Assembly (NCBI GenBank): GCA_034664295.1
Contig: JAXDHV010000014.1
Coordinates: 1-64,000, forward strand
DNA length: 64,000 bases
Reading direction: 5' to 3'
DNA from: Solirubrobacteraceae bacterium
GTDB taxonomy: Bacteria; Actinomycetota; Thermoleophilia; Solirubrobacterales; Solirubrobacteraceae
This document shows positions 1 to 64,000 of the stretch, in pieces. The notes under the pieces are model-generated. The model worked only from the letters and a program-made list of their open reading frames with translations. It searched no databases and was not told where the DNA came from. Numbering within the stretch: the first letter of the stretch is position 1; the number at the start of each line of letters is the position of its first letter. The position numbers and the translations under genes are program-made.

Positions 1-1500
1 CTGATGGGAAATGACCGTTCAAGCCGCCGCCGGTTCGAGGGTGACGTGGTGGCCGAGCGCTTCGAGCTTGCAGACGAGGCGTTTGGTGGCGCGGGCGGGG
101 TCGCGACGCTGGAAGTAGTCGCCGCCGAGGTCGTTGTAGAGCTCGCCGTTGGTGAACATGTGCCAGTAGGCGATCAGGATCGAGTGCTTGACCGCGCCCA
201 GCGCGCGGCCGTGGCCGATGCGCGGCTTGAGACGCTGGTACTGCGCGGCGAGGTAGGCGTTTTTGCTGCGAATCGCGGCGAGGGCGGCTTCTTCGAGCGC
301 GATGCCGAGGAACTTCGAGCCTTTACGGGGGCGACCAGAGCGGCGTTTCCCCGCCGATTGGTCGTTGCCGGGGCAGCGCCCGGCCCAGCTCGCGAGGTGC
401 CGGGCGCTGGGGAACCTTGTCATGTCAGCGCCGATCTCAGCGACCATGACCTCGGCGGTGCGGGCGGCGACGCCGGTGATCGTGCTGGCCAGCGCCGGAC
501 GCTGGCCAGCCCGGTAGGGCCCAGCTCCTCCTCGATCGCCAGAGAGAGCCCGTCGATCTGCTCGTTGAGGAAATCGATGTGCGCGAGGATCGCCCCGATA
601 ATCAGCGCGTGGTGCGCCTCGAAGCGACCCTCGAGCGCCTCGCGCAACGCCGGGATCTTCGCGCGCAGCTTGCCCTTCGCGAGTTCAGCGAGCACCGCGG
701 CGTCGGTCGTGCCGGCAACGAGCGCGTCAAGCATCGCGCGACCCGACTTGCCGAGGATGTCCGACGCGACACAGTCAAGCTTGATCCCGGTGTCCTCAAG
801 CGCCTTGTGCAGCCGATTGGCCTCGCGCTGACGCTCAGCGATCTGCGTCTTGCGATACCGCGTCAACGCACGCAACCTCCGCTGCGGCTTGGGCGGCACG
901 AAACTCGCCCGCAGCAGACCGGCCTCCATCAGCTGGCAAAGCCATTGCGCGTCAGACACGTCAGTCTTGCGGCCCGGGACGTTCTTCACGTGCCGAGCGT
1001 TGACGAGCGTCAGCTCAAAGTCGTCTTCGAGGATGTGCCAGACGGGCTGCCAATACACGCCGGTGGCCTCCATCGCTACATGCGTGACCCCGAACGTCGC
1101 CAGCCACGCCGCCAACCCAAGCAGACCCCCGATCGTAGTGGCGAACTCCGCCAGATACGCCTCGCGGCGCCCCGACTCGTCCGGGACCCGCACGCACGCA
1201 GTTACCTGCGCCTTGTGAACGTCAAGCGCGCCGACGCGCTCAAAGATCGTCTCCATCGCTTCGCTCCTCCACGGTCGAGTCCACAGAGCGCCGCCCGGCG
1301 GGGCCTTCGAAACAGACGAGTCTGATGGTCGTGCTCAAAGCAACAGTCCGGGATCCCGGAGAAGGCCCCTGCACCAAACTAACCACGGGCACACAGGCAC
1401 CAAGTCGAAACGCGGCGTCAACAGGCGACCACCAGATCATCCCCCATTTCATCCGCCCGCGGATGTCCGCAGGACACGGCAACTAACCGCGATGTAGCTC
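1..1500 (-). mobile_element. IS110-family insertion sequence, partial at window edge, ends not definable
   Basis: Transposase ORFs 420..1256 and 19..447 (minus) match the IS110/IS116/IS902 transposase N-terminal DEDD domain and C-terminal domain (RFPSARHLASWAG motif). Lower-GC non-coding leader lies at 1257..1500. IS110 elements lack terminal inverted repeats, so boundaries are approximate. Confidence 0.6.
19..1256 (-). pseudogene. IS110-family transposase interrupted by a frameshift near 447-480
   Basis: The N-terminal part (METIFERVGALDVHK...ELGPTGLASV) and C-terminal part (ADMTRFPSARHLASWAGRCPGN...) are in different frames and overlap at 420-447. This is either a genuine frameshift or a sequencing error. 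Confidence 0.7.
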
Positions 1501-1527
1501 TCCTGACCCCGTCTCGAAAGGTCTCCG

Positions 1528-2751
1528 ATGCTCTTCTGGAATGTCCCGGCTCCCGACCAGGCGCTGCTGATCTCGGGATCGCGTCACAAGGACCCGTCGA
1601 CTCAGTTTCGGATCGTCACTGGTCACGGGTCGTTCGTGATGCCGATCAAGCAGAAGGCGCGCTTCCTCTCGCTCGCGCTGCGCGAGTCTGAGGTCAGCGA
1701 GGACTGCGTGACGAGTCAGGGGATTCCCCTCCAGCTGATCGCGGTCGCATTCTTCAAGGTCGGTGACGACGCCGCGTCGATCGCCAACGCCGCCCGGCGG
1801 TTCCTCGACGAGCAGGGCCGGATGGAGGAGCTCTGTGGGCGGATCTTCGCCGGGCACCTGCGGTCGATCGTCGGGGCGCTGACGGTCGAGCAGATCATCC
1901 GCGAGCGCGACCGGGTTGCCACGGAGGTCAGAGAGGGCTCGCAGCCGGAGATGGAGAAGCTCGGGATCGTCGTCGACGGCTTCCAGATCCAGGAGATCGT
2001 CGATCCGTCCGGCTACATCCAAAACCTCGCGGCGCCCCATGCCGCGGCTGTCGCCAGTCAGGCCCGGATCGCGGCGGCCGAGCGCGACCAGGAGGCGTCC
2101 GAGAAGGAGCAGCAGGCCGAGCGCGCGAAGGCCGGCTTCGCGCGTGAGACGTCGATTCAAAAGGCCAGGATCGCAGCCGAGGTCCAGCAGGCCCAGGCCG
2201 AGACCGCCCAGGCCGGCCCGCTGGCGCAGGCGCGGGCGTCCCAGCAGGTGATCGCCGAGCAGACGACGTTGGCCGAGCGGAACGGGGCGCTCAAGGAGAG
2301 GCAGCTGGAGGTCGAGGTCCGACGGCCGGCCGACGCCGAGGCCTACCGGCAAAAGACGCTGGCCGCGGCCGCGCTGGAGACGACCAAGCTCGAGGCCGAC
2401 GGTGAGGCCTACGCTGCGTTGACGACCGCGGAGGCCGACGCCAAGGCGATCACTGCCCGGGCGGGCGCCCTCTCAGGCGAGAACCAGCGGTTGATCGCCG
2501 CGAACACGCTTGTCGAGATGCTCCCCGAACTCGTCGCCGCGGCCGCCCAGGGAATCGAGGGGACCCAGCTGACGATCCTCAACGGAGCCCAGGGCCTCAC
2601 CGATTTCACGTCCGGGCTGGCGGCCGAGGGCCTGACGATCTACGACGCCCTGAGACGGAGCCTCGCGGCCGTCACGGCGCCGGATCGGCCGGGCGCCAAC
2701 TCGGCAGCGCCGCCGTCGCGGGCTACCGTCAGCACCAAGGCGACGGCCTGA
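1528..2751 (+). CDS. flotillin / SPFH (band-7) domain protein, N-terminally short
   Basis: A 407-aa ORF has the SPFH core (PDQALLISG, IVTGHGSFVMPI) followed by a long coiled-coil EA-rich flotillin tail. An in-frame stop at 1495 leaves no room for the usual N-terminal membrane hairpin. Confidence 0.8.
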   Translation: MLFWNVPAPDQALLISGSRHKDPSTQFRIVTGHGSFVMPIKQKARFLSLALRESEVSEDCVTSQGIPLQLIAVAFFKVGDDAASIANAARRFLDEQGRMEELCGRIFAGHLRSIVGALTVEQIIRERDRVATEVREGSQPEMEKLGIVVDGFQIQEIVDPSGYIQNLAAPHAAAVASQARIAAAERDQEASEKEQQAERAKAGFARETSIQKARIAAEVQQAQAETAQAGPLAQARASQQVIAEQTTLAERNGALKERQLEVEVRRPADAEAYRQKTLAAAALETTKLEADGEAYAALTTAEADAKAITARAGALSGENQRLIAANTLVEMLPELVAAAAQGIEGTQLTILNGAQGLTDFTSGLAAEGLTIYDALRRSLAAVTAPDRPGANSAAPPSRATVSTKATA

Positions 2752-2798
2752 AGGCCGGTGCCCGGGTCCCTGTCACCAGCCGAGCCGGCCGGCCGGCC

Positions 2799-3488
2799 TC
2801 AGCTTCCGGCGCACAAGGGTGTCGGGTCGGGCAGCGTCGGGGAGGTGGTGAGCGGCCCGAAACGCGTGACCAGCTTGAGTCGGTTGGCGCCCGGACCGGT
2901 CGTCAGGGAGGTGATCCGGGAGATCAGGTGGGTTGTCGTGTTGATGATGTCGTGCTCGGTGTAGCGGCTGCCGTGCGAGCTGGCCGTGCCCTTGAGGTCG
3001 ACGGTCGAGCCGTGACGGGCTGCGATCGAGAGATGCTCTCCGCGATAGCTGACGAACTGGTCGGGTAGCGAACCGCCGCCCACACGGACGCGCGACCAGC
3101 AGGCCGCGGTTGAGAGTCGCATGTATGTCGTCAGATGCGACGAGGTACTCGCGCGCTTCGAGAGAGATTCGAGTGACGGCATCCCCGGCGCGGTCGTGGT
3201 CTCGTCGAGGCCGAGCTCGGCACCGCCGGACAGGAGAGCAATATCGTGCTGGTGCGCCTGGCGATAGCAACTGCGGTGCTTGGGGTCGAGCCGGGAGGGC
3301 GAGCCCATGATCGTTGAGTTCGTCTGGCCCTTCACGCAGAGAAAGATGTCCCCCGAAAGTTCCGCGGTCGTTCCACCGACCGCTGTCCTGTAGGTGTGCA
3401 CGACGGCGCTCGCGACGGCGTTGGCGCTCGGCCCGCCCGCCGCAGCGGCCGCGGCAAGACCGCCGCCGACGGTTTGGGAGTCGGTCAC
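2799..3488 (-). CDS. hypothetical protein; possible C-terminal half of a purple-acid-phosphatase-like metallophosphoesterase
   Basis: Real-looking codon usage with lower local GC. AVVHTY and AHQHD resemble PAP motifs IV (VxxH) and V (GHxH). The start is set at GTG 3488; an ATG at 3557 would overlap the divergent sigma gene. Confidence 0.4.
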   Translation of the reverse strand: MTDSQTVGGGLAAAAAAGGPSANAVASAVVHTYRTAVGGTTAELSGDIFLCVKGQTNSTIMGSPSRLDPKHRSCYRQAHQHDIALLSGGAELGLDETTTAPGMPSLESLSKRASTSSHLTTYMRLSTAACWSRVRVGGGSLPDQFVSYRGEHLSIAARHGSTVDLKGTASSHGSRYTEHDIINTTTHLISRITSLTTGPGANRLKLVTRFGPLTTSPTLPDPTPLCAGS

Positions 3489-3499
3489 AGTTTCGCGCG

Positions 3500-3960
3500 A
3501 TGTCCGGCATGGGAGGTGTGCGCTTCGATGACCGTGATGACGAGGACCTCTTGGCAATGGTCGCTGATCGTCCGGAGGCGTTCGCGGCGTTATATCGTCG
3601 CTACGAGCGGACGATCCTCTCGTTCCTGGTGCGGCGCGTGCCGAGCGCCGATATCGCGGCGGACCTGCATCTCGAGGTGTTCGCGGCCGCGCTGGGCGGG
3701 CTCCGCGACGGCCGCGGGCCGAGGGGCTCGGTAGCCGCGTGGTTGTTCGGTATCGCTCGCCACAAGATCGCCGACAGCTACCGTCGGGGCAAGGTCGAGA
3801 CGGCCGCGCGGCACGCGCTGGCGATGCAGCCGGTGACGCTCGAGGACGAGGACCTCAAGCGCATCGAGATGCTCCGCGGGCCGCCAGAGATCTTGGGGTG
3901 GCTTGAGGATCTACCGGCCGATCAGCGCGATGCGGTCGTGGCGATCGTCGATGAACGCGC
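3500..3960 (+). pseudogene. ECF (sigma-70 family) sigma factor, 3' truncated
   Basis: Region 2 (DEDLLAMVADRPEAFAALYRRYERTILSFLVRR) and the start of region 4 (LEDLPADQRDAVVAIVDE) are present. The region-4 helix-turn-helix is absent in all frames downstream, and the ORF then runs on as low-complexity sequence to 4327. Confidence 0.5.
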
Positions 3961-4440
3961 CGAACTGGATGTCGATGCCCCACAGCCACCAGCCGTTGGG
4001 GAGCCCGAGCGCGAAGTAGCTGCGCCGCTCGCGTGTTCTCCACCCTCCGATCCACCGGCCGCGACAGAAGATGCTCGTGAAGTGGACCAGCCCGTCATTC
4101 CAATCGTGACTTCCCGGGATCGCGAAAAGCTCGGGGGCCTCGGCGGGAACGCACGGAAGGGCGTCCCGGTACGTCCGAGCATGCGGTTCTCGTACTCCAC
4201 GGCCTTGGGCACCCGATACACCGCGTCGCCGCCCATCACGAGGATCCGCCCCCGCGCGGTCTGGTGCGTCTCGCCGTCCCAGTCAAGCTCGACTTCCTCG
4301 GTCGCCAGGAGCCGGGCCGCGGTGTAGGTCGAGTTCCACCCGTCCCCGAGATCGGCCACATAGTCGAGCCAGAGCTCTGTCTGCCCGGAGCGGTCCGCGA
4401 CCTCGGCCGGCTCACGCGCCTGCAACTCCCGGCTGATCGG
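3920..4440 (-). pseudogene. purple-acid-phosphatase-like metallophosphoesterase fragment (motifs I-III), frameshifted
   Basis: Minus-strand translation gives DLGDGW (GDxG), GGDAVYRV (GDxxY) and IPGSHDW (GNHD-like) in order. A 1-nt frameshift sits in a C5 run near 4165, and there is no N-terminal region and no motif IV/V. It abuts and overlaps the sigma fragment. Confidence 0.45.
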
Positions 4441-4574
4441 AAGCGACGGACGGGCGAACCGGACACGGCCGGGGCGCGTCTCCAGGACCCGCAGCTGTCT
4501 CGGCGATGCCTGCCAGTCTTGCAGCGGGCGTGCCCGATCTCCCGAGAACCGCCTCGGGCCGCCTCGGCCCGGGC

Positions 4575-6572
4575 TCACCGGTAGACGTCGACGTACGGGT
4601 CCGCGAACTCCGGCTTGACGCCGGCGAGACAGGCCGACAGCCTGGTGAACACCGGCGTGACCGGCTCCCCCTGGAGGACGACCGTCTCCCGGCCGAGACG
4701 GGCCCGCAGCCCCGCGCAGGTCTCGCCGCTGCCGATCAGCGACAGCGGGTGGTCGAGGTGGTCCCCCCGGAGCATCACCACGGTCGCCGGGCCGGCCGCG
4801 ATCCCCGCCGACCCGGCGCCGAGGCCGGGCAGTCCGGCCTTCAGGACCGGACCGTCGATCTCGCCGGTTGACGCGTGACGGGCGACGTATCCGTCGCTCG
4901 CGACCGCCAGGCCGACCGCGCACGCCCCGGCCGCGACGACCGCCGCCAGGACGGATCGCGCCGCAGATCGCCCGGCGAGGCGCCTCGCAGATGGGGTGCT
5001 CCCGGCTGCGCTGCCCCCGGCCGGGCGGCCGCTCCCGGATCGGCTGCCTGCCGCTGTGGCTCTCACGGCCAAGCGGGCCAACGCGACAACCGCAAGCCCG
5101 CAGAGCAGGCCGAGAAGCAGCGGCCCCGGCCCCGGGACGAACTGGTGGCCGAGCTTGTCGGTCCTGAAGACAGACCAGCCGATCGACCCGACCAGGACCG
5201 CGTCGACTCCCAGGCGCAGCCCCCGCCCCGCGCCGCCGGCCGACAGCGCCAGGGCGAGCGTGGCGGCGGCGATCGCCGGCAGCAGGTAGCGGGTCGCCCC
5301 CGCCGCGAAGTCGCCCCCGTCGATCCCCGTGTACGGGGCCGCGCCCCAGGCGACGAGTGCGACCCCGGCGACCCCGGCGACGGTCAGGGCCCGGCGCGAG
5401 CGGCGCAGCACAGGGACCGCGAGGCCACCGGCGAGCAGGACGAGGCCGCCGGCCATCGTCTGCAGGTAGTCGCTCCCGTGGGCGGCGATCAGGCCCCGCG
5501 GGTGGCTGAGGAAGCTCGGCTCGAGCCCGACCAGCGACGCCTGGACCGGCGTCCCCCAGGGCGCCGCCTCGAGCGGCCAGAACGGCGACCCGTGGACGAT
5601 CAGGTCCCGCAGCGACCAGACGCCCCCGACCGCGATCGCGACCACCAAGCTGACGACGAGCCGGATCCGGTCGTCCCGGAAGGCTGCTGCCAGCGGCCGA
5701 CGGGCCATCACGGCGAGGCCGACGATCAGGATGCCCGGGGTCGTCTTGGTCCCGAGGCACAGGCCCCCGGCGATCACCGCCGGACCGATCAGGCCCGGCC
5801 GCTCCCGGGCGGCGCTCGCCAGCGCCGCGCAGACCGCGAGCCACGCGAGGGCCGCGATGTCGGTGTCAGGGCCGCAGAGCTGGGCTACGACCAGCGGGAG
5901 GACGCAGATCGCGACGACCGCGAGCGTCCGTTCGACAACCAGGACGCCGAGGTTCCGCAGGGCGACCCAGGCGCCGGTGGCCAGGACGGCGAGCAGCACG
6001 ACCGACCAGATCGAACCGACGACCCAGCTCCGCGAGAGGCCGAGCCCCCACGAGACGAGCACCTCGTTGGTGACCGGGTAGTTGGCGACCGCCAGGCCGT
6101 CGAGGATCTCGACGATGCTCCCCGGCCGGCCGTTCTGGACCCAGGCCGACGCGATTGGCAGGTGGTAGATCAACCCGTCCCCGCCGATCAGCGGCCGCCG
6201 CAGCTGCCAGACGATCCACGCGACCCCGAGACCGCCCAGGCCGCCGACCACGCCGACCGTCCGGACGGCGGCGCTCGCCAGCCACCCGGCGATCGCCCCT
6301 CCGATCGAGACCGCCGGGCGCTCGACCAGCACAAGCGTCGCCGCCCACGTCGCGACCGCCGCGACGCCGAGTGCCGCGCTCGATCCGCCCAGCCCGAACA
6401 GCCCCAGCCCGAGCGACTCGCAGACGGCCGCCGCGCACGCGAGCGTGAAGCCGACCAGCAGGCGCTCGAGCGTCCGCCCGCCGAGCACCGAGGCGACCCG
6501 CCAGGCGCCCGCGCCGAGGGCGAGGACCGCGACCACGAGGAGTCCGTGGTGCGCCAGGACCCCGGCGCTCAC
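4575..6572 (-). CDS. large polytopic membrane protein, putative GT-C-fold glycosyltransferase (paralog 1)
   Basis: About 665 aa with more than 12 hydrophobic segments. Conserved blocks shared with the paralog at 20396..22372 are YHLP, AWVQNGRPGS, YPVTNEV, GTKTT, SPFWP and LEPSFLSHP. The GTG start was chosen by alignment with the paralog's N-terminus. Confidence 0.55.
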   Translation of the reverse strand: MSAGVLAHHGLLVVAVLALGAGAWRVASVLGGRTLERLLVGFTLACAAAVCESLGLGLFGLGGSSAALGVAAVATWAATLVLVERPAVSIGGAIAGWLASAAVRTVGVVGGLGGLGVAWIVWQLRRPLIGGDGLIYHLPIASAWVQNGRPGSIVEILDGLAVANYPVTNEVLVSWGLGLSRSWVVGSIWSVVLLAVLATGAWVALRNLGVLVVERTLAVVAICVLPLVVAQLCGPDTDIAALAWLAVCAALASAARERPGLIGPAVIAGGLCLGTKTTPGILIVGLAVMARRPLAAAFRDDRIRLVVSLVVAIAVGGVWSLRDLIVHGSPFWPLEAAPWGTPVQASLVGLEPSFLSHPRGLIAAHGSDYLQTMAGGLVLLAGGLAVPVLRRSRRALTVAGVAGVALVAWGAAPYTGIDGGDFAAGATRYLLPAIAAATLALALSAGGAGRGLRLGVDAVLVGSIGWSVFRTDKLGHQFVPGPGPLLLGLLCGLAVVALARLAVRATAAGSRSGSGRPAGGSAAGSTPSARRLAGRSAARSVLAAVVAAGACAVGLAVASDGYVARHASTGEIDGPVLKAGLPGLGAGSAGIAAGPATVVMLRGDHLDHPLSLIGSGETCAGLRARLGRETVVLQGEPVTPVFTRLSACLAGVKPEFADPYVDVYR

Positions 6573-6612
6573 GCCGAGCGCCCGATCACGTCGACCCGGC
6601 GACCCGCGGTCC

Positions 6613-7743
6613 TCATCGCCCGAGCAGCTCCCGATAGAGCTCCACGTACGCCTCGGTGCACCGATCGGTCGAGAACCTTCCCGCCCGCGCCCGGCAGGCA
6701 GCGCTCGTCCCCGGGTCCCCGGCCAGCTCGAGCACCTCGAGCAGGGCCCGGGCCAGCGCCCCCGGGTCGTCGCCGTCGAACAGCCGGCCGATCTCCGGCC
6801 GGTCGACGATCTCCGGGATCCCCCCGTCGTTCGAACCGACGACCGGCGTCCCGCAGGCCAGCGACTCGGCCAGGACCAGCCCGAAGGCCTCGTCGCGGGA
6901 CGGGAGCGCCGTGACCCATGCGCTCGCATACGCCCGGCTCAAGACGGCCCGGTCGTCGAGCTCGGCGAGCTCGATCCCCTCGCCCACCGGTGCCGCCGCG
7001 ACGCCCTCCGGGGTCGACGGGCGGCTGAGGACCAGGCGGGCGTCCGGTCGGTCGCGCCGCAGGATCTCGAACGCCTCGACCAGCAGCCCGACCCGTTTGC
7101 GCGGCCGGTCGATCGCCGCCGCGCAGACGATCGTCGGCTGCTGCGCCCGCGGCCCTGCCGGCGCGAACGCCTCGAGGTCGACCCCCGGCGCGATCACCCG
7201 CGGCGTGACACCCAGCCACCGCTCGAACGCCGCGGCCGAGAACCGGCTCAACGCGACGACCGCACCCGAGCCGGCGATCACCCGCTGGAGGATCTCGACC
7301 CTCCGCCGCCGGCTGGCCAGCCCCTGGCGGTGGGGGATCCCCATGTGCGAGAAGACGACCGGCCGCCCGGTCCGCTCGCCCCACCGGACGGCCGCCAGGC
7401 CGTCGGTCGGATACAGCGCGTGGGCGATCTCGTCGTCACCGGCCCGGAGCGCCGCATACGAGAACGGGACGTGCGTCAGGTGGTCCTCGTAGACCCGGCG
7501 GCGCAGCCGGCCGTCGGGTGGGCGCCAGACCCGGACGACCTCCAGGCCGTCCTCGACCTTCCGCGACGGCCGGCCGCGAACGCTGGTGATCAGGCGGGGC
7601 GAGTGCCCCCGGGCGAGCAGCCCGTCGGCCAGCTCGCGGGCGAAGCGCTCGGATCCCCGGCGGACCTCCGGCCAGTAGCACGGGTTCAACAGCGCGACCC
7701 GCAGCCCCGCCGGCCCGGCGTCTCCCCCGTCTGGCCGGCTCAC
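6613..7743 (-). CDS. GT4-family glycosyltransferase (glycosyl transferases group 1)
   Basis: C-terminal EAFGLVLAESLACGTPVVGSNDGGIPE motif. The GTG start overlaps the upstream gene's stop (GTGA). Confidence 0.8.
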   Translation of the reverse strand: MSRPDGGDAGPAGLRVALLNPCYWPEVRRGSERFARELADGLLARGHSPRLITSVRGRPSRKVEDGLEVVRVWRPPDGRLRRRVYEDHLTHVPFSYAALRAGDDEIAHALYPTDGLAAVRWGERTGRPVVFSHMGIPHRQGLASRRRRVEILQRVIAGSGAVVALSRFSAAAFERWLGVTPRVIAPGVDLEAFAPAGPRAQQPTIVCAAAIDRPRKRVGLLVEAFEILRRDRPDARLVLSRPSTPEGVAAAPVGEGIELAELDDRAVLSRAYASAWVTALPSRDEAFGLVLAESLACGTPVVGSNDGGIPEIVDRPEIGRLFDGDDPGALARALLEVLELAGDPGTSAACRARAGRFSTDRCTEAYVELYRELLGR

Positions 7744-8777
7744 AGGAAGACGGTCCGGTGACGGACGCTCCCGGCGGCCATCCCGGCGACCTCGACCACG
7801 TCGAGCGCCAGCGCGACCGGCAGCTCGCTGACCGCCCTGATCCGACCCCGCGGCGACGGGCCGTACGACGGCATCGCCTCGAGCGCCCACGGGACGGCCG
7901 CCAGCGCGCCGAGCACCGGCCGCTTGGTCATCCAGCCGACTGCCGCGCCGGCCACCGCCAGGGCAAGCCGAGCATGGCGGGGCTTCCAGAACCAGCCGCC
8001 GCCGGCGGCCGCCCGCCGGAGCTCGGGGTGGGCGGCGACGACGCCCGGGAGGTCGCGCCAGCGCCAGGCGGCCCTGAACACGCCCCGCAGGGAGACCTCG
8101 TCGACCGCGTGGTAGGTCACCACCTCCGGCGCCCCGACATAGGCGACCCCGGTCGCCCGCGCCCGGCAGGCCAGCTCGACATCCTCGACCCAGTCGAGCT
8201 CGTCGTCGAAGCCGCCGAGCGCCTCGAGGACCGTCCGCGGGTAGACGATGTTGCACGTCTGCGACCAGAGGACCGGCGGATCGATCTCCTGCGAGCGCAT
8301 CCGCGGACCCGCGTGGAGGACCCCCAGCTCGTCGGGATCCGGCCGCGTCGCACCCTGGACGATGGCCCCCGGGCTGGCCCGGGCCGCCGCGAGCGCCGCG
8401 GCGAGCCACTCGGCCGGCGGCCGGCAGTCGTCGTCGGTGAAGGCGATCAACGCCGCCGCGGACGCCCGCCAGGCGATGTTGCGCTTGATCGCCGGCCCGT
8501 GACCGGCCGGAGCCCTCAGCTCCCGGAGGAGACCCGCCCGCGCCAGGGGGTGGGTTTGCAAGAGCTCGCTCGTCTCGGGTCCGCGGCTGTCGTGGCAGAC
8601 GAGGACCTCCCACTCCCCCCGGTCGAGCGTCTGGTCCTCGAGGGCGTTCAGCAGCCACCGCAGCCGCAGCGGCCGATCGTGAGACGGCACGACCACCGCG
8701 ATCGCCGGTCCGTCTCCCGCATCGCGAACGCCGTTCGGGCGAACGGCGTTCGAGCGAACGGCGTTCGAGCGACTCAT
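7740..8777 (-). CDS. GT2-family glycosyltransferase
   Basis: VVVPSHDRP and IAFTDDDC (DxD) motifs. The ATG start overlaps the upstream stop (ATGA). The N-terminus carries three SNAVR-type pentapeptide repeats encoded by 15-bp tandem repeats. Confidence 0.8.
   Translation of the reverse strand: MSRSNAVRSNAVRPNGVRDAGDGPAIAVVVPSHDRPLRLRWLLNALEDQTLDRGEWEVLVCHDSRGPETSELLQTHPLARAGLLRELRAPAGHGPAIKRNIAWRASAAALIAFTDDDCRPPAEWLAAALAAARASPGAIVQGATRPDPDELGVLHAGPRMRSQEIDPPVLWSQTCNIVYPRTVLEALGGFDDELDWVEDVELACRARATGVAYVGAPEVVTYHAVDEVSLRGVFRAAWRWRDLPGVVAAHPELRRAAAGGGWFWKPRHARLALAVAGAAVGWMTKRPVLGALAAVPWALEAMPSYGPSPRGRIRAVSELPVALALDVVEVAGMAAGSVRHRTVFL
8726..8770. repeat. 15-bp tandem repeat x3 (GAACGSCGTTCGRGC), each unit containing a GAACG/CGTTC mini-palindrome
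   Basis: gaacgccgttcgggc gaacggcgttcgagc gaacggcgttcgagc lies immediately 3' (on the plus strand) of the GT2 start. It encodes (SNAVR)-type repeats at the GT2 N-terminus. Confidence 0.7.
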
Positions 8778-10000
8778 GGGACCCCGGCCCCGGCCTCGGT
8801 CGCGACCGCCTGGCCGCGCCCCTCGCCGGTCGGCCGCCGCCGGCCGACCCGCCGGCCGAGCCCCACGGCATGGCGCTCGAGCCCGTACCAGCTCACAGCC
8901 GCGAGGGCTCCGGAAATCGACAGGGCGGCCACCAGGAAAGCTGCCGTGCCGAACCGCTCGGGCACCCGGTGGCGGCTGAGCTCGATCACGACGGCGAGAT
9001 GCCAGAGGTAGAGGCCGTAGGAGATCTGGCCGACCCACCGCAGCCAGCCCGCCCCGAGCAGCCGGCGCACCCAGCCGCGTCCGGCGCTCCCGAAGACGGC
9101 CGGCGCGAGCAGGCCGAGGGCGATCGCCGCCCGCAGCTCGTGGGGCACGACCCAGCCGCTCAGCGTCTTCGGTCCGCCGAAGAGCGCCTGCGAGTGGACC
9201 AGCGCCCAGTAGCAGACGGCCGCCAGGGCCCACGGGAGCCACGGCGCCCGGTCGATCAGGCGCACCCCGCGGGAGTCCCGGCCGGCCAATCCGACCGACA
9301 GGACGGCGAGGCCCATCCCGACCGCGAACAGGTCGACCGACGCCGGGAGTGAGATCAGGGCCGGGTAGTACCGGGGCGAGGCATCCGAGCTCAACTGGAG
9401 CCAGGCGATCTGCCAGGCGATCGACCCGATCGAGAGGACGACGAGGGCGCCGAGCTCGGTGAGCAGGAACGACCGCCGCCCGCGGATCGCGACCCTGCGC
9501 AGCCCCAGCGCGAGCGCGACGAGGCCGATGTAGAAGGTCAGCTCGACGTCGAGCGTCCACGCCTGGGCCATCCCCCGGTCGAGCGTCCGGGTGTCGTAGA
9601 CCTGGAGGAAGCCGAAATACGTCCCGATCCCGTGGAGCGTGAAGACCCCGTCGAGTCCGAGGACGATCGCCACGACGATCAGGGCGAGCCAGTAGGCCGG
9701 CGCGATCCGCAGGACGCGGCGTGCGGCGTACGGGCCGAGGCGCGGGCCGGGGGTCCCGTCGAAGCGGGCCTGGGCGAACGGCCGGTAGAGGAGGAAGCCG
9801 GAGATCGCGAAGAAGATGACGACCCCCTCGGTCGGGAAGCCGGCCGTCCGCTGGGTCAGGTAACCGGCGAGCGACCCGCCGAGGCCGGTCGTGTAGTACG
9901 ACGCGTGGTAGACGAGCACGCTGACGGCGGCGATCGCCCGTAGCGAGTCGAAGGACTCGAACCGCGGTCGGCTCAGCTCGGCCTCCGGGCCCGCAGCGAC
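8774..10000 (-). CDS. acyltransferase family 3 (OafA/OatA-like integral membrane O-acyltransferase)
   Basis: FDSLRAIAAVSVLVYHA near the N-terminus and about 10 TM segments. Its stop overlaps the GT2 start. The start codon is uncertain because there is no ATG/GTG/TTG near the expected position; ATG 10117 would overlap the upstream gene by 145 bp. Confidence 0.65.
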   Translation of the reverse strand, partial: VAAGPEAELSRPRFESFDSLRAIAAVSVLVYHASYYTTGLGGSLAGYLTQRTAGFPTEGVVIFFAISGFLLYRPFAQARFDGTPGPRLGPYAARRVLRIAPAYWLALIVVAIVLGLDGVFTLHGIGTYFGFLQVYDTRTLDRGMAQAWTLDVELTFYIGLVALALGLRRVAIRGRRSFLLTELGALVVLSIGSIAWQIAWLQLSSDASPRYYPALISLPASVDLFAVGMGLAVLSVGLAGRDSRGVRLIDRAPWLPWALAAVCYWALVHSQALFGGPKTLSGWVVPHELRAAIALGLLAPAVFGSAGRGWVRRLLGAGWLRWVGQISYGLYLWHLAVVIELSRHRVPERFGTAAFLVAALSISGALAAVSWYGLERHAVGLGRRVGRRRPTGEGRGQAVATEAGAGVP

Positions 10001-10740
10001 GCGTAGAAGCCGCCCATCGGCTTCTTCGCCTTCGGCCGGTGGATGCCCGTGTGCTTGACCTCGACGAAGCCCGCCGTCCACGGCCAGGCCTTGAGGCAGC
10101 TGAGGTTGGCATGCCACCAGTTGAACTGGGTCACCAGCGGCTCGAAGTGGGCGACCGGACGCCGGGGCGAGAGGATCGTGTCGGTCACCGAGAACGTCTC
10201 CAGCATGATCAGCTCGCCGCCCGGCTTGAGTGCCGCGAGCGCCCGCTCGAGTGCGCGGATCGGGTCACGCAGGTGGAGGAGGATCGCCCCGAGGAAGATC
10301 ACATCGACCGGTCCGCCGACGATCTCGGGCGTCAGGTCGTAGATGTCGCACTCGACCCGCCGGACCTTCGACGAGAGGGCCTCCGAGGCGAGCCGGAAGC
10401 CCCGGCCGAGGCGGATGTCCCAGTCGTTCATCCGGTCGACGAGCTCCGGCCGGCGGTTTGGCGGCCACTCGGCTGCGTCGAGCCGGGCGACGTCGATCGC
10501 GAGGCTCTGCGCGCCGCGCCGCTCGAGCTCGAAGGCCCAGAAGCCGTCGAAGGTGCCGACATCGAGTGTCCGCCGGCCGGTCAGGTCCTTCGGGAGGATC
10601 CTCGGGGCGACCGACCGCAGGTCGACGTTCCCGGGTGTCAGGACCCCCGGCGCGAGCTCGAGCGTGTGGTACCAGTGGGGGTTCGCCGCGACCGCCTCCC
10701 GCGCTCGGGCGGCGGCCTCGGCTTCGGCCGTCGGGCTCAT
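9973..10740 (-). CDS. class I SAM-dependent methyltransferase, CmoB/DUF1698-like (paralog 1 of 3)
   Basis: WYHTLELAPGVLTPG N-terminal block, the SAM-binding motif LDVGTFDGFWAFELERRGA, and LHLRDPIRAL. Paralogs lie at 23396..24238 and 28353..29063. Confidence 0.75.
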   Translation of the reverse strand: MSPTAEAEAAARAREAVAANPHWYHTLELAPGVLTPGNVDLRSVAPRILPKDLTGRRTLDVGTFDGFWAFELERRGAQSLAIDVARLDAAEWPPNRRPELVDRMNDWDIRLGRGFRLASEALSSKVRRVECDIYDLTPEIVGGPVDVIFLGAILLHLRDPIRALERALAALKPGGELIMLETFSVTDTILSPRRPVAHFEPLVTQFNWWHANLSCLKAWPWTAGFVEVKHTGIHRPKAKKPMGGFYASLRARRPS

Positions 10741-10791
10741 CGACTTGCAGCCTAACTCGAAACGTCCGACTATCCTCGCCGCAGACCGCCT

Positions 10792-12000
10792 GTGCGAGCC
10801 CCCCCGAAGAGCCGGATTCGGCGGCTGCGCGCCGGTCGCGTCGCGGTGGTCCTCGCCGGACTGCTCGGGGCGGCGCCGGCCGGCTCGGAGTCATCGCCGC
10901 CGCCCGCCGGCTTGGGCTCTGGCTCTGGAACACGCGCGGCGGGTGCGACCGGCAGGCGGGTGACGATCGCCGTGTTCGGGGACTCGGTCGTCGAGGCGTA
11001 CACGGTCCCCGGCTTCCTGCGGTGGGGCCTCGTCCCGCAGATCGGCGACTCGATGGTCGCCGCCGGGTTCGAGCGGGGCGGGGTCGGCCTGATCCCGGCG
11101 ACGCCGTTTCGGTGGCACTTCAACCACTTCGTCCCCTACAGCGTGAACCCGGCGCCGGCCGACGGCTGGCTGTTGGTCGGCTACGGGCTGGCCGGGAGCG
11201 ACGGGCCGAGCGGCTACAGCGCGCTGGCGTCCTCGCCGGCGGCGAGCGCGACCGCCCCGATCGACGACCCGCTGGTCGGCGTGCTCTACACGAAGAACAC
11301 GACGTCCGGATCGTTCACCGTGACCGCGGGATCCGCGACCTGGACGATCGACGCTCATTCGACCGGGCCTCCGACGCCGGTCGAGACCTGGCTCCAGATG
11401 CCGCCGGGAGCCAGGTCGATCACCGTCCACGGGCCGACCACCGGGACCCTCCTCTTCGACGGGGTCGTCGGCCGCCGCCCGGTCGCGGCCGCCCGGATCC
11501 AGGTCGAGGTCGACAACCTCGGCCATCAGGCCCACCTCCTCGGCCGGGACCTCTCCCCCCGGGTGATCGGCTCCCTGACCCAGCAGCGCTATGACGTCTC
11601 CGTCCTCCTCGGCGGCTACCTCTCCGAGCTGATCGCCGCGTCGCAGCCGGGGACCTACCGGGAGGACCAGTACCTGACGGCGCTGCGCAGGCGGGCCAGC
11701 CTCGTCAGAGCCTACGGCGGCCGCTGCCTGATCGTCGATCCGTCGCCGATCCCCGTCCCCGCGCGGATCGCGGTCCGGTATGCCGCGATCGACAGGCGGG
11801 CGGCGGCGCAGGCAGGTTGTGGCTACAGCCGGGCGCTCGCCCATCTCTGGAGCTCGGCGACGTCGGTCAGGCTGGGCCTGACGTTGGCCGACGACATCCA
11901 CCCGACGGCGGCCGGCTACCGCCTGATCGCCCGGGCGCTCGAGCCCGTGCTGGAGCGGATGACCCGCGAAGTCGTCCGGAACGTGAGTGCAACCCGGTGA
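10792..12000 (+). CDS. secreted SGNH/GDSL-family hydrolase (esterase/lipase or acyltransferase-like)
   Basis: Signal peptide (RLRAGRVAVVLAGLLGAAPAGS), block I VFGDSVVE and C-terminal DDIHPTAAG (DxxH). Confidence 0.7.
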   Translation: MRAPPKSRIRRLRAGRVAVVLAGLLGAAPAGSESSPPPAGLGSGSGTRAAGATGRRVTIAVFGDSVVEAYTVPGFLRWGLVPQIGDSMVAAGFERGGVGLIPATPFRWHFNHFVPYSVNPAPADGWLLVGYGLAGSDGPSGYSALASSPAASATAPIDDPLVGVLYTKNTTSGSFTVTAGSATWTIDAHSTGPPTPVETWLQMPPGARSITVHGPTTGTLLFDGVVGRRPVAAARIQVEVDNLGHQAHLLGRDLSPRVIGSLTQQRYDVSVLLGGYLSELIAASQPGTYREDQYLTALRRRASLVRAYGGRCLIVDPSPIPVPARIAVRYAAIDRRAAAQAGCGYSRALAHLWSSATSVRLGLTLADDIHPTAAGYRLIARALEPVLERMTREVVRNVSATR

Positions 12001-12037
12001 TACACTTTGCTGCGTGCCGACCCGACATCCGCGGCAG

Positions 12038-12280
12038 ATGGTCACCCTGACACCGGAGCGCGCGCGTCTCCTGCACGAGATCGCGGGCCTCGAGGGCGGG
12101 AAGCCCGATCTGGGGGGCCTCGTCGACGAAGGCGCGCGGGCGCGGCTCGAGCGACTGCGGGCTTCGTCGACGCCGGTGCTCGCTGCCCGCCGGCGCCTGG
12201 CGCAACGGATCCGCGAGCGCGCTCTCGACCAGGACCCCGACGCGGCCGACCGGGTCAAGCGACTCGGTCTCGAAGCGTAG
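12038..12280 (+). CDS. vapB: putative antitoxin (VapB-like) of a type II TA pair
   Basis: Small ORF immediately upstream of the PIN toxin. The start was taken at the internal ATG (MVTLTPERARLL...). Confidence 0.45.
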   Translation: MVTLTPERARLLHEIAGLEGGKPDLGGLVDEGARARLERLRASSTPVLAARRRLAQRIRERALDQDPDAADRVKRLGLEA

Positions 12281-12300
12281 GACCCAGTGCTGGCGATCGA

Positions 12301-12375
12301 CGACTCGGCGTGCGCGCGGTGCTGCTGATCGACAACTCGGCGTGCGCGCGGTGCTGCTGATCGACAACTCGGCCT
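12301..12375. repeat. 34-bp tandem duplication covering the vapC start
   Basis: cggcgtgcgcgcggtgctgctgatcgacaactcg occurs twice in tandem. The first copy opens a short abortive ORF (VRAVLLIDNSACARCC stop). Confidence 0.7.
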
Positions 12376-12773
12376 GGGCGCGACTCGGTTCCCCGTCCCT
12401 GGCTGGCGATCGCCGCGCCGAGGTCGCCGAGATGTTCGAGGCCGGTGAGGTGGCTGCCTGCACGCCGTTCCTGCTCGAGGCCGGGTGGTCGGCCCGCAGC
12501 GGACGACACCGCGACGAGATCGTCGCGGATCTGCAACAGCTCCCCCACCTGCGGATCGATGCCGCGGTCGAGGCGGCGGCGGTCGCGGCGCAGGCTGAGC
12601 TCGCACGCCGGGGACATCACCGGAGCGCGTCGCCGTCGGATCTCCTGATCGCTGCGTGTGCCCACGTCAACGGCGTCGGGGTCCTGCACTACGACCGCGA
12701 CTACGACCTCCTCGTCGAGCTGACCGGGCTGTCCTTCGAATCGGAGTGGCTCTCGCCGGCCGGAAGCCTCTAG
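12342..12773 (+). CDS. vapC: PIN-domain toxin VapC
   Basis: VLLIDNSAW...DLLIAACA...VLHYDRDYD is PIN-domain-like. GTG start. A 34-bp tandem duplication copies the gene start and leaves an abortive first copy at 12308..12360. Confidence 0.75.
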   Translation: MRAVLLIDNSAWARLGSPSLAGDRRAEVAEMFEAGEVAACTPFLLEAGWSARSGRHRDEIVADLQQLPHLRIDAAVEAAAVAAQAELARRGHHRSASPSDLLIAACAHVNGVGVLHYDRDYDLLVELTGLSFESEWLSPAGSL

Positions 12774-13405
12774 CCGTACAGCTTCGCGGCGTACCCCGGG
12801 CCGTAATGGGCCTCGAGCTCGGCCAGGGTCGCGTCGGTCCAGTCGATCGCCTTGGCGATCTGCGGGCGCGACGGGACGGCGGTGGGCGCCCAGGTCGCGG
12901 GGTCCCACAGCGCCGAGCGGAGGAATGCCTTCGAGCAGTGGTAGAAGACCTCCTCGAGATCGACGACCAGCGCGAGGGTCGGCCGGTGACCGCGGACGAC
13001 GAGGTCCTCGAAGAAGGAAGCCTCCCGGACGAGCTTGGCCGTCCCGTTGATCCGGAGGGTGTCCGGCCGGCCGGGGATCACGAAGATCAGTCCGACGTGG
13101 GGGTTCTCGAGGACGTTGGCAAACCCGTCGACCCGGCGGTTGCCCGGCCGATCGGGGATCGCGATCGTCCGGTCGTCGAGCACGTGCGCGAGCCCGGGCG
13201 GGTCGCCCCTCGGGCTGACGTCGCAGGTCCCGTCGGCGGCCGACGTCGCGATCAGGCAGAACGGGCTGGCGGCCAGCCACTCGCGGTCGAGCGGGTGCAG
13301 GTGCGGGCGGACCTTCTCGGCGACTCGCCTGACCGGCGTCCCGACCAGGGCTCTCAGCTCGTCCGCATCGGAGACGACCGTCCACGTCTCGTCGCGTGTG
13401 CTCAT
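12770..13405 (-). CDS. pyridoxamine 5'-phosphate oxidase-family (PNPOx-fold, FMN/F420-binding) protein
   Basis: PNPOx-like split-barrel sequence (LIATSAADGTCDVSPRG, GLIFVIPGRPDTLRINGTA). Confidence 0.65.
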   Translation of the reverse strand: MSTRDETWTVVSDADELRALVGTPVRRVAEKVRPHLHPLDREWLAASPFCLIATSAADGTCDVSPRGDPPGLAHVLDDRTIAIPDRPGNRRVDGFANVLENPHVGLIFVIPGRPDTLRINGTAKLVREASFFEDLVVRGHRPTLALVVDLEEVFYHCSKAFLRSALWDPATWAPTAVPSRPQIAKAIDWTDATLAELEAHYGPGYAAKLYG

Positions 13406-13406
13406 C

Positions 13407-14288
13407 TCACCGTCCTTTGACGTCGTCCGCCCGTTCCCGAGACGATGACACAGCCCGGGTCGGGGTGTCCAGCGCCCGCGCCCGGCGGGTGAGCGCGACC
13501 GTGGCCGCACGCAGCTGTGAGCTGTCGACCAGAGGCTCGGGGAACGCCACTCGGGCGGGCGCCCGCCCGCGGGGCGAGTGGACGGTCAGGTCGATGCCCC
13601 GGCGGTCGAGCCCTGTGCACCGGGCCGATGTCGCGTCGGGGTGGCCGCCGAGCGCCCGGCCGATCGCCAGGAGGGCGTCGGCGTGGTCGTCGTTGAGGTG
13701 GGTCACCGCAGATCTCGAGCCGATCGCGACGAGGTCGGGCTCGGCGGCGGCGTAGTCGACGCCGGAGGCCGAGTCCATCCGGCCGTAGCCGCCGACCCAG
13801 CGGACCCGGTCGACCCGCAGGACCCAGACCGAGAAGTCCGAGAAGTCGATGTACACCGCGGCGGCCGGCACCCCGGCGAGGTGCGCGTCGCGGGCGGCGG
13901 TGAGAAGAGCGGCGTCCGCGGGCCTCTCGGCTCGGCCGGCAAGCGTCACGCGGGCGGCCGCGAGCGGGTCCGGCGGGCCGTCGACCTCGGTGATCACGAT
14001 GCTCACGCGCGGATCGCCGGCCAGGTTGCGCCCGTGCTCGGCGAGGTGGGAGAGGCAGAGGACGGGCGAGCCGTCGTCGAGCGCGCCGTAGGTGACCAGC
14101 GACGCCCAGGGATCGCCCCCGGCGCTCAACGTCGCGAGGGCGGCGACGTTCGTCTGGGCGACCAGCGTCCGGGCCTCCTCGGCCGGGGTCAGGCGAGGGG
14201 CGGGCTCGGTCGCGACGAGCGCCGCGGGTACCGACGGAGCCCCGTCGATGATCCCGTGGTCGGGAGCGGGGCGGGTGGTCTGGTTCAT
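13407..14288 (-). CDS. PNPOx-fold protein with C-terminal DUF2470-like domain (HugZ-like)
   Basis: N-terminal TLVAQTNVAALATLSAGGDPWASLV split-barrel domain and a C-terminal DUF2470-like region. Its stop is closely coupled to the downstream start. Confidence 0.6.
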   Translation of the reverse strand: MNQTTRPAPDHGIIDGAPSVPAALVATEPAPRLTPAEEARTLVAQTNVAALATLSAGGDPWASLVTYGALDDGSPVLCLSHLAEHGRNLAGDPRVSIVITEVDGPPDPLAAARVTLAGRAERPADAALLTAARDAHLAGVPAAAVYIDFSDFSVWVLRVDRVRWVGGYGRMDSASGVDYAAAEPDLVAIGSRSAVTHLNDDHADALLAIGRALGGHPDATSARCTGLDRRGIDLTVHSPRGRAPARVAFPEPLVDSSQLRAATVALTRRARALDTPTRAVSSSRERADDVKGR

Positions 14289-14330
14289 GCCGTCAAGCCA
14301 AGCACAATCACCCGAGGACCGGCGATCCTC

Positions 14331-15053
14331 TCAGCGCTCGAAGCGGTAGCCGACCGACCGGACCGTGCGGATCCGGCCGGCGTGCTCGATCCCGAGCTTG
14401 GCGCGAACCCGGCGGACATGGACGTCGACGGTCCGGGTCTCGCCGTAGAAGTCATATCCCCAGACCCGGCTGAGCAGAGCCTCACGGGAGAAGACGTGGT
14501 TGGGGTGGGTGACGAAGAAGTGGAGGAGCTCGTACTCCATATAGGTGAAGTCGACCGGGGTCCCGTCGATTGCCACCTGATAGGTGGTGAAGTCGATCTC
14601 CAGGCCACCGAGCCGGACGACGTCCCCGTCGCCGGCAAGGCCGAGGCGATGGGCGGCGCGGAAGATCCGCATCGCGAGCTCGTCGGCCGACCATGGGGCG
14701 ACGAGCACGTCGTCGGCGAGCGTGAACGGGTTCTCGGTGGCGAGCGCGGCCACCTCGGTGGCGATCAGGATCGGATTTTCGTGGAGCTCGCCCAGCGCTC
14801 GGAGGTCGCTGGCGAGGCTGTTCGCGCGAAGGGGCTCGGCCGGGCCGGCGGCGATCAGGACGACGGCGGGCGGGTCGCTGGAGGCGGCGGCTCGCTCGAG
14901 CTCGGGCGTGGCGTCGAGCGGTCGCCGGACGGGCGTGTAGCCGAGCCGGCGGAGGTCGTCGGCGAGGACGTCGGCGAGGGCGTTGTCGAACGGGTAGACC
15001 CACGCGTCCTTGACGGGCTCACTCCGGCGCCGGGTGCGACGGGGCTCGCTCAC
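14331..15053 (-). CDS. OmpR/PhoB-type winged-helix regulator with degenerate receiver domain (GlnR-like orphan)
   Basis: C-terminal trans_reg_C domain (YMEYELLHFFVTHPNHVFSREALLSRVWG...TVDVHVRRVRAKL). The receiver-like N-terminal half lacks an obvious phospho-acceptor Asp. The GTG start overlaps the GS stop (GTGA). Confidence 0.7.
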   Translation of the reverse strand: MSEPRRTRRRSEPVKDAWVYPFDNALADVLADDLRRLGYTPVRRPLDATPELERAAASSDPPAVVLIAAGPAEPLRANSLASDLRALGELHENPILIATEVAALATENPFTLADDVLVAPWSADELAMRIFRAAHRLGLAGDGDVVRLGGLEIDFTTYQVAIDGTPVDFTYMEYELLHFFVTHPNHVFSREALLSRVWGYDFYGETRTVDVHVRRVRAKLGIEHAGRIRTVRSVGYRFER

Positions 15054-16411
15054 AGGTTCGGCAGGTACCGGCGGCGTTCGAACTCGGTCACGATGTGCTG
15101 GTAGTCGCGCCATTCGCTCCGCTGGTTCGCGGCGTACCAATCGCACAGCCGGTCGCCGAGCGTCTCGCGGGCGAGGGCCGACGCGGCGAACAGCTCGGTC
15201 GCCTCGCGGAGGTCTTCCGGAAGGGCGGGCGCGTCGGCTGGTGGGGCGTCCTCGACCTCGAGGGCGAGCTCGTAGCCCCGTTCGATGCCGCGGAGACCGG
15301 CTGCGAGGAGAACGGCGAACGCGAGGTAGGGGTTGCAGCTGGGGTCGGGTGAGCGGACCTCGATGCGGGCGGCAGTCGGCCGGCCGGGCCGGGCCGACGG
15401 TACGCGGACGAGGGCCTCGCGTCCGTGCCTGGTCCAGCAGACGTGGTCCGGGGCTTCGAAGCTGCCGAGCCGCTTGTAGGAGTTGACGCACGGGTTGGTG
15501 AGCGCCGTCAGCTCACGGGCGTGGACGAGCACGCCGGCCAGGAAGCGCTGACCGAGCTCCGATAGACCGGTGGGACTGCCGGGTTCGTGGAAGAGGTTGC
15601 GCTCGCCCTCGAAGAGCGAGAGGTGGAGATGCAATCCCGAACCGGACTCGTTCTCGAGCGGCTTGGGCATGAACGTCGCGTAGACGCCCTGGTCGTGGGC
15701 GACCTCCTTGACCGTCAGGCGAAACGTGCTGACGGCGTCGGCCATCGCGAGGGCGTTGTCGTGCTGGAGTGAGATCTCGTGCTGGGAGGGACCGACCTCG
15801 TGATGCGACGCCTTGACCGGTATCCCCATCTGCTCGAGGTGCTCGATCGTCTGCCGGCGGAAGTCCGAGCCCTCGTCCCGGGGGGTGAGGTCGAAGTACG
15901 CGCCGCGATCGAGCGGACGCGGGACCGCGCCGTCGTCTGTGAGGGGCTCGAAGAGGAAGAACTCGACCTCGCAGCCGACCTGGAAGGAGTAACCCAGCTC
16001 GGCTGCGGTGGCGAGGACCCGGCGAAGGGCCTCACGGCTGTCGCCGGGGAAGGGCGACCCGTCGGGCATCCGGATGTCGCAGAACATCCGTCCGACCGCG
16101 GCACCCGGACGTCGCCACGGGATGACCTGGAAGGTGCGGGGGTCGGGCAGGGCGATCACGTCGCGCTCGCGCAGACGGACGCTGCCCTCCAGCGAGGAGC
16201 CGTCGATCGAGACGCCCTCCGCGAGGGCCTGCTCGAGCTCGCTGGAGGGAACCGAGAAGCTCTTGAGGGTGCCCATGACGTCGACGAACCAGAAGCGGAC
16301 GAAGCGAACGCTTCGCTCTGCGACGGTCCGCAGGACATAGCTCGCATCGGGGTCTGCCGCGAAGTCGTCCACGACCGGGAGTCTGACGCAACGCCCGGCA
16401 TTCGACCGCAT
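15050..16411 (-). CDS. glutamine synthetase family protein (type I GlnA2/3/4-like, possibly gamma-glutamyl-polyamine synthetase)
   Basis: Beta-grasp N-terminus (VRFVRFWFVDVMG) and catalytic domain blocks (HHEVGPSQHEI, NPCVNSYKRLG, RSPD). Confidence 0.85.
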   Translation of the reverse strand: MRSNAGRCVRLPVVDDFAADPDASYVLRTVAERSVRFVRFWFVDVMGTLKSFSVPSSELEQALAEGVSIDGSSLEGSVRLRERDVIALPDPRTFQVIPWRRPGAAVGRMFCDIRMPDGSPFPGDSREALRRVLATAAELGYSFQVGCEVEFFLFEPLTDDGAVPRPLDRGAYFDLTPRDEGSDFRRQTIEHLEQMGIPVKASHHEVGPSQHEISLQHDNALAMADAVSTFRLTVKEVAHDQGVYATFMPKPLENESGSGLHLHLSLFEGERNLFHEPGSPTGLSELGQRFLAGVLVHARELTALTNPCVNSYKRLGSFEAPDHVCWTRHGREALVRVPSARPGRPTAARIEVRSPDPSCNPYLAFAVLLAAGLRGIERGYELALEVEDAPPADAPALPEDLREATELFAASALARETLGDRLCDWYAANQRSEWRDYQHIVTEFERRRYLPNL

Positions 16412-16702
16412 CGGCCGCGCGGGCCGCTGCGCCCGCTCTCCCGCCCCGCCGTGGTCTCTGGGTCCCGCTTGCGGCACTCGACGGTCGGACGCCGACCGGC
16501 GGCGGCTCCAGGCGCGTGAGAACCGTGAGCCGACGACGATCTCCCCACGCCCGTGCAGTGTGCGGAGAGCCGCAGGCGTTCGGCCGACGGGGCTCCGTGG
16601 TTGCGGTCGATGTCACCACGAAGATCTCTGTGCGCCAGTGAGTGGGATGCGCAATAATCGCCGCGACCAGGGTTGACCCAGCTCAGTTGGGAGGCAGACG
16701 AA

Positions 16703-16849
16703 GTGAGCGGTGCGAGTGGTGATGAGGCAGCGGTCGCTGCCGCGGAGGATTCGCCCGCAGAGAGCCTCCCGTCCGACGCGCAGGAACTTGCCGACGCGCA
16801 GCCGGAGCCGGATTCCCGCGTGACGCCAGACCCACCGCCGGCGCCATGA
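16703..16849 (+). CDS. small acidic protein (48 aa), hypothetical
   Basis: GTG start with a GGGAGG Shine-Dalgarno 8 nt upstream. Its stop overlaps the lysozyme ATG (ATGA). Composition is D/E/A/P-rich. Confidence 0.3.
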   Translation: MSGASGDEAAVAAAEDSPAESLPSDAQELADAQPEPDSRVTPDPPPAP

Positions 16850-17520
16850 AGATCAGCCCTGCGGGTGTCGCCCTGATCAAGGAGTTCGAGGGTTTCACCA
16901 ACGGCGGTCTTCCCTACAAGGACATGGTCGGGGTGTGGACGATCGGCTACGGCCACACCGAGGGAGTCGGACCGAGCAGTCCGCGGCTGACCGAGAAGCA
17001 GGCGAGTGCCCTGCTCGCGAGGGACCTCGACGCAAAGTACGGGCCGCCGGTGAACGCGATCGGCGTGTCACTCACGCAACCGCAGTTCGACGCCCTCGTG
17101 TCATTTGTGTACAACGTAGGGCCGGGCGGCGTCGATTCCTCGACCCGCGTCGGACAGGCGCTGCGGGCGAAGAACTGGCAGGCCGCGGCGGACGGACTGC
17201 TCGCGTGGAACAAGGCCGGTGGAGCTCCGGTCGCCGGGTTGACCCGCCGGCGGCAGGCCGAGCGGGCGCTGTTCCTATCGGTGTCCGATCCGCTTCCCGG
17301 CTATCGCGACGACGAGCGGGCTTGGATCCGGGAGTACGACGAGCTCCAGCGAACCGGCCAGAACCCGGGCCGCCGCGGCGAGTTGCGCAGCGCGATGACC
17401 GCGCGACGCAAGGCGATCTGGCGCGCGGCGCAACCGAAGGCCGCCGGAGGCGACGGCAACGGCTGGACCGTCAACGCCCGCCGCGGCCGCTATGCGTCAC
17501 TGCTCGCAAGAAGCGCCTAG
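16846..17520 (+). CDS. GH24 (T4/phage-type) lysozyme with novel C-terminal domain
   Basis: ISPAGVALIKEFEGF...VWTIGYGHT catalytic region. About 70 C-terminal residues are shared with the M15 peptidase at 18129..18812. Confidence 0.85.
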   Translation: MKISPAGVALIKEFEGFTNGGLPYKDMVGVWTIGYGHTEGVGPSSPRLTEKQASALLARDLDAKYGPPVNAIGVSLTQPQFDALVSFVYNVGPGGVDSSTRVGQALRAKNWQAAADGLLAWNKAGGAPVAGLTRRRQAERALFLSVSDPLPGYRDDERAWIREYDELQRTGQNPGRRGELRSAMTARRKAIWRAAQPKAAGGDGNGWTVNARRGRYASLLARSA

Positions 17521-17550
17521 AACGTCTGCCACCAGCCCGAGGGATGACGC

Positions 17551-18076
17551 ATGAAGAAGCTGAGCACTGACGACCGAGCAGCCGCGATGACCGAGGGGGT
17601 CAGCTTCCATGACGTGCCGATGCCACGGGGACTGGCGTTCGCGATCTCGCACATCGAGTCGCACGGCGCACCCGTCTCGATCTTCTCGGCCGACCGGACG
17701 GTCGCGGCGATCACGGCGCACAACAAGGAGTTCGGGACGACCCTCCACGCCCAGCAGTACCTCTTCGACAACCAGGGCAAGCCCGGGTTCAACCCGGCGA
17801 ATCCGCCGACTCGAACGAGCCACTGCCTACAAGAACACAAAGGGACAGGTCATTTCAGTCGGTGGCAGGATCCCGTGGTACTCGCTCGGGATCGATCTCT
17901 GCGACAGGCGCAAGGTCGAGGACGTCAGCTCGTTCCTGCGGGTCCCACACTCGCTCGGCTACGAATTCGTCCAGCCGTACACGTCCGGTGCGGAGAAGCA
18001 TCATGTGATCAGCGTCAAGAGCCCGATCGCGACGCTCGAGCACTGGAACGTGATCTCCAGGAACCGGACCGCATGA
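17551..18076 (+). pseudogene. hypothetical protein split by a frameshift near 17830-17845
   Basis: Frame A (17551..about 17835) and frame B (about 17838..18076) both look coding. Junction falls in a locally AT-richer stretch. Confidence 0.45.
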
Positions 18077-18128
18077 CCGGCACGCGTCTTCCCCGATCGG
18101 CAGGAGCAGGCGATATGGTGGGCTCACG

Positions 18129-18812
18129 ATGACGCCGGTCGAGATCCACGGTCGTGCCCTCGGTGTCGAGCGCAACGGGGTGTTCAACAGCTCGAACACG
18201 AGCCCCATCCCCGGCGGCCGGCTCTGGCCCGAGGCCGCCCTGACGTGGACGGCGATGCGCAGCGACTATGTCGCCCAGGGCGGCGATCCCGCCGCATGCG
18301 CGCCCGGCGGTCCGCAGTCGAGCGCACGGACGTTCGCCCAGCAGGTCGCACTCAAGGCTGAGTGGGTGAGCCGGGGTCGTCCGCAGAACGCCGCGACGCC
18401 GGGGACGAGCAACCACGGCTGGGGGATCGCCGTCGACTGCCCGAGCTCCCACGCCCAAGCCTGGATCCTGACCCACGGCGCCAACTACGGCTGGTCGCAC
18501 GACGAAGGCGCACTGGTCGGCGAGCCGTGGCACTTCCGATACGTGGGAGCGTCCGCGGCGAGGCTGCGCCAGCTGACGCGAGATCCGTGGGCCGGCTACA
18601 CCGCGAGCGAGCGCCGCTGGATCACCGAGTACGACCGGCTGGCGAAGGATCAGACGAACGCCCAACGGCGCGGAGTTCTCCGCCGGGTCATGACCGAGCA
18701 GCGCAAGCGGATCTGGAAGGCAGCGCAACCGACCGAATCCGGCGGAGACGGCAAGGGCTGGACGGGTGGCCGCACCCGCCGATACAGATCACTCCTCGCA
18801 CGAACAACCTGA
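18129..18812 (+). CDS. peptidase M15 (VanY/LAS-type zinc D,D- or L,D-peptidase) with the same C-terminal domain as the lysozyme
   Basis: SNHGWGIAVD (SxHxxGxAxD) and EPWHFRY (ExxH) motifs. The C-terminus ERRWITEYDRL...RKRIWKAAQP...GGDGKGWT...RYRSLLART is about 55% identical to the lysozyme tail. Confidence 0.8.
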   Translation: MTPVEIHGRALGVERNGVFNSSNTSPIPGGRLWPEAALTWTAMRSDYVAQGGDPAACAPGGPQSSARTFAQQVALKAEWVSRGRPQNAATPGTSNHGWGIAVDCPSSHAQAWILTHGANYGWSHDEGALVGEPWHFRYVGASAARLRQLTRDPWAGYTASERRWITEYDRLAKDQTNAQRRGVLRRVMTEQRKRIWKAAQPTESGGDGKGWTGGRTRRYRSLLARTT

Positions 18813-18834
18813 GCATCAACGGGGGCATCATCAA

Positions 18835-19239
18835 ATGAACATCATCACCGGCCAACGCCCAGACCTGACTCCGGCGCAGCTCGTCTCGGGGATTCCGATC
18901 CTCGCCGAGCTGCTCCACTCCTTCGGGATCTACAACCTCTCCGTCAGCCAGCAGGATTCCCTCGCCCACGCCGCGACCTGGGCGCTGGCCCTGGTGGCCG
19001 GCGACACGATCCTCCGGGTCGGCCGTGGCGTCGCCACCTCGCGAGTGCAGGCCGCCGGAATAGCTGCCGGGGCCGGCGCGATGCCGGTTCTCCCGGTGAC
19101 ACCAGCCGCCGATCCGGCCGCGCCGGCCGGCGACGCGCTGCCCCAGACCGAGGACATCCCGTCCGACGCCCAGGAGTTCGCCGCTCCCCCGCCTGGCTCA
19201 CCGCCCGCCGTCGCACCGGTGGCGCCACCGCGCGCCTGA
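18835..19239 (+). CDS. small membrane protein, holin-like candidate
   Basis: 134 aa with one clear TM segment (ATWALALVAG) and a Pro/Ala-rich tail. It lies directly downstream of the two peptidoglycan hydrolases. Confidence 0.45.
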   Translation: MNIITGQRPDLTPAQLVSGIPILAELLHSFGIYNLSVSQQDSLAHAATWALALVAGDTILRVGRGVATSRVQAAGIAAGAGAMPVLPVTPAADPAAPAGDALPQTEDIPSDAQEFAAPPPGSPPAVAPVAPPRA

Positions 19240-19252
19240 GGGCCCTGGGACG

Positions 19253-20173
19253 ATGAGGAACGGATGGCAGTCGGTCTCCTACGAGACGTGGAGCGCGACC
19301 TGCGACACCCTCCACGCGCACACGCAGGTTCTCGGCAAGCTCGCCGTCGCCCTCGCGCCGCCCGAACCCCAACTCCAGCATGCCGCCCTGCGGCTGACCG
19401 CCCGCGGCTGGGAGACCGGCCCCCTGCCCGCACCCGGCGGCTCGGGTGCGCTGGTCGTCGCGCTCGACCTGCGCACCCACGAGGCGGTCGCCGAGCACAC
19501 CGGCGGCGGTGTCCGCCGCGTCGCGCTCACCCCGGACCGGCCGGTCGGCCAGGTGACACGTGACCTGCTCGCGGCCGTAGCCGAACTTTCCGGCCCGGTC
19601 ACGATCGACCCGACCCCCCAGGAGGTCCCGTGGACGGTCCCGCTCGACGAGGACGACCACCACGCCACCTATGACACCGACAAGGTCGCCTCGTACTTCG
19701 CCGCCGCGGCCCAGGCCGCCCTCGTCCTCGCCGCCTTCCGCGCGCCCTTTCGCGGGCGATCGACTCCCGTCAACGCCTGGTGGGGCTCCTTCGACCTCGC
19801 CGCCAACCTCTTCTCCGGCCTACCGGCCGAGCCGCCGGCCCCGGACTTCATCATGCGCAACTCGATGGACGTCCAAGAGGTCGCCGTCGGCTGGTGGCCG
19901 GGCGATCCGCGCTACGGAAAAGCCGCCTTCTACGGCTACACCCACCCCGCCCCCGCAGGGTTCGCCGGTGCCGAGCTCGCCCCGACCGAGGCCCGCTGGG
20001 AGGCAGCCCTCGGGGAATACGTCCTCGACTGGGACGACGTCTGCGCGAGCCCCGACCCCCACGCGTGCGCACTCGAGTTCGCCCGCTCGGTCTTCCACCA
20101 CGCGTGCACCGTTTGCAATTGGGATCCCGCCCTCTCGGCCACCGCCGACGCGATCCCGCCGCCCGTCGCCTGA
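19253..20173 (+). CDS. conserved hypothetical protein (DUF5996-like)
   Basis: ETWSATCDTLHAHTQVLGKL N-terminal block, typical of a widespread uncharacterised family. The family assignment is from memory. Confidence 0.5.
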   Translation: MRNGWQSVSYETWSATCDTLHAHTQVLGKLAVALAPPEPQLQHAALRLTARGWETGPLPAPGGSGALVVALDLRTHEAVAEHTGGGVRRVALTPDRPVGQVTRDLLAAVAELSGPVTIDPTPQEVPWTVPLDEDDHHATYDTDKVASYFAAAAQAALVLAAFRAPFRGRSTPVNAWWGSFDLAANLFSGLPAEPPAPDFIMRNSMDVQEVAVGWWPGDPRYGKAAFYGYTHPAPAGFAGAELAPTEARWEAALGEYVLDWDDVCASPDPHACALEFARSVFHHACTVCNWDPALSATADAIPPPVA

Positions 20174-20193
20174 CCGGCGCCCGACGACGAGCC

Positions 20194-20325
20194 CTAGTCG
20201 TCGTCGCTGTCGATGCCGAGCAGATCCTCGTCGGCGACCGGCAGGAGCGTCTCCGGATCCTCGTCGTCGAGCAGGTCGTCGGGGTCCAAGGCCTCGGCGT
20301 CGTCCCAGGCTTCTGAAGCCTCCAT
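20194..20325 (-). CDS. small highly acidic protein (43 aa), hypothetical
   Basis: MEASEAWDDAEALDPDDLLDDEDPETLLPVADEDLLGIDSDDD. No clear Shine-Dalgarno. Below the ORF-track size cut-off. Confidence 0.25.
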   Translation of the reverse strand: MEASEAWDDAEALDPDDLLDDEDPETLLPVADEDLLGIDSDDD

Positions 20326-20395
20326 GTCCGGAAGGATAGGCACCGTCCGACGAGTGTCAAGTCCGGCAACCACTCGGCAACGCCGACACTACGAC

Positions 20396-22372
20396 CTAGC
20401 GGCTGCCCGGTCCGTACACGGCGTAGCCGAGATCCCTGAAGAGGGCCCGCTCCCCGGCCAGGCAGCGAGCCGCCGTGAACGCCCGGAAGCCCGGGAAGAC
20501 GAACGTCGTCACGACCACCCACCCGGCCCGCGCCCTCGCCCGCACCGCCCCGCACGGCTCCTGCGCCCCGATCAACTCGAGCCGGTGCTGGAAGCGATCC
20601 CCGACCAGCGTCGCGACCGTCAGGTCGGCCATCGAGATCGTCGCCGACCCGTCGACGTAGCCGGGCTGGCGGTCAAACCAAGCCACCGGCCCGACGAACG
20701 GCGCGTCGGCGGCCGCGACCGACCGCCCGAGGAACCCGCCCGACCCCCACGCCAGGCCGAGCGCGAGCCCCAGCCCCGCGACGATCCCGACACCGGCCAG
20801 AGCAATCCGCCCGGGTCCCCCCCGGCCCACCAGTCCAGCCGCCAACGCCGCCGAGGCCCCGCCCGCCAGGCCGAGCACCAGCCACCCGGCCGGTGGCGTC
20901 TCGATCGACGTCGGCACGTACCTGCTCGCCCCCGCCAGGTTCACGACGAGGCCGGCGCCGAGCAGTCCGAGCGCAACCGTGCAACCCCTGCGACTCGCTC
21001 GCCCCAGCAGGCCGACCGCCACCCCCGCGGCCACCAGCACCGGCAGGACGTAGCGGTTCGTCGACGCCGTCAGCTCCCAGAGCCCGGGGTTCGTCGGTGC
21101 CCCGGTGACCGGCGCGCTCGCCCACCCCAGCAGACCCAAACCGACCGCCCCGCCCGCCAGGACGACGGGCCGCCGGCGGCTGACCAGCGCGCCGAGCAGG
21201 CCCCCCGCGAGGAGGATCCACGCGCCGCCGAGCTGCCATGTGTATGAGTCCCTGTAGATCTTCACCGGCCCATCGATCGTCGCCACCGGCCGCGACAGGA
21301 ACGACGGCTCGAGCGGCACGAGGAAGCTCGGGACCGGATCGCCGCCCCGCAGGCTGAGAAACGGCCACAGTGGCGAGCCGTGATCTAAGAAGTCACGCAC
21401 GTACCAAAGGCCGCCGAGGACCCCCGCCGCGACCACGGCCGGCCCGAGCCAGGCCGACATCCCGAGCAGCCGCCGCCGGTGCACCCACCCACCCGCCAGG
21501 AACACCAGCACCACCTCCGGCGCCACGGTCGTCTTCGTCCCGACCGCCAAGCCGCCCGCGAGCACGCCCGCCGCGAGCAGCCGCGGCCGCTCGATCGAGC
21601 ATGCGACCAGCGCTCCGCAGACCGCCAGCCAGCAGACGCCCGGCAGATCGGTTCCCGCGGTCGGGATCTGCTGGAGGAGGACCGGGACCGTTCCGAGGAC
21701 GCCCACGCAGAGGCCGCCGATCACGGCCGGGACGCGGAGCGCCCGGAGGCCGACCGATCCGGCCGCGAGCAGGAGGAGGTAGAGCATCGGGCTCCACAGG
21801 GTCGGCCCCGCGAACCCCCGCGAGATTCCCGCGATCCACGCGAGCGCCACCTCGTTGGTCAGGGGATAGCTCCCGAACGGGAGGTCGTAGCTCAGCGAGA
21901 CTGTCGATCCCGGCCGGCCGTTGCGGACCCACGCAGCCACGTCGTTGAGGTGGTACAGCGCCGCGTCGATTCCGATCGTCGGGTTCGCGATCAGCCACCC
22001 GCAGATCGCGACCCACCCGCCGGCGGCGGCTCCCCACGCGAGCCGCTCGGCCCGCGTTCGATCAGCCCACCATCCGGCCGCCGAAAGGCGCAGACCCGGC
22101 GGACGGGGACGGCCGGGGGCTGGCCCGGCGAGCGCGAGGCGGGTGAGCGCCCACGTGAGGATCGCTGCCCCCGCCAGCAGCCACGCCGACGATCCGAGCG
22201 AGAACAGACCCAGGCCGAGCGCCTCCAGCACCGCAAGCGACGTCGCGATCGGCGCGGCCGCGACGACGCGCACGAGGCCATCGCCCCCAAGTCGCCCAGC
22301 CACCCGCAGGCCGGTCGCGGCGAGCACGGCGATCGCGAGCACGAGGAGCACCTCGTGTCCTGCACCGCTCAC
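20396..22372 (-). CDS. large polytopic membrane protein, putative GT-C-fold glycosyltransferase (paralog 2)
   Basis: 658 aa. GTG start with a GGAGGG Shine-Dalgarno 8 nt upstream. Shares the conserved blocks of paralog 1 (YHLN, AWVRNGRPGS, YPLTNEV, GTKTT, SPLWP, LEPSFLSRP). Confidence 0.6.
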   Translation of the reverse strand: MSGAGHEVLLVLAIAVLAATGLRVAGRLGGDGLVRVVAAAPIATSLAVLEALGLGLFSLGSSAWLLAGAAILTWALTRLALAGPAPGRPRPPGLRLSAAGWWADRTRAERLAWGAAAGGWVAICGWLIANPTIGIDAALYHLNDVAAWVRNGRPGSTVSLSYDLPFGSYPLTNEVALAWIAGISRGFAGPTLWSPMLYLLLLAAGSVGLRALRVPAVIGGLCVGVLGTVPVLLQQIPTAGTDLPGVCWLAVCGALVACSIERPRLLAAGVLAGGLAVGTKTTVAPEVVLVFLAGGWVHRRRLLGMSAWLGPAVVAAGVLGGLWYVRDFLDHGSPLWPFLSLRGGDPVPSFLVPLEPSFLSRPVATIDGPVKIYRDSYTWQLGGAWILLAGGLLGALVSRRRPVVLAGGAVGLGLLGWASAPVTGAPTNPGLWELTASTNRYVLPVLVAAGVAVGLLGRASRRGCTVALGLLGAGLVVNLAGASRYVPTSIETPPAGWLVLGLAGGASAALAAGLVGRGGPGRIALAGVGIVAGLGLALGLAWGSGGFLGRSVAAADAPFVGPVAWFDRQPGYVDGSATISMADLTVATLVGDRFQHRLELIGAQEPCGAVRARARAGWVVVTTFVFPGFRAFTAARCLAGERALFRDLGYAVYGPGSR

Positions 22373-22699
22373 GGTTGAGCCCTCCCCCACGGCGCGGAGG
22401 CTAGACCATCCAGCCGATTGTGCTACTGTCACTCCGCAGGCTCGGTCCCCGAAGATGGTCATCTCACACGAGATGTCTGCACTGATCGACTGAGCCGAGA
22501 CGGAGCCGACGCGCTCCTCCACACTGCCGGGTCCGGATGTTCCCAAGCGGGCTCGGCCACACCGGCGGCGCTCACCAGTCCGCCAAAGCCAGAGCCGGAG
22601 TCGCCTTGCGCGGCCTGCCCGCTTCGACGCGCTCCGCCTTCCACGCCCGAACGCCGCAGACGTCCGTCTGTGCAGGGCATACGACAGAGAGAAAACATC

Positions 22700-23341
22700 A
22701 TGAATCGCCATCACCAACGGCTCCGCAACGGAATCGTCGCCTCCCTGACCGGCGGCCTCGCCGTCTTCGGAGTCGCGACCGTCGCCCCCGTCGCCGCCAA
22801 TGCCGCACAGGCCTGCACGAGCACGATCAGCGGCGCACACAGCGGTGTGATCAACGTTCCGGCCCAGCAGACACTGTGTCTTCGCAACGCCGTCCAGGAT
22901 GGTGCGGTGAACGTCGCCCCGGGCGGCGGCCTGTCGGTGCTCGGCTCGACCGTCACGGGTGCCGTGACGCTCAAGGCCGGCTACTCGAGCCTGACCTTCT
23001 GCGCCAGCCAGACCGTTCGTGGCGCGATCTCGGCGACCGGCGGCTCCGGTCCGGTCGAGATCGGTGGCGCCGGCCTGCTCGGCTCGCTGTTCTGCCCGTC
23101 CAACACGATCGACGGTGCGGTCACCCTGGATTCCAACCTCGCCGGCGTGACGCTCGCCGGCAATCAGATCAACGGTGCGGTGACGGCCAGCGCGAACCTC
23201 GACGGGACGACGATCTCGGGCAACCGGATCGCGGGCTCCCTGACCTGCACGACGAATGCCCCGCCGCCGACGAACGCCGGCGTGCGCAATGCGGTCGGTG
23301 GCGGCCGCTCGGGCCAGACCTGCTCGGTGCTCACCTTCTGA
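22700..23341 (+). CDS. secreted repeat protein (beta-helix-like G-x-V-T repeats), hypothetical
   Basis: Signal peptide (LTGGLAVFGVATVAPVAANA), periodic roughly 22-aa repeats (GSTVTGAVTL.., NTIDGAVTL.., NQINGAVTA.., NRIAGSLT) and paired Cys residues. Confidence 0.55.
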   Translation: MNRHHQRLRNGIVASLTGGLAVFGVATVAPVAANAAQACTSTISGAHSGVINVPAQQTLCLRNAVQDGAVNVAPGGGLSVLGSTVTGAVTLKAGYSSLTFCASQTVRGAISATGGSGPVEIGGAGLLGSLFCPSNTIDGAVTLDSNLAGVTLAGNQINGAVTASANLDGTTISGNRIAGSLTCTTNAPPPTNAGVRNAVGGGRSGQTCSVLTF

Positions 23342-23395
23342 GCCCGGCCATCCCCCCGGCCGCAGCCGGCCGGGGGGATCGGCGATGATGCCGGC

Positions 23396-24238
23396 GTGCC
23401 GATCGATGCGACCGTCGCGCCGGGTCTCGCCGAGCGGATCGAGGCGATGAGCTGGTACCACACGATGGACCTCGGTCCCGGCCTCGTCACGCCCGGCTTC
23501 TTCGACACCCGGCCGACCGTCGCCCGCGTACCCCTCCCGGAGTCGCTCGCCGGGATGCGCTGCCTCGACGTCGGCACGTGGGACGGCTTCTGGGCCTTTG
23601 AGATGGAGCGGCGCGGCGCCGCTTCGGTCACCGCGATCGACATCGAGGATCCCGCGCGGTGGGACTGGCCGCCCCAGACCCGGGTCGGCGAGCACTACAC
23701 GAGCGGTCGGCAGATCCTCGACGAGTTCAAGGGCGGCGGTCAGGCCTTCGCGCTCGCCCGCGAGGCCCTCTGCTCGCAGGTCGAGCGAGTCGACGTCAGC
23801 ATCTACGACCTCGACCCCGACGTCCACGGCCGGTTCGACTTCGTCTTCCTCGGCAGCCTCCTCCTCCACCTCCGCGACCCGATCCGCGCGCTCGACCGCC
23901 TCCGGGGGGTCTGCGGCGGTGAGCTCGTGATCGCCGAGATGGTCGAGGCGATCCCGTCGTGGCTGCGCCCCCGGACGCCGACCGTCCGCCTCGAGGGGAT
24001 CGAGCGGCCGTGGTGGTGGCAGCCGAACGTCGCCGCCCTCCACCGGATGGTCGAGAGCGCCGGCTTCGAGATCCTCCGGCGGACGCCGATCTACTTCCTC
24101 CCCCACGGCGCCGCCCATCCGAAGGCCCCCCGGCGGGCGATGGTCCGCCTCGCTCTCACCCCGGCCGGCCGAGAGCAGCTGATCGGCGTCTGGCGCGGCC
24201 TCCCCCACGCCGCCGTGCTCGCCCGCCCCGCGGCCTGA
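23396..24238 (+). CDS. class I SAM-dependent methyltransferase, CmoB/DUF1698-like (paralog 2 of 3)
   Basis: WYHTMDLGPGLVTPG, LDVGTWDGFWAFEMERRGA and LHLRDPIRAL. The start could be GTG 23396 or ATG 23446. Confidence 0.75.
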   Translation: MPIDATVAPGLAERIEAMSWYHTMDLGPGLVTPGFFDTRPTVARVPLPESLAGMRCLDVGTWDGFWAFEMERRGAASVTAIDIEDPARWDWPPQTRVGEHYTSGRQILDEFKGGGQAFALAREALCSQVERVDVSIYDLDPDVHGRFDFVFLGSLLLHLRDPIRALDRLRGVCGGELVIAEMVEAIPSWLRPRTPTVRLEGIERPWWWQPNVAALHRMVESAGFEILRRTPIYFLPHGAAHPKAPRRAMVRLALTPAGREQLIGVWRGLPHAAVLARPAA

Positions 24239-24251
24239 TCGGCAGGCGCCC

Positions 24252-25760
24252 GTGAGCGCGAGTCCGCCGCCCGAGGTTCCCGAGGACGCGCCCGACAGAG
24301 TCCCGGCCGAGGCGCTCGGCCTCCGGCGGCGGGCTGCCCGCGGGATGCTGATCAACGCCGTCTTCCTCGCCGGCCTGACGTCCCTCGGCCTGCTCAAGGG
24401 CTTCGTCGTCGCCGCGTTTCTCAGCCGCACCGACTACGGCGTCTGGGGCCTCCTCGTCGTGACGCTCGGAACGCTCAGCTGGCTCAAGCAGATCGGCGTC
24501 TCTGACCGCTATGTCCAGCAGGACGACGACGACCAGGAGCTGGCCTTCCAGCGGGCCTTCACGCTCGAGATCCTCTTCAGCGGGGCCTTCTGCGTCCTCG
24601 CGGCGGTCGTCGTCGGTCTGACCGCCGTCCTCTACGGCCGGGCCGGGCTCCTCGCTCCCGGCTTCGCCCTCCTCCTGACGATCCCCGCCTACATCCTCCA
24701 GTCACCGCTCTGGGTCTTCTACAAGCGGATGGAGTTCCTCCGCCAGCGCCGGCTCGAGGTGCTCGAGCCGATCGTCGGCTTTCTCGTCACGGTCGGCCTC
24801 GCGATCGCCGGCGCCGGCTACTGGAGCCTGATCGTCGGGATGGTCGCCGGCGCCTGGATCGGCGCGCTCGCGATCCTCCGGGCCGCTCCCTACCGGCTCG
24901 CCTTCCGCTACGAGGCGGGGACCGTCCGCCAGTACATCAGCTTCTCCTGGCCCCTCGCCCTGGCCGGGGTCGGCGGGATCATCGTCGCCCAGAGCTCGAT
25001 CATCGCCGGGAACGCCGCCCTCGGGTTGGCCGGTGTCGGCTCGATCGCCCTGGCCAGCTCGATCGTCCTGTACACCACGCAGGTCGACCAGATCGTCAGC
25101 CAGACGCTCTACCCGGCGATCTGCGCCGTCTCCGACAAGCCGGATCTCCTCTTCGAGTCGTTCGTCAAGTCCAATCGCCTCGGCCTGATGTGGGGCGTCC
25201 CGCTCGGCGTCGCGATCGCCCTCTTCATGCCGGACCTCGTCGACTTCGGGCTCGGCGCCCGCTGGCGGCCGGCCCTCGCCCTGATCCAGATCTTCGGCCT
25301 GATCGCCGCAGCCGACCAGATCGCGTTCAACTGGGACGACTACTACCGCGCACGGGCCGACACGCGACCGATCGCGGTCGTGAGCATCGTCACGATGCTC
25401 GCGTGCGTCACCACGGCGATCCCCCTCCTGCTGATCGACGGCCTGACCGGATTCGGAATCGGCATGGCGTTCGCCGCGGCGGTCGGGATCGCCGGTCGGA
25501 TCATCTACATGGTCCGCCTCTTCCCGTCCTTCGGCGTCCTCCGCCACAGCACCCAGGCGATCCTCCCGACGATTCCGGGAGCCATCGTCGTGCTGGTCCT
25601 CCGCGAGCTCGACGGTCGCCGGACGGTCGGCGTCGCGATCGGCGAGGCGGCCGCGTTCCTACTCGTGACGGCGGCCGTCACGCTCTACCTCGAGCGGCCG
25701 CTGCTGCGCGAGGTCACCGGGTATCTGCGCAATGCGCGGGGAGCGGCCGGCGGGGCCTAA
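24252..25760 (+). CDS. Wzx-like polysaccharide/oligosaccharide flippase (MOP superfamily)
   Basis: 502 aa with about 12-14 TM segments, typical of polysaccharide biosynthesis flippases. Confidence 0.75.
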   Translation: MSASPPPEVPEDAPDRVPAEALGLRRRAARGMLINAVFLAGLTSLGLLKGFVVAAFLSRTDYGVWGLLVVTLGTLSWLKQIGVSDRYVQQDDDDQELAFQRAFTLEILFSGAFCVLAAVVVGLTAVLYGRAGLLAPGFALLLTIPAYILQSPLWVFYKRMEFLRQRRLEVLEPIVGFLVTVGLAIAGAGYWSLIVGMVAGAWIGALAILRAAPYRLAFRYEAGTVRQYISFSWPLALAGVGGIIVAQSSIIAGNAALGLAGVGSIALASSIVLYTTQVDQIVSQTLYPAICAVSDKPDLLFESFVKSNRLGLMWGVPLGVAIALFMPDLVDFGLGARWRPALALIQIFGLIAAADQIAFNWDDYYRARADTRPIAVVSIVTMLACVTTAIPLLLIDGLTGFGIGMAFAAAVGIAGRIIYMVRLFPSFGVLRHSTQAILPTIPGAIVVLVLRELDGRRTVGVAIGEAAAFLLVTAAVTLYLERPLLREVTGYLRNARGAAGGA

Positions 25761-25820
25761 GGGGTCTGACGGGGGGCGGGCCTCTTGACGGAAGAGGGGC
25801 GTGGTGTCCCTTTCGGAAAG

Positions 25821-25843
25821 TAGTTGCCAGCGGCTGGCAACTA
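25821..25843. promoter_or_regulatory. 23-bp near-perfect palindrome TAGTTGCCAGcgGCTGGCAACTA
   Basis: Lies 60 nt downstream of the flippase stop in a 725-bp gap without an intact gene. Confidence 0.3.
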
Positions 25844-25899
25844 TCTGTTGAGAGACCGCAATCTCCTCCCCCTCGGGCCCGACCGAGCCACCAGAGAGC

Positions 25900-26320
25900 G
25901 GACGCTCCCCCGACCGCGGGGATCACGTCACCTTGGTCGACCACGCCGCGTCCCAGGTCTTGGCCCGACGATCCCGTCCACCCCGAGTTTCTTCTCCGCC
26001 TGGAACTTCCGGCAGATGGCCTGCGACGCGCCGTCGTAGATGCCGCTCGCCGTGATTCGGCCAGCCTCGATGCGCCATCTGTGCCTGCCACTTGCGACCG
26101 GCTTCGCCGGTCGTCATGGGTGGCTGGTGCAGCGCCCGGCCCGGGAAGGGCGGAGCTGCGTGCGGCGCGGCGGGCGGCGTCGGTCCGGTCGGGGACGCGT
26201 CACCGAAGAAGCTGTCGGACGTCAGCGACACGTCGATGTTGCGACCTTTGAACTGAGGCGGGAGCGTGTTCCGCGGTTGCGGTGAACCCCACTGGGTGGC
26301 GTCGGCCACCCCCGTCGACC
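25900..26320 (-). pseudogene. remnant of a peptidoglycan-binding-domain (PG_binding_1) protein with frameshifts
   Basis: Minus-strand frames give ASGIYDGASQAICRKFQAEKKLGVDGIVGP then, in another frame, KTWDAAWSTKVT (the classic PGBD ending). High GC3 suggests a former coding region. At least two frame changes are present. Confidence 0.35.
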
Positions 26321-26484
26321 GGAGAGTCTCCTCGCCGCGGTCTGATCGAATGAGTCGCCGGTCCCCCGGACGCCGTCGCGTCGATGCTCTCGGCCTGGTC
26401 GACGTCGAGTCCGGACGCGTGGGGGCAACCTATTGACTCACCATCACCCGATGTGTGAGATCGGACACACTCGCCAGACCGCAG

Positions 26485-27342
26485 TCAGCGGGCGCGTCGC
26501 AGCTCAGCAGCCGCCGAGCCGACCACTCGGGCGGCGTACTCCAGGCGCGCCAACCACAAGAGGTCGCGGTCGACCTCGGGGTCCCCACCCCTGCTGGTGA
26601 GTGCCCAGTCGCCCCTCACGGCTGGGGAGGGGTGGCGCCAGTAGCGCCAGCCCACCGCCATCGCCAGGCGGTGGTGGTGTTGATTGCTTGACCACCCGTG
26701 ACGAAACGCCCGCCCCAGGATCGGCCGCAGGCGGGTCTCCGGATCGTGGTGGACGACGGCGTCCGCGCAGTAGGAAAGCTCATGGCCGGCCGCCCGGGCG
26801 CGCAGGCAGAGGTCGACGTCCTCACCGATCTGGAGGTACGCCGGGTCGAAGCCGCCGATCGCCTCGAGCACCGCACGCCGGGCGCCGAGGTTGGCGCTGG
26901 CCGCCCAGTGGCGATCGCGGACGTTGGCCTCCTGATCAAAGCGCCACAGCGCCTCGAGACGCTCGCACGGCCCGGGATCCGCAGTCGCGTCGACGACCAC
27001 CGGACCAGCGACGAGCGGCGCACGACCGAGGCAGGAGACGAGCCCGGCGAGCCAGCCCCGGCCCACCCGGCAGTCGCCGTCGGTGAAGGCGATCAGCGGC
27101 GCCCCGGCCGCCGCGACCCCGACGTTCCGGGCGCGGGCGCGGTTGGCCCACGATTCCGAGATCACCACCGCCCCGCTCGCCCGACCGACCTCGGCGGCCC
27201 GTTCGTCGCGCGATCCGTTGTCGACGACCACGACCTCGAAGCTCGCGCGGTCGAGCGTCTGTGCGGCAAGGCTCGACAGCAGCGCACCGAGGGAGTCTGA
27301 CCCGTCCCGGACGGGAACGACGACGCTGATCTCGAGTGGCAC
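26485..27342 (-). CDS. GT2-family glycosyltransferase
   Basis: ISVVVPVRDGSDSL, VVVVDNGS and IAFTDGDC motifs. Confidence 0.8.
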   Translation of the reverse strand: MPLEISVVVPVRDGSDSLGALLSSLAAQTLDRASFEVVVVDNGSRDERAAEVGRASGAVVISESWANRARARNVGVAAAGAPLIAFTDGDCRVGRGWLAGLVSCLGRAPLVAGPVVVDATADPGPCERLEALWRFDQEANVRDRHWAASANLGARRAVLEAIGGFDPAYLQIGEDVDLCLRARAAGHELSYCADAVVHHDPETRLRPILGRAFRHGWSSNQHHHRLAMAVGWRYWRHPSPAVRGDWALTSRGGDPEVDRDLLWLARLEYAARVVGSAAAELRRAR

Positions 27343-27348
27343 GCGGGG

Positions 27349-28236
27349 TCAGTGGGCCGGGGAGGCCGAGTGCTCGCCGGAGCGGTGGTAGTGCAGGCGC
27401 CCGGCGTCCCTCGCGTAGAGGCAGACCAGGTCGACCAGCGCGAAGAGCGCCTCCTCCGGCCGGCCGGCCCGCGCCGCGGCCAGCAGGTAGTGGGGAACAC
27501 GCCGGACCAGATCGCGCGGAGTCGGACCCGGCGCACTGCCGGCATACCGCTCCTCGAGCCACGCGAGACCCGCCCCGTGGCGGGCGAGCTGGCGGAAGAG
27601 GTCGTAGAAGTGGGCTCGGTTCTCGTGGTCGACGTACGCCTGCGGGCGTGACTCCAGCCGCCAGCCGGCCTCCTGGAGGCGCCAGCAGAGGTCGGCGTCG
27701 CCAGCCGACAGCGCGTAGGTCAGGAATCCGCCGATCCCTTCGAAGGCGACCCGCCGGACCAGGCAGTTGGCCGTCTGGGCATACGGCCGATAAGGATAGG
27801 ACAGCGTGATCTCCTGGTCCATCTTCCGCCGGGCCGAGACGTACCGGGCACACCGCGTCTCGGCGGTTCGCCAGTCGTGGACCCCACCCGCCAGGATCCC
27901 GACGTCCGCCTCAGGCAGCGGCTCGAAGTACCGGTCGAGCAGATCCGCCGGTGGCGCGGTGTCGGCGTCGATGAAGAGGATCCACTCCGCCCGGGTCGCG
28001 GCGACCCCGGCCCCCCGGGCGTGCCAGGACGAGCCGACCTCACCAGCGTGGAGGACCCCGACGCCCGGCGCAAGGACGCCGGCCGGCGGCACGTGGACCG
28101 GTCGGTTGTCGACGAGCAGCAGCTCGTCGTCGGGGCCGACCCGCAGCCGACCGAGCCGCCTGAGCATCTCCTCGAGCTCGTCCTGCGGACCCGCGAACGG
28201 CACGATCACGCTGACGCCCGGCCGCAGAGTGGTCAC
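27349..28236 (-). CDS. GT2-family glycosyltransferase
   Basis: VSVIVPFAG and ILFIDADT motifs. GTG start assumed; the upstream ORF extension is Arg-rich junk. Confidence 0.7.
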   Translation of the reverse strand: MTTLRPGVSVIVPFAGPQDELEEMLRRLGRLRVGPDDELLLVDNRPVHVPPAGVLAPGVGVLHAGEVGSSWHARGAGVAATRAEWILFIDADTAPPADLLDRYFEPLPEADVGILAGGVHDWRTAETRCARYVSARRKMDQEITLSYPYRPYAQTANCLVRRVAFEGIGGFLTYALSAGDADLCWRLQEAGWRLESRPQAYVDHENRAHFYDLFRQLARHGAGLAWLEERYAGSAPGPTPRDLVRRVPHYLLAAARAGRPEEALFALVDLVCLYARDAGRLHYHRSGEHSASPAH

Positions 28237-28352
28237 GGCCGGATTATCGCACCGGTCGTCGACCGCGAAACTCCCCCCCCGGCGTCCCCGGCGTGCGCGG
28301 CGTCCCCGCCGGCTACCGACGTCTCGAGGGTGCCCGGCCATAAGCTGGCGGC

Positions 28353-29063
28353 GTGGAGTTGATCGACAGGGCGCTCGCGGCCAGCTGGTACCACGTGATC
28401 GAGCTCCAGCCGGGAACGGTGACCCCCGGCTGGTTCGACATGCGGCCGTTCGTCCCCCAATACGGGCTGCCGGACCGGCTCGACGGGCTCCGGGTCCTCG
28501 ACGTCGGGACGTGGGACGGATTCTGGGCCTTCGAGCTCGAGCGGCGGGGGGCGGCCGAGGTCGTCGCGCTCGACCTCGACCACGAGGCGGACCTCGACTT
28601 CCCGCCCCGCCGCCGGCCCAGGGAGTTCCCGACCCGCCTGCGGGGCGAGAGCTTCAAGATGGCCCACGAGCTGAGGGGATCGAAGGTCAGGCGGATCGAC
28701 TGCAGCATCTACGACGCCCGGCCGGAGGACCTCGGGACCTTCGACCTCGTCTTCTGCGGGTCGGTGATCATGCACCTCCGCGACCAGTTGCTCGCCCTCG
28801 AACGGATCGCCGCGCTCTGCACGGGGACCTTCGTGTCAGCCGAGGAGTACGACCGTCTCGCCGAGCTGATCCCCTTCCCCGTCTCCCGATACCGGGCCGA
28901 CCGCGACGCAGCCGTCGTCTTCTGGCTGCCGAGCGCCCGCACCTGGCGGCGGATGCTCTGGACGGCGGGGTTCGACCGGGTCGAGGAGAAGGCCCGCTTC
29001 ACGCTCGAGTCGACCAACGGGATCCACGTCCGGCACGTCGTCCACCATGCGCACAAGCGATAG
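28353..29063 (+). CDS. class I SAM-dependent methyltransferase, CmoB/DUF1698-like (paralog 3 of 3)
   Basis: WYHVIELQPGTVTPG, LDVGTWDGFWAFELERRGA and MHLRDQLLAL. Confidence 0.75.
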   Translation: MELIDRALAASWYHVIELQPGTVTPGWFDMRPFVPQYGLPDRLDGLRVLDVGTWDGFWAFELERRGAAEVVALDLDHEADLDFPPRRRPREFPTRLRGESFKMAHELRGSKVRRIDCSIYDARPEDLGTFDLVFCGSVIMHLRDQLLALERIAALCTGTFVSAEEYDRLAELIPFPVSRYRADRDAAVVFWLPSARTWRRMLWTAGFDRVEEKARFTLESTNGIHVRHVVHHAHKR

Positions 29064-29082
29064 CCGCCTGAGGTCTGAGCGC

Positions 29083-30384
29083 TCAGACGATCTTCGGCCG
29101 GTAGCGGACGAGCCGCGGGAGGCGCAGCAGCGCGCGCGGTGACCCGCGGACCTTGAAGCGGCGGCCGAGGATCGGACCGATCGGGGTGAGTCCGCGGGCG
29201 GCAAGATCGATCCAGTCCTTCCAGGAGCTCTCGATCGTCACGTCGGCAGTCGGCGCCTCGCCGGCGACGGGGCGGGCGGTGCTCGAGTCGATCAGGACGT
29301 GCCATGGGAGGGCATCGGTGAACCGCCACTGGATGCACAGCGGCCGGGCACCGGTACGGGTCGGGTCGACCGACGCGGCGACCGTGTCGAAGAAGAGGGC
29401 CTGAACCTCCGGCGTGATGTCCAGCGGCCGGTTCGGCTCACCGAGCACGCCGGCCGCGGTCAGGAGGATCACCCGCCGGGCGATCTCCTCGTCGCCGAGT
29501 GAGAAGTCGACCGGGAAGACCCCGCGGGGCATCTCCTCGACGGGGAAGCCGGCCGCCCGCCACTTGCTGCGGATCGAGCCGATCCCGAAGGCGTAGATGT
29601 CCTCGAGCTCGAACCCGTAGCACCGGGTGTACGAGCGGTCCCAGTTCGGGGGGACGAACACCCCGGCGACGTAGCGGAGGACCTCGGCCATCAACTCGGC
29701 GACCGCCGACTTGCACTCTTCCGACTGGGCGAAGCAGTCGGCCAGGGTCTTCACGCCGAAGCCGATGTGCCGCTGCTCGTCGAGTGAGACCATCGTCATC
29801 CCCTCGCTGAATCCCGGCATCCCCCCCGACTTGGCGAAATGTGCCTCGATGAAGTGCTGGCCGGGCTGGGCGAGGGTCGCCTCCACCACCATGTGGTAGA
29901 GGGCGATCGCCTGGGCGAACTTCGGCAGCGACCGGTCCCTCCGGAGCTCGTCGGCCATCCGATCGAGCCGCTCGAAGACCCGCCGGTATCCCCAGCTCTG
30001 ATCGACTCGGCTGGCGGCGACCGTCTCGGCGATGCCGCCGGTCGAGCCGATCACGTCGGTGAAGAAGCGATGGAAGAAGACCGCGTGGCGCGCCTCGTCG
30101 ACCTGCTGGGTCGTCAGGAAGTACTTCTGATCGAGCGTCGGCGCCGCGTCGATGTACGGCGCCAGACTGACGGCGACCGAGTCCTCGCCGGCCAGGAACA
30201 TCGAGTACAGCCAGACCGCCGACTTCCGCTGGATCTCGCTCAGGCCGGCCCACCCGGCGACGTCTTGCGTGAAGTCGATCGTCGTCGCCCGCCACTGGCC
30301 GTGCTGCTCCCAACGGCGGTAGAGATCGACGTATGAGATCGCGTCGACAGGGCTCGACTGGCCCGGATGAAGCTCTACGGCCAT
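29083..30384 (-). CDS. R2-like (ferritin-like di-metal carboxylate) oxidase fused to a C-terminal SCP2 sterol-carrier domain
   Basis: R2/R2lox metal ligands in order: E (MFLAGEDSV), ExxH (DEARHAVFF), E (MVVEATLAQ), ExxH (DEQRHIGFG). The C-terminal about 120 aa (…KDWIDLAARGLTPIGPILGRRFKVRGSPRALLRL) is SCP2-like. Confidence 0.7.
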   Translation of the reverse strand: MAVELHPGQSSPVDAISYVDLYRRWEQHGQWRATTIDFTQDVAGWAGLSEIQRKSAVWLYSMFLAGEDSVAVSLAPYIDAAPTLDQKYFLTTQQVDEARHAVFFHRFFTDVIGSTGGIAETVAASRVDQSWGYRRVFERLDRMADELRRDRSLPKFAQAIALYHMVVEATLAQPGQHFIEAHFAKSGGMPGFSEGMTMVSLDEQRHIGFGVKTLADCFAQSEECKSAVAELMAEVLRYVAGVFVPPNWDRSYTRCYGFELEDIYAFGIGSIRSKWRAAGFPVEEMPRGVFPVDFSLGDEEIARRVILLTAAGVLGEPNRPLDITPEVQALFFDTVAASVDPTRTGARPLCIQWRFTDALPWHVLIDSSTARPVAGEAPTADVTIESSWKDWIDLAARGLTPIGPILGRRFKVRGSPRALLRLPRLVRYRPKIV

Positions 30385-30517
30385 CGTGACCTCCTCTTGG
30401 ATCCTGTCGGCCGTCCCGGCCCTGACCTTGTCCTGCCAACCTCTGTCGCCGCAGTTTCCCCAGGCATAAAGCGCGCCATGCCAGCCACGACGATAGCGGG
30501 GTCCTCTCGCCCGGCCG

Positions 30518-31129
30518 TCACGCCCGGTGGACGGCCCCGAGGAGGGCGGCGTATGAGCGAATCAGCGCGGCCCGCTCCGCGGCGATCAGCGGGCTGTGCG
30601 GGTCGCATCCGGCGGCGACCCAGGCATCTGACTCGCGCATCGCGACGGCTCGTTGGACCGCGGCGGCGCGGACGGTCTCCGGCGCGACGCCGTAGACGTG
30701 GCTGTAGAGCGCCGCCAGCGCATCGGCCAGGAGATCCACGGTGTTCGGTGCGCTGTCCGTCGAACCGCCCCGCGGGGTGTCCGGCGATCCGCGGTGCTGG
30801 TCGGCTCGGTGGATCGCCCACCATTCGACCTCGAGCCGGGCGGCCTGCTCGACGTCGAACTCCTCACCGTGGCGAACGGCGACCAGGCGGTAGAAGCTCC
30901 GCATGCACCGCCGGGCCAATTCGGGGTCGTTCTCGGGGTACGGCGCCCAAGCCTGGTTGGCCCGCAGGACGAGCCATGCCCCGCGGATTGCGTGCGGCCA
31001 CCGGAGAGCGAAGCCGTGGCGAGTCAGGCCGACCGCGGCCCAGAGGAACGCCGGCCAGTCGCGGAGGTAGTAGGCGACCCACGCGCGGGCTTCGAGCTCG
31101 CCGACGCGGCGCGGGTCGAACGAGCGCAT
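30518..31129 (-). CDS. conserved hypothetical protein
   Basis: Protein-like sequence (ARAWVAYYLRDWPAFLWAAVGLTRHGF...). Internal ATG chosen as start. Confidence 0.45.
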   Translation of the reverse strand: MRSFDPRRVGELEARAWVAYYLRDWPAFLWAAVGLTRHGFALRWPHAIRGAWLVLRANQAWAPYPENDPELARRCMRSFYRLVAVRHGEEFDVEQAARLEVEWWAIHRADQHRGSPDTPRGGSTDSAPNTVDLLADALAALYSHVYGVAPETVRAAAVQRAVAMRESDAWVAAGCDPHSPLIAAERAALIRSYAALLGAVHRA

Positions 31130-31179
31130 CGGGCTCGGTCGGCCGGGGGTCGGTGCGGTGCGCCTTCCACCGTGGCGGC

Positions 31180-32472
31180 TCACCTCTCTGCCCGGTCGGG
31201 CCGGCCGGTTCGTCGGTGCCCTTCGGCCGAGCCGCTCACGTCTGAGATCCTCCCGACCGAGCCGCTCGTGTCTGAGCTCTCCCAGGTTCGGACGGCCTCC
31301 GCGAGGACGGCTTCGACACGGGTGTTGAAGGCGGCGTCGGTGTGCGCCCGGGCGGTCCGCAGTCCCCCGTGGCGAAGCTTCGCCCTCAGCGCGCGGTCAT
31401 CCGCCAGCTGCGTCAGCCGGTCGGCCAGTGCGGCCGGATCCCCCGGGGTGTAGAGCAGGCAGTTCTCGCCGTCCCGGAGATACTCGGCCGATCCGCCGGT
31501 CCCGGTCGCGACGACCGGGCGCTCGCAGGCCATCGCCTCCAACGGGACGAGTCCCCAGGGCTCGGCCCACTCGACCGGGAAGACGAGGACGTCGGCACCG
31601 GCGTAGACGGGGGGCAGGTCGTCGCGCGGGCGCGGCCCGTCGAATGTGACCCGATCGGCCAGCCCGAGGTCGGCGACGAGCTCCCGGAGGGCGAAGAGGC
31701 ATGTCTCGTCTCCCCCACCGACGACCCGCAGGCTGGCCTCGGCCGGTAGGAGGGCGAGCGCACGGATCGCGGTGGCGATGCCCTTGCGAGGATCGATCCG
31801 CCCGACGTAGAGCAGCCGCCAGGCCCACTCGCCGGGAGGCGACGATCCGTCGAGGAAGGTCGGGTCGATTCCCCCGTGAGCGACCTCCGACCGGCCGATC
31901 GCGGGCCACCGCTCGAGTGAGGCACGGCGGGTGTCCTCGGATGCGAAGACGAAGCGGGCGCTCGCCTGGGGGTCGAATCTGGCGGGCAGGCCGGTGACCC
32001 GCTCGAGCAGGTCGGCCGAGACGCCGGGCCGGGTCGCGAAGCGGATCCAGGCATCGACGAGGGGTCCGTAGATCAGCCAGGCGTCGTTGACGAAGGCCAC
32101 GGCCGGAAGCCCCTGGCGGCGAGCCCGCTCCAGCAGGGAGAGCGACATCCCCCCCATCGCCCACCAGGCGACCACGTCCGGCCGGAAGTCCTCGAGGTGT
32201 CGATCGAACGTCGCCGCGTTGTGGCGCTCGAGCCCGAGCCGGGCGCGGGGGCCGAGCCGGGGGAAGACATGGTCGCGCCAGTACCACCGAAGATCCCGAT
32301 GGACGTCGGGTGGGTCTGGAAGGTCGGCTGCGGAGACTTCCCGGTGGTCGCTCGCGAGGACGCGGACGTCATGGCCCCGAGCGCGGAGGTCCTCGACCGC
32401 AGACTGCCACACCAGCTCGTACCCGCCGAGGTGGTGCGGCGGGTACATGCTCCCGACGCAGAGGATCCGCAC
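31180..32472 (-). CDS. GT4-family glycosyltransferase
   Basis: EPWGLVPLEAMACERPVVATGTGGSAEY motif. GTG start. The 3' end contains an imperfect 26-bp direct repeat (SDTSGSVGRISDVSGS). Confidence 0.8.
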   Translation of the reverse strand: MRILCVGSMYPPHHLGGYELVWQSAVEDLRARGHDVRVLASDHREVSAADLPDPPDVHRDLRWYWRDHVFPRLGPRARLGLERHNAATFDRHLEDFRPDVVAWWAMGGMSLSLLERARRQGLPAVAFVNDAWLIYGPLVDAWIRFATRPGVSADLLERVTGLPARFDPQASARFVFASEDTRRASLERWPAIGRSEVAHGGIDPTFLDGSSPPGEWAWRLLYVGRIDPRKGIATAIRALALLPAEASLRVVGGGDETCLFALRELVADLGLADRVTFDGPRPRDDLPPVYAGADVLVFPVEWAEPWGLVPLEAMACERPVVATGTGGSAEYLRDGENCLLYTPGDPAALADRLTQLADDRALRAKLRHGGLRTARAHTDAAFNTRVEAVLAEAVRTWESSDTSGSVGRISDVSGSAEGHRRTGRPDRAER

Positions 32473-32490
32473 CCGCCGGAGGCTACCGGC

Positions 32491-32916
32491 CTAGACGTCG
32501 ACCCCCTGGCCGTGTCGGTAGGCACCGACGACGACGACGATCGCCAGCAGAAATCCGAGATAGGCGCCGACCCCGAGGAAGCTCGTCTCGGCGAAGTACT
32601 TCATCAGGAGGAAGAAGACGACCAGCGCGGCGACGGCGCAGCGGGTCATCGCCCGACCGAGCTGGGTCGTCGGGACCCTCGTCTGCGGACGGAACTCGTC
32701 GAGGGCGAGGTCGACGACGACGGCGATCGTCAGGAGGAGAGCGAGGACACCCCAGAGGGCCCCGGGGGCGGCGGTCGCCCGGACCGAGAAGGAGATCTGC
32801 GCACCGAGCAGGGCGACCGAGCTGTGGAGCCACGGGAGGAAGAGGAGGTCGACGATCAGGAGGATCCCGCCGGCGCCGACGAGCAGGTTGTCGCGACCGA
32901 GCTTCGACAGATCCAT
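32491..32916 (-). CDS. small integral membrane protein (3-4 TM), hypothetical
   Basis: 141 aa with hydrophobic segments throughout. Confidence 0.5.
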   Translation of the reverse strand: MDLSKLGRDNLLVGAGGILLIVDLLFLPWLHSSVALLGAQISFSVRATAAPGALWGVLALLLTIAVVVDLALDEFRPQTRVPTTQLGRAMTRCAVAALVVFFLLMKYFAETSFLGVGAYLGFLLAIVVVVGAYRHGQGVDV

Positions 32917-33021
32917 GTCACTCCCCCGTCTCGGTGCGCCGGCGCCTCGTCGGCCGGCGTCTCGGGGAACCTACCGGCGGGTCCGGTCGGTGGCCAACCG
33001 AGAGCCCTTAGGATGCCCTGA

Positions 33022-34392
33022 ATGGCTCCAGACCCGACGATCTTCAAGGCGTACGACATCCGCGGCCTCTACGACACGCAGATCGACGGGAACGTCGCTC
33101 AGCAGATCGGGAGGGCGTTCGCGATGGTGTTGAGCGAGCTGTCGGGCAAGGAGACCGAGGACCTCAGGGTCGGAATCGGACACGACATGCGCCTGAGCGC
33201 GCCAGGCCTTGCGTGGCGCTACCGGGTGGGACTGATGAAGGAGTGCGTGACGGTCATCGACATCGGCGAGGTCGGCTCGGAGATGCTCTACTACCTCGTG
33301 GGGTCGCGCGAGCTCGACGGTGGCCTGATGTGCACGGCATCCCACAACCCGGCGGAGTACACCGGAGCGAAGCTGGTCCGGGAGGGCGCGCTCGCCCTGT
33401 CGGGCGACACCGGCATCCAGGACATCCGGAAGATCATCGAGTCGGGGACGCTGGGGGCGGCGCGGAACAAGGGCGCCCACGAGGAGCTCGACATCTACGA
33501 GGAGTTCCAGGCGGCGGCGCTCGGCTTCGTCGACGCGGACGCGATCAAGGGTCTTAAGGTCGTCGTCGACGGCGGCAACGGGATGGCCGGACCGATGGTC
33601 GGACCGATCCTGCGGGGCCTGGACATCGAGCTGATCGAGACGTACTTCACCCCGGATGGGAACTTCCCCGGCCACGAGCCGAACCCGCTGCTGCCGGAGA
33701 ACCGGCAGTTCGTGATCGACCAGGTGCGCGAGCACAAGGCCGACCTGGGGATCGCGTGGGACGGGGACGCCGACCGGTGCTTCTTCATCGACGAGACTGG
33801 CCGCTTCGTGGACGGCGACTTCCTGACGGCGCTGCTGGCCGAGTCGCTGCTGGTCAAGAATCCGGGCGAGGCGATCCTCTACGACGTCCGGGCGAGCCGG
33901 GCCGTCGCCGACACCGTGCGGGTGGCCGGAGGGACGCCGCACATGAACCGGGTCGGCCACGCGTTCTTCAAGTCGCGGATGCGCGACGAGGCCTCCCTGT
34001 TCGGCGGCGAGGTCTCGGGTCACTACTACTTCCGCGACTTCTACTGCGCGGACTCGGGGACGCTTCCGGCCCTCCTGATCCTCGAGCTGGTCGCCAAGGC
34101 GGGACAGACGCTCTCTGAGCTGCTCGAGCCGTACCGGTCGACGTACTTCATCTCCGGTGAGATCAACAGCGAGGTCTCCGACGCCGAAGGACGGATCGAG
34201 GCGATCGCCGCGAAATACGTCGACGCCCGGGTGACCCGGCTGGACGGGATCTCGATCGACTATGACGACTGGCACTTCAACGTGCGCTCGTCGAACACCG
34301 AGCCGCTGCTGCGGCTCTGCCTGGAATCCCTCGTCTCCGAAGCGGACATGGAGCGCCGTCGGGACGAGGTCCTCGAGCTGATCAGGTCGTGA
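33022..34392 (+). CDS. manB: phosphomannomutase/phosphoglucomutase
   Basis: Active-site CTASHNPAEYTGAKL and typical alpha-D-phosphohexomutase domains. Confidence 0.9.
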   Translation: MAPDPTIFKAYDIRGLYDTQIDGNVAQQIGRAFAMVLSELSGKETEDLRVGIGHDMRLSAPGLAWRYRVGLMKECVTVIDIGEVGSEMLYYLVGSRELDGGLMCTASHNPAEYTGAKLVREGALALSGDTGIQDIRKIIESGTLGAARNKGAHEELDIYEEFQAAALGFVDADAIKGLKVVVDGGNGMAGPMVGPILRGLDIELIETYFTPDGNFPGHEPNPLLPENRQFVIDQVREHKADLGIAWDGDADRCFFIDETGRFVDGDFLTALLAESLLVKNPGEAILYDVRASRAVADTVRVAGGTPHMNRVGHAFFKSRMRDEASLFGGEVSGHYYFRDFYCADSGTLPALLILELVAKAGQTLSELLEPYRSTYFISGEINSEVSDAEGRIEAIAAKYVDARVTRLDGISIDYDDWHFNVRSSNTEPLLRLCLESLVSEADMERRRDEVLELIRS

Positions 34393-35411
34393 CGGGGACG
34401 GCGGAGCCGCAGGCAACCGCCGCGGCCGCCGGCATCCACTGCCTTGCGGTTCCGACTCCGTTCGCGGTGGGGGCGGTCAACCTCTACGTGATCGAGGACG
34501 ACCCGCTGACGCTGGTCGACGCGGGCCCGAACTCCGGGGTGGCGCTCGACGACCTCGAACGCGGGCTCGAGGGGCTGGGCCACAGGATCGAGGACATCGG
34601 GCTGCTCGTTCTGACCCACCAGCACATGGACCACATCGGCTTGGCGGCGATCATCGCCCGCCGCTCGGGCGGCGAGGTCGCGGCGCTCGACCGGCTCGCG
34701 CCGTACCTCGAGCGCTTCGGCGAGGACATGGAGCTCGACGACCGCTTCGCCGCCCGCCAGCTCCTGCGACACGGCATCCCGCAGGACGTCGTCCACGCAC
34801 TGCGGGCAGTCTCGGCCAGCTACCGGGCGTGGGGGTCGAGTGTCACCGTCAGCCGGCCGCTGGCTGCCGGGAGCGTTCTCCGCCTGCGGGACAGGTCGCT
34901 CGAGGTCCTCCACCGGCCGGGCCACAGCCCGAGCGACACCGTCTTCTGGGACGCCGAGCGGCGGATCCTGATCGGCGGCGACCACCTGATCGGCCACATC
35001 TCGTCGAACCCGCTGCTGACCCGACCGCTGGGTGACACCGGCGAGGAGGACGCGGCATCGCCGAGGCCACAGGCGCTGGTGTCCTACATCGAGTCGCTGA
35101 AGGCGACCCGGGAGATGGAGATCGAGGTCATCCTGGCCGGCCACGGCCAGCCGGTCGTGGGTCACGTCGCGCTGATCGACGAGCGGCTGCGGCTGCACGA
35201 GCGCCGCGCCCAGAAGATCTACGACCTGGTCGGCGAGCGTCCGAAGACCGCCTACGAGATCTCGCAGGCGCTGTGGGGGACGGTCGCCGTAACGCAGGCC
35301 TACCTGACTCTCTCGGAGGTCCTCGGCCACGCGGATCTCCTGCTCAACCGAGGTTTGCTGGTCGAGACGGTGAAGGACGGCCTGGCGACGTTCGAGGTCG
35401 CGGTCGCCTAG
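34389..35411 (+). CDS. MBL-fold metallo-hydrolase
   Basis: THQHMDHIG metal-binding motif. GTG start overlaps the manB stop (GTGA). Confidence 0.75.
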   Translation: MTGTAEPQATAAAAGIHCLAVPTPFAVGAVNLYVIEDDPLTLVDAGPNSGVALDDLERGLEGLGHRIEDIGLLVLTHQHMDHIGLAAIIARRSGGEVAALDRLAPYLERFGEDMELDDRFAARQLLRHGIPQDVVHALRAVSASYRAWGSSVTVSRPLAAGSVLRLRDRSLEVLHRPGHSPSDTVFWDAERRILIGGDHLIGHISSNPLLTRPLGDTGEEDAASPRPQALVSYIESLKATREMEIEVILAGHGQPVVGHVALIDERLRLHERRAQKIYDLVGERPKTAYEISQALWGTVAVTQAYLTLSEVLGHADLLLNRGLLVETVKDGLATFEVAVA

Positions 35412-35438
35412 CCCGGCTTCGACCGCAGGAATCCGACG

Positions 35439-35460
35439 GTCTGTGACCAACTTCACAGAC
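35439..35460. promoter_or_regulatory. perfect inverted repeat GTCTGTGA-n6-TCACAGAC upstream of nos
   Basis: Lies 28 nt after the MBL stop and about 155 nt before the nos ATG. There is no U-tract, so an operator is more likely than a terminator. Confidence 0.3.
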
Positions 35461-35615
35461 AGGGTCGCCGCGGTGCCTTAGGTTCGCCTCATGAGGACAC
35501 CGACAGCGAGCGTCGTGAGCACCCACCGGGGGTCCGATGGCGGGGCGGCTTCGCAGCCGCGGGCCTCGGCTTCCGGGCGCGTGGACTCTCGCTCGGACAA
35601 GGGGCTTTGAGAATC

Positions 35616-36845
35616 ATGACCGCAGCAGCAACAGCAACAGCGACAGCGACAGCAACAGCACCAGGGCCAGAGCACCCGCACGCGCTGGACTTCGCCGAGG
35701 GCCGCGACGACGGGTCCCCGAGCATCGAAGAGGTCCGCGGGTTCTTCGAGCAGTATCGAGAGCACACGAAGATGCCGGCCGAGGAGTACGTGAGGCGCCT
35801 CGCCGATGTCGAGGCCGAGATCGCGATTCACGGCACCTACGTCCACACCACCGACGAGCTCACCGTGGGTGCGCGGCTGGCCTTTCGCAATCATCTGCGC
35901 TGCATCGGCAGGCCGTACTGGCGCTCGCTCGCCGTCCGCGACTGCCGCCACCTGACCTCGGCCGACGAGATCGGCCGCGGTTGTATCGAGCACCTCGAAA
36001 CGGCCGCCAACCGAGGAAAGGTCCGGCCGGTCATCTCCGTTTTCGCGCCGGACGGTCCGCGCGGCCGCGGCCCTCGCGTACGCAACCGCCAGCTGGTCTC
36101 CTACGCCGGATATCGTCTCCCCGACGGATCCGGTCTGGGAGATCCGCAGGGCATCAAGTTGACCGAGCTGGCTCAGAGCCTCGGCTGGTCCCCCGGCACG
36201 CCAGGCCGCTTCGATCTCCTGCCGTTGGTCATCGAGACCCCGGACGGACGGCTCGGTGTCCACGAGATCCCGCCGAGTGCCGCACGCGAGGTCCCGATCT
36301 CTCACCCGACGATTCCGGCGCTCTCCGAGTTGGGGCTGCGGTGGTATGGGTTCCCAACGGTCAGCGACATGGCCCTGTCGATCGGCGGTATCACCTATCC
36401 GCTGGCTCCGTTCAGCGGATGGTACGTCGCGCCTGAGATAAGCGCCCGTGACTTCACCGATCCCCACCGGTACAACCTCCTCCCGCAGATCGCCTCCGCG
36501 TTCGGGCTGGACACCAGGACACGAGGGTCGCTGTGGCAGGACCGCGCGATGATCGAGCTGACTGCGGCGGTCCTGTGGTCCTTTGAGCGCGACGGCATGC
36601 GGATCGACGATCACCACACGGCGAGCGACCGGTTCCACCGTTGGACGCTGGCCGAGAGCCGCCACGGACGAGAGGTCGACGCCGAATGGGCATGGATGAT
36701 TTCACCGCTATCGCCGTCTGCGACGCCTGTGTTTCACCAGACCTACCCCGCACGCCAGCGGTGGCCGAACTTCGTGCGGTTGCCCGGGATCGATGACGAC
36801 ATGCCCAAGGCAACCTGTCCGTACCATGGGCCCGGGCGGACGTGA
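35616..36845 (+). CDS. nos: nitric oxide synthase oxygenase (bacterial NOS)
   Basis: Aligns block by block with Bacillus/Deinococcus NOS: YVHTTDEL, heme-thiolate RCIGRPYW, HIETAANRGKVRPVISVF, LVSYAGY, GDPQ, FDLLPL, EVPISHP, WYGFPTVSDM, GGITYPLAPFSGWY, DHHTASDRF, WMISPLSPSATPVFHQ. The N-terminus carries a (Thr-Ala)n tract. Confidence 0.9.
   Translation: MTAAATATATATATAPGPEHPHALDFAEGRDDGSPSIEEVRGFFEQYREHTKMPAEEYVRRLADVEAEIAIHGTYVHTTDELTVGARLAFRNHLRCIGRPYWRSLAVRDCRHLTSADEIGRGCIEHLETAANRGKVRPVISVFAPDGPRGRGPRVRNRQLVSYAGYRLPDGSGLGDPQGIKLTELAQSLGWSPGTPGRFDLLPLVIETPDGRLGVHEIPPSAAREVPISHPTIPALSELGLRWYGFPTVSDMALSIGGITYPLAPFSGWYVAPEISARDFTDPHRYNLLPQIASAFGLDTRTRGSLWQDRAMIELTAAVLWSFERDGMRIDDHHTASDRFHRWTLAESRHGREVDAEWAWMISPLSPSATPVFHQTYPARQRWPNFVRLPGIDDDMPKATCPYHGPGRT
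35620..35665. repeat. hexanucleotide microsatellite (ACAGCR)n inside the NOS N-terminus
   Basis: gcagcagca acagca acagcg acagcg acagca acagca encodes AAATATATATATA. In-frame unit length is 6 bp. Confidence 0.75.
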
Positions 36846-36867
36846 GCATCGGCTCCGGCAGGCAGTT

Positions 36868-38178
36868 CTAGGCAGGACCCGTCTCGCCGGCGGCGACGGG
36901 CGCTGGGCTCGTGACCCGCAGGCTCAGCAGCTGCTCGACTCGACGGGCTGTCGCGTGGATGCGCTCGGGATGCTCGCCTGGGGTCAGCCGTTCCCGGACG
37001 GAGAGCAGTCCGCACATGTCGAACCCCGCCGGGGCGGCCGCCACGGCATCGCCGACCGCGGCGAGCGGATAGTAGGCGCGGAAGGCGGGATCCTGCGCGG
37101 CCGGGCCCGCCGAGTTCTCCGCGACGATGCCGGTCCGGTAGACGAACCTGATGCACGTGGCCATCCGGCCCGGGTGGCGTTGTCGCGCGTAGCTCGCAGC
37201 CTGATCGGGGTCATGCAGCAGGGCGAGCAGGTGGAGCTCGACGAGATCGATCGCGTGGACGTCGAGGATGTTGCGATAGACGTGGCCACCGCTGATCCGG
37301 GTACTGAACTCCACGACGTGATACCGCCCGTCCCGACCGCGCCGAAGCTCGACGTTGAACAGGGCGTGAACGAGATCGAGTGAGGCCACGAGTGCCGCCA
37401 CGACCCCGACGATCTCCTCCTCGGAGCGGTCGTCTGGCAGCGGCAGCGTGTACAGATCCTCCTCGAAGCACGGGCCCGGGCCGACGTACTTTGCGTGAAT
37501 CCCGCCGAGGTGGAAGTGGCCATCGATCACCACGCCATCGCAGGTCACCTCGTCGCCGGGCAGGTACTCCTCGATCAGGGCCCAGACGTCCGGGAGGTCG
37601 TCGTAGAGGTAATAGACGCGTGAGTTCGCAAAGGCCCGGATGCCCGACAGGGCCGCTCGAACGGCGCGATGATCGCTGGCAAGCACGACGTGGGCGCTGT
37701 TGCCCCCTCGCGTCGGCTTGACGATCCAGGGGCCATCGAGATCGGCGAGCGCGGCGATCGCCGCCTCCTCGTCACGAACCTCCAGGAACGAGGGCGAGGG
37801 TATCGGGTGCTTGGCCAGATGCAGACGCTGGAGGCGCTTGTCCCGGGCGATCGCGTCGGTGGCCGGGCGCGCCCAGGGGACCCCGGCGCGGGCGTTCGCC
37901 TCTCCGACGGCGACGATATCCGCTTCGAGGTAGGTCACCGCGCAGCGGGCGCCGGACTCGTGGATCCGCCGCTCGGTCGCCTCGGCGAGGTCTTCGGTCG
38001 TCGACCCCGAATCGATCAGCGTCACCGTGGCGAACCGCGGGTCGGCGGTTGCCGCCGCCGACTCGCTGACGAGGTGGATCTCCAACCCAAGGCGTGACAT
38101 GCACTCCAGGTGGTCGAATCTCGGGCCGAGACTGTGCCTCATGACGAGGACGACGGGTGTGTTAGTCAGCGCCGACAT
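36868..38178 (-). CDS. ATP-grasp domain ligase (paralog 1)
   Basis: PWIVKPTRGGNSAHV, LIEEYLPGDEV and FNVEL motifs of the ATP-grasp fold. Confidence 0.75.
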   Translation of the reverse strand: MSALTNTPVVLVMRHSLGPRFDHLECMSRLGLEIHLVSESAAATADPRFATVTLIDSGSTTEDLAEATERRIHESGARCAVTYLEADIVAVGEANARAGVPWARPATDAIARDKRLQRLHLAKHPIPSPSFLEVRDEEAAIAALADLDGPWIVKPTRGGNSAHVVLASDHRAVRAALSGIRAFANSRVYYLYDDLPDVWALIEEYLPGDEVTCDGVVIDGHFHLGGIHAKYVGPGPCFEEDLYTLPLPDDRSEEEIVGVVAALVASLDLVHALFNVELRRGRDGRYHVVEFSTRISGGHVYRNILDVHAIDLVELHLLALLHDPDQAASYARQRHPGRMATCIRFVYRTGIVAENSAGPAAQDPAFRAYYPLAAVGDAVAAAPAGFDMCGLLSVRERLTPGEHPERIHATARRVEQLLSLRVTSPAPVAAGETGPA

Positions 38179-39493
38179 CGGGAGTCTGCCTTTCGGTTGA
38201 GAGCCGTGCGGCCATGACGATGAGCGCCACGGCGGTGAAGCCGCCGATCAGACAGACCAGCGGGAGTGCGCTCGAGGCATGCGCGTAGATCAGCGCACCG
38301 CCCGCGGGACCGAGCGCGAACCCGAGCGTCTGGGCTGCCACGAGATAGGACTGATAGCGCGCGACCCTGCCGTCGGGAGCGATGTCGGCCATCGCGTTGC
38401 CTGCGACGGGCGCCAGCAGCATCTCCCCGAAGGTCCAGACCAGGACCCCGCCGGCCACCACGACGGTCGCGCCGGACGCCAGGCATGCCGCCATCCCCGC
38501 GGCGATCAGTCCGGCTCCAAGTCCGAGCGGTACGCGCGGAGACCCGCGACGGGTGAGCGAGCTGATCGGAAGCTCTGCGGCGATCACGATGACCGCGTTG
38601 AGGGCGAGCAGGGCGCCGAAGAGACGCGGGGTGTGTCCGGCCGCGGCGAGGTGCAAGGGCAGGGTCGCGGTGTGCTGGGCATAGACGGCCGCGACGCAGA
38701 AGAAGGCGCTCAGCATGAGCGGGAGCGTGATCGCCGGACCTGCACGGTCCGTCCGGCCCGGCCGAGCAGCGTCGGCCGCGCCCGGGTCGGGGTTGCCCGG
38801 GTCCCACGCGCCGCCGTCGGCCGCGTCGGCCTCGAGTGCACCTGCGGTCGGCGGAGGGCCGGGCGGGGTCCGAGGGAGGCCGACCAGGATCACGAGCGCG
38901 AAGGCGGCGCTGGTCACCGCGTCCACGACGAACAGCGCCCCGTAGGAGTGGGCGGCGATCAAGCCGGCGGTGAGGCCGGCGATCGCAGCGCCGACGTTGA
39001 GGGCCAGACGAAAGAGCGCAAACAGGGGAACGCGCTCCTCCGGGCGGCTGAAGTCGACGAGCAGGGCGCTGGCGGCCGGCACGTAGGATTGGGTGCAGAA
39101 GCCCGACAGACAGACCGCCGCGATGACGGTCGGCCGAGTCGGCGCCAGGGCGACGCACGCAAGGCTCACGGCCGACGCCGCGGCTGACGAGACGAGCGCC
39201 GCGCGCCGGGAGAAGCGGTCGGCGATCCAGCCTCCGGCGAGCGAACCGAGCATCCCGGCGGCGGCGATCGCCGCCAGGATGACCGGCAGGCTGGCGAGCG
39301 CAATTGCCCGGCTCGTCAGGAAGAGAGTGGCGAACGTCGCGAAGTAGGACCCCATCCGGTTCACCAGGACGCCGGCCACGAGGATCCAGACGGGACGCGG
39401 GGCGGTGCGGAGGATCGTCACGACGGAGCGAAGCACCGGCTTCTCGCCGCCGTTCGCCGCCACGGTGGGGATCCGGCGAGGCCGGAGGGGCAT
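38162..39493 (-). CDS. MFS transporter
   Basis: 12 TM segments. Start/stop abut both ATP-grasp genes (TGAn ATG). Confidence 0.8.
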   Translation of the reverse strand: MPLRPRRIPTVAANGGEKPVLRSVVTILRTAPRPVWILVAGVLVNRMGSYFATFATLFLTSRAIALASLPVILAAIAAAGMLGSLAGGWIADRFSRRAALVSSAAASAVSLACVALAPTRPTVIAAVCLSGFCTQSYVPAASALLVDFSRPEERVPLFALFRLALNVGAAIAGLTAGLIAAHSYGALFVVDAVTSAAFALVILVGLPRTPPGPPPTAGALEADAADGGAWDPGNPDPGAADAARPGRTDRAGPAITLPLMLSAFFCVAAVYAQHTATLPLHLAAAGHTPRLFGALLALNAVIVIAAELPISSLTRRGSPRVPLGLGAGLIAAGMAACLASGATVVVAGGVLVWTFGEMLLAPVAGNAMADIAPDGRVARYQSYLVAAQTLGFALGPAGGALIYAHASSALPLVCLIGGFTAVALIVMAARLSTERQTPDVGAD

Positions 39494-40555
39494 TCACGGC
39501 TCCACGGAGAGCGCGCGCCCCGAGACGATCAGGTCGGCCTCGACGGCGTCGAGACGCGCGGCACACTCCTCCTGATCGGAGCCGGTGACGACGGCGAAGG
39601 CCAGCCGGGAGAGGTATTCGCGCGGAGGTAGCCTGAGCTCCTGACCGGGTTCGACGACGCTCTGAAATGACACAAGACCTGGATAGTCGGCATCTGGCCG
39701 CCGGAGTCGCACCTCCTGGATCGCTATGTCCGTCGTCGGATAGAAGAACCGGACCGCGGCAGCACCGCTCACGGCGGCGTGGATCTGAGGCGGCTCGCCC
39801 ATGGCGGCTTCGGCCGCGGCACGGCTGACGTCGACACCGAGCGCCAGCAGCCCGAGATAGGGGATCAGGTCGCCACCCAGGCGGCTGTTGAGCTCGATCA
39901 GGCGGGGACCCCTGGGCGTGAGGCGGAACTCGGTGTGGGTGACGACTCGGTCGAGGCCGACGAGGCGGTGTACACGGCTCACCTGGGCGAGTGCGCCATC
40001 CAAGCCGGCAGTGGGTCGGGGAGGAACGATGTGGCCGAGCTCCTCGAAGTACGGTGCGAGGCCGACGACCTTCTCGGCGACGACGAGCGGTGTCGTCACA
40101 CCCGCGACCGTGATCGAGTCGACGCTGTATTCGGGTCCTTCGAGGTACTCCTCGATCAATACGCCGTCGTAGGAGGAGACCGTCGCACCTATGCGGGCAC
40201 CCGCCGCCGCCAGGAAGGCGCCTGCGATCTCAGCCGGGTCGGAGACGCGAACGACGCCGGCACTACCTCCAAGTCCGCGGGGCTTGAGCACGATCGGGTA
40301 GCCGATCGCCTCCGCCGCGCGAACGGCGGCGGCCAGGTCATGGGCGACGGCGAATCGCACTCCGAGACCCTCGTGTTCGGCGAGCAGAGCCCGCAGCCTG
40401 GCCTTGTCCTTACACGTGCGAATCGCTTCGGAATCGCAATACGGCAAGCCGAGCTCGCCGGCCAGGTCGGCACACAGCTCCACGTAGCGCTCGTCCCAGG
40501 TGAGCAGCCCGGTCGCGCCGGACTCGGCCGCGAGGTCCCTCGCACTCCGCGACAC
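39494..40555 (-). CDS. ATP-grasp domain ligase (paralog 2); true N-terminus probably extends to about 40790
   Basis: GYPIVLKPRGLGGSAGV and LIEEYLEGPEYSVD motifs. In-frame upstream sequence encodes the expected pre-ATP-grasp strand (RALLLVGSGYQAY) but contains no ATG/GTG/TTG. Confidence 0.7.
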   Translation of the reverse strand: MSRSARDLAAESGATGLLTWDERYVELCADLAGELGLPYCDSEAIRTCKDKARLRALLAEHEGLGVRFAVAHDLAAAVRAAEAIGYPIVLKPRGLGGSAGVVRVSDPAEIAGAFLAAAGARIGATVSSYDGVLIEEYLEGPEYSVDSITVAGVTTPLVVAEKVVGLAPYFEELGHIVPPRPTAGLDGALAQVSRVHRLVGLDRVVTHTEFRLTPRGPRLIELNSRLGGDLIPYLGLLALGVDVSRAAAEAAMGEPPQIHAAVSGAAAVRFFYPTTDIAIQEVRLRRPDADYPGLVSFQSVVEPGQELRLPPREYLSRLAFAVVTGSDQEECAARLDAVEADLIVSGRALSVEP

Positions 40556-40798
40556 ATCCGCCCGGTCGTCGAAGTCTGCCTCGACGTGCCAGGTGACGTA
40601 TGGACGCTGCCAGGAGAGGTCCCGCTCGGCTAACAGTGCGACGGGAAAGCGCTCGGCGATCGATCGAAGGCTGTACTCCCGATATGCCTGGTAGCCGCTA
40701 CCGACCAGGAGCAGCGCCCGGCTCGTGCCTGGCAGCGCATCCGCCCCTATGGTCGTTCCTCCGAGTGCATGCAGATGTCTCGCCAGCGGCTCGTCGTG

Positions 40799-40845
40799 CT
40801 CCTTGAGGACGCCGCATTATACGGTCGACGGCCCCGACTTGGCAA
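40799..40845 (-). promoter_or_regulatory. sigma-70-type promoter (-35 TTGCCA, 18 bp, -10 TATAAT) plus AAGGAG Shine-Dalgarno
   Basis: On the minus strand TTGCCA is at 40845..40840, TATAAT at 40821..40816 and AAGGAG at 40804..40799. The -10 box contains the in-frame TAA that caps the ATP-grasp reading frame. Confidence 0.5.
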
Positions 40846-40878
40846 GACTGAGTCTCATCACTTGGTAGCCTTGAGTGA

Positions 40879-41721
40879 GTGGATCAACTCCGCAGGCAGG
40901 TCGACGAGGAGATTCTGAGCGTCGAGAACGTGAGCGTCCGGCTGTCGGGACGGCAGATCCTCCGGGAGGTCGGCTTCGAGATCCGGGCGGGTGAGTTCAC
41001 GGGCCTGATCGGGTCCAACGGAGCCGGCAAGACCACGCTGCTGCGGGTGATCCTCGGGCTCCAGGCAGCGGGCGAGGGCCGGGTTCTCGTGGGTGGTCGG
41101 CCGCGGTCGCGCCGCAATCCGTTGATCGGCTACGTCCCGCAGAAGTTCCTCCTCGACCCGGACATGCCGCTGCGGGCGCGTGACCTGGTCGGCCTGGGTC
41201 TGGATGGCCACAAGCTGGGCGTCGGGCGGCCGTCGCGGACGAAGCGGGCGCTGGTCGACGAGATGCTGCGGGCGGTCGACGCGGAGGACTTCGCCGACGC
41301 GCGGGTCGGCCAGCTGTCGGGCGGCGAGCAGCAGCGGATCCTGATCGCCCATGCCCTGATCGGCCGGCCGCGCCTCCTCCTGGCGGACGAGCCGCTGGCG
41401 AACCTGGATCTCCGCAGCGCCCATGAGGTCGTCGGGCTGCTGTCGCGGATCTCCGCCGAGCAGGGGATCGCGATCCTGATCTCGGCCCACGAGATGAACC
41501 CCCTGCTGCCGGTGCTCGACCGGATCGTCTACCTGGCGGACGGGCGGGCGGCGAGCGGAACCGTCGAGGAGGTGGTCCGCGGGGACGTGCTCAGCGAGCT
41601 CTACGGTCGGCGGGTCGACGTACTCCATGTTTCGGGGCGCGTGTTGGTGGTTGCGGGGACGGGCGACGAGGATTCCCTGGATGACTCGGCCGGCCGCGGC
41701 CGGCTCGAGATCGTCTCGTAG
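40879..41721 (+). CDS. metal (Zn/Mn) ABC transporter ATP-binding protein, ZnuC/MntB-like
   Basis: Walker A GSNGAGKTT, signature LSGGEQQR and Walker B LLLADEP. GTG start. Confidence 0.8.
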   Translation: MDQLRRQVDEEILSVENVSVRLSGRQILREVGFEIRAGEFTGLIGSNGAGKTTLLRVILGLQAAGEGRVLVGGRPRSRRNPLIGYVPQKFLLDPDMPLRARDLVGLGLDGHKLGVGRPSRTKRALVDEMLRAVDAEDFADARVGQLSGGEQQRILIAHALIGRPRLLLADEPLANLDLRSAHEVVGLLSRISAEQGIAILISAHEMNPLLPVLDRIVYLADGRAASGTVEEVVRGDVLSELYGRRVDVLHVSGRVLVVAGTGDEDSLDDSAGRGRLEIVS

Positions 41722-42590
41722 TGCCTGGCGGCGGGCGGGGGGTCGGCCAGGTGTTCTCGGGCTTCATGCTGAACGCGTGGACCGTTGCGACGATCGTCGC
41801 CGTCGTCGCCGGGTTGGTCGGCTTCTTCGTCGTCCTGCGGGGAGCGGCGTTCGTGGCCCACGCGATCCCGAACGGGTCGTTCGCGGGAGCGGCGGGGGCA
41901 AGCCTGATCGGGGTGAGCACGATCGTCGGACTCGGGGTCTTCGCGGTGGTCGGGGCGCTGGGGATCGGGCTGCTTGGCCGGCGGGCCCGCAGTGACGTGG
42001 CGACGGCGCTCGCCCTGGTCGTGATGCTCGGCCTGGGGGCGCTCTTCCTGAGCCTGAGCACCGCGTACGCCCCGGAGATCTACTCGCTCCTGTTCGGCGA
42101 GGTCCTCGGCGTGTCAAGCCAGCAGATCGCGCCGACGCTCGGGCTGGCGGTCGTCTGCGTGGGGGCGCTCGGAGCGATCTACCGGCCACTGCTGCTCTCG
42201 TCGGTGCTCGGCGAGGTCGGTGAGGCACGGGGCGTCAGCCGCTTGCGGGTGGAGCTGTCGTTTCTGGTCGTGGTGGCCCTTGCGACGACGATGACCGTCC
42301 CGGTCGTCGGGACGCTCCTGATCTTCAGCCTGATGATCGGCTCGCCGGGGGCCGCTCGATCGTTCACGAGCAGGCCGGGCCGGGCGATCGGCCTGTCGGT
42401 CGGGATCTCGTTGGTGACGGTCTGGACGTCGATCGCGGCGTCGTATGCGACCGACTATCCGGTCGGCTTCTTCGTCGGCAGCCTGAGCGCCGCGGCCTAC
42501 GGAATCGGCCGGGCCTGGAGCGTTGGCCGCGAGCGGCGGAAGGAGCGCTCGGCCGGGGGGCTGGCGTTCGGCGGGGCCGGACCGTCGTAG
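41721..42590 (+). CDS. ABC-3 family metal transporter permease, ZnuB/MntC-like
   Basis: Eight-TM permease typical of Zn/Mn importers. No binding-protein gene is adjacent. Confidence 0.75.
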   Translation: MPGGGRGVGQVFSGFMLNAWTVATIVAVVAGLVGFFVVLRGAAFVAHAIPNGSFAGAAGASLIGVSTIVGLGVFAVVGALGIGLLGRRARSDVATALALVVMLGLGALFLSLSTAYAPEIYSLLFGEVLGVSSQQIAPTLGLAVVCVGALGAIYRPLLLSSVLGEVGEARGVSRLRVELSFLVVVALATTMTVPVVGTLLIFSLMIGSPGAARSFTSRPGRAIGLSVGISLVTVWTSIAASYATDYPVGFFVGSLSAAAYGIGRAWSVGRERRKERSAGGLAFGGAGPS

Positions 42591-42630
42591 GGCGTCAGCC
42601 GATCCCGTCGTAGGGCGTCAGCCGATCGAT
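42583..42630. repeat. 23-bp tandem duplication at the convergent znuB/rpiB junction
   Basis: ccgtcgtagggcgtcagccgatc occurs twice in tandem, spanning the znuB stop and the rpiB stop. Confidence 0.6.
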
Positions 42631-43055
42631 TCGAGGTGTTCGATGTTGGCCCGGTCGTCGGGCTCGGAGCTCGGCGGGGTCTCAAACCAGGCGTCGAGGA
42701 TCTCGACGAGGACGGCCGGGGTCGTCGTGCGGAGGCTGAGGGCGAGGACGTTGGCGTCGTTCCATCGCCTGGCTCCGGCGGCGGTCTGAGCATCGCCGCA
42801 GAGGGCGGCTCGAACTCCGGCTACCTTGTTGGCGGCGATCGACGCGCCGGTGCCGGTCCAGCAGCAGACGATCGCCTGGTCGGCCACCGAGTCGGCGACA
42901 TCGCGGGCGGCGGCCTCGGCAGACCACGCCCAGTCGTCGCGCTCGGAGTCGGCGAGCGCGCCGTGGAGGATCGCGTGATGGCCCCGCCGTCGGATCTCGG
43001 CGACCAGCTTCCCGGTCAGGTCGGCGGGTTCGTCGGCAGCCAGCGAGATGCGCAT
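42618..43055 (-). CDS. rpiB: ribose-5-phosphate isomerase B
   Basis: MRISLAADEPA...GHHAI... and CCWTGTGASIAANKVAGVRAAL match the RpiB/LacAB family. Confidence 0.85.
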   Translation of the reverse strand: MRISLAADEPADLTGKLVAEIRRRGHHAILHGALADSERDDWAWSAEAAARDVADSVADQAIVCCWTGTGASIAANKVAGVRAALCGDAQTAAGARRWNDANVLALSLRTTTPAVLVEILDAWFETPPSSEPDDRANIEHLESIG

Positions 43056-43117
43056 GTCCCCAGTATGGACTGGTAGCCGCACGCAGGGAAAAGCCGCAGT
43101 CACCTACGCTTCACGAG

Positions 43118-44953
43118 ATGTCAGACCAATGGCCGGGAGTGAGTGCGCGCGGTGTCCTGGACGGCGATGCCGAGGCGCTCGGCGGGCTGTGTGACGGCCG
43201 GGGGCCGTCGGTCGTCGGATACTGCGCGCGCATATGCGGTCCGGAGCGGGCCGTCGAGGCGGCGGCGGCGGCGTTCGCGGCGTTCCGGGCGGGTGCGGTC
43301 CGAGCGCGGGATCCGCTGTCGATCGATCCCGAGGAGCTGCTGCTAGGGCGGACGCGGGCGGCCGCGGCCCAGCGGGCGCCGAAGCCGGCGGCCAGCCTCG
43401 TCTTCGCGGAGATCCCGTGCTCCCAGATCCCGGTGCTCCTGGCCGAGCGGGCGAGCGGCTCGATCTCCCCGGCCGACGAGGATCGCCTTCGTCAGCATCT
43501 GGCGCGGTGCGCGGCGTGCCAGGCGGTCGAGGGGATCCAGGAGGAGGCCGAGCGGACGTACTTCCACCCGACGCTGGACGCCGTCGACCCGGTCAGCCGG
43601 CTGGAGATCATCGACGCGCTGCGGCGTGCGGTGCCCCCGGCGCCGGACGGCCGGACGTGGGTGTCGTTCAACGGCGACCGACCGGACACGCCGGCACCCG
43701 AGATTCAGCAGGCGGTGGTCGGGCCGGGGGAGCCGAGGATTCCGAAGCCGCTGCCCCGGACGGCGGCGGTGAGCGGTCCGAACCTGACGAGCACGCCGGT
43801 CGGACAGCCGCAGGCGACCGGGCCGGCGGCTCCGCCTCCCCAGGCGTCCGGCAATCCCGGCGGGCCGGTGCCGGTGGAGGTCATCCGGAGGAGCACGCTC
43901 GCCGGCGGGGTCGTCCTGCCGCAGCCGACGACCGGCTCCGGAAGCCCGGCTGGGCCGCCGTCGGCGCACCACGAGCCGACGGCGCCGGGACCCACGGCGC
44001 ACGACACGGGGTACGGCCACACCGAGCACGAGACGGCGCGCGGCGGGTCGGCGAGCGGCCCCATGGCGCACGGCGAGTCGGCGAGCGGCAGGCCGACCGG
44101 CGAATGGGACTCGCCGACCGGGGCGATGAGCGCTGTGGACATCGGTGCCGCGCTCGGCTACCACCAGACGGGTGTCGATCCCGCAAGCCAGACGGGCTGG
44201 GCCGACGCAGGCGGGGCGGGTGCCGACCCGGCCGGGCCGGACGACGGTCATTCAGGCCGGCGTCGGCGGATGGCGGTGCCGTTCTCGCCGGCCGGTGGCG
44301 GTCGGGTCACGGTACCCCGGGTCCTCGGGCCGGTTGCCGTGCTCGTGGTCGGGCTCCTGGTCGCCCTGTTCGTGGCCGGGGTCTTCACCAGCGGGTCTCA
44401 CGGCCCGCCCGCGGGTTCAGTGTCCGGCGGCCAGACCAATCCGAGCGCGACGCCCACCGGGACGTCGGCGAGCGGGAGCTCGGCGATCGGGGGAGGCTCG
44501 ACCGGGGGTGGATCGGCCGCGGGGGATGGGAGCACGGCAGCGTCGGCCGGGGTGACGACGGCGGCGTCGCGAGCGGCGGCGAAGAAGCGGGCGGCTGCGC
44601 TCGCACGCAAGCTCCGGGCGGCCGGCGGGACGGGAGCCGCCAAGACCAGCCCGAGTTCACCGGCGACCCCGTCGTCGACCCAGGCGGCCACCGGCACCCG
44701 GGTGACGAGCCCGTCGAGCGGGAGCCGAACGACGAGTCCGACCAGCGGAGGGACGCCGGGCAGCCGGCCGACGAGCCCGACCGGGGGGGCGCCAGCCGCC
44801 AACGTGACGAAGCCGAGCTCGGGGACCGGGGCGCCGACAACGCCGGCGACGAGCGGGCCTGTGACGGTCCACGAGCTGGGTGCCGGGGCCGGAAGCGCTC
44901 GGCCGGTCACTGGGGTCCCGGCGACCGGAGCGACCGGCTACCAACCGGGCTGA
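43118..44953 (+). CDS. zf-HC2 (anti-sigma-factor-type) membrane protein with long Ser/Thr/Gly/Pro-rich extracytoplasmic region
   Basis: HLARCAACQAVEG zinc-finger motif and a single TM segment (VLGPVAVLVVGLLVALFVAGVF) followed by about 200 aa of low-complexity sequence. No cognate sigma gene is adjacent. Confidence 0.5.
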   Translation: MSDQWPGVSARGVLDGDAEALGGLCDGRGPSVVGYCARICGPERAVEAAAAAFAAFRAGAVRARDPLSIDPEELLLGRTRAAAAQRAPKPAASLVFAEIPCSQIPVLLAERASGSISPADEDRLRQHLARCAACQAVEGIQEEAERTYFHPTLDAVDPVSRLEIIDALRRAVPPAPDGRTWVSFNGDRPDTPAPEIQQAVVGPGEPRIPKPLPRTAAVSGPNLTSTPVGQPQATGPAAPPPQASGNPGGPVPVEVIRRSTLAGGVVLPQPTTGSGSPAGPPSAHHEPTAPGPTAHDTGYGHTEHETARGGSASGPMAHGESASGRPTGEWDSPTGAMSAVDIGAALGYHQTGVDPASQTGWADAGGAGADPAGPDDGHSGRRRRMAVPFSPAGGGRVTVPRVLGPVAVLVVGLLVALFVAGVFTSGSHGPPAGSVSGGQTNPSATPTGTSASGSSAIGGGSTGGGSAAGDGSTAASAGVTTAASRAAAKKRAAALARKLRAAGGTGAAKTSPSSPATPSSTQAATGTRVTSPSSGSRTTSPTSGGTPGSRPTSPTGGAPAANVTKPSSGTGAPTTPATSGPVTVHELGAGAGSARPVTGVPATGATGYQPG

Positions 44954-45160
44954 GGGGAGCGTCCGGTCGCCTGAGTGGAGGCTCGGCCGCGCCCAAGGGG
45001 GTCTCAGATGGGTCGAGCCGGGCGGCTGCGTGCAGCCGGGATGGGACACGCGGGCGGCTTGACCTCGGTCACGCCGCGTGAAACCATGGTCTCGCCCAAC
45101 CGCCTGCGCCAGCGAACCGGCTCCCGTCCGGGCGACCGCCCGGGTTTCGAAGGAGACGAG

Positions 45161-45655
45161 ATGATCAACTCACGGCAATCGACAGTCGCCCTGCTCGCCG
45201 GAGCGCTCACGCTGGCAGTGGGGGGATGCGGGGGGAAGACCAAGCACGCGAGTCCGACGACGGCCGCAGCTAACGGTACGACCTCGCCAGGCGGCGAGAA
45301 GTCGGCGGGTACGGTCGCGACGACGCCGTCGGCTCCGGGCAAGACGCCGAAGCCGGCCCGTCCGAAATCCAACAAGCCGTCGCTCGCCGACACGCCGGCG
45401 AAGACGCTGAGCTTCAGCGGGACCGGTGTGAAGGAGATCGGCAAGCCCGACCCCCTGAGAATTCCGACGGCTTCGACGATTCACTGGACCAACGACGGGG
45501 CGATCTTCCAGATCATCCCGGCCAGCCCGAAGGTCCAGTCGCCGGTCAACTCGACCGGCCACAGCGGAACGGCCGCCCTCGGAAAGGGTGCGTACTACGG
45601 GTTCCTGATCAACGCGGTCGGCCACTGGACGGTCAAGATCGTGCCGGGGGCCTGA
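45161..45655 (+). CDS. lipoprotein, hypothetical
   Basis: AAGGAGA Shine-Dalgarno. Signal peptide with lipobox LAVGGC. The 3' end runs into 38-bp tandem repeats. Confidence 0.65.
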   Translation: MINSRQSTVALLAGALTLAVGGCGGKTKHASPTTAAANGTTSPGGEKSAGTVATTPSAPGKTPKPARPKSNKPSLADTPAKTLSFSGTGVKEIGKPDPLRIPTASTIHWTNDGAIFQIIPASPKVQSPVNSTGHSGTAALGKGAYYGFLINAVGHWTVKIVPGA

Positions 45656-45780
45656 GCCCGCCTTCGGCCGTCAAGATTGCGTCCGGGGCCTGAGCCCGCC
45701 TTCCGCGGTCAAGATCGCGTCCGGGGCCTGAGCCCGCCTCCCGCGGTCAAGATCGTGTCCGGGGGCTGAGCCCGGCCTCC
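45631..45780. repeat. about 38-bp tandem repeat, roughly 4 copies, spanning the lipoprotein stop and the pdxT stop
   Basis: Units resemble ggtcaagatcgYgtccggggcctgagcccgccttccgc. Three nested minus-strand ORFs in the track all end with the same ...SPRT(R/Q)S peptide because of it. Confidence 0.75.
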
Positions 45781-46337
45781 TCGAGCAGCCACGCGTGCAG
45801 CCGGGTCTCGCCGGCCAGCTCGGGATGGAAGGCCGTGCCGAGGATGCGCTGCTCGCGAACGGCAACCAGATGCCCATCGACCTCGCCGAGCACCTCGACT
45901 CCCGGACCGGGGTCGAGGATCCACGGCGCCCGGATGAAGACTGCGCGCACCGGGTCGTCGAAGCCGGCGAGGTCGAGATCGGCCTCGAAGCTCCGGACCT
46001 GCCTCCCGAAGGCGTTGCGCTCGCACCGGACGTCGACGACGCCGAGGTGATCCATGTCGAGGATGATCAGGCCGGCGCAGGTCGCCAGGATCGGGTTCCC
46101 GGCGGCGGCGAATTCCCGCAGCGGGCCGGCCAGGCCCTCGCGGTCGATCCCCAGCATCATCGTCGTCGACTCGCCGCCCGGCAGGACGAGACCGGAGAGA
46201 CCGGCGAGATCGGCTGGCACGCGAACCTCCCGGACGGAGACACCAAGGTCACCGAGAACGGCCGCGTGCGCGGCGAAGCCCCCCTGGAGGGCGAGCACCC
46301 CGATCGGCCGGCCGTGGGTCCGCGGGCTCCCAACCAC
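45747..46337 (-). CDS. pdxT: pyridoxal 5'-phosphate synthase glutaminase subunit PdxT
   Basis: IGVLALQGG, LPGGESTTM, catalytic TCAGLIIL and HPE. GTG start chosen inside the upstream 30-bp repeat region. Confidence 0.85.
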   Translation of the reverse strand: MVGSPRTHGRPIGVLALQGGFAAHAAVLGDLGVSVREVRVPADLAGLSGLVLPGGESTTMMLGIDREGLAGPLREFAAAGNPILATCAGLIILDMDHLGVVDVRCERNAFGRQVRSFEADLDLAGFDDPVRAVFIRAPWILDPGPGVEVLGEVDGHLVAVREQRILGTAFHPELAGETRLHAWLLEEAGLSPRTRS

Positions 46338-46408
46338 CGGTTCCCGAACCTGCGGGCTCCCAGCCGCCGGTTCCCGGATCTGCGGGCTCCCGGCCGCGGG
46401 GCCTCTCA
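46323..46408. repeat. 30-bp tandem repeat, about 2.8 copies, between the pdxS stop and the pdxT start
   Basis: cgcgggctcccaaccaccggttcccgaacc / tgcgggctcccagccgccggttcccggatc / tgcgggctcccggccgcggggcctctca. Encodes (REPAAGSPQI)-like repeats in the pdxT frame. Confidence 0.7.
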
Positions 46409-47290
46409 CCAGCCGCGCTGGGCGAGCAGCTGCTCGCCGGCGAGCTTGCGCGTCTCGAGGCTCTCCATCGCCGAGCCGAGCCCCTCGGACGCGGCAGCTA
46501 CCCGCTGGGGGTCGCGGAAGTGCGTGGTCGCCTCGACGATCGCCCGGGCCCGCATCGCCGGATCGCCGGACTTGAAGATGCCCGATCCGACGAAGACCCC
46601 TTCGGCGCCGAGCCACATCATCAGGGCCGCGTCGGCCGGTGTGGCGATCCCGCCGGCCGAGAACAGGACGACCGGGAGGCGGCCGTCGCGGGCGACCCCG
46701 CGGACCAGATCGAGCGGGGCCCCGAGCTCCTTGGCGAGCGCCGGCAGCTCGGACGGATCGGCGGCGGTGAGACGCCGGATCTGGCTGACGATCTCCCGCA
46801 TGTGGCGAACCGCCTCGACGACATCGCCGGTTCCGGCCTCGCCCTTCGATCGGATCATCGCGGCTCCCTCGCCGATCCGCCGGAGCGCCTCGCCGAGGTT
46901 GGTCGCCCCGCAGACGAACGGAACCTTGGAGCCCCACTTGTCGATGTGGTTGGCCTCGTCGGCCGGGGTCAGGACCTCCGACTCGTCGATGTAGTCGACC
47001 TCGAGGGCCTCGAGCACCTGCGCCTCGACGAAATGGCCGATCCTCGCTTTGGCCATCACGGGGATCGTCACGGCGTCCTGGATCTGGCGGATCATCAGGG
47101 GATCGGACATCCGGGCAACGCCGCCGTCCCGCCGGATATCGGACGGAACCCGCTCGAGCGCCATCACCGCGCAGGCCCCCGCGTCCTCGGCGATCCGGGC
47201 CTGCTCGTCGTCGACGACGTCCATGATCACGCCGCCCTTCAACATCTCCGCCAACCCGGCCTTGACCCGGAACGTCGCCTCGTCGGACAT
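46406..47290 (-). CDS. pdxS: pyridoxal 5'-phosphate synthase lyase subunit PdxS
   Basis: [20 protein letters not shown] and [11 protein letters not shown] are canonical PdxS/SNZ motifs. Confidence 0.95.
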
Positions 47291-47710
47291 GCCCCCAGTC
47301 TACTTCGGTCCCCCGGCGGCCAGGCGGACGATCATCGACGGGCTCGAACGCCGGGTCCCTCCGGCCACGTCGCTGCCGGGCGTCGGACACGCGACCACCG
47401 CCTGGGTGACTGACCCACGGGTCTCACGCCGGGCCTGCTCGAGCTCGGCGGCCTGGGCGGAAGCCACTTCGATCTTCGCGGACTGGGCGGAGGCCGTCTC
47501 GATCTGCGCGGTCGGGGCGCAGGCCACGTCGATCTTCGCCCGACACACGAGTCCGTCGGTCCGGTCTTGGCCGACCCGCCGACGATTGGAATCCGGAGTT
47601 CTCGCGGCAGTCGTGGACGGCCGGCGCCCGCCGAGTCCGGCCGTCCTTCGGGGGTCACGGCCGTTGACTGGCCGAGAAGGTCGCGGGAGTGCGGTCCGAG
47701 GAGCCGGACG

Positions 47711-49540
47711 TCAGGGGGCGTCGGCGATGATGTTCGCGACGTTCGGCGTCCCGAAGCCGCTGACGTAGTCCCAGCCGGGCAGGGCGAGATACAGCCCGTT
47801 GGTCCCGATTGTCACGTCGAAGAAGTCCCGCGTCCTGGTCGCGTCGTTTTTCCCGAGCCGGTAGAGCGTCTCGTTGGCGAAGCCATAGCCCCGACCGCCG
47901 GCCGCGCTCTGGTTGATCCGCGCCCAGATCCCCGCCCAGAGTGGCGACGACAGGCTCGTCCCGCCGCCCTGGGAGGCCGTTCCGCCGGAGACGATCTCGT
48001 AGCCGTTGGTCAGGGAGTCACCCGACTGGGCGGCGACGTCCGGGACGCCCCGGCACGGCTGACCGAGGTTCGTCAGCTGGCCGTCGGGCGTCGCGACGCA
48101 CGGCAGGAAGAGACCCGACGTCCCCTGCTGGTAGGCCGGCGCTCCGATCAGCAGGGTGTCGCCGCCGCCGGTGAACGGCCACGCATACTCGGCAAACCGC
48201 GAGGTCGGCGTCGTCGCGTTGGTGTAGAGCACCGTCCCCCCGACCGCCACCGCGTACGGGCTCGACGCCGGGTAGGACGTCAGCGGGACGATCTGGTTGA
48301 GCAGGCCGTTCCCCGGGCCGATCACCGGGAGGACGACGACCGGGCAGGACGATCCGGTGTCGCCGGACGCGGAGAACAGCGTCCGGCCCTCGATCGCCGC
48401 CTGCCGGAGGGTCTGCTCGGCGACGGGTTCGAGGTTGTTCCCGAGCGCCAGTCCCAGCGTCGCGCTCGGATCCTGGCTGGTGTCTCCCGGCAGGCTCAGC
48501 AGGAGCGGATCCAGGGGGGTCCGCTCGCATTCACCGAACGACGCGTCCGCCTGCGCCGGGCCCTGCGGGTCGTTGACCCAAGTGGTCAGGAGATTCTCGA
48601 CGGTCGCGTCGACCAGCGAGTCGCCGAAGTAGAGGGTCAGGCCGCTGACGTCAGGGGCCATCCCGGTCGACGCCTGCGTGTCGATGTCCCACTCCGCGGC
48701 GCCCGACGTATCGGTGAAAGAGCCCGGTCCGACCTGGTGAACGCTCACCGGCACGCTCGGCAGGTTGTGGGACTGCTCGAACTTCGCGAGGTCGCTGATC
48801 GTGCCGGCGCTCGCGCCCGACCCGAAGACGGCGATCGACTGTCCGGCTCCCCGGTAGGCGTCCGGCTGGTCATACACCGACCAGAGGCTCTGCGGCGACG
48901 TCGACCCGAGGTTCGGCAACCCGGTCAGCGAGAGGACGTCCGCGACCGTCCCGAGCAGACCGGCCGTGTGGGCAGGTGTCGTGAAGTGCTGGTAGGTGTT
49001 CAGGCCGACGACCGACGCGACCGGCAGTCCGTTGGGCACCCGCGGTGGGGAGGTGTTCGCCAGGAAGGACGTCCCGCCCGACTTGAAGCGGCGAATCGTC
49101 GTCCCGAAGACCCGCTGAACCTCCGCGACACTCCCGGTCGCGAGGATGTAGTCGCGGGATCCCGACGACGTGTCGAGCGCCAGGCCTCCGGCCCGGAGCC
49201 AGCCGGCCGCGGCGGCGAAGGTGGCCTTCCGGACGCCGAACCGCGCCGCGAAGCCAGCCGGCGAAAGGAACCGTCGATACGACGAGCTGCCCGGCTGGTA
49301 GAGCCGTTGGTAGAGGGCGGCCTCCCCCGCGGGGTTCGGCCGCGCGAGTCCCACCCCGACGCTCATCTGAGCCCGCGGATCCGCAGCGTCGCTCGACAGG
49401 ACGCCGAGCCCGGACATCACGTTCGCCCGCAGTACGCGACGCGGAGCCTGCCCGGCCGCCGGCGCCGCCGCCGGCGCGATCACCAGCGCTGCCGCGGCCG
49501 AAGCGACTGCCCAGCGCACGCCACGAGTCCCAGCTCTCAT
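47711..49540 (-). CDS. secreted S53 (sedolisin/kumamolisin) family serine peptidase
   Basis: Signal peptide and pro-domain. Catalytic-Ser motif GGTSLSSPLWAG and an SGDTGS block. Confidence 0.75.
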   Translation of the reverse strand: MRAGTRGVRWAVASAAAALVIAPAAAPAAGQAPRRVLRANVMSGLGVLSSDAADPRAQMSVGVGLARPNPAGEAALYQRLYQPGSSSYRRFLSPAGFAARFGVRKATFAAAAGWLRAGGLALDTSSGSRDYILATGSVAEVQRVFGTTIRRFKSGGTSFLANTSPPRVPNGLPVASVVGLNTYQHFTTPAHTAGLLGTVADVLSLTGLPNLGSTSPQSLWSVYDQPDAYRGAGQSIAVFGSGASAGTISDLAKFEQSHNLPSVPVSVHQVGPGSFTDTSGAAEWDIDTQASTGMAPDVSGLTLYFGDSLVDATVENLLTTWVNDPQGPAQADASFGECERTPLDPLLLSLPGDTSQDPSATLGLALGNNLEPVAEQTLRQAAIEGRTLFSASGDTGSSCPVVVLPVIGPGNGLLNQIVPLTSYPASSPYAVAVGGTVLYTNATTPTSRFAEYAWPFTGGGDTLLIGAPAYQQGTSGLFLPCVATPDGQLTNLGQPCRGVPDVAAQSGDSLTNGYEIVSGGTASQGGGTSLSSPLWAGIWARINQSAAGGRGYGFANETLYRLGKNDATRTRDFFDVTIGTNGLYLALPGWDYVSGFGTPNVANIIADAP

Positions 49541-49646
49541 GTCTCTCCCTCGCTAAGACCAACGACCTGTCGTCCTCCCTGACCGAACGCGGAGGGTACC
49601 CCGACGCCGTCGCCAGCGTCAACGCCGTGACGGTCGCCGCAACCGG

Positions 49647-50102
49647 TCACCCGCTGACGACGTGGGCGCCGTCGCCCTCGAGGCCGGCACGGAGCTTGTC
49701 GAGCAGCTCGGCCAGGACCTCGGTCTCCTCGTCGGTCAGCCGTGACCGAAGGCGCTTGTCGTGCGCCACGGCACCCGCCCGCAGCCGGTCGAACAATGCG
49801 GCGCCCTGATCGGTCAACTCGACCTGCTGGACTCGTCGGTTGCCTGGATCCCGCCACCGGCGGACGAGCCCCTGGGTTTCGAGTGAGTTGAGGTGGTGAG
49901 TCAGGGTCGCCCCGCTGAGGCCCATCGCCGCGGCCATGCTCGCCTGGTTGTCCCAGTCTCGCGAGCGGACGATCAGGAGGACCTGCCAGGCCGAGGCCGA
50001 CCCACCGGCGTCGGCCATCGCCCGCTCGAAGGCCTGCGAGACGGCGTGGGACGTCCGCGTCAGGCGCAGCCCGATCGGCAGAGAACGGTTCGGTCGGGGC
50101 AT
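49647..50102 (-). CDS. MarR-family transcriptional regulator
   Basis: Winged helix-turn-helix MAAAMGLSGATLTHHLNSLETQGLVRR. Confidence 0.8.
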   Translation of the reverse strand: MPRPNRSLPIGLRLTRTSHAVSQAFERAMADAGGSASAWQVLLIVRSRDWDNQASMAAAMGLSGATLTHHLNSLETQGLVRRWRDPGNRRVQQVELTDQGAALFDRLRAGAVAHDKRLRSRLTDEETEVLAELLDKLRAGLEGDGAHVVSG

Positions 50103-50123
50103 TGCCCGAGACTACCAGAGGAC

Positions 50124-50150
50124 TTGACATCTAAGCCTTAGAGATCTAAC
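50124..50150. promoter_or_regulatory. TTGACA -35 element followed by 13-bp palindrome TCTAAGcCTTAGA in the marR/DUF1707 divergent region
   Basis: TTGACA at 50124..50129 and the palindrome at 50130..50142. A second imperfect inverted repeat ACGTTCG/CGAACGG lies at 50149..50168. The downstream gene has a GGAGG Shine-Dalgarno. Confidence 0.4.
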
Positions 50151-50190
50151 GTTCGTCTTATCGAACGGCTGACGACACGAGGAGGCAAAT

Positions 50191-50634
50191 ATGTCCATTG
50201 CTCCCGACACGGTCCCGCCCGACGCCCCCGACCGGGGGCTGCGGATCGGCGATCACGAACGGGCGGCTGCCGCTGAGCGGCTCTCAGCCCATGCGGCTGC
50301 CGGCCGGCTTGGCATCGACGAGCTCGAGGACCGCCTCGAGCGGGTCAACCGCGCGGTCTTCGCCGGGGATCTGCTCCCGTTGGAGGCTGACCTCCCGGCG
50401 GCTGTCCCCACCGACCCCCACCCCAGGCTGACAGCATCCGCAAGACCTGCCCACCGGCGCCGCGTTCGCCGCCGGCCCCCGCCGGCCCTGATCGTCTTCG
50501 TGTTCGCCGCGGTCCTCGCCAGCCTGCTCGTCGGCCATCCGATCGCCCCGCTCTTCGTCGTCATCGCGCTCGTCTGGCGCTTCGGCGGCCGGCATCTCCG
50601 CGACCGCCAGTTCTTCCAGGCGAACCTCCCGTGA
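50191..50634 (+). CDS. DUF1707 domain membrane protein
   Basis: LRIGDHERAAAAERLSAHAAAGRLGIDELEDRLERV (DUF1707/SHOCT-like) and a C-terminal TM segment. Confidence 0.65.
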   Translation: MSIAPDTVPPDAPDRGLRIGDHERAAAAERLSAHAAAGRLGIDELEDRLERVNRAVFAGDLLPLEADLPAAVPTDPHPRLTASARPAHRRRVRRRPPPALIVFVFAAVLASLLVGHPIAPLFVVIALVWRFGGRHLRDRQFFQANLP

Positions 50635-52259
50635 CCCCCGCCGCGCCAGACGCCGCCGCAGACGCCGGCCGGTCACAGCGCTCGAGCGTGTCCCTGCCGT
50701 TCGCGGCGATCGTCCTCGCGATGCTCCCGGCCGTGCTCGACCAGACGATGCTCGCGACCGCCCTCCCGACGATCGCCTCCGACCTCGGGCGGCTGGCCGA
50801 CGTCTCTTGGGTCGTCAGCGCCTACGTCGTCGCGGCCGCCGCGTCGACCCCCTTGTGGGGCAAGCTCGGCGACCGGCATGGCCGCAAGCGACTGCTCGAG
50901 ATCGTCCTCGTCATGTTCCTCGCCGCGTCGGCCCTCTGCGGCCTCGCGCAGGACATCACCGTCCTGATCGTCTCTCGCGCGGTCCAGGGAGCCGCCGCCG
51001 GCGGACTGATGACGCTCGCGATGGCCGCCGTCGGCGACCTCGTCAGCCCGCGGGAGCGCGGCCGCTACCAGGGCTACATCGCCGCGACCTTCGCGCTCGC
51101 CACGGTCGCCGGGCCGCTGCTCGGCGGCCTGCTCGTCGACCAGGCCAGCTGGCGCTGGGTCTTCTACGTGAACCTCCCACTCGGCCTGGTCGCCTTCGCC
51201 GGACTGCGGTCCAGACTCCCCGTCCCCGTCGTCGAGCCTCCCGCCCACCCTCTCGACGGGGCCGGCGCCGGCCTCCTCGCGGGGGCCACCGGCGGCCTGA
51301 TGCTCGCTTGCGTCTGGGGCGGTCAGCGGTACGCCTGGGACTCGCCCGTCATCCTCGGTCTGATCGCCGCCACCCTTCTCCTCTGCGCCGGCCTCGTCCG
51401 CCGCGAGCGACGTGCCCCCGACCCGATCGTCCCGCTCGACCTCCTCCGCACGAGGACGGTCGCGCTCGCCAGCGCCGTCCTCTTCCTCGCGACGGCCTCC
51501 CTCTTCGCGATCACCGTCTTCGTCCCCGTCTTCCTCCAGACCACGACCCACGCCTCCCCCACCGAGGCCGGCCTGCTCCTCGTCCCGATGATGCTCGGCA
51601 TCACGATCTCGACGATCGCCACGGGTCGCAGCATCTCCCGCACCGGCCGCTACAAGCGCTTCCCGGTCGCCGGCCTCACCCTGATGACGATCGCCCTCGC
51701 CCTCCTCGCCGCACTCGCAGGCAACCCCTCACGCACGTCGACCGGCATCGGCCTCGCCGTCTTCGGCCTCGGCTTCGGGATGGTCGGCCAAGTCCTGATC
51801 GCCGCCGTCCAGAACGCCGTCGACCGCCGCCAGCTCGGCGTCGCGATGGCCACCACCAGCTTCTTCCGGGCCCTCGGCGGCGCCGTCGGCGCCGCCGGCC
51901 TCGGCGCCGTGTTCGCCGCCAACGTCCATCTCTCGAGCCAAGCGGCCCACCCCACCGCCCTAGCCCCGGCCGCCAAGACCCAAATCATCAACGGAGTCCA
52001 AGCCGTCTTCCTGGTAGCCGCCCCGATCGCAGCCCTAGGCCTGGTCCTCACCCTCCTCGTCAAGGAGACCCCCCTGAGCGGCCCCGGTGAGCCCCGTCAA
52101 TCCCAACGGCCGGAAGTCCCCCCACTCGCCAGTCAAGCCGATCGGAAGGCAACCGGTCTGTCGAGCGGAGCGGTACGGCGCGTTCGCGCAGTCCGCAACG
52201 GAGCCCCCTCGAGCGAAGCGAGCAAAGGGGCGGAGGCGCGGCCTGCGCGGACGCGCTAA
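50631..52259 (+). CDS. MFS transporter, DHA2 (EmrB/QacA) drug:H+ antiporter family, 14 TM
   Basis: Motif A region GKLGDRHGRKRLL and 14 hydrophobic segments. GTGA overlap with the upstream gene. Confidence 0.85.
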   Translation: MTPAAPDAAADAGRSQRSSVSLPFAAIVLAMLPAVLDQTMLATALPTIASDLGRLADVSWVVSAYVVAAAASTPLWGKLGDRHGRKRLLEIVLVMFLAASALCGLAQDITVLIVSRAVQGAAAGGLMTLAMAAVGDLVSPRERGRYQGYIAATFALATVAGPLLGGLLVDQASWRWVFYVNLPLGLVAFAGLRSRLPVPVVEPPAHPLDGAGAGLLAGATGGLMLACVWGGQRYAWDSPVILGLIAATLLLCAGLVRRERRAPDPIVPLDLLRTRTVALASAVLFLATASLFAITVFVPVFLQTTTHASPTEAGLLLVPMMLGITISTIATGRSISRTGRYKRFPVAGLTLMTIALALLAALAGNPSRTSTGIGLAVFGLGFGMVGQVLIAAVQNAVDRRQLGVAMATTSFFRALGGAVGAAGLGAVFAANVHLSSQAAHPTALAPAAKTQIINGVQAVFLVAAPIAALGLVLTLLVKETPLSGPGEPRQSQRPEVPPLASQADRKATGLSSGAVRRVRAVRNGAPSSEASKGAEARPARTR

Positions 52260-52263
52260 TCCC

Positions 52264-53151
52264 CTACTTCAACCGAAAAGCCTTGATCCGATCGGCGTAC
52301 TGCTCCTCGTCGCGACTGTAGACCCCGTAGGCGATCGCCTGGATCATCCCGAGCAGAGCCGTATGAGACCGGACGAACGCCGGGCTGTTGGACGAGTAGT
52401 AGAGCTTGATCCGCGCGAGCTTCGCCACCTCGCTCAGGGTCGCGTCGGTGATCGCGATCGTCGGCGCCTTCCGGTGGCGGGCGAGCTTCATCGCCCGCAG
52501 GACCAGCGCGTGCGGCCGGCCGGCCGACAGGCCGATCACCAGCGTGTCGGAGTCGATCCGTCCCAGCCGGCTCAAGGCCTCCTGCGACGGGCTGGCGACC
52601 AGCTCGGCCCGCAGGTCGAGGAGCATCAGGAGATGCCGCAGGTAGCTCGCGAAGAACGCCATCTGGTCGGTCCCGGCGATCAGGATCCGGTTGGCCTGGG
52701 CGATCGATTCGATCGCCCGCTCGATGTTCGCCCGCGAGACCTTCCGCGCGGTCTCCTCGACGTTCACGTGGTCGGCCGCCAAAGCAGTCTCGAAGTCGGT
52801 CTGGTCGAGTGAGAAGAGCGGCGCCGAGAGCGCCCCGTCGGCCCGCGCACCCGGCGCGTTCGCCCGCCGGTATTCCTCCCGCGCCGCGTGCTGGAGCTCC
52901 GGGAACCCGTCGAATCCGAGCGCCTGCGAGAAGCGGACGACCGTCGAGCTCGACGTGTTCGCCCGCCGGGCGAGCTCCTCCGCCGTCTGGAAGGCAGCCT
53001 CGTCGAGGTGGTCGATGATGTACTGGGCGACATCCTTCTGCGACCGCGAGCACTCGTCGAACCGCGACTGGATGTAGGTTGACAGCGTCTGCGGCGGGGT
53101 GCTCCCGCTGCTCCGCGGAGGTGGGGCTGGAGTGGATCCGGTTCGTTTCAT
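52264..53151 (-). CDS. MurR/RpiR-family transcriptional regulator (HTH_6 + SIS domain)
   Basis: HTH SQKDVAQYIIDHL...TSSSTVVRFSQALGF and an SIS domain (ILIAGTDQMAFFASYL). Internal ATG chosen as start. Confidence 0.75.
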   Translation of the reverse strand: MKRTGSTPAPPPRSSGSTPPQTLSTYIQSRFDECSRSQKDVAQYIIDHLDEAAFQTAEELARRANTSSSTVVRFSQALGFDGFPELQHAAREEYRRANAPGARADGALSAPLFSLDQTDFETALAADHVNVEETARKVSRANIERAIESIAQANRILIAGTDQMAFFASYLRHLLMLLDLRAELVASPSQEALSRLGRIDSDTLVIGLSAGRPHALVLRAMKLARHRKAPTIAITDATLSEVAKLARIKLYYSSNSPAFVRSHTALLGMIQAIAYGVYSRDEEQYADRIKAFRLK

Positions 53152-53334
53152 CAGCGAGCGGTTGTTTCGACGGCACCCGCCTGTCTTCCTCCATGCCGGC
53201 CGTGTGATCCGTGGATCCGGTCGACCCGCAAGAAGGTCTGACGACATGCACCGCCCCCTCCGCCCAGCCGCCGGTCCCACCTCGAACCGGTCTCACGCAC
53301 CCTACTCCCGGGCCCCCGACGACCTTCCCACCCG

Positions 53335-54579
53335 ATGAGGATCGCGATCGTCGGCGGGGGCGTCTCCGGCGTGATCGCCGGCGATCTCCTCCACCGCCAG
53401 CACGAAATCGTCCTCTACGAGGCGGCCGACTACCTCGGCGGCCACACGAACACGATCCGCGTCGAACGCGACGACGGAGCCTGGGACGTCGACACCGGGT
53501 TCATCGTCCTCAACGACCGCAACTACCCCAACTTCAACCGCATTCTCGCCGACCACCGGATCGAGATCCAGTCGACCCACATGGGCTTCTCGGTGAAGGC
53601 CGAGGATTCCGACTTCGAGTACGCCGGCACCCCGACCGGTGTCTTCGCCCAACGAACGAACATCGTCGACCCCGCCTTCTGGCGGATGCTCTCCGACCTC
53701 GTCCGCTTCAACCGGGAGCTCCCAGCTCTGCTCGAATCGACCGACCCCGGCCCATCGCTCGGCGAGTGGGTCGACCGCAACGGCTATTCGAAGGTCTTCA
53801 TCGACCGGCTGATCGTCCCCCAGGCCTCCGCCGTCTGGTCGGCCGACCCCGCCTCGATGTGGGCCTTTCCCGCCCGCTTCCTCGCCGAGTTCTTCTCCAA
53901 CCACGGGATGCTCGGCTTCCGTGACCGCCCCCAGTGGCAGACGATCGTCGGCGGATCCCAGACCTACACGCGGGCGCTCAGCGCCCCCTTCGCCGACCGG
54001 ATCCGCCTCGCCACGCCGGTCACCGGGATCCGCCGCGACGAGCACGGCGTCGACGTCCAGGCAGGCGGGTCGACCGACCGCTTCGACGAGGTCATCCTCG
54101 CCTGCCACTCAGACCAGGCCCTCCGTGTGCTCGAAGACCCTTCGACCGCCGAGCGCGACCTCCTCGGGGCCTTCCCCTACCAGCCCAACGAGGCCGTCCT
54201 CCACACCGATCGATCCGTCCTTCCCCGCCGGCGGGCGACCTGGCAGGCTTGGAACTATCACCTCTTCGCCGACCCCCGGCCGATGACCACGGTCACCTAT
54301 TACATGAATCATCTCCAGAAACTGGCCGCTCCGGTCGACTTCTGCGTAACACTCAACATGACCGACCGCATCGACCCCTCCCAGATCATCGAGGTCATCC
54401 CCTACGCCCACCCGGTCTACACCCAGGCCGGCGTCGCCGCCCAGACCCGCTGGTCGGAGATCTCCGGAGTCCGGCGAACCCATTACTGCGGCGCCTACTG
54501 GGGCTGGGGCTTCCACGAGGACGGCGTCGTCTCCGCCCAGCGCGTCTGCCAGGCCTTCGGCTTCCGGGTGCCCTCGTGA
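53335..54579 (+). CDS. NAD(P)/FAD-dependent oxidoreductase (amine-oxidase-like), first gene of the FAD-oxidoreductase/DUF1365/CFA cassette
   Basis: MRIAIVGGGVSGVIAGDLL dinucleotide-binding motif. Confidence 0.85.
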   Translation: MRIAIVGGGVSGVIAGDLLHRQHEIVLYEAADYLGGHTNTIRVERDDGAWDVDTGFIVLNDRNYPNFNRILADHRIEIQSTHMGFSVKAEDSDFEYAGTPTGVFAQRTNIVDPAFWRMLSDLVRFNRELPALLESTDPGPSLGEWVDRNGYSKVFIDRLIVPQASAVWSADPASMWAFPARFLAEFFSNHGMLGFRDRPQWQTIVGGSQTYTRALSAPFADRIRLATPVTGIRRDEHGVDVQAGGSTDRFDEVILACHSDQALRVLEDPSTAERDLLGAFPYQPNEAVLHTDRSVLPRRRATWQAWNYHLFADPRPMTTVTYYMNHLQKLAAPVDFCVTLNMTDRIDPSQIIEVIPYAHPVYTQAGVAAQTRWSEISGVRRTHYCGAYWGWGFHEDGVVSAQRVCQAFGFRVPS

Positions 54580-55376
54580 GCGCCAGCTGCATCTACGAGG
54601 GCTGGGTTCGCCACCGCCGCTACGGCGACGTCGAGCACGCCCTGCGCTACCCCCTCTTCATGGTCTACCTCGACCTCGCCGAGCTCGACACCGTCTTCGC
54701 CGGGATGCCCCTCTGGTCGACCAGCCGCCCCGCGCTGGCCCGCTTCCGCAGGACCGATCACCTCGGTGACCCCGATGTCTCGCTCGACGAGTCGGTCCGA
54801 GCCCTCGTCGCCGAGCGCACCGGATCCCGCCCGGACGGCCCGATCCGCCTCCTCACAAACCTCCGCTACGGCGGCATCTGCTTCAACCCCGTCAGCTTCT
54901 ACTACTGCTTCTCGGCCGACGCCACTCAGGTCGACGCCGTGGTCGCCGAGGTCACCAACACCCCCTGGGGCGAGCGCCACGCCTACGTCATGGCCGCCGA
55001 CCCCGCCCGCCCCCCCGGCGGCGTCCTCAAGGGGCGAATGGCCAAGGAGTTCCACGTCTCCCCCTTCATGGGCATGGACCACACCTATGACTGGCGCCTC
55101 ACCCACCCCGCCGAGAACCTGATCGTCCAGATCGACTCCGAGCGGGCCGGCGTCCTCGCCTTCGACGCGACGCTCTCACTCGAGCGCCGCCCGATCGCCG
55201 CCGGCGTGCTCCTGCGCCATCCGGCGTTGACCCTCCGTGTCGTGGCCCAGATCTACATCCACGCGCTCCGCCTCCGACTCAAGCACGCCAAGTACTTCCC
55301 GAACCCCACCGCAGCCCCCCTGCTCGGGCGCGCCCGGCGCGAATCCGCCCGAATCTCGCGGGAGACGCTCGCGTGA
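54576..55376 (+). CDS. DUF1365 family protein
   Basis: IYEGWVRHRRY...YPLFMVYLDL is the DUF1365 signature. GTGA overlap with the upstream gene. Confidence 0.8.
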   Translation: MSASCIYEGWVRHRRYGDVEHALRYPLFMVYLDLAELDTVFAGMPLWSTSRPALARFRRTDHLGDPDVSLDESVRALVAERTGSRPDGPIRLLTNLRYGGICFNPVSFYYCFSADATQVDAVVAEVTNTPWGERHAYVMAADPARPPGGVLKGRMAKEFHVSPFMGMDHTYDWRLTHPAENLIVQIDSERAGVLAFDATLSLERRPIAAGVLLRHPALTLRVVAQIYIHALRLRLKHAKYFPNPTAAPLLGRARRESARISRETLA

Positions 55377-56611
55377 AGGATCGCGCCGCCCGCCGGCTCG
55401 TCCTCGCCCTCCTCAGCCGGACCCAGCACGGGTCGCTGACGCTCGTCGAGGGGCCCCAGACCCGGCGCTTCGGCGACCGCGAGCCCGGCGGCCCGATGGT
55501 CGAGGTCCGGATCCACGACATCCGCTTCTACCGGGCTCTCCTCCGCGGGTCGATCGGCCTCTCGGAGGCCTACATGGACCGGATGTTCGACTGCCGCAAC
55601 CTCCCCGAGCTCGCCCGGCTCGCCGCCCTCAACATGCCCCAGCTCGACCGCTGGCGGCGGGGGATCCGCCCGCTCGTCGCCCTCCCCCAGAGCGCCGCCC
55701 GCTGGGGCGCACGCAACACGCAGGCTCGCTCGCGCAAGCAGATCTCCGCCCACTACGACCTCGGCAACGACCTCTTCGGGCTGATGCTCGACCCGACGAT
55801 GATGTACTCCTGCGGGATCTTCGAATCCGCCGAGTCGAGCCTCCACGACGCCCAGATCGCCAAGCTCGACCGGATCTGCCAGAAGCTCGACCTCGGGCCT
55901 GACGACCACGTCCTCGAGATCGGCACCGGCTGGGGCGGCTTCGCGATCCACGCGGCCGCCAACTACGGCTGCCGTGTGACGACGACGACGATCTCCGCCG
56001 AGCAGCTCGCGATGGCTCGCGAGCGGGTCGCCGAGGCCGGGCTCGAGGACCGGATCACCCTGCTCCTCGAGGACTACCGCAACCTCCGCGGCAGCTACGA
56101 CAAGCTCGTCTCGATCGAGATGATCGAAGCCGTCGGCTGGCAGTACTTCGACACCTTCTTCGAGCGCTGTGGCTCGCTGCTGGCGCCCGACGGGGCGATG
56201 CTCCTCCAGGCGATCACGATCGACGACAAGGCCTACGAGGTCGAGAAGGCGACCCGCAGCTTCGCCAACACCCACATCTTCCCCGGCGGCTGCCTCCCCT
56301 CCCTCCAGGTGATCTCCCGCTCGCTCGCCCGGACCGGCGATCTCCGGGCGGTCGATCTCGAGGACATCACCGCGCACTACGTGACCACGCTCCGCTGCTG
56401 GCGGGAGAACTTCCTCGCCCAGATCGACCGGGTCCGCGCACTCGGCTACGACGGTCGCTTCCAGCGGCTCTGGGAGCTGTATCTCGCCTACTGCGAGGGT
56501 GGCTTCGACGCCCGGCGGATCAGCACGCTCCAGCTCGTCCTCGCCAAGCCGCGCTTCGTCGCCGGAGCGCTCGCCGGCCGGTCGGCCCTGATCGGCGCTG
56601 CGGCCGACTGA
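55373..56611 (+). CDS. cfa: cyclopropane-fatty-acyl-phospholipid synthase family SAM-dependent methyltransferase
   Basis: HVLEIGTGWGGFAIHAA SAM motif and CFA-synthase blocks. GTGA overlap with the upstream gene. Confidence 0.85.
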   Translation: MKDRAARRLVLALLSRTQHGSLTLVEGPQTRRFGDREPGGPMVEVRIHDIRFYRALLRGSIGLSEAYMDRMFDCRNLPELARLAALNMPQLDRWRRGIRPLVALPQSAARWGARNTQARSRKQISAHYDLGNDLFGLMLDPTMMYSCGIFESAESSLHDAQIAKLDRICQKLDLGPDDHVLEIGTGWGGFAIHAAANYGCRVTTTTISAEQLAMARERVAEAGLEDRITLLLEDYRNLRGSYDKLVSIEMIEAVGWQYFDTFFERCGSLLAPDGAMLLQAITIDDKAYEVEKATRSFANTHIFPGGCLPSLQVISRSLARTGDLRAVDLEDITAHYVTTLRCWRENFLAQIDRVRALGYDGRFQRLWELYLAYCEGGFDARRISTLQLVLAKPRFVAGALAGRSALIGAAAD

Positions 56612-56720
56612 CGGGCCGGGTGGCCACCTCCGCGGTGGCCGCGCGATTCCCGACCCTCCTCGACGACTCCCGGGCCAGTATTCCCCGCGCCGCCGGGGAA
56701 AGGGCTAGGATCGCTGGACT

Positions 56721-57830
56721 GTGTGGGGTCGAGCGGGGATACAGAGCTGGATCGGCCGTAACGCCCGCGCCGCAACCCTCGTCGCGGTCGGCGCACTCGG
56801 CGGCGGGGCGGCCTTCGCCGCGGCTTCGGTGCCCGACGGGAACGGTGCCATACACGCCTGCGTGCTGGCGTCCGGCGGAACCACGATCCCCAGCTCGAAC
56901 CCGGGAGTCGCGAACATCCGGATCATCGATCCCAGCGCCGGCCAGTCGTGCGCCGTCGCCGGCGGCGAGAGCACCGTGTCCGAGATCCCGCTGACCTTCA
57001 ACGCATCCGGTCCGACTGGTCCGGCGGGTGTCGCAGGCCCGAGCGGGGCCAACGGTTCGAATGGGTTGCCCGGGGCGGTCGGTCCGACGGGGGCGGTGGG
57101 TCCGCTAGGGCCGGTGGGTCCGGCAGGGCCGGTGGGTCCGCCCGGGGCAGCAGGTCCGGCAGGGCCGGTGGGTCCGCTAGGGCCGGTGGGTCCGGCAGGG
57201 GCAGCAGGCCCGGCAGGAGCGGCTGGATCGAACGGATCAGCCGGGCCCGTGGGTCCGGCCGGCGCCAACGGATTGAACGGGTTGCCAGGACCGGTCGGGT
57301 CATCCAGCACGACGGACGCCGGGGGAGCGCAGAGCGCGGCGAGCAACATCTTCATCAGGTTGCGGCCGGCGAGCGGGCCGGACATCGGGCCGGTCGCGAT
57401 CGACCATGTGGCGTTCGAGGCGACGACGTCGACGAGCATCGGCTCGGCGTCCTCGGGCGCCGGTGCCGGCAAGGTGAAGTTCGGGGCGCTCGTGCTGCAG
57501 AAGGCGATCGACCCGACGTCGCCCGTGCTGTTCAAGGCGCTCGCCGCCGGCGAGCACTTCTCCCAGGCGACCGTCTTCGTCCGCGTCGGCCGGGGCGTCG
57601 CGCAGACCGACCAGCGCGAGTACCGGATGTCACAGGTCTTCGTCACCAGGCTGGCGCAGGACACCACGACGACAAAGGCCGATGAGACGGTCCAGCTCGC
57701 GTTCGGCGCGATCCAGCTCGTCGAGTTCGTGCTGAGCCCGTCGGGCAAGTCGCAGGGCGTGATCGTCGGCGGCTGGGACCAGGCCAAGAACACGTCGTTC
57801 AAGCCGACGACGCTGCTCCCGGCCCCGTGA
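56721..57830 (+). CDS. secreted collagen-like (Gly-X-Y)32 triple-helix repeat protein with C-terminal Hcp-like (T6SS tube / phage-tube fold) domain
   Basis: Signal peptide [22 protein letters not shown]. An uninterrupted GXY tract runs [16 protein letters not shown]...GLPGPVG. The C-terminus [44 protein letters not shown]...[12 protein letters not shown]...[15 protein letters not shown] aligns with Hcp1 (GGGGAGKVxxxDLxFxKxxDxxSPxLxxAxxxGxH...EY..I.L..V.V.S...E.V.L.F). Confidence 0.7.
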
Positions 57831-57912
57831 ATCACGCCCGCGCCGCGTAGCCGCGCCTGCTGGGCATCGGATGGTGGGGAGAAGCCTGCTCAGCGCTTGA
57901 GGGCTCCGTACG

Positions 57913-58713
57913 TCAACCGGCCCGCTCCCGGCGAGTGAACATCCGCCGGCTTGCGAGATCGAGCAGGACGGCCGGCCCCCGCCCGGCCCGCACCGCCCAG
58001 GCGACCTTCCCCCCGGGCTGGAGGGTCGACCGGTCGCCGACGATCGCCTCGACCACCTTCTCGGCCCACTCGTCGGGCGCCTGGTTCTCCCAGCCGGAGG
58101 TGTCCATGTGGCGCCCGTAGACGGACTCGGTCGCCTCGAGCATGTCGGTCGCGACACCCGGCGTGACCAGGAGGAGCGTGCCCACCCCGGTCCCCCGGAG
58201 CTCCCGCCGCAGCGACTGCGTCAAGGCGACGACGCCTGCCTTCGACGCGGCGTAGGTCGACGCCCCGGGAAGGTGGGCGTACCCGCTGATCGACGCGTTG
58301 TTGACGATCTTCCCCCGCCGGCGCTCGATCATCCCCGGCAGGGCGAGGGCGCTCAGATGGGCGACGGCGAGGAGGTTGACCTGGAACATCGCGTAGACCT
58401 CGTCCTGGTCCTGGTCCTCCAGCAGGCCGCCGGTCATCAGCCCGGCGTTGTTGACCAGCAGGTCGATCGCCCGCTCGTCGCTGGCGAGCTCGCCCCACGA
58501 CCGGTCGATCGCCTCGCGCGAACCGAGATCGATCCGCACGGCGCGCACGTCCGCCGCGCCACCCGCCGGGGCTGAGACGGCCGGCGGGTCGGCGGGCCGG
58601 CGCATGCCCATCAGCAGGAGGCCGAGCGGCTCACGCGCGAGCCGCTGCGACAGGGCCAGGCCGATCCCGCGGTTGGCGCCCGTGACGAGAACCGTGGCGC
58701 CCCGGAGGTCCAT
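57913..58713 (-). CDS. SDR-family oxidoreductase
   Basis: TGANRGIG, NNAG and YAASKAGVVAL motifs. Confidence 0.85.
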   Translation of the reverse strand: MDLRGATVLVTGANRGIGLALSQRLAREPLGLLLMGMRRPADPPAVSAPAGGAADVRAVRIDLGSREAIDRSWGELASDERAIDLLVNNAGLMTGGLLEDQDQDEVYAMFQVNLLAVAHLSALALPGMIERRRGKIVNNASISGYAHLPGASTYAASKAGVVALTQSLRRELRGTGVGTLLLVTPGVATDMLEATESVYGRHMDTSGWENQAPDEWAEKVVEAIVGDRSTLQPGGKVAWAVRAGRGPAVLLDLASRRMFTRRERAG

Positions 58714-59186
58714 CAGCTTTGGGCGATCAGCCGGCCGCCGACCGCGGCGGCCAGGCCGCGGCCTCCCTGGCGCATCACGCAGTCGTGGTTCCAGACGAAG
58801 ACCGGCCGGGCGACCGGGCCGAGCAGGTTCATCCAGGTCGGGGTCGTCCGAACGTGCCAGTCGTAGACGACGGCCGTCCCCGGACCGTCGTACAGCCGCC
58901 AGGTGCCGACCCCCTCGAGCTCACCGGTCGCGTGCCCCTCGATCAGGCGGCCGGGCTCGATCCGGGTGATGCGGATGTCGAAATGCAGGGTGTACGGAAG
59001 CCGGCTCCGCCAGGCGAACCGATCGACCCGGCCGAGACCGTCCGAATCTCCGGGTGCGAGCGGCACGACGCTCTTCACGGCGCCCCACCATTCGGGGTAG
59101 GCGGCCGAGTCGCGCAGGACGTTCCAGACATCGTCGATCGGTGCGTCGACGCACCATGTCGAGAGGAATCCGTACCGGGAGATCAT
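58713..59186 (-). CDS. SRPBCC (Bet v1-like / polyketide cyclase-dehydrase fold) protein
   Basis: VWNVLRDSAAYPEWW is typical of SRPBCC ligand-binding proteins. Confidence 0.6.
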   Translation of the reverse strand: MISRYGFLSTWCVDAPIDDVWNVLRDSAAYPEWWGAVKSVVPLAPGDSDGLGRVDRFAWRSRLPYTLHFDIRITRIEPGRLIEGHATGELEGVGTWRLYDGPGTAVVYDWHVRTTPTWMNLLGPVARPVFVWNHDCVMRQGGRGLAAAVGGRLIAQS

Positions 59187-59211
59187 CGCCGGCGTGCCCG
59201 GTCGGCCGGAC

Positions 59212-59652
59212 TCAGGCGGCCCCGGCCGCCAAACAGTCGGCGCAGAGCCCCCAGATCAAGAGCTGGGCGTGGTCGGGCGAGAATCCCGCGTCGATCGCTG
59301 ACCGCAGGGCCCCCGGCGGGATCTCGGGCCCGTCGAGATCGGCGAGGGCGCCGCAGTTGCGGCAGACGGTGTGGGCGTGGGGGTCGACGTGGGAGTCGAA
59401 GAGGATCGCCCCGGTTCCGGTGCTGAGCCGGCGGACGAGGCCGAGCTCCTCGAGCAGGAAGAGCGTCGCGTATACGGTCGGGATCGCGATCCCGGGGAGC
59501 GCTGGGGAGACGGCGTCGAGCACCTGATCGGCCGTGACGTGCTGTTTGCGAGCGTGGAGCTCGCGGTAGATCACCAGACGCTGAGACGTGACGCGGTGGC
59601 GGCTGGCCCGGAGCTTCGCGCTCAGCAGCCTGTCGGCTGGGTGGGTCTGCAT
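59212..59652 (-). CDS. Fur-family metalloregulator (Fur/Zur/PerR type not resolved)
   Basis: DNA-binding helix SQRLVIYRELHARKQHVTADQV, a metal site HVDPHAHTVCRNCG and a C-terminal CADC. Confidence 0.8.
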   Translation of the reverse strand: MQTHPADRLLSAKLRASRHRVTSQRLVIYRELHARKQHVTADQVLDAVSPALPGIAIPTVYATLFLLEELGLVRRLSTGTGAILFDSHVDPHAHTVCRNCGALADLDGPEIPPGALRSAIDAGFSPDHAQLLIWGLCADCLAAGAA

Positions 59653-59731
59653 TCGACGAAGCCTAGCTGATCGTCGTCTCTAGTTGTTGTTAGGCACACC
59701 TTATTTGAAACCAGATGCTATAACTCAGTCT
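59653..59731. promoter_or_regulatory. AT-rich divergent intergenic region between the Fur gene and the VIT gene, candidate metalloregulator operator
   Basis: tagttgttgttaggcacaccttatttgaaaccagatgctataactcag is sharply AT-rich against a background of about 70% GC. TATAAC lies 9 nt before the VIT ATG. Confidence 0.35.
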
Positions 59732-60382
59732 ATGGCGAGCGCCGAGGAGACAGTCGAGACGCCCTCCGCGTCCCCCTCCCCCCCGCCCTCCGCGTCCCCG
59801 CCGCCCCCGGACTCCTCCCCACCCCCCGCCGACTCCCCCACCGAGCCGCCGCGGGCGGGCCGGGCAACCGGGTCGGGGTCGATCCTTGGACGGCTGCTGA
59901 AGCGGCTGACCCGCACCGACGATGCCGACTTCGTCCTCCAGATCGTCCAGCCGTCGCTGGTCGGGATGATCGACGGAACCGTCTCGACACTCGCGCCGAT
60001 CTTCGCCGCGGCGGTTTCGACCAGCTCGCGCACGGCACTCCTCGTCGGCATCGCGACCGCCCTCGGAGCAGGGGTGAGCATGGGAATGTCTGAGGCCCTC
60101 TCGGATACGGGAGAGCAGACCGGCAGGGGTCCGGCGCTCGCCCGGGGCCTGATCACCGGGGGGGCGACGGCGATCGGGGGGATCTTCCACTCGTTGCCGT
60201 TCATGATCGCCGACGTCAACAAGGCGCTCGCGGTCGCGGGGATCGTCGTGGCGGTCGAGCTGTTCGCGATCGCGTGGGTCCGCCACCGGTTCCTCCACGT
60301 GAGCATGCGCTCTTCGCTGATCGTCGTGACCCTCGGTGGTGCGATCGTCCTGGGCATCGGAGTCATCGTCGGGAGCTCGTAG
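59732..60382 (+). CDS. VIT1/CCC1-family (DUF125) iron/manganese transporter
   Basis: VGMIDGTVSTLAPIFAAA and C-terminal TM repeats typical of VIT-family proteins. The N-terminus is Pro/Ser-rich. Confidence 0.7.
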   Translation: MASAEETVETPSASPSPPPSASPPPPDSSPPPADSPTEPPRAGRATGSGSILGRLLKRLTRTDDADFVLQIVQPSLVGMIDGTVSTLAPIFAAAVSTSSRTALLVGIATALGAGVSMGMSEALSDTGEQTGRGPALARGLITGGATAIGGIFHSLPFMIADVNKALAVAGIVVAVELFAIAWVRHRFLHVSMRSSLIVVTLGGAIVLGIGVIVGSS

Positions 60383-60394
60383 AATCGTCGTGCC

Positions 60395-60886
60395 TTGACG
60401 ACCGCGCCCCAGGTAGCCGCGCTTTCCTTCGACGACATCGACGATGCCGTCAACGCGCTCCGGGCGCGGGGGCTGCGGTTGTCGATCGCCCGGCGGATGG
60501 TCCTCGAGCTGCTCTTCAAGGAGATCGACCCGGTCTCGGCCGAGCACGTCGCCCAGACGCTGGGGATCGACGTGGCGTCGGTCTACCGGAACCTCGAGAT
60601 GCTCGAGCGCCATGGACTGGTCCACCACGTGCATCTCGGCCACGGGCCGGGGCTCTACGTCCTGGTCGGCCGGGGCGAGCACGAATACCTCTACTGCGAC
60701 CGGTGCGCGACTGTCACCCCGCTCGAGCCGGAGCGGCTCGACCCGATCCGCGACCAGCTGCGGGCGAGCTTCGGCTACGAGGTCCGCTTCACCCACTTCC
60801 CGCTGGTCGGCCTCTGCCGGGACTGCGCGGGAGAGGACCGGCCGGCGGCGGTCGACCCGCACTCCTCGCATTCCCACGGGCACTGA
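60395..60886 (+). CDS. Fur-family metalloregulator (second paralog)
   Basis: ARRMVLELLFKE...EHVAQTL HTH, HHVHLGHG, CDRC and CRDC metal-site motifs. Confidence 0.8.
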   Translation: MTTAPQVAALSFDDIDDAVNALRARGLRLSIARRMVLELLFKEIDPVSAEHVAQTLGIDVASVYRNLEMLERHGLVHHVHLGHGPGLYVLVGRGEHEYLYCDRCATVTPLEPERLDPIRDQLRASFGYEVRFTHFPLVGLCRDCAGEDRPAAVDPHSSHSHGH

Positions 60887-60990
60887 GACGGGCTTTCGTG
60901 GACCGGTCGCGGGCCCGCTCGGGCGGGTCGCGGAAGCTCGCCGGCGGGGCGGCCCCGATCACCGCGCTCGCCTGGGATCATCCAGGCGAA

Positions 60991-61064
60991 GGGCCAGTAG
61001 CTCAGTTGGTTAGAGCACCGGGCTCATAACCCGTGGCGCGCAGGTTCGAGTCCTGCCTGGCCCA
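60991..61064 (+). tRNA. tRNA-Met (anticodon CAT; could alternatively be a lysidine-modified tRNA-Ile2)
   Basis: Hand-folded cloverleaf: acceptor GGGCCAG/CTGGCCC, D-stem GCTC/GAGC, anticodon loop CTCATAA, T-stem GCAGG/CCTGC, T-loop TTCGAGT. G1:C72 is paired, so it is not an initiator tRNA. Confidence 0.8.
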
Positions 61065-61233
61065 TTTCGCGCGCAGCCCGAAGGCCACGGCAACCGTCAA
61101 AAGCGCCGGTAGTGGCGTCGGAGCGGTAGGGTAGGGTCAGCCCCAATGGGACCCCCCAGGGGCATTTGGGGTACGTGACGCCGTCGGCAAGCCCAGAAAC
61201 CGTCTAGAACAACGTAGGAGAAGGGAAGGTTCG

Positions 61234-62499
61234 ATGGAGGACTCTAAAGACCGCGCGCTCGGCGCCGGCAAGTTTGTAAGGACGTTGCCGCGATACATGG
61301 CCCGCAGCGGCATGGTCGGGGCAGCGACGATCATCGGTGGACTCGTCATCGGGGCCGCCCCAGCCGGGGCGTTCACGAGTTCGCCACTCTGGACCTGTCG
61401 CGGCAGCGCCCTGTCGGCTTCGGTCAGCGGCCAGAACCGGGTCGAGCCGGTCGTCGCCAACGGCAACCCGAACACGGCGAACGGGGCGAGCCCGAACTAC
61501 GCGCAGTGCGTCAACTCGGATGTCGGCGAGAACAACCTGGCCACGCCGGTCGGTTTGCCCGCCAACTTCGTCTCGGCGCCGACGGCGTTTGCGAACACGA
61601 CGATCACTCCGGAGATCGCGCCGTCGATCAAGCAGACCTTCGTCGTCAAGGCCGGCGTCGAGAACCTCGCCCTCAACCTGGGCGGCGCGACGACGATCCT
61701 CGGGGTCACCGCGGCGAACGCCACGGTCACGGGTACCTGCAAGAACGGAACGCCGACCCTGACTGGGTCAAGCAACGCAGCCGGGCTGACGCTCGGCGGA
61801 TCGCCAATCAACCTCGACCCGCTGCTGACGGCGGTCTCCCAGCTGCTCCAGCCGCTGCAGGAGCTGATCAGCATCAAGGTCAACGAGCAGGTCCGCACGG
61901 CGACCGGCCTCACGGTCAACGCCCTGCACATCACGATCCTCAACGCGAACACCAACAAGCCGGTCGTCGACACGATCGTCGGCCAGGCGGTCGGCGGGTT
62001 CGATCCTGACGTCTGCAACCCGAACAAGCAGTTCACGATCCCGCCGGGCATCAACGGTACGGGCGGGAGCAGCAACAGCTCCAACAGCGGTGTCGGCCTC
62101 TCCAACCAGGCCTTCAACGGCAACATCGGCAGCGCCAACGGGCCGAAGGCGACCTGTGGCCGCCTGACGATGTACTTCGTCGCCAACCACACGAAGTCGT
62201 TGACCGACGTCTACGGCACCCGCCAGGTGACCCGCGGCCGGATCATCAGCTGTGGGACGCATCCGCAGGGGATCGTCGGAGCCAGGATCGACGTGATCCA
62301 CGTCATTCACGGGACGCGCCACCTGGTCAAGACGGGTCTGCGCTCGCGGGGCAAGGGCCTCCTGACGTTGATCCTCCCGCTGAACCTGACGTCGCGGAAC
62401 ATCGAGTACGACTACCGCGGACGGCTGAACTCGACCCACGTGACGTCGAAGCAGACGCTGAGCCTCACCGTGAAGACGCGGGGCGGCACGAAGATCTAG
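61234..62499 (+). CDS. secreted hypothetical protein, lower GC than its surroundings
   Basis: Signal peptide ARSGMVGAATIIGGLVIGAAPAGA. Asn/Thr/Gly-rich, with no family recognised. Lies downstream of the tRNA and is followed by a textbook terminator. Confidence 0.6.
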   Translation: MEDSKDRALGAGKFVRTLPRYMARSGMVGAATIIGGLVIGAAPAGAFTSSPLWTCRGSALSASVSGQNRVEPVVANGNPNTANGASPNYAQCVNSDVGENNLATPVGLPANFVSAPTAFANTTITPEIAPSIKQTFVVKAGVENLALNLGGATTILGVTAANATVTGTCKNGTPTLTGSSNAAGLTLGGSPINLDPLLTAVSQLLQPLQELISIKVNEQVRTATGLTVNALHITILNANTNKPVVDTIVGQAVGGFDPDVCNPNKQFTIPPGINGTGGSSNSSNSGVGLSNQAFNGNIGSANGPKATCGRLTMYFVANHTKSLTDVYGTRQVTRGRIISCGTHPQGIVGARIDVIHVIHGTRHLVKTGLRSRGKGLLTLILPLNLTSRNIEYDYRGRLNSTHVTSKQTLSLTVKTRGGTKI

Positions 62500-62542
62500 C
62501 AACCGCCGGGGCGCGTCGGTACGCGCGTCGCACGACTCACGA

Positions 62543-62578
62543 GAAGGCCCCGCTCCGGCGGGGCCTTCTTCCTTTGTG
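62543..62578 (+). terminator. Rho-independent terminator
   Basis: GAAGGCCCCGC tccg GCGGGGCCTTC stem-loop followed by TTCCTTTGTG, 44 nt after the stop at 62499. Confidence 0.65.
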
Positions 62579-62639
62579 GGGGTCGGCGGACCGAGCAGGG
62601 CGGACCGACCTCGGTGAGCGCGTGTGGTTGGATAGCCGG

Positions 62640-63674
62640 GTGAAGCTCGGCGTCCACATCGGCTACTGGGGCCTCGGTCTGAGCGGCGCCGACCAGCTGG
62701 AGATCGTGCTCGAGGCCGAGCGGCTCGGCTACGACTCGGTGTGGTGCTCAGAGGCCTACGGGTCGGACGCGGCGACGGTGCTCGCGTGGCTGGCTGCCCA
62801 GACGACGACGATCAGGCTGGGGTCGGCGATCTTCCAGATGCCGGGTCGCAGCCCGGCGATGACGGCGATGACGGCCGCGACGATCGACCAGCTCTCGGGC
62901 GGTCGGATGCTGTTGGGAATCGGCTCGTCAGGGCCGCAGGTTGCCGAGGGCTGGCACGGCCAGCGGTTCGCACGGCAGCTCCAGCGGACTCGGGAGTACG
63001 TCGCCGTCGTGCGGATGGCCCTGGATCGGGAGCGGGTGCAGTTCGCCGGGGAGACGCTCGAGCTGCCGCTGCCGGACGGGCCGGGAAAGGCCTTGAAGCT
63101 GACGATCTCCCCCGTCCAGGAGCGGATTCCGATCTATCTGGCGGCGATCGGCCCGAAGAACACGTCGCTCGCCGGGGAGATCGCCGACGGGTGGATTCCG
63201 ATGCTGGTCTCCCCGGAGCACCTCGACGAATCGCGGGGGCTGCTCGAGGAGGGGGCGGCCCGGAGCGGGCGGTCGCTCGCGGGCTTCGACATCGCCCCGA
63301 GCGTGAACCTCCTGATCTCAGACGATGTCGTCGCCGCCCGGGATGCCGTCCGCCCGCTGATCGCCCTCTATGTCGGGGGAATGGGGTCGGCCAGGGAGAA
63401 CTTCTACAACCGCCTGGTCTCCGGGTACGGTTTCGCCGACGCCGCCAGGGAGATCCAGGCGCTCTACCTCGGCGGGGACAGGGCGGCGGCGGTCGCGGCG
63501 GTGCCCGACGGGTTGATCGACGCGGTCTCGCTCTGCGGGTCGGCCGATCGGGTCCGCGACCGGGTCGACGCCTACCGGAAGGCCGGGGTCGGGACCCTCG
63601 GGGTCGCTCCCCTGGCCTGGAGCGCCGAGGCCCGGATCGACCAACTTCGCCTGCTGGCCGAGCTTGCCGGCTGA
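62640..63674 (+). CDS. LLM-class (luciferase-like) F420-dependent oxidoreductase
   Basis: KLGVHIGYWGLG N-terminus and TIM-barrel LLM blocks. GTG start chosen at the conserved N-terminus. Confidence 0.8.
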   Translation: MKLGVHIGYWGLGLSGADQLEIVLEAERLGYDSVWCSEAYGSDAATVLAWLAAQTTTIRLGSAIFQMPGRSPAMTAMTAATIDQLSGGRMLLGIGSSGPQVAEGWHGQRFARQLQRTREYVAVVRMALDRERVQFAGETLELPLPDGPGKALKLTISPVQERIPIYLAAIGPKNTSLAGEIADGWIPMLVSPEHLDESRGLLEEGAARSGRSLAGFDIAPSVNLLISDDVVAARDAVRPLIALYVGGMGSARENFYNRLVSGYGFADAAREIQALYLGGDRAAAVAAVPDGLIDAVSLCGSADRVRDRVDAYRKAGVGTLGVAPLAWSAEARIDQLRLLAELAG

Positions 63675-64000
63675 GCCGCCGGGCCGCCGGCTGCGCCTGC
63701 TGCTCGGGGCGTTCGGTGACCCGGGCCACGCGTTCCCGATCATCGCGCTCGGTCGAGCCCTCCGGGCGCGCGGACACGACGTCACGATCCAGACGTGGGG
63801 CCGGTGGCAGGCGGAGGTCGAGCGTGAGGGGATCGGCTTCTCGCCGGCCCCCGAGTACGAAGTCTTCCCGACGCTCGAGCGTCCGCTGCGGCCCTACGAG
63901 GCGGTCGTCCGGGCAGCCCGGGAGGCGGGGCCGCTGATCGGCGGCCTGCGGCCGGACGCGATCATCGCCGACATCCTCACCCTGGCCCCTGCCCTGGCCG
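63664..64000 (+). CDS. MGT-family (GT1) glycosyltransferase, 5' partial at window end
   Basis: RLRLLLGAFGDPGHAFPIIALGRALRARGHDV is the N-terminal GT-B motif of macrolide/UDP-glycosyltransferases. The TTG start overlaps the upstream stop. Confidence 0.6.
   Translation, partial: MPAEPPGRRLRLLLGAFGDPGHAFPIIALGRALRARGHDVTIQTWGRWQAEVEREGIGFSPAPEYEVFPTLERPLRPYEAVVRAAREAGPLIGGLRPDAIIADILTLAPALA

Follow-up and report, generated by a model that had tools for sequence, protein, structure and literature searches.

Gene content of the locus

The window, the whole 64-kb stretch of DNA analysed here, comes from a MAG of a soil actinobacterium of the Solirubrobacteraceae (GC 71%). Genes were called from third-position GC, followed by Pfam and NCBIfam scans. 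All elements listed by the first-pass annotation were recovered, namely three paralogous methyltransferases (MTs), two paralogous polytopic proteins, Wzx, three GT2, two GT4, an acyltransferase (AT3), an SGNH protein and a sugar-phosphate mutase. Their coordinates were equal or off by a few codons; MP2, for instance, starts at 22351 rather than at 22372. The genes are:

4575..6572, minus strand: MP1, DUF8201 GT-C-fold membrane glycosyltransferase candidate (665 aa)
6613..7743, minus strand: GT4a (Pfam Glycos_transf_1 and Glyco_transf_4)
7740..8696, minus strand: GT2a (Pfam Glycos_transf_2)
8774..9919, minus strand: AT3 membrane acyltransferase, OafA-type domain (Pfam Acyl_transf_3, 65 bits)
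9973..10740, minus strand: MT1, class I SAM methyltransferase of the CmoB-like 'WYH' family (Pfam Methyltransf_23)
10792..12000, plus strand: SGNH/GDSL hydrolase-fold protein, predicted secreted (Lipase_GDSL_2 below cut-off, plus motifs)
20396..22351, minus strand: MP2, second DUF8201 GT-C-fold paralogue (651 aa)
22700..23341, plus strand: small repeat protein, predicted secreted (third-position GC, signal-like N-terminus)
23396..24238, plus strand: MT2, 'WYH'-family methyltransferase, 13 bp upstream of Wzx
24252..25760, plus strand: Wzx/MOP-family flippase (Pfam Polysacc_synt_3, E=7e-34)
26485..27342, minus strand: GT2b (Pfam Glycos_transf_2)
27349..28341, minus strand: GT2c (Pfam Glyco_tranf_2_3)
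28353..29063, plus strand: MT3, 'WYH'-family methyltransferase, divergent from GT2c
30518..31129, minus strand: 203-aa protein downstream of GT4b, without family match
31180..32472, minus strand: GT4b (Pfam Glycos_transf_1, E=3e-34)
32491..32916, minus strand: small 4-TM membrane protein upstream of GT4b (hydropathy), locus membership uncertain
33022..34392, plus strand: PMM/PGM (ManB), all four PGM_PMM domains, conserved locus border

An intervening stretch of about 8.4 kb, whose genes (PNPOx, a HugZ-like protein, an OmpR-type regulator, GlnA, a GH24 lysozyme, VanY and DUF5996) are unrelated, divides the locus into two halves, and an R2lox-SCP2 gene lies between MT3 and GT4b. MT1 heads the MT1-AT3-GT2a-GT4a-MP1 operon, in which the end of GT2a and the start of GT4a share 4 bp. 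The SGNH gene is divergent from MT1, a position kept in L002-L004 (L numbers denote loci in other genomes). AT3 has about eight hydrophobic segments and is without a fused SGNH domain. The SGNH protein, which scores 25.5 bits against Lipase_GDSL_2 (cut-off 32.9) and displays FGDS and DDIH motifs (GDS, DxxH) together with a signal-like N-terminus, is a candidate partner of AT3.

The best NCBIfam matches of GT2a were EpsD and MftF, both below cut-off, and GT2b is MftF-like (145 bits against a cut-off of 280). The mutase reached 430 bits against the 618-bit PMM/PGM cut-off and stayed below the PMM equivalog cut-offs, and in relatives a nucleotidyltransferase of the CDP-glucose type and a 4,6-dehydratase occur instead; the "manno" label previously attached to the glycan is thus not supported. 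The product of 22700..23341 matched nothing in Pfam or NCBIfam; its third-position GC signal begins at about 22700, its signal-like N-terminus follows an internal Met, and the gene precedes MT2-Wzx in the same orientation. No Pfam or NCBIfam family matched the 203-aa protein either; a 209-aa gene without a Pfam match adjoins the GT4b orthologue in L029, and this correspondence is positional only. The 4-TM protein gave chance-level family matches only. Within the 64-kb window, the Pfam and NCBIfam scans found one flippase and no priming transferase, Wzy, Wzz or LCP ligase, and a small polyprenyl-P-sugar-synthase-like GT2 was absent.

The DUF8201 membrane proteins and the related loci

MP1 and MP2 share 38% identity over 460 aa (BLASTP, E=1e-58) and represent an uncharacterised family of putative membrane glycosyltransferases, DUF8201; literature searches found no biochemical work on DUF8201 or on the 'WYH' MT family. 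Modelling showed that DUF8201 proteins have a GT-C fold, as the first-pass annotation had surmised: the AF2 model has a pLDDT of 92.8 and a pTM of 0.93, and Foldseek agreed with this fold. A 40-sequence DUF8201 profile found no GT-C chain in the PDB, and a weak PMT_2 match appeared in only 2 of the 40 members. MP1 is predicted to have about 16 TM helices, followed by a C-terminal extracytoplasmic domain of ~105 aa with two invariant Cys. D132, H137, E170, K276, R428 and Y429 are invariant in 40 aligned homologues, are all retained in MP2, and are placed outside the membrane by the positive-inside rule. MP2 has orthologues of its own (P0097, 76%), and 45 of 113 homologues are nearer to MP2 than to MP1. 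In L024, a 246-aa GT2 resembling AglJ, PpgS and Dol-P-hexose transferases (62-81 bits, below cut-offs) lies between two DUF8201 genes, which we counted in favour of a lipid-linked monosaccharide donor.

DUF8201 might instead serve as a functional analogue of Wzy, OST or WaaL, polymerising a Wzx-flipped repeat unit or transferring/ligating it en bloc, and not as a monosaccharide-adding GT-C enzyme; we regard this option as rather unlikely.

Comparison with other genomes supports the earlier proposal that the scattered genes of the window belong to one functionally linked glycan locus, because synteny is evident in L024 and L029/L032. L029/L032 hold orthologues of MT1, MT2, MT3, Wzx, GT2a/b/c, GT4a/b and ManB (61-76% identity) in one 18-kb block and in the order of the window (GT4a-GT2a-GT2a'-MT1, MT-MT2-Wzx, GT2b-GT2c-Epi-NTP, MT3-...-GT4b, ManB-MBL). 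Within 17 kb, L024 holds GT4b, two DUF8201 genes, MT2, AT3 (50% identity), Wzx, GT2a and GT4a. GT2a and GT4a stay paired in L002-L011, L024, L029 and L031, and 4-bp overlaps join the GT2a, GT4a and MP1 genes of L006. Orthologues of GT2b occur in L005, L006, L010, L011 and L029, where a GT2c orthologue (63%) adjoins it; GT4b orthologues lie in the clusters of L024 (56%), L029 (65%), L030 (57%) and L031 (56%). The ManB-MBL pair borders the cluster in L029 and L028 also.

A further alternative is that two or more independent envelope-glycan systems are merely neighbours: a GT-C decoration/O-acylation module (MT1-AT3-GT2a-GT4a-MP1 with SGNH) and a second system for a methylated, Wzx-dependent polysaccharide (MT2-Wzx, GT2b/c, MT3, GT4b and ManB). 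The 8.4-kb separation in the window is consistent with this. So is L029, where no DUF8201 gene accompanies the MT/GT/Wzx set in the examined part of the contig (left flank YebC and RuvCAB), and so are L005-L011, where DUF8201 accompanies GT2a-GT4a-Wzx and no MT occurs within 10 kb. However, in L005-L011 Wzx is transcribed away from GT2a-GT4a-MP1 as their neighbour, so that a second-half gene sits with first-half genes, and most of these loci also have GT2b, AT3 and another DUF8201 gene close by. Moreover, MT1-GT2a-GT4a directly abut MT2-Wzx in L029, L024 mixes genes of both halves in one co-oriented block, and the window has a single flippase. We thus consider independent systems unlikely.

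Taken together, we favour, with a probability of roughly 0.6, the reading that the region encodes one lipid-carrier-dependent surface-glycan biosynthesis system, an uncharacterised variant of such assembly. In the lineage of the window, unrelated genes have probably split this system into two or three pieces. MTs occur without DUF8201 in L029, DUF8201 without MTs in L005-L011, and MT2 orthologues away from GTs in L001 and L027; therefore, the GT core, GT-C and MT modules are separable across genomes.

The 'WYH'-family methyltransferases

All three MTs contain the WYH block and the DVGT(W/F)DGFWAFE block quoted in the first-pass annotation, which called them closely related. Their paralogy is clear (BLASTP, E 3e-36 to 1e-51), but their closeness is not: at 41-44% pairwise identity, and with a distinct set of orthologues (65-75% identity) for each, their sequences mark them as old paralogues. 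MT1 orthologues are found in L002 (95%), L004 (90%) and L029 (70%), and in L003 MT1 has been lost, leaving a 44-aa remnant. MT2 orthologues adjoin Wzx in L023 and L029, and MT3 orthologues (71-73%) lie within glycan clusters of L029, L030 and L031. Each MT had been described as sitting beside GTs. In 8 of 10 sampled contexts, MT2 or MT3 orthologues lie amid GT, Wzx, ABC-transporter, sulfotransferase or glycoside-hydrolase genes; two MT2 orthologues (L001 and L027) are in housekeeping neighbourhoods away from any GT.

These two exceptions would suit tRNA (mo5U/cmo5U-type), lipid or small-molecule methyltransferases with incidental GT neighbours, as would the JGI label for the family, tRNA (mo5U34)-methyltransferase. 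CmoB is also the best PDB sequence match, with the Rossmann core and C-terminal segment aligning, and the nearest solved fold to the MT2 model (pLDDT 88.5; TM 0.60, 18-22% identity, Foldseek E=3e-11). However, RebM and AtmM, which are sugar/natural-product O-MTs, match nearly as well in the structure search. The MTs score only 28-37 bits against the CmoB families (cut-offs 209-275) and weakly, at 52-71 bits, against TIGR04290; MT1 gave 37 bits for CmoB (cut-off 275) and 53 for TIGR04290 (cut-off 300). Since the MT proteins are only 236-280 aa long, they are missing the N-terminal domain of CmoB (~90 residues), and the carboxy-SAM ligand Tyr-200, nearly invariant in CmoB, is Leu. Judged by these sequence features, the MTs are CmoB-like in fold only and are not CmoB, in agreement with the first-pass annotation, and the tRNA-enzyme label that they carry in databases is misleading. 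Unlike CmoB, they usually lie in glycan clusters and not among tRNA modification genes; the window and L029 agree in how the MTs are ordered relative to the Wzx and GT2 genes, and there are several paralogues per genome. A role outside glycan modification is therefore very unlikely, and genomic context makes the MTs candidate sugar O-methyltransferases.

A candidate pathway and its relation to known systems

The combination of Wzx, GT-C and AT3 fits the lipid-carrier assembly with export that had been suggested earlier. By family and context, cytoplasmic GT2a/b/c and GT4a/b would build a glycan on a polyprenyl-phosphate carrier, with hexose-1-phosphate supplied by the flanking PMM/PGM. The three cytoplasmic MTs would methylate sugar hydroxyls of the lipid-linked intermediate as variable decorations, and Wzx would flip either the lipid-linked glycan or a lipid-linked sugar donor across the membrane to its outer face. 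There, the DUF8201 pair, whose invariant Asp/His/Glu loop and Lys/Arg-Tyr residues are predicted to face outward, may draw on polyprenyl-phosphate-linked sugars to lengthen the glycan, decorate it or attach it. Use of such donors outside the cell is the mode of action of ArnT, PMT, Emb/Aft and three-component GT-C enzymes. AT3 and the separately encoded SGNH protein may O-acylate the exported glycan as a split OafA. The priming phosphoglycosyl transferase and any polymerase, chain-length regulator or cell-wall ligase would be encoded beyond the window.

The earlier analogy with mycobacterial MGLP or MMP, an extremely improbable reading, draws on several MTs beside GT4, GT2 and acyltransferase genes in an actinobacterial host and on the nine MT genes of L029, which make heavy methylation plausible, but it fails because those polymers are cytoplasmic (PMC2674218) and made by small clusters without flippase or GT-C (PMC2674218, PMC9883506; for MMP, the four soluble-enzyme genes MeT1, MmpH, pMeT3 and ManT, PMC9883506), while the window's locus, with its flippase, predicted outward-facing GT-C, membrane AT3 and predicted secreted SGNH protein, would export its product. 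Moreover, the Pfam/NCBIfam scans of the window found no signature PMPS gene (GH57, GpgS, OctT or MmpH-like), the MTs showed no specific homology to PMPS enzymes, and MT1 matched only CmoB and generic methyltransferases in the PDB at E<=1.

The actinobacterial envelope GT-C enzymes (EmbA/B/C, AftA/B/D, PimE, MptA/B and Pmt) are without sequence similarity to DUF8201, and their genomic context differs from the Wzx, GT2/GT4 and MT genes of the window. Arabinogalactan and LAM are not known from Thermoleophilia. Wzx/Wzy O-antigen, capsule and EPS loci that rely on OafA-type AT3-SGNH enzymes for O-acetylation share several features with the window: Wzx, several GT2 and GT4, AT3 accompanied by an SGNH protein, a bordering sugar-phosphate mutase and decoration genes that vary between strains. 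The window is without a priming transferase, Wzy and Wzz, its AT3 and SGNH are separate genes, and its GT-C paralogues stand where one would look for a polymerase or ligase.

The same logic is found in the three-component extracytoplasmic glycosylation systems (for example GtrABC, CsbB/GtcA/YfhO and Citrobacter GT136), which combine a polyprenyl-P-sugar synthase with a flippase and a GT-C. In the Citrobacter O-antigen pentofuranose system, which founded GT136, a polyprenyl-P-sugar synthase and a MOP-superfamily flippase act with a GT-C that has a C-terminal binding domain (Kelly et al. 2024, PMC11127046). The window differs in that its GT-C is DUF8201, an unrelated sequence family with two paralogues per genome, that its flippase is of the full-size Wzx type, that its GT-C gene goes together with a GT2-GT4 pair and that it is without a dedicated polyprenyl-P-sugar synthase. 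Shared features are the GT-C fold with a predicted extra C-terminal extracytoplasmic domain, the MOP-superfamily flippase, the position in a polysaccharide locus and, in L024, the PpgS/AglJ-like GT2 between two GT-C genes.

Gene content and dispersal of the glycan locus

The window has a GC content of ~71%, at which a mechanical ORF list was mostly noise; genes were therefore called from third-position GC and annotated with Pfam and NCBIfam. Every element listed in the first-pass annotation, which had described a dispersed glycan locus as a candidate methylated (manno)glycan or glycolipid pathway, was recovered in the window in this way.

Table. Glycan-locus genes of the window and the genes lying between them
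4575-6572 (-): MP1, large polytopic membrane protein of the DUF8201 family
6613-7743 (-): GT4a, glycosyltransferase
7740-8696 (-): GT2a, glycosyltransferase
8774-9919 (-): AT3, Acyl_transf_3 acyltransferase, 381 aa
9973-10740 (-): MT1, SAM methyltransferase
10792-12000 (+): SGNH protein
12770-20173: unrelated intervening genes (PNPOx, DUF2470/HugZ-like, OmpR-type regulator, GlnA, GH24 lysozyme, VanY, DUF5996)
20396-22351 (-): MP2, paralogue of MP1
about 22700-23341 (+): small secreted protein
23396-24238 (+): MT2, SAM methyltransferase
24252-25760 (+): Wzx flippase (Polysacc_synt_3, E=7e-34; multiple TM segments)
26485-27342 (-): GT2b, glycosyltransferase
27349-28341 (-): GT2c, glycosyltransferase
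28353-29063 (+): MT3, SAM methyltransferase
29083-30384 (-): R2lox-SCP2 fusion, unrelated intervening gene
31180-32472 (-): GT4b, glycosyltransferase
32491-32916 (-): 4-TM protein
33022-34392 (+): PMM/PGM mutase (ManB)

Spacing and strand suggest MT1-AT3-GT2a-GT4a-MP1, (secreted protein)-MT2-Wzx, GT2c-GT2b and (4-TM protein)-GT4b-unknown-R2lox as likely transcription units. Wzx and GT2b are convergent and separated by a 725-bp spacer (25761-26484), which carries no coding signal or Rfam family and has no homologue in any fetched locus. In the homologous locus L029, only 24 bp separate the two genes.

Related loci were searched for with 12 closer DUF8201 sequences. In the close relatives L002-L004 the order is the one seen in the window, with lysozyme-GlnA-regulator-...-SGNH followed by MT1-AT3-GT2a-GT4a-MP1. 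In more distant Solirubrobacterales (L005-L011), Wzx is divergent from GT2a-GT4a-MP1, so that a gene of the second half of the set directly adjoins the first-half operon; a second DUF8201 paralogue, GT2b and AT3 lie within 10 kb in most of these loci, and the GT2a, GT4a and MP1 genes of L006 overlap by 4 bp. A single 17-kb block in L024 contains GT4b (56% identity), two DUF8201 genes, MT2 (69%), AT3 (50%), Wzx (56%), GT2a (56%) and GT4a (66%). The most complete counterpart is L029/L032, where orthologues of GT4a (76%), GT2a (62%), MT1 (70%), MT2 (72%), Wzx (63%), GT2b (65%), GT2c (63%), MT3 (73%), GT4b (65%), ManB (71%) and a metallo-beta-lactamase (MBL, 63%) are contiguous and match the window in order and orientation, in a cluster with nine methyltransferase genes in total. 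We therefore favor the view that the window carries this conserved locus in split form, with ManB-MBL as its right border.

Synteny in L005-L011, L024 and L029/L032 thus supports the proposal that the dispersed genes belong to one system, but its modules are separable. The L029 cluster has no DUF8201 gene and is flanked on the left by YebC and RuvCAB, no methyltransferase gene lies within 10 kb in L005-L011, and L031 has a PMT_2-type GT-C where DUF8201 might be expected. In L003, whose MP1 is 68% identical, MT1 is cut down to a 44-aa C-terminal remnant next to an intact AT3-GT2a-GT4a-MP1 (5118-6559), indicating that the methyltransferase is dispensable. We distinguish a GT2-GT4-Wzx core, the GT-C genes, and variable methyltransferase, sulfotransferase and acyltransferase decorations, a modularity reminiscent of the way O-antigen loci diversify, here in a soil lineage of Gram-positive bacteria.

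Near the left end of the window lies an IS110-family transposase (420-1256, -), and third-position-GC frames shift within an ORF with a sigma-70 region 2 domain (3314-4327, +), which suggests a frameshift. Downstream of MP1, L002 and L004 instead carry an NDP-sugar gene pair; these features together suggest that the locus has been rearranged on this side. The interval 14331-18812 begins with an OmpR-type regulator gene that overlaps the glnA end in a GlnR-like arrangement; next come genes for a phage-type lysozyme (GH24), an unknown protein and a VanY-like peptidase. This insert is probably not a prophage, because the lysozyme-glnA adjacency is kept in L002. The protein encoded at 29083-30384 (-) joins an R2-like ligand-binding oxidase, which scores 137 bits with NF006200 (cut-off 194), to a C-terminal SCP2/alkyl-sulfatase-C lipid-binding domain; in L029, the interval between MT3 and GT4b is occupied by three extra methyltransferase genes and a GT2.

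Further to the right (35772-40555), genes for a pair of ATP-grasp ligases and for an MFS transporter adjoin one with the oxygenase domain of bacterial nitric-oxide synthase (E=2e-124); together they may form a small-molecule biosynthesis cassette for nitration or peptide ligation. A 615-aa ORF at 43234-45081 (+) has a strong third-position-GC signal and no Pfam match. An operon at 53335-56611 (+) encodes an amine oxidase, DUF1365 and a cyclopropane-fatty-acyl-phospholipid synthase (CMAS, E=6e-86), a lipid-modification module unrelated to the glycan methyltransferases. The window also encodes an Hcp-like protein (57360-57830, +; T6SS_HCP, E=2e-14); type VI secretion is not expected in an actinobacterial genome.

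A CmoB-fold methyltransferase family associated with glycan clusters

MT1-3 are paralogous class I SAM enzymes (Methyltransf_23) with 41-44% pairwise identity (BLASTP E 3e-36 to 1e-51), and all three carry the WYH...TPG and LDVGT(F/W)DGFWAFE blocks. Orthologues of MT2 and of MT3 number in the hundreds for each enzyme, at 60-77% identity, against only 37-48% for the other two window enzymes compared with those sets; the duplications are old. Scores of 51.6-70.7 bits against TIGR04290 (meth_Rta_06860; cut-off 300) mark MT1-3 as relatives of that family and not members, and literature searches on TIGR04290 and DUF1698 returned nothing relevant.

The first-pass annotation had called these enzymes CmoB-like. 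In fold this holds: the nearest structures to the MT2 model (pLDDT 88.5) are CmoB (Foldseek E=3e-11, TM 0.60, 18-22% identity), with the generic natural-product and sugar O-methyltransferases AtmM, RebM and MitM close behind, and a PDB sequence search with MT1 returned only CmoB and generic methyltransferases. The CmoB equivalog models, by contrast, exclude MT1-3, which score 28.6-37.2 bits against TIGR00452 (cut-off 275) and 27.9-35.1 against NF011650 (cut-off 209). The CmoB Tyr-200 position is Leu in MT2 (HMMER alignment to chain 4p7c: 'lgslllhlrdp' versus 'SMGVLYHRKSP'). The stretches aligned with MT2 do not reach Lys-91 or Arg-315; from motif position we infer His at both. Moreover, the methyltransferases have 236-280 aa compared with ~320 aa in CmoB, their alignments begin at CmoB chain residues 113-119, and they are missing the CmoB N-terminal domain of ~90 residues ahead of the Rossmann fold. 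Given the Leu in MT2 and the lack of this N-terminal part, the name 'tRNA (mo5U34)-methyltransferase', which JGI gives to hundreds of these proteins, is probably an over-annotation; the same Leu makes carboxymethyl transfer (Cx-SAM) unlikely. Among the annotated window genes, none resembling CmoA was noticed. A role in mycofactocin glycosylation was dismissed: the GT2s best match MftF and the methyltransferases faintly match MftM, but every score is sub-threshold and the window lacks mft genes.

Genomic context was sampled at ten independent loci of MT2 and MT3 orthologues and proved carbohydrate-related in 8/10. These comprise an operon with GH2 (L022); GT4, another methyltransferase and Wzx (L023); the DUF8201 cluster of L024; a cluster around a Wzm/Wzt ABC transporter that also encodes sulfotransferases, PAPS synthase and Bac_transf (L026); ManB-MBL beside GT2 and methyltransferase genes (L028); the glycan cluster of L029; Bac_transf, Wzx, GT2, GT4 and AT3 (L030); and Wzz, GT2, GT4, PMT_2 and Wzx (L031). 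The other two, L001 (a cultured Paraconexibacter) and L027, are housekeeping neighbourhoods. The expectation that the methyltransferases are not CmoB and are syntenic with glycosyltransferases is therefore borne out by the scores and by most contexts, but not by L001 and L027. From context, the substrate is inferred to be a sugar hydroxyl, and the evidence suggests that the thousands of family members auto-annotated as tRNA enzymes belong to glycan clusters.

Sulfotransferases occur beside MT2 or MT3 orthologues in L026, L030 and L031, together with PAPS synthase in the first and sulfatases in the other two, suggesting that Solirubrobacterales glycans are sulfated as well as methylated.

DUF8201 proteins as candidate GT-C enzymes

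MP1 and MP2 are paralogues (E=1e-58, with 38% identity across 460 residues). A separate set of orthologues (76%) exists for MP2, which is nearer than MP1 to 45 of 113 family members; this duplication, too, is old. Neither protein has a Pfam match at E<=0.01, and NCBIfam gave nothing beyond a chance-level LIC_10190 match. Weak PMT_2 matches (E~0.009) appeared in 2 of 40 family members, and neither a single DUF8201 protein nor a 40-sequence profile matched any PDB sequence. By sequence, MP1 and MP2 fall outside the existing Pfam and CAZy GT-C families. The sole label is a precomputed weak PF26626 (DUF8201) match on some relatives; neither CAZy nor Pfam assigns the family a function, no solved GT-C is linked to it by sequence, and literature searches found no relevant paper on DUF8201. 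A profile search of 1.84 billion representative proteins, clustered at 50% identity, yields 444 clusters with E<=1e-30 and 2520 with E<=1e-10, making DUF8201 a sizeable orphan family. Named matches come mainly from Solirubrobacterales and other Thermoleophilia.

Only through fold comparison are MP1 and MP2 identified as GT-C proteins: the N-terminal TM module of the model can be superposed on that of GT-C enzymes already known. Invariant positions across 40 family sequences are D132, H137, E170, K276, R428, Y429 and two cysteines near the C-terminus. For the modelled helices, a positive-inside analysis counts 17 K/R per 86 'inside' loop residues versus 1 per 31 short 'outside' loop residues, and the invariant residues, the HGSPxWP loop and the C-terminal domain of ~105 residues are predicted to lie on the extracytoplasmic side. 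This predicted layout is the one expected of the GT-C_A class, whose first large loop outside the membrane has a conserved acidic residue and which carries basic or aromatic residues for the lipid phosphate. Fold and predicted layout together support the GT-C-like reading of the first-pass annotation and speak against a transporter or another non-GT family. If DUF8201 proteins are GT-C enzymes, they would probably be the founding members of a new glycosyltransferase family.

Alternatively, DUF8201 may polymerise or ligate the unit flipped by Wzx. This possibility was raised because Wzy, Wzz, LCP and a priming transferase are absent from the 64 kb. Use of a polyprenyl-(di)phosphate-linked sugar donor would fit, indirectly, with the GT2 resembling PpgS/AglJ that lies between the two DUF8201 genes in L024.

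A proposed lipid-carrier pathway compared with known systems

Thermoleophilia, including Solirubrobacterales, are abundant soil actinobacteria; searches for literature on their envelope glycans, including Solirubrobacter cell-wall glycosyltransferases, found nothing relevant. The co-occurrence of a MOP-family flippase, outward-facing GT-C enzymes, an AT3 acyltransferase in the membrane and an SGNH-fold protein that is secreted (GDS and DxxH motifs visible, Pfam score sub-threshold) indicates that a lipid-linked glycan is exported and finished extracytoplasmically. The glycan would be built on a lipid carrier, moved across the membrane by Wzx, and then modified outside by GT-C, AT3 and SGNH. 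As to its sugars, the window mutase is a PMM/PGM enzyme below equivalog cut-offs. In L002, L004, L008, L024, L026 and L029 the clusters have beside them a 4,6-dehydratase gene and one similar to glucose-1-P cytidylyltransferase; this pair, absent from the window, hints at 6-deoxyhexoses.

The best reading of the locus is an uncharacterised, lipid-carrier-based, strain-variable surface-glycan system. We give roughly a one-in-three chance to a fuller proposal, wherein DUF8201 founds a new GT-C family and acts together with lineage-variable CmoB-fold methyltransferases (three in the window, nine in L029) to build a heavily O-methylated and O-acylated Thermoleophilia surface polysaccharide, an exported counterpart of the mycobacterial polymethylated polysaccharides (PMPS). 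What stands out is the orphan GT-C family, for which the locus offers a testable role, and a large, probably mis-annotated methyltransferase family tied to glycan clusters; the system logic is that of a standard lipid-carrier pathway, and no central concept is altered.

The first-pass annotation was correct in its observation and only partly in its interpretation, which had likened the locus to the PMPS known as MGLP and MMP while noting a different gene content and order. Both are cytoplasmic polymers (PMC2674218), and the MMP cluster consists of four soluble-enzyme genes, MeT1, MmpH, pMeT3 and ManT (PMC9883506). The locus encodes Wzx, GT-C, membrane AT3 and secreted SGNH and has no PMPS signature gene (GpgS, GH57 and OctT for MGLP; ManT, MmpH, MeT1 and pMeT3 for MMP); Pfam scans of all window genes found no GH57- or GpgS-like domain. 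A cytoplasmic PMPS-type pathway is unsupported; export machinery would be purposeless there, and the likeness is limited to several methyltransferases sitting with glycosyltransferases and an acyltransferase.

With the Wzx/Wzy pathway the locus shares the MOP-family flippase, but the 64-kb window has no priming phosphoglycosyl transferase, Wzy polymerase or Wzz co-polymerase, and Pfam scans found no LCP ligase in it; among related clusters, L026 and L030 carry Bac_transf and L031 carries Wzz. Unlike OafA-type enzymes, AT3 (381 aa) has no fused SGNH domain; the SGNH protein has a gene of its own, two genes from AT3 and in the other orientation, and a split AT3 and SGNH arrangement would be a plausible counterpart. 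A 246-aa GT2 between two DUF8201 genes in L024/L025 resembles AglJ, PpgS and Dol-P-hexose transferases (62-81 bits, below cut-off); this type of GT2 also occurs in L028 and is absent from the window and L002-L012. The closest worked-out logic, by analogy, would be the three-component pathway described by Kelly et al. (2024, PMC11127046), in which a polyprenyl-P-sugar synthase works with a flippase of the MOP superfamily and with a GT-C that has a binding domain at its C-terminus.

Follow-up and report, generated by a model that had tools for sequence, protein, structure and literature searches.

The window, by which we mean the whole 64,000-nucleotide stretch of DNA analysed here, carries on its minus strand a complete gene for an oxidase of the R2lox type that is fused to a C-terminal SCP2 domain. 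The product is best described as a member of a distinct SCP2-fused R2lox subfamily, and the R2lox-SCP2 fusion constitutes a large, undescribed family of soil actinobacteria. We consider it fairly probable that the protein works in the cytoplasm as a soluble, O2-dependent R2lox-type oxidase and that its own SCP2 domain serves to carry a substrate with a long aliphatic chain, probably a fatty acid. A first-pass annotation had read this open reading frame (29083-30384) as an R2-like oxidase fused to SCP2; the fusion inference is sound, as both halves were confirmed by sequence profile and by fold.

The gene and its features

The third-position GC content (GC3) of the open reading frame is 0.92, a coding signature as is usual for genuine genes in this window, whose overall GC content is about 71%. 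The following features were located, all of them on the minus strand:

29083..30384, minus strand: complete R2lox-SCP2 fusion gene, 433 aa, stop codon included (from the ORF listing)
30390..30395, minus strand: Shine-Dalgarno sequence AGGAGG, 5 nt 5' of the ATG at 30384 (direct sequence reading)
29530..30342, minus strand: R2lox-like ferritin-fold di-metal oxidase domain, aa 15-285
29767..30186, minus strand: span with the catalytic and signature codons, E67 to H206 (alignment to GkR2loxI; invariance in 118 homologs)
30184-30186, 30094-30096 and 30085-30087, minus strand: metal-ligand codons E67, E97 and H100
29881-29883, 29776-29778 and 29767-29769, minus strand: metal-ligand codons E168, E203 and H206
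30175-30177, 30073-30075 and 29896-29898, minus strand: signature codons V70, F104 and Y163
29110..29493, minus strand: SCP2 domain, putative lipid carrier, aa 298-425 (Pfam, profile matches to solved SCP2 domains, DSSP, Foldseek)

A scan for promoters and terminators around the gene found none.

The N-terminal domain belongs to the R2lox clade

By its fold and by every signature residue the fusion protein is a member of the R2lox clade. Pfam Ribonuc_red_sm matches aa 21-235 at 8e-15, and the only strong matches among the NCBIfam models are to five R2lox models (7e-40 to 4e-18). With the family profile, each of the five R2lox orthologs of known structure is matched (2e-27 to 4e-20), but Chlamydia R2c no better than at 5e-6, and the best solved relative in the PDB is R2loxI of Geobacillus kaustophilus (GkR2loxI, 4hr0, 4.5e-25). 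An AlphaFold2 model of the whole protein reached a pLDDT of 89.9 and a pTM of 0.89; when it was submitted to Foldseek, the first 34 PDB matches were all R2lox structures.

The full R2/R2lox ligand set (E, ExxH, E, ExxH) that had been claimed for the N-terminal part is indeed there: E67/E97-x-x-H100/E168/E203-x-x-H206 aligns to E69/E102/H105/E167/E202/H205 of GkR2loxI. Furthermore, V70 and Y163 align to the pair V72-Y162 that forms the ether cross-link in GkR2loxI, and the position of the RNR radical tyrosine, four residues past H100, is taken by F104, GkR2loxI likewise having Phe there. All six ligands together with V70, Y163 and F104 do not vary among 118 aligned homologs (59-90% identity), and the ligand and signature residues are retained also in divergent fusions at 31-45% identity and in standalone relatives of R2lox length. 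We infer that the di-metal site is carboxylate-bridged and probably Mn/Fe, and a Val-Tyr ether cross-link is predicted from the conserved V70 and Y163.

The protein is just 22-28% identical to characterised R2lox proteins and missed the NCBIfam R2lox equivalog cutoffs (PRK08326 set) for five out of five models, the best score being 137.2 bits versus a cutoff of 194. As all curated equivalog cutoffs are missed, it is to be placed in a distinct SCP2-fused subfamily within the R2lox clade and not among the equivalogs, from which it could differ in chemistry.

Three other assignments were tried and rejected. Relatives are named class I RNR small subunit by NCBI/JGI, but Phe104 stands at the position of the radical Tyr and the SCP2 domain replaces the R1-binding tail; RNR R2 models score weakly on the protein (NF010574, E 0.086), and no gene for an RNR large subunit is found among the neighbours of the window gene. 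Membership in the AurF or PaaA families is likewise rejected (E 0.04-0.07). The first-pass annotation had suggested PF11583 as the R2lox model to check, yet this entry is AurF and reaches an E of 0.041 here. Both names in use in databases for this family, ribonucleotide reductase subunit and phenylacetyl-CoA epoxidase subunit, are wrong.

The C-terminal domain has the SCP2 fold

Characterised R2lox proteins lack an SCP2 domain, whereas the fusion protein adds one of about 135 aa at its C-terminus. In this protein the Pfam SCP2 match is marginal (PF02036, aa 350-425, 24.0 bits versus a gathering cutoff of 21.3) and is overlapped by a match to Alkyl_sulf_C (1.3e-5), but relatives score far more strongly with the Pfam SCP2 model (P0209, 4e-11; P0221, 1.7e-9). 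Over aa 339-426 the family profile matches the solved SCP2 domains of MFE-2 (6z1x/1ikt; 1.5e-5), of SCP2 and of alkylsulfatases.

The C-terminal 143 residues modelled alone (AF2) gave a pLDDT of 74.5. With this isolated model the top 46 Foldseek matches are all of the SCP2 fold, led by the C-terminal domains of the alkylsulfatases Pisa1 (4axh) and SdsA1 (2cfz) at about 2e-7 and followed by MFE-2 SCP-2L (2e-5), human SCP2, UbiJ-SCP2 (E about 5e-5) and archaeal SCP2. According to DSSP the domain opens with two helices, continues with four strands that form a sheet and with further helices, and closes with a fifth strand and a helix at the C-terminus. An aromatic/hydrophobic core of W353, F355, W361 and W388 is invariant in the 118 homologs. 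The reading of the C-terminus as SCP2-like is thereby borne out; its extent, earlier given as about 120 aa, had to be corrected to about aa 298-425 once the two leading helices are counted with the SCP2-like domain. When the C-terminal domain was used by itself as the query for homologs, only three short proteins came up.

In the alkylsulfatases (Pisa1, 4axh/2yhe; SdsA1, 2cfz) and in MFE-2 (SCP-2L, 1ikt) the same fold likewise sits C-terminal to an enzyme for long aliphatic chains. Their partner, however, is a sulfatase of the metallo-beta-lactamase fold or a dehydrogenase/hydratase, and here it is a di-metal oxidase, the identity being 18-24%. The C-terminal domains of SdsA1 and Pisa1 help to recruit long alkyl chains to the metallo-enzyme to which they are fused.

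Distribution and architecture of the fusion family

Among 8,000 candidates scored, more than 6,320 were significant homologs, mostly from soil metagenomes of the Solirubrobacterales type. The best 120 of them are all about 430 aa long and share an identical architecture at 60-98% identity, and the named organisms among the relatives are MAGs of Solirubrobacterales/Solirubrobacteraceae. A scan of genome contigs yielded four close relatives, all in Solirubrobacterales MAGs. An exhaustive search of 1.84 billion representatives (50% identity clusters) gave 188 matches at E<=1e-30, among them about two dozen clusters of full-length fusions, down to 31% identity, and standalone proteins of about 310 aa. 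The plasmid collection held no full-length R2lox-SCP2 fusion, and our literature search found no paper describing such a fusion.

Other arrangements of the two domains exist. A reversed SCP2-SCP2-R2lox family of about 590 aa (e.g. P0252, 1,507 matches), one member of which is named Solirubrobacterales, shares with the window protein both types of domain as well as the residues for the metal ligands and the cross-link. It differs in the opposite domain order, in its two copies of SCP2, in an R2lox domain that is 35% identical and in SCP2 domains that are only distantly related. Its operon is conserved in three out of three loci, with an MBL-fold protein upstream (start/stop-coupled) and PAP2, LPG_synthase_TM and a Pyr_redox_2 reductase downstream. 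A second, small R2lox-SCP2 group (P0209, P0213, P0217 and P0229) falls together with the standalone proteins in a rough, unbootstrapped NJ tree. An SCP2 HMM built from the family of the window protein scores 43-120 bits within its own clade versus 12-27 bits on the reversed family and the second group, the reversed family accounting for 13-27 bits. This suggests that R2lox and SCP2 may have been fused independently more than once, the trees being unbootstrapped NJ trees. Finally, P0188 is a triple fusion, Abhydrolase_1-R2lox-SCP2.

Genes adjoining the fusion in divergent relatives

A metagenome scan seeded with divergent fusions provided 80 loci; in 39 of them the fusion gene was full-length and had flanking sequence. 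Taking the two closest genes to either side of it across these 39 loci gave a pool of 119 proteins, in which Pfam assigned TetR 12 times, class-2 lipase nine times, amidase nine times, AMP-binding eight times, MMPL five times and methyltransferases six to seven times. A divergently transcribed TetR gene is present in 11 of the 39 loci and in at least two distant clades (unbootstrapped NJ tree).

In a sister clade that is 53-56% identical to the window protein, the genes for an AMP-binding enzyme, a class-2 lipase and the fusion protein follow each other in this order, co-directionally and with gaps of 14-118 bp, and amidase and MMPL genes lie convergent beside this set. These loci form a single clade of 76-93% pairwise identity and therefore count as one evolutionary observation. 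In L053 and L087 (58% identical), which stand next to the subclade of the window protein in the NJ tree, an Abhydrolase_1 gene is located 11 bp downstream of the fusion gene, and on a Halococcus plasmid an alpha/beta-hydrolase gene adjoins a standalone R2lox. An association of R2lox with a hydrolase or lipase, be it adjacent or fused, arose about four times, apparently independently. No linked reductase or ferredoxin partner was found in any of the contexts examined.

Proposed function and competing explanations

R2lox is a well-studied Mn/Fe metalloprotein for which dozens of crystal structures and extensive spectroscopy exist; its physiological role has been open since 2009 and there is no agreed substrate. 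To our knowledge, self-cross-linking is the only firmly established R2lox chemistry. R2lox proteins contain a Mn/Fe site, are cross-linked between Tyr and Val and, when purified, bring along C16/C18 hydroxy fatty acids, the carboxylate of which is bound to the metals (PMC9314684).

In the function favoured here, the SCP2 domain would bind a long aliphatic molecule of low solubility and pass it to the hydrophobic tunnel of the R2lox domain. The substrate would most likely be a C14-C20 fatty acid that has been split off an ester lipid; alkanes or alcohols with long chains are less likely. The reduced di-metal site may then activate O2 and oxidise the chain by two electrons, C-H hydroxylation being the most plausible outcome, with electrons presumably supplied by an unlinked cellular reductase. 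Substrate class, type of reaction and hand-over by SCP2 are put forward here as inferences. The lipase and acyl-activating neighbours described above point to acyl chains, and the earlier proposal that the fusion implies a lipid or hydrophobic substrate has gained strength from the recurrent, apparently independent R2lox-SCP2 fusions and from the lipid-type neighbours in other lineages.

The alternative that fares best, although we regard it as unlikely, is a catabolic long-chain alkane monooxygenase whose SCP2 domain solubilises exogenous hydrocarbons for growth. A paper of 2022 stated that no function had been established for R2lox (PMC9314684), and the first-pass annotation had called it unknown. 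This is partly outdated, as GkR2loxI, the best structural match of the fusion protein, was reported in 2024 to be a C10-C24 alkane monooxygenase, though from assays of crude lysates together with an E202A/H205A mutant (PMC10867098). Furthermore, haloarchaeal R2lox genes are reported to be clustered with ferredoxin and sterol-carrier-protein genes and to be induced on hexadecane (PMC9314684). This is the same functional pairing of R2lox with a carrier of the SCP type, with separate genes in haloarchaea and one polypeptide here, although in the four plasmid loci inspected by us no annotated SCP neighbour of a haloarchaeal R2lox was present. The resemblance of the SCP2 domain to the alkyl-chain-binding domains of alkylsulfatases would fit an alkane substrate as well.

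However, the identity to GkR2loxI is just 27%, and the alkane cluster of the GkR2loxI type has alcohol dehydrogenase, aldehyde dehydrogenase and beta-oxidation genes adjacent (PMC10867098). None of these adjoins the fusion gene in the window or in any of the loci inspected, about 50 in number, and alkane-degradation genes of this type are absent near the window gene and from the recurrent neighbours of the 39 related loci. In addition, in five out of five loci of the clade at about 62% identity the gene is found in a conserved block of core-genome type (LytR, ROK, class II aaRS, Lon and HSP20, often with TetR nearby). Given this setting and an identity of more than 60% across the clade, the gene looks like part of a vertically inherited core and not like an accessory gene for catabolism.

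A second explanation draws on the surroundings of the gene in the window itself. From its position between a methyltransferase gene and glycosyltransferase genes it had been suggested that the enzyme modifies the lipid moiety of a glycolipid. The neighbouring GT2/GT4 enzymes and methyltransferases would make this glycolipid, and the enzyme would act on its lipid tail by oxidation, desaturation or cross-linking. Indeed, the fusion gene is flanked by a convergent methyltransferase gene (28353-29063) and lies 133 bp downstream of, and co-directional with, the hyp221 and GT4 genes (30518-32472). The wider surroundings include two GT2 genes along with genes for a Wzx-like flippase, a phosphomannomutase (PMM) and another methyltransferase. 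This glycan arrangement is kept in three loci (L001, L002 and L004; 88-92% identity). Hyp221 is a 221-aa protein without a detectable family; it was tested as a diverged lipase and as a TetR protein and is neither.

This explanation we hold to be quite improbable. The arrangement is common only to the three loci named, and in L002 no hyp221 gene separates GT4 from the fusion gene. Synteny is gone at 72% identity (L003 and L005, where BrkB, PurU and a nitroreductase are the neighbours), at 62% (L006-L010) and in the 39 further divergent loci, while the family itself is strongly conserved across these very different neighbourhoods. As the glycan context is limited to relatives of at least 88% identity, the glycolipid inference rests on a lineage-specific juxtaposition. 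The glycan locus of the window contains neither an acyltransferase nor any other acyl or lipid enzyme, and its glycosyltransferases resemble enzymes of the EPS or MftF type; the gene set is a generic one of exopolysaccharide type. The neighbours of the relatives at 72% and 62% identity are not present in the window, nor do the lipid-type neighbours of the sister lineages (TetR, lipase etc.) occur beside the window's own gene, a point that counts against the function favoured here. The fusion gene is probably an independent unit, and its position inside an exopolysaccharide-type locus looks incidental.

Just as little weight is given by us to a role of SCP2 as a structural, oligomerisation, membrane-targeting or gating module, in which case the R2lox substrate could be unrelated to lipids. 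The pLDDT of the isolated SCP2 model and the marginal Pfam score would agree with it. But fusions recur in different orders and with SCP2 domains that are only distant relatives of each other, which is difficult to account for unless SCP2 has a functional tie to the known hydrophobic tunnel of R2lox, and the invariant core of W353, F355, W361 and W388 speaks against such a role as well.

The di-iron hydroxylase Coq7 works with the lipid-binding Coq9, and UbiJ-SCP2 with the Ubi hydroxylases, a precedent for an enzyme that hydroxylates an isoprenoid lipid (e.g. menaquinone) while SCP2 presents the polyprenyl tail. Even so, and although UbiJ-SCP2 is among the fold matches and a housekeeping role would suit the core-genome type of setting found in one clade, such an activity is highly improbable, because none of the neighbourhoods examined contained genes of quinone biosynthesis, the UbiJ matches are weaker than those to alkylsulfatases and MFE-2, the known R2lox ligands are fatty acids (PMC9314684), and the lipase and acyl-activating neighbours favour acyl chains.

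Implications for R2lox

Returning to the carrier-coupled oxidation of fatty acids, we tentatively raise the possibility that R2lox in general works as a two-part module with a carrier of the SCP2 type, complemented by an ester hydrolase, that this module was fused at least two to three times (counting the forms R2lox-SCP2, SCP2-SCP2-R2lox and hydrolase-R2lox-SCP2), and that the Solirubrobacterales fusion is a core enzyme oxidising fatty acids that ester lipids have released. If this is true, its own carrier domain would make the fusion protein the best experimental handle on the true substrate and reaction of R2lox. The fusion, the reversed paralog, the triple fusion and the operons with lipase, acyl-activating and MMPL genes are Rosetta-stone evidence for a long hydrophobic substrate delivered by a carrier. 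The fusion protein is also a practical reagent: its ligand should stay bound during purification, and a version without SCP2 can be compared with it. The family is abundant in soil Actinomycetota (Solirubrobacterales), and the annotation as RNR or phenylacetyl-CoA epoxidase subunit that it currently carries is corrected here.

Standalone R2lox genes were met also in other surroundings: in Haloferax and Haloterrigena beside genes for an NADPH:quinone oxidoreductase and for ACP, KAS and FabG, and in Streptomyces inside an NRPS cluster.

Lipid-type gene neighbourhoods of R2lox proteins

In a sister clade with 53–56% identity to the window's R2lox-SCP2 protein (loci L057, L060, L065, L070, L076, L077 and L052), the fusion gene is the last of a compact, co-directional set in the order AMP-binding enzyme, class-2 lipase, R2lox-SCP2 (for instance L070:3647-7254), in which the lipase is sometimes present as a tandem duplicate. 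Downstream of the fusion gene come an amidase gene in convergent orientation and a gene for an MMPL transporter. Of the five loci from the clade whose fusion genes are about 62% identical to the window's protein, four (L006, L008, L009 and L010, positions about 1-1750) carry Mce/MlaD lipid-uptake genes approximately 6–7 kb upstream of that gene, an association that, coming from one clade, is inseparable from simple synteny.

A repeated association was also observed between R2lox and alpha/beta-hydrolases. It appears as a domain fusion in P0188, a 731 aa protein, truncated at its end, with the architecture Abhydrolase_1-R2lox-SCP2 and the hydrolase N-terminal, and as adjacent genes in the loci L053 and L087, where the hydrolase gene lies 11 bp downstream of the R2lox-SCP2 gene (L053:1596-2471; L087:7262-8137). 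On a Halococcus dombrowskii plasmid a standalone R2lox is directly followed by an alpha/beta-hydrolase gene (L017:4967-6094).

Further standalone R2lox-like genes are located on two other haloarchaeal plasmids:

L015:5004-10626, Haloferax mediterranei pHME505
L016:1-6991, Haloterrigena turkmenica pHTUR01

In both, the R2lox-like gene precedes one for an NADPH:quinone oxidoreductase and adjoins a set of ACP, KAS, holo-ACP synthase, malonyltransferase and FabG genes, a fatty-acid synthesis cluster of a bacterial type not expected in archaea. None of the four haloarchaeal R2lox loci inspected showed an annotated SCP gene.

A second large family with reversed domain order

The P0252 family, of about 590 aa, is a second large family, in which the domain order is SCP2-SCP2-R2lox and thus reversed with respect to R2lox-SCP2. 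Solirubrobacterales carry this family as well. Three of its genes were inspected in their context:

L011:8001-9761, P0361
L012:8001-9761, P0317
L013:8001-9788, P0401

The surrounding operon is conserved in all three loci. Upstream, and start/stop-coupled, is a gene whose product of about 218 aa has an MBL fold; downstream are PAP2_3, LPG_synthase_TM and a Pyr_redox_2 reductase, and a cytochrome oxidase/CtaA/CtaB cluster adjoins the operon.

Further genes of the window

Four genes of the glycan locus deserve description:

23396-24238, (+), methyltransferase
28353-29063, (+), methyltransferase
30518-31183, (-), hyp221, predicted helical
32491-32916, (-), hyp141, small and hydrophobic

The two methyltransferases are paralogous (about 44% identity), show distant similarity to TIGR04290/CmoB and enclose the part of the locus that holds the GT2 and flippase genes. 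Neither hyp221 nor hyp141 has a detectable family. The start of hyp221 overlaps the GT4 stop at 31180-31183, and the protein is conserved at 83% in L004 but no copy was detected in L002. The other protein, hyp141, is probably a membrane protein.

The minus strand also holds an open frame of 1,344 codons (20396-24430), which overlaps well-supported plus-strand genes (23396-24238) and is probably a high-GC artefact. No gene was called confidently in 20173-23396. Genes for a phage-type lysozyme (16846-17520) and a VanY-like D-Ala-D-Ala carboxypeptidase (18129-18812), with a glutamine synthetase gene nearby, may represent cell-wall remodelling functions or a prophage remnant.

A gene with a bacterial nitric-oxide-synthase oxygenase domain (35607-36845; Pfam, 4.6e-127) adjoins an MFS transporter gene and two genes that resemble ATP-grasp ligases. 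The group, kept in L004, may form a small natural-product or nitration-type cluster (35607-40555).

Follow-up and report, generated by a model that had tools for sequence, protein, structure and literature searches.

In the 64-kb stretch of DNA analysed here (the window), a nos gene adjoins a three-gene cassette, AG2-MFS-AG1, that encodes two ATP-grasp ligases and a presumed exporter, and together these probably form a four-gene unit that makes a small peptide for export, centred on an oxidised arginine nitrogen. The NOS stands where related cassettes carry a YqcI/YcgG enzyme and a cupin. It most likely feeds a small nitrogen-rich peptide rather than only supplying protective NO, and the product is best read as an arginine-derived N-oxidised or N-N small peptide. 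No published pairing of a NOS with ATP-grasp ligases was found in the literature.

Organisation of the nos locus

All six gene identities given in the original prediction are confirmed by Pfam. The locus comprises the following features:

33022-34392, + strand: PMM/PGM gene manB (Pfam)
34389-35411, + strand: MBL-fold protein gene (Pfam)
35442-35457, + strand: perfect CRP-type palindrome TGTGACCAACTTCACA, upstream of nos
35479-35484, + strand: -10-like hexamer TAGGTT, read from sequence
35616-36845, + strand: nos, NOS oxygenase-domain protein (Pfam NO_synthase, 424 bits)
36868-38178, - strand: AG1, ATP-grasp ligase, L-amino-acid-ligase type (Pfam ATP-grasp_4)
38162-39493, - strand: MFS transporter, presumed exporter (Pfam MFS_1, 130 bits)
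39494-40750, - strand: AG2, second ATP-grasp ligase (Pfam ATPgrasp_N, ATP-grasp_4 and LAL_C2)
40816-40845, - strand: operon promoter TTGCCA-18-TATAAT of AG2-MFS-AG1
40839-40860, - strand: block TGATGAGACTCAGTCTTGCCAA, invariant in an alignment of the window with its relatives L007 and L006 while its surroundings vary

As predicted, nos and AG1 are convergent, with 22 bp between their stop codons. Within the operon, MFS starts directly after the AG2 stop codon (abutting TGA-ATG), and MFS and AG1 overlap by 17 nt. The operon had been extended to 40790; it ends about 40 nt earlier, with the AG2 start at 40750. No ATG, GTG or TTG start for AG2 exists upstream of 40555. L006 has an ATG 6-7 nt after GGAGGA, and the window and L007 have ATA at that position (40750); a 1-nt indel that L007 carries shortly before the start position shows that the sequence upstream is non-coding. 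The lack of a usual start and the L006/L007 alignment therefore place AG2 at 39494-40750 (418 aa). ATA after GGAGGA is its apparent start codon.

The near-consensus promoter proposed for the operon also holds up. No other site on either strand of the 64 kb agrees with the sigma-70 consensus at 11 or more of its 12 positions. Simulating the window with a first-order Markov model yields such a site in only 0.5% of runs, and the promoter is conserved in L007 and L006. Block TGATGAGACTCAGTCTTGCCAA, a possible operator, contains the palindrome AGACT-C-AGTCT, which overlaps the -35 hexamer. On the other side, no perfect TGTGA-N6-TCACA apart from TGTGACCAACTTCACA occurs in the 64 kb; TGTGACCAACTTCACA is centred about -41.5 from the TAGGTT hexamer and is kept in L007 and L006, where the intergenic sequence around it has diverged. 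The hexamer, conserved in the same two relatives as TAGGTT/TAGATT, probably belongs to a separate, predicted nos promoter at which TGTGACCAACTTCACA would play a CRP-type role. An in-frame TTG lies at 35607, upstream of the nos ATG at 35616.

The GC3 value of nos is 0.81, within the range of nos and the cassette genes together (0.80-0.87); flanking genes have 0.91-0.93. manB and the MBL-fold gene are native flanking genes and lie outside the proposed biosynthetic unit. The predicted absence of a P450 partner was borne out among the 26 genes scanned (26.5-56.6 kb). The whole 64 kb contains no homologue of YqcI, cupin, SznF, CreE or CreD, nor any diiron protein of the heme-oxygenase-like type. 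NOS is the sole arginine oxidase available in the 64 kb, and the immediate neighbour of the cassette.

The assignment of nos to the NOS oxygenases stands: its product retains the heme-thiolate motif RCIGR and the Glu that binds substrate, matches solved eNOS and bacterial NOS structures (E = 1e-94) and has no reductase domain. It is not fully canonical, however, as Phe90 replaces the otherwise invariant proximal Trp before RCIGR. This change is limited to the cassette-linked NOS clade; the Kitasatospora azatica NOS keeps the Trp. The two ligases are paralogues, as had been stated, although distant ones (28% identity over 294 aa, E = 4e-11). BL00235 and BacD are the best solved relatives of both. 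The AF2 model of AG1 (pLDDT 90.6) has 3VOT, BacD and RizA as its best folds, and the best NCBIfam match of AG2 is the ATP-grasp half of PRK02186. The original prediction had allowed for a primary-metabolism ATP-grasp family; both ligases are instead of the L-amino-acid-ligase type.

AG1 neighbourhoods and the exchange of YqcI and cupin for NOS

The AG1 family is very small: a set of 1.84 billion proteins yields about 20 clusters of it at 50% identity. Every informative neighbourhood in the family contains an N-O or N-N forming enzyme. Among AG1 relatives with an informative upstream flank, the closest lie in an operon of YqcI/YcgG heme guanidine N-hydroxylase, cupin, AG2, MFS and AG1. Operons of this type, or of the order YqcI-cupin-AG1-MFS, occur in L117, L118, L018, L087, L090, L002, L010, L011 and L089. 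The window shares the order AG2-MFS-AG1 with the YqcI-type operons; MFS sits between the two ligase genes in L007, L006, L018, L087, L090, L117, L118 and L119, and the L117 proteins are 68% (AG1), 67% (MFS) and 62% (AG2) identical to those of the window. YqcI and cupin are fused in two occurrences, many cassettes consist of oxidase, two ligases and pump only, and no informative member of this AG1 clade is without an adjacent N-oxygenase. The small cupin of these operons is not specifically SznF-like or ChmM-like at the profile level. In one more distant AG1 clade the neighbour is a true homologue of SznF, which matches PDB 6M9S at E = 6e-104, and another clade is adjacent to Lys N-monooxygenase/cupin/DAO/MetRS-like hydrazine machinery.

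YqcI and cupin are missing in just two AG1 lineages, and both have an adjacent NOS gene: the Solirubrobacterales lineage of the window (window, L006 and L007 counted as one lineage only) and K. azatica. As NOS is adjacent exactly where YqcI and cupin are missing, it has displaced them. In K. azatica, nos, MFS and AG1 follow one another in the same direction, and their stop and start codons overlap as in an operon. Its NOS is 46% identical to that of the window (rank about 70 of 119), their common ancestor is the root of the tree, and its AG1 nests among YqcI-type AG1s; NOS was therefore recruited independently. We roughly estimate a probability of 3e-5 that NOS would lie beside the cassette by chance in two of about 10 lineages.

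Seen from the ATP-grasp side, this co-occurrence across genomes supports the predicted tie of NOS to ligases and exporter. The adjacency recurs in two independent lineages, but homologues 52-73% identical to the window NOS, the two nearest outgroups among them, have no cassette. None of 26 metagenomic NOS loci has an adjacent cassette, and other contexts in the NOS clade are nitrile hydratase and ThiF/MFS/GH3. Looked at from NOS, the pairing covers a narrow range and is not a general NOS property. The K. azatica example adjoins a nitrosuccinate lyase and a CreE-like enzyme and lies in what resembles the alazopeptin diazo cluster; its NOS could serve that pathway instead of the cassette.

Proposed pathway and alternatives

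The usual front end of the cassette is the YqcI/YcgG heme guanidine N-hydroxylase with a small metal-binding cupin, sometimes fused. In the pathway that we infer, the NOS oxygenase would take this place in the Solirubrobacterales lineage and, independently, in K. azatica. With an unlinked cellular reductase supplying electrons, it would oxidise L-arginine at the guanidine group, first to N-omega-hydroxy-arginine and then to NO and citrulline. At the expense of ATP, the two ligases would link amino acids into a peptide of two or three residues. The oxidised arginine derivative would be one of its building blocks, or else the peptide would trap NO-level nitrogen as an N-nitroso or N-N group; export would fall to the MFS pump. 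As the coupling species we slightly favour NO-level nitrogen over free N-hydroxy-arginine, because the cupin is gone along with YqcI wherever a NOS is present, as though NOS by itself did the work of both steps. ATP-grasp ligases are not known to use NO directly, which weighs against the proposed unit.

Alternatively, the same unit would be coupled through N-omega-hydroxy-L-arginine, with NOS acting mainly as an arginine N-hydroxylase, like YqcI. AG2 and AG1 would then extend hydroxy-arginine by one or two amino acids; the resulting hydroxyguanidine di- or tripeptide would serve as a Trojan-horse arginine or an arginase antimetabolite, and in the YqcI versions the cupin would perform an extra tailoring reaction that is missing from the NOS versions. 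YqcI/YcgG enzymes act as N-hydroxylases on arginine/guanidine (PMC12866846, PMC11177257). In the characterised cases the N-hydroxyguanidine often persists in the final product, as in argolaphos, miharamycin and guanitoxin, and N-hydroxy-arginine is the product of DcsA (PMC8976061, PMC12866846, PMC11177257). AG2 also shares the NCBIfam type PRK02186 with AlpC, the ligase adjoining the YqcI enzyme AlpD in the argolaphos cluster (PMC8976061), and arginine derivatives are the amine donor of FuzC (PMC13149037). The unique Trp-to-Phe change at the heme site could alter NOS turnover, but the K. azatica enzyme has no such change. NOS enzymes normally retain N-hydroxy-arginine, releasing little, which counts against this route and against the four-gene unit as a whole. 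Moreover, the cupin is obligatory with YqcI and at times fused to it, yet was lost with it in both NOS lineages, and this joint loss fits NOS covering both steps better than optional tailoring. We consider coupling through hydroxy-arginine unlikely, though it keeps some weight.

It is quite improbable that the genes are coincidental neighbours, with NOS as the lineage's ordinary protective or signalling NO source and an unrelated, possibly decaying cassette that lost YqcI and cupin and landed beside nos. The convergent orientation, which leaves nos outside the operon, would suit such a history and weighs against a unit, as do the CRP-type nos promoter, which appears separate from a constitutive-looking sigma-70 cassette promoter, the varied contexts of the NOS clade, and the absence of the cassette from the metagenomic loci and beside the 52-73% homologues. 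Coincidence would, however, leave unexplained the independent K. azatica operon and the constant N-oxygenase neighbour of the AG1 clade. In addition, species about 8-20% diverged have kept the three cassette genes intact together with the strong promoter in front of them, and the GC3 dip common to nos and cassette and the clade-confined NOS substitution both count for the unit. Less probable still, AG1 and MFS might be linked to NOS without being biosynthetic in the ordinary sense, as a module for self-protection and export that conjugates and expels reactive or antimetabolite N-oxidised amino acids leaking from NOS, YqcI, SznF or hydrazine pathways. Apparently dispensable ATP-grasp and MFS pairs occur in the azaserine (AzsJ/AzsK) and thrazarine (ThzJ/ThzK) clusters (PMC10445470, PMC12376268), AG1 and MFS travel together across very different N-N pathways, and the K. 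azatica pair sits inside the probable diazo cluster, whose possible claim on that NOS also weighs against the four-gene unit, as does the cupin profile. Cassettes of oxidase, ligases and pump alone, however, hold nothing else to protect against, and two sequential ligases suggest assembly over detoxification.

Relation to known pathways

The argolaphos (AlpC/AlpD (AglA)), D-cycloserine (DcsA/DcsG) and chalkophomycin (ChmN/ChmM) pathways combine arginine-guanidine oxidation with ATP-grasp ligation, as proposed for the window. The window cassette is orthologous (gene order, 50-68% identity) to uncharacterised YqcI-cupin-AG2-MFS-AG1 operons, but has NOS instead of YqcI and cupin, and the window lacks the phosphonate, NRPS and cycloserine genes of the three known pathways. 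In thaxtomin (TxtD/TxtE), rufomycin (RufN/RufO) and 8-azaguanine (PtnF) biosynthesis a NOS oxygenase likewise lies beside biosynthetic and export genes. PtnF donates nitrogen for the N-N bond of 8-azaguanine without a P450, a precedent for the P450-free NOS of the window (PMC7109123). Unlike these systems, the window has no P450, NRPS or GTP-cyclohydrolase; its partners are two L-amino-acid-ligase-type enzymes, and its NOS has Phe for Trp.

Operons of oxygenase-cupin, ATP-grasp and efflux genes were predicted in silico by Iyer, Aravind and colleagues in 2010 (PMC2922099). In operons of this type in Sorangium and Hyalangium, AG1 relatives (about 45% identical to window AG1) directly follow a true homologue of SznF, the streptozotocin enzyme, and precede an MFS gene, with the common logic of arginine, N-hydroxy/N-nitroso chemistry, ligases and pump. 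In the fuscazine pathway, the ATP-grasp ligases FuzC/FuzH build a tripeptide on an N-N-modified arginine (PMC13149037); this pathway also has a hydrazine synthetase, and AG1 relatives at about 40% identity lie in clusters with its Lys N-monooxygenase/cupin/flavin oxidase/MetRS-like set, whereas the window has no hydrazine machinery. Finally, the L-amino-acid ligases of dipeptide and tripeptide antibiotics, namely bacilysin BacD, rhizocticin RizA and mangotoxin MboC/MboD, agree with the window ligases in fold and in closest solved relatives, but identity is only 16-20%. Such antibiotics share the minimal logic of warhead enzyme, ligases and exporter (PMC13185094); here NOS would be the warhead enzyme, in place of a prephenate-derived, phosphonate or HDO pathway.

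Layout, flanks and predicted promoters of the nos-ligase locus

ORF listing and Pfam searches place six genes between 33.0 and 40.9 kb of the window, whose G+C content is about 71%.

Genes of the locus (coordinates, strand, product)
33022-34392, + strand, phosphomannomutase/phosphoglucomutase (PMM, manB)
34389-35411, + strand, MBL-fold protein; 4-nt overlap with PMM
35607/35616-36845, + strand, NOS oxygenase-domain protein (nos); Pfam NO_synthase, 424 bits
36868-38178, - strand, ATP-grasp ligase AG1; Pfam ATP-grasp_4
38162-39493, - strand, MFS transporter
39494-40750, - strand, ATP-grasp ligase AG2; apparent ATA start

The three minus-strand genes form an AG2-MFS-AG1 operon, the ATG of the MFS gene lying immediately after the AG2 stop codon and the MFS and AG1 genes overlapping by 17 nt. 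As originally predicted, nos is convergent with this cassette, with 22 bp between its stop codon and that of AG1 on the opposite strand. A glycosyltransferase/methyltransferase locus lies to the left, and a metal-type ABC transporter, rpiB and pdxS lie to the right. The closest public relative, an uncultured Solirubrobacterales MAG (L007; AG1 92% and NOS 88% identical), and a second MAG (L006; about 80-86% identity) are both syntenic with the window over PMM, MBL, nos, AG1, MFS, AG2 and the ABC transporter. In L006 (ENA MAG contig_2510, 9935-14895), PMM, NOS and AG1 each appear split over two frames, which probably reflects long-read indel errors and not pseudogenes.

GC3 is 0.80-0.87 in nos, AG1, MFS and AG2 and 0.91-0.93 in the PMM, MBL and ABC genes. 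The lower values fit a four-gene island, and the native-like GC3 of PMM and MBL argues against their membership in it. MBL and manB do stand beside nos, as the original prediction had it, but they are not part of the unit: they have a GC3 of 0.93, are conserved in near relatives only, belong with the glycosyltransferase locus and are never found alongside AG1 elsewhere. The divergent metal ABC transporter (ABC_tran and ABC-3), and with it a metallophore link, was also rejected, being syntenic in near relatives only and missing from other cassettes. The glycosyltransferase locus further contains a gene (29083-30384, - strand), conserved in L007, for a 433-aa protein with a ribonucleotide-reductase-small-chain-like (diiron) domain and an SCP2/alkyl-sulfatase C-terminal domain.

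The predicted near-perfect promoter of the cassette was borne out. TTGCCA-18-TATAAT (40845-40816, - strand) directly precedes AG2, and nowhere else in the window does a sequence match the sigma-70 consensus at 11 or more of 12 positions; such a match arose in only 0.5% of composition-matched simulations. Between the cassette and the divergent ABC transporter gene, the block TGATGAGACTCAGTCTTGCCAA (40839-40860, - strand) shows no variation among three relatives. Within it, the palindrome AGACT-C-AGTCT overlaps the -35 hexamer, and the block may be an operator. AG2 itself has no ATG, GTG or TTG start upstream of 40555. Its start is ATG in L006, 6-7 nt past GGAGGA, and ATA at the same site in the window (40748-40750, 6 nt past GGAGGA) and in L007, with the next canonical start 195 nt downstream of the ATA. 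The alignment with L006, together with an indel in L007 that disrupts the frame just upstream of the start, sets AG2 at 39494-40750 with an apparent ATA start codon. The operon had been predicted to span 36868..40790; its ligase-MFS-ligase content stands, whereas its left end has to be moved, since AG2 reaches only 40750.

TGTGACCAACTTCACA, a perfect CRP-type box, precedes a TAGGTT hexamer upstream of nos, its centre at about -41.5 from that hexamer (35442-35484 with the hexamer). The box is the only perfect one of its type within the 64 kb and is kept in L007 and L006. Its presence suggests control of nos by the cAMP/CRP family, and the conserved box and hexamer indicate that nos is probably transcribed on its own, separately from the cassette.

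The NOS protein and the two ligases

The NOS protein (409-412 aa) matches NO_synthase (PF02898) far above the cutoff of 22.7 bits, over profile positions 6-355 of 362, and has no reductase domain. The heme-thiolate Cys96 (counted from the ATG) lies within RCIGR and the arginine-binding Glu within GWYVAPEIS, as aligned to the eNOS motifs. In these respects it is the canonical NOS oxygenase that had been predicted, but its proximal heme site departs from the canon: the heme-stacking, thiolate-H-bonding Trp of W-R-N-x-x-R-C is Phe90 (codon at 35883-35885). Phe occupies this position (AFRNHLRCIGRP) in the window protein, in the NOS of L007 (P0075), in P0076 and in L006, and Trp occupies it in all 115 other NOS compared. 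The residue after CIGR is Pro in place of Leu, again confined to these four. The NOS of Kitasatospora azatica, the other cassette-linked lineage, retains the proximal Trp. Convergent substitutions common to both cassette-linked lineages were sought and none was found, the Trp-to-Phe change occurring in the window clade only. At its 5' end (35622-35665) nos consists of repeated GCAACA/GCGACA hexanucleotides, translated as (Ala-Thr)n; about 38 residues at the N terminus cannot be aligned with relatives, whose NOS seems to begin near window residue 38-40.

The two ligases, AG1 and AG2, are paralogous but distant (28% identity across 294 aa), and both score above the Pfam ATP-grasp_4 cutoff. In phmmer searches against PDB the nearest solved sequences for both are the L-amino-acid ligases 3VOT (BL00235) and BacD. 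The AF2 model of AG1 (pLDDT 90.6) has 3VOT as its best fold (TM 0.79-0.87), followed by BacD and RizA. K154, E203/E204, N275, E277, E290, R294 and G297/G298, candidates for ATP- and Mg-binding or catalytic residues, are invariant throughout the family. Both ligases stay below every curated NCBIfam cutoff. A primary-metabolism identity (cyanophycin synthetase, RimK, Ddl, PurK/PurT or biotin carboxylase), which would have separated the ligases from the predicted pathway, was rejected because all such matches fall far below the NCBIfam cutoffs, for example 18-25 bits against 850-877 for cyanophycin synthetase. The AG1 family is rare: when 1.84 billion representative proteins were searched with its profile, ~20 clusters scored above 400 bits, and scores then dropped sharply.

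NOS in place of a YqcI-cupin pair

About 45 AG1-family loci were fetched and their neighbours scored by tblastn, clustering and Pfam. AG1 is constantly associated with N-O and N-N enzymes; within the close AG1 clade (at least 49% identity), there is no informative member without an adjacent N-oxygenase. The order YqcI/YcgG - cupin - AG2 - MFS - AG1 occurs in L117, L118, Umezawaea (L018), L087 and Jatrophihabitans (L090), and in L009, where the contig ends inside the cupin; L117 is 68% (AG1), 67% (MFS) and 62% (AG2) identical to the window. YqcI - cupin - AG1 - MFS is found in Nocardiopsis (L002, L010, L011) and L089. The AG2-MFS-AG1 order of the window recurs in L018, L087, L090, L117, L118 and L119. 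Compared with the uncharacterised YqcI-cupin-AG2-MFS-AG1 operons, the window has the same cassette order with tight or overlapping junctions but lacks the upstream YqcI and 3His/Glu cupin. YqcI/YcgG and the small cupin are fused in one ORF in Paenibacillus polymyxa (L017, 8958-10010) and in an actinobacterial metagenome contig (L118, 192-1391), a Rosetta-stone hint that the two may act together. The small cupin was also considered as a split-off SznF cupin and rejected, since its profile hits not SznF but cupin dioxygenases of generic type (quercetinase, acireductone dioxygenase); its pairwise likeness to the SznF cupin (E = 4e-4) is an analogy only.

More distant relatives of AG1 keep other company. 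In Sorangium and Hyalangium (L015, L016) AG1 and MFS come after a true SznF homologue, which matches PDB 6M9S at E = 6e-104. Many Streptomyces have an AG1 relative (~40% identity) and an AG2-like ligase together with the hydrazine-synthetase set: two Lys/Orn N-monooxygenases, a cupin, a DAO-type flavoenzyme and a MetRS-like protein of 710 aa. A further distant clade has a methyltransferase and an uncharacterised protein as neighbours, and in a Bacillus locus an arginase adjoins AG1. A sulfotransferase-like protein adjoining AG1 in L012, L013 and L020 had no informative match in PDB or NCBIfam.

Only two lineages of the close AG1 clade lack YqcI and cupin, and NOS is present in both: the window lineage and K. 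azatica. No YqcI, cupin, SznF, CreE or CreD homologue was found by tblastn anywhere in the 64-kb window. In K. azatica (L005) nos (7604-8776), MFS (8773-10008) and AG1 (10001-11278) overlap end to end, with an AG2-MFS pair 2 kb downstream. The two NOS proteins are 46% identical, have a mutual rank of about 70th of 119 and share the root of the sampled tree as their common ancestor; K. azatica AG1 nests among YqcI-type AG1s in an NJ tree without bootstrap support. NOS has thus substituted for YqcI and cupin in both lineages, which largely supports the original prediction that NOS is tied to the ligases and exporter in a small-molecule pathway.

The pairing is lineage-restricted and not a general property of NOS, as the other contexts of NOS homologues indicate. 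A metagenome scan with a NOS alignment gave 26 loci (52-69% identity). None of these carries AG1, AG2 or the cassette-type MFS, even in the six cases where the flank is longer than 5 kb. Of the two nearest NOS outgroups, P0078 (73%; L120, 870-3792) directly follows nitrile hydratase genes, and P0081 (68%; L121, 3828-15632) lies in the order nos-ThiF-(T_hemolysin-like)-MFS-HMG-CoA-reductase/APH, not far from a GH3 amido-synthetase.

Proposed pathway, alternatives and possible diazo-type neighbours

To our knowledge, the established pathway roles of actinobacterial NOS are only those in thaxtomin, rufomycin and 8-azaguanine. PtnF, the NOS of the last, gives nitrogen to the triazole without a P450 (PMC7109123). 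TxtD/TxtE and RufN/RufO have an adjacent P450, whereas no P450 Pfam match occurs among the 26 window genes that were scanned (26.5 to 56.6 kb), in line with the predicted lack of such a partner. The heme-oxygenase-like diiron and cupin enzyme of SznF-type systems, present beside the AG1 relatives in L015 and L016, is likewise absent from the window, and none of the window genes scanned belongs to a fuscazine-type set (Lys N-monooxygenase, cupin, flavin oxidase, MetRS-like). The YqcI/YcgG proteins AglA, GntA, DcsA and ChmN are thiolate-heme guanidine N-hydroxylases, and ChmN is a proposed substitute for the diiron domain of SznF-like enzymes (PMC12866846, PMC11177257). In argolaphos the YqcI enzyme has beside it AlpC, an ATP-grasp ligase of the PRK02186 type (PMC8976061), the NCBIfam type to which AG2 also belongs. 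A 2010 study by Iyer, Aravind and colleagues predicted operons combining an oxygenase-cupin with ATP-grasp ligases and efflux pumps, as well as MetRS-like systems with ATP-grasp ligases (PMC2922099). Diazo clusters contain two ATP-grasp and MFS pairs whose role is unexplained, AzsJ/AzsK and ThzJ/ThzK (PMC10445470, PMC12376268). Two known kinds of locus come together here: biosynthetic loci with a NOS, and ATP-grasp cassettes that build peptides with N-oxidised amino acids. The NOS/ATP-grasp pairing, offered as undescribed in the original prediction, was not found in our literature search.

We propose that NOS would supply oxidation of the arginine guanidine, that the two ligases would assemble a di- or tripeptide and that the MFS pump would export it. 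Nitrogen at the NO level, ending as an N-nitroso or N-N function, is slightly favoured over a simple N-hydroxy-arginine peptide because the cupin vanishes along with YqcI whenever NOS is present. One alternative, which we consider unlikely, is that nos and the cassette are neighbours by chance. The NOS loci without any cassette leave room for this. Taking one NOS per genome among about 5000 genes and ~10 lineages, a rough calculation gives a probability of about 3e-5 for two chance NOS-AG1 adjacencies. A protective conjugation and export module seems to us slightly less likely still.

Within the proposed biosynthetic pathway, it is possible, though we hold it only tentatively, that NOS and YqcI plus cupin are interchangeable front ends of a single pathway. 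If so, either YqcI and cupin together would amount to a NOS analogue, taking arginine to NO-level nitrogen by a two-protein route not recognised before, or else a bacterial NOS, whose heme site here has Phe for Trp, would have become an enzyme devoted to supplying building blocks. Either way, AG1-type ligases would be the hallmark of small exported N-N/N-O peptides of an undescribed class, spanning Actinomycetota, Bacillota and Myxococcota. The locus offers a compact, directly clonable four-gene system in which NOS replaces a heme N-hydroxylase and cupin before two amino-acid ligases and a pump. This substitution lends itself to a clear genetic test that could define the product of the uncharacterised YqcI-cupin pair, bring to light small N-oxidised or N-N peptides of a new family, candidate antimetabolites or metal binders, and show whether the Phe-for-Trp heme environment tunes NOS for biosynthesis.

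Upstream of nos in K. azatica (L005, 3771-7225) a gene for a CreE-like flavoprotein is accompanied by one for a nitrosuccinate lyase, which matches its NCBIfam equivalog with 805 bits (cutoff 650). Downstream, 13234-21278 encodes AG2-MFS-AMP-binding-PCP, an alpha/beta hydrolase, a CN-hydrolase, an uncharacterised 258-aa protein and an SDR. From these flanking genes and the published accession order of AzpD, AzpE, AzpI and AzpK (PMC11705231, PMC11973848), the surroundings look like the alazopeptin (azp) diazo cluster, the NOS/ligase block having been inserted into it or lying next to it. On this view the diazo pathway, and not the ligase cassette, could be what the K. azatica NOS serves. In Umezawaea tangerina (L018, 1526-5182) the YqcI-cupin-AG2-MFS-AG1 operon has upstream of it, in divergent orientation, genes for a CreE-like flavoprotein, 38% identical to that of K. 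azatica, and for an AMP-binding ligase; no nitrosuccinate lyase was seen at this locus. These neighbours in K. azatica and Umezawaea strengthen the reactive-nitrogen theme.
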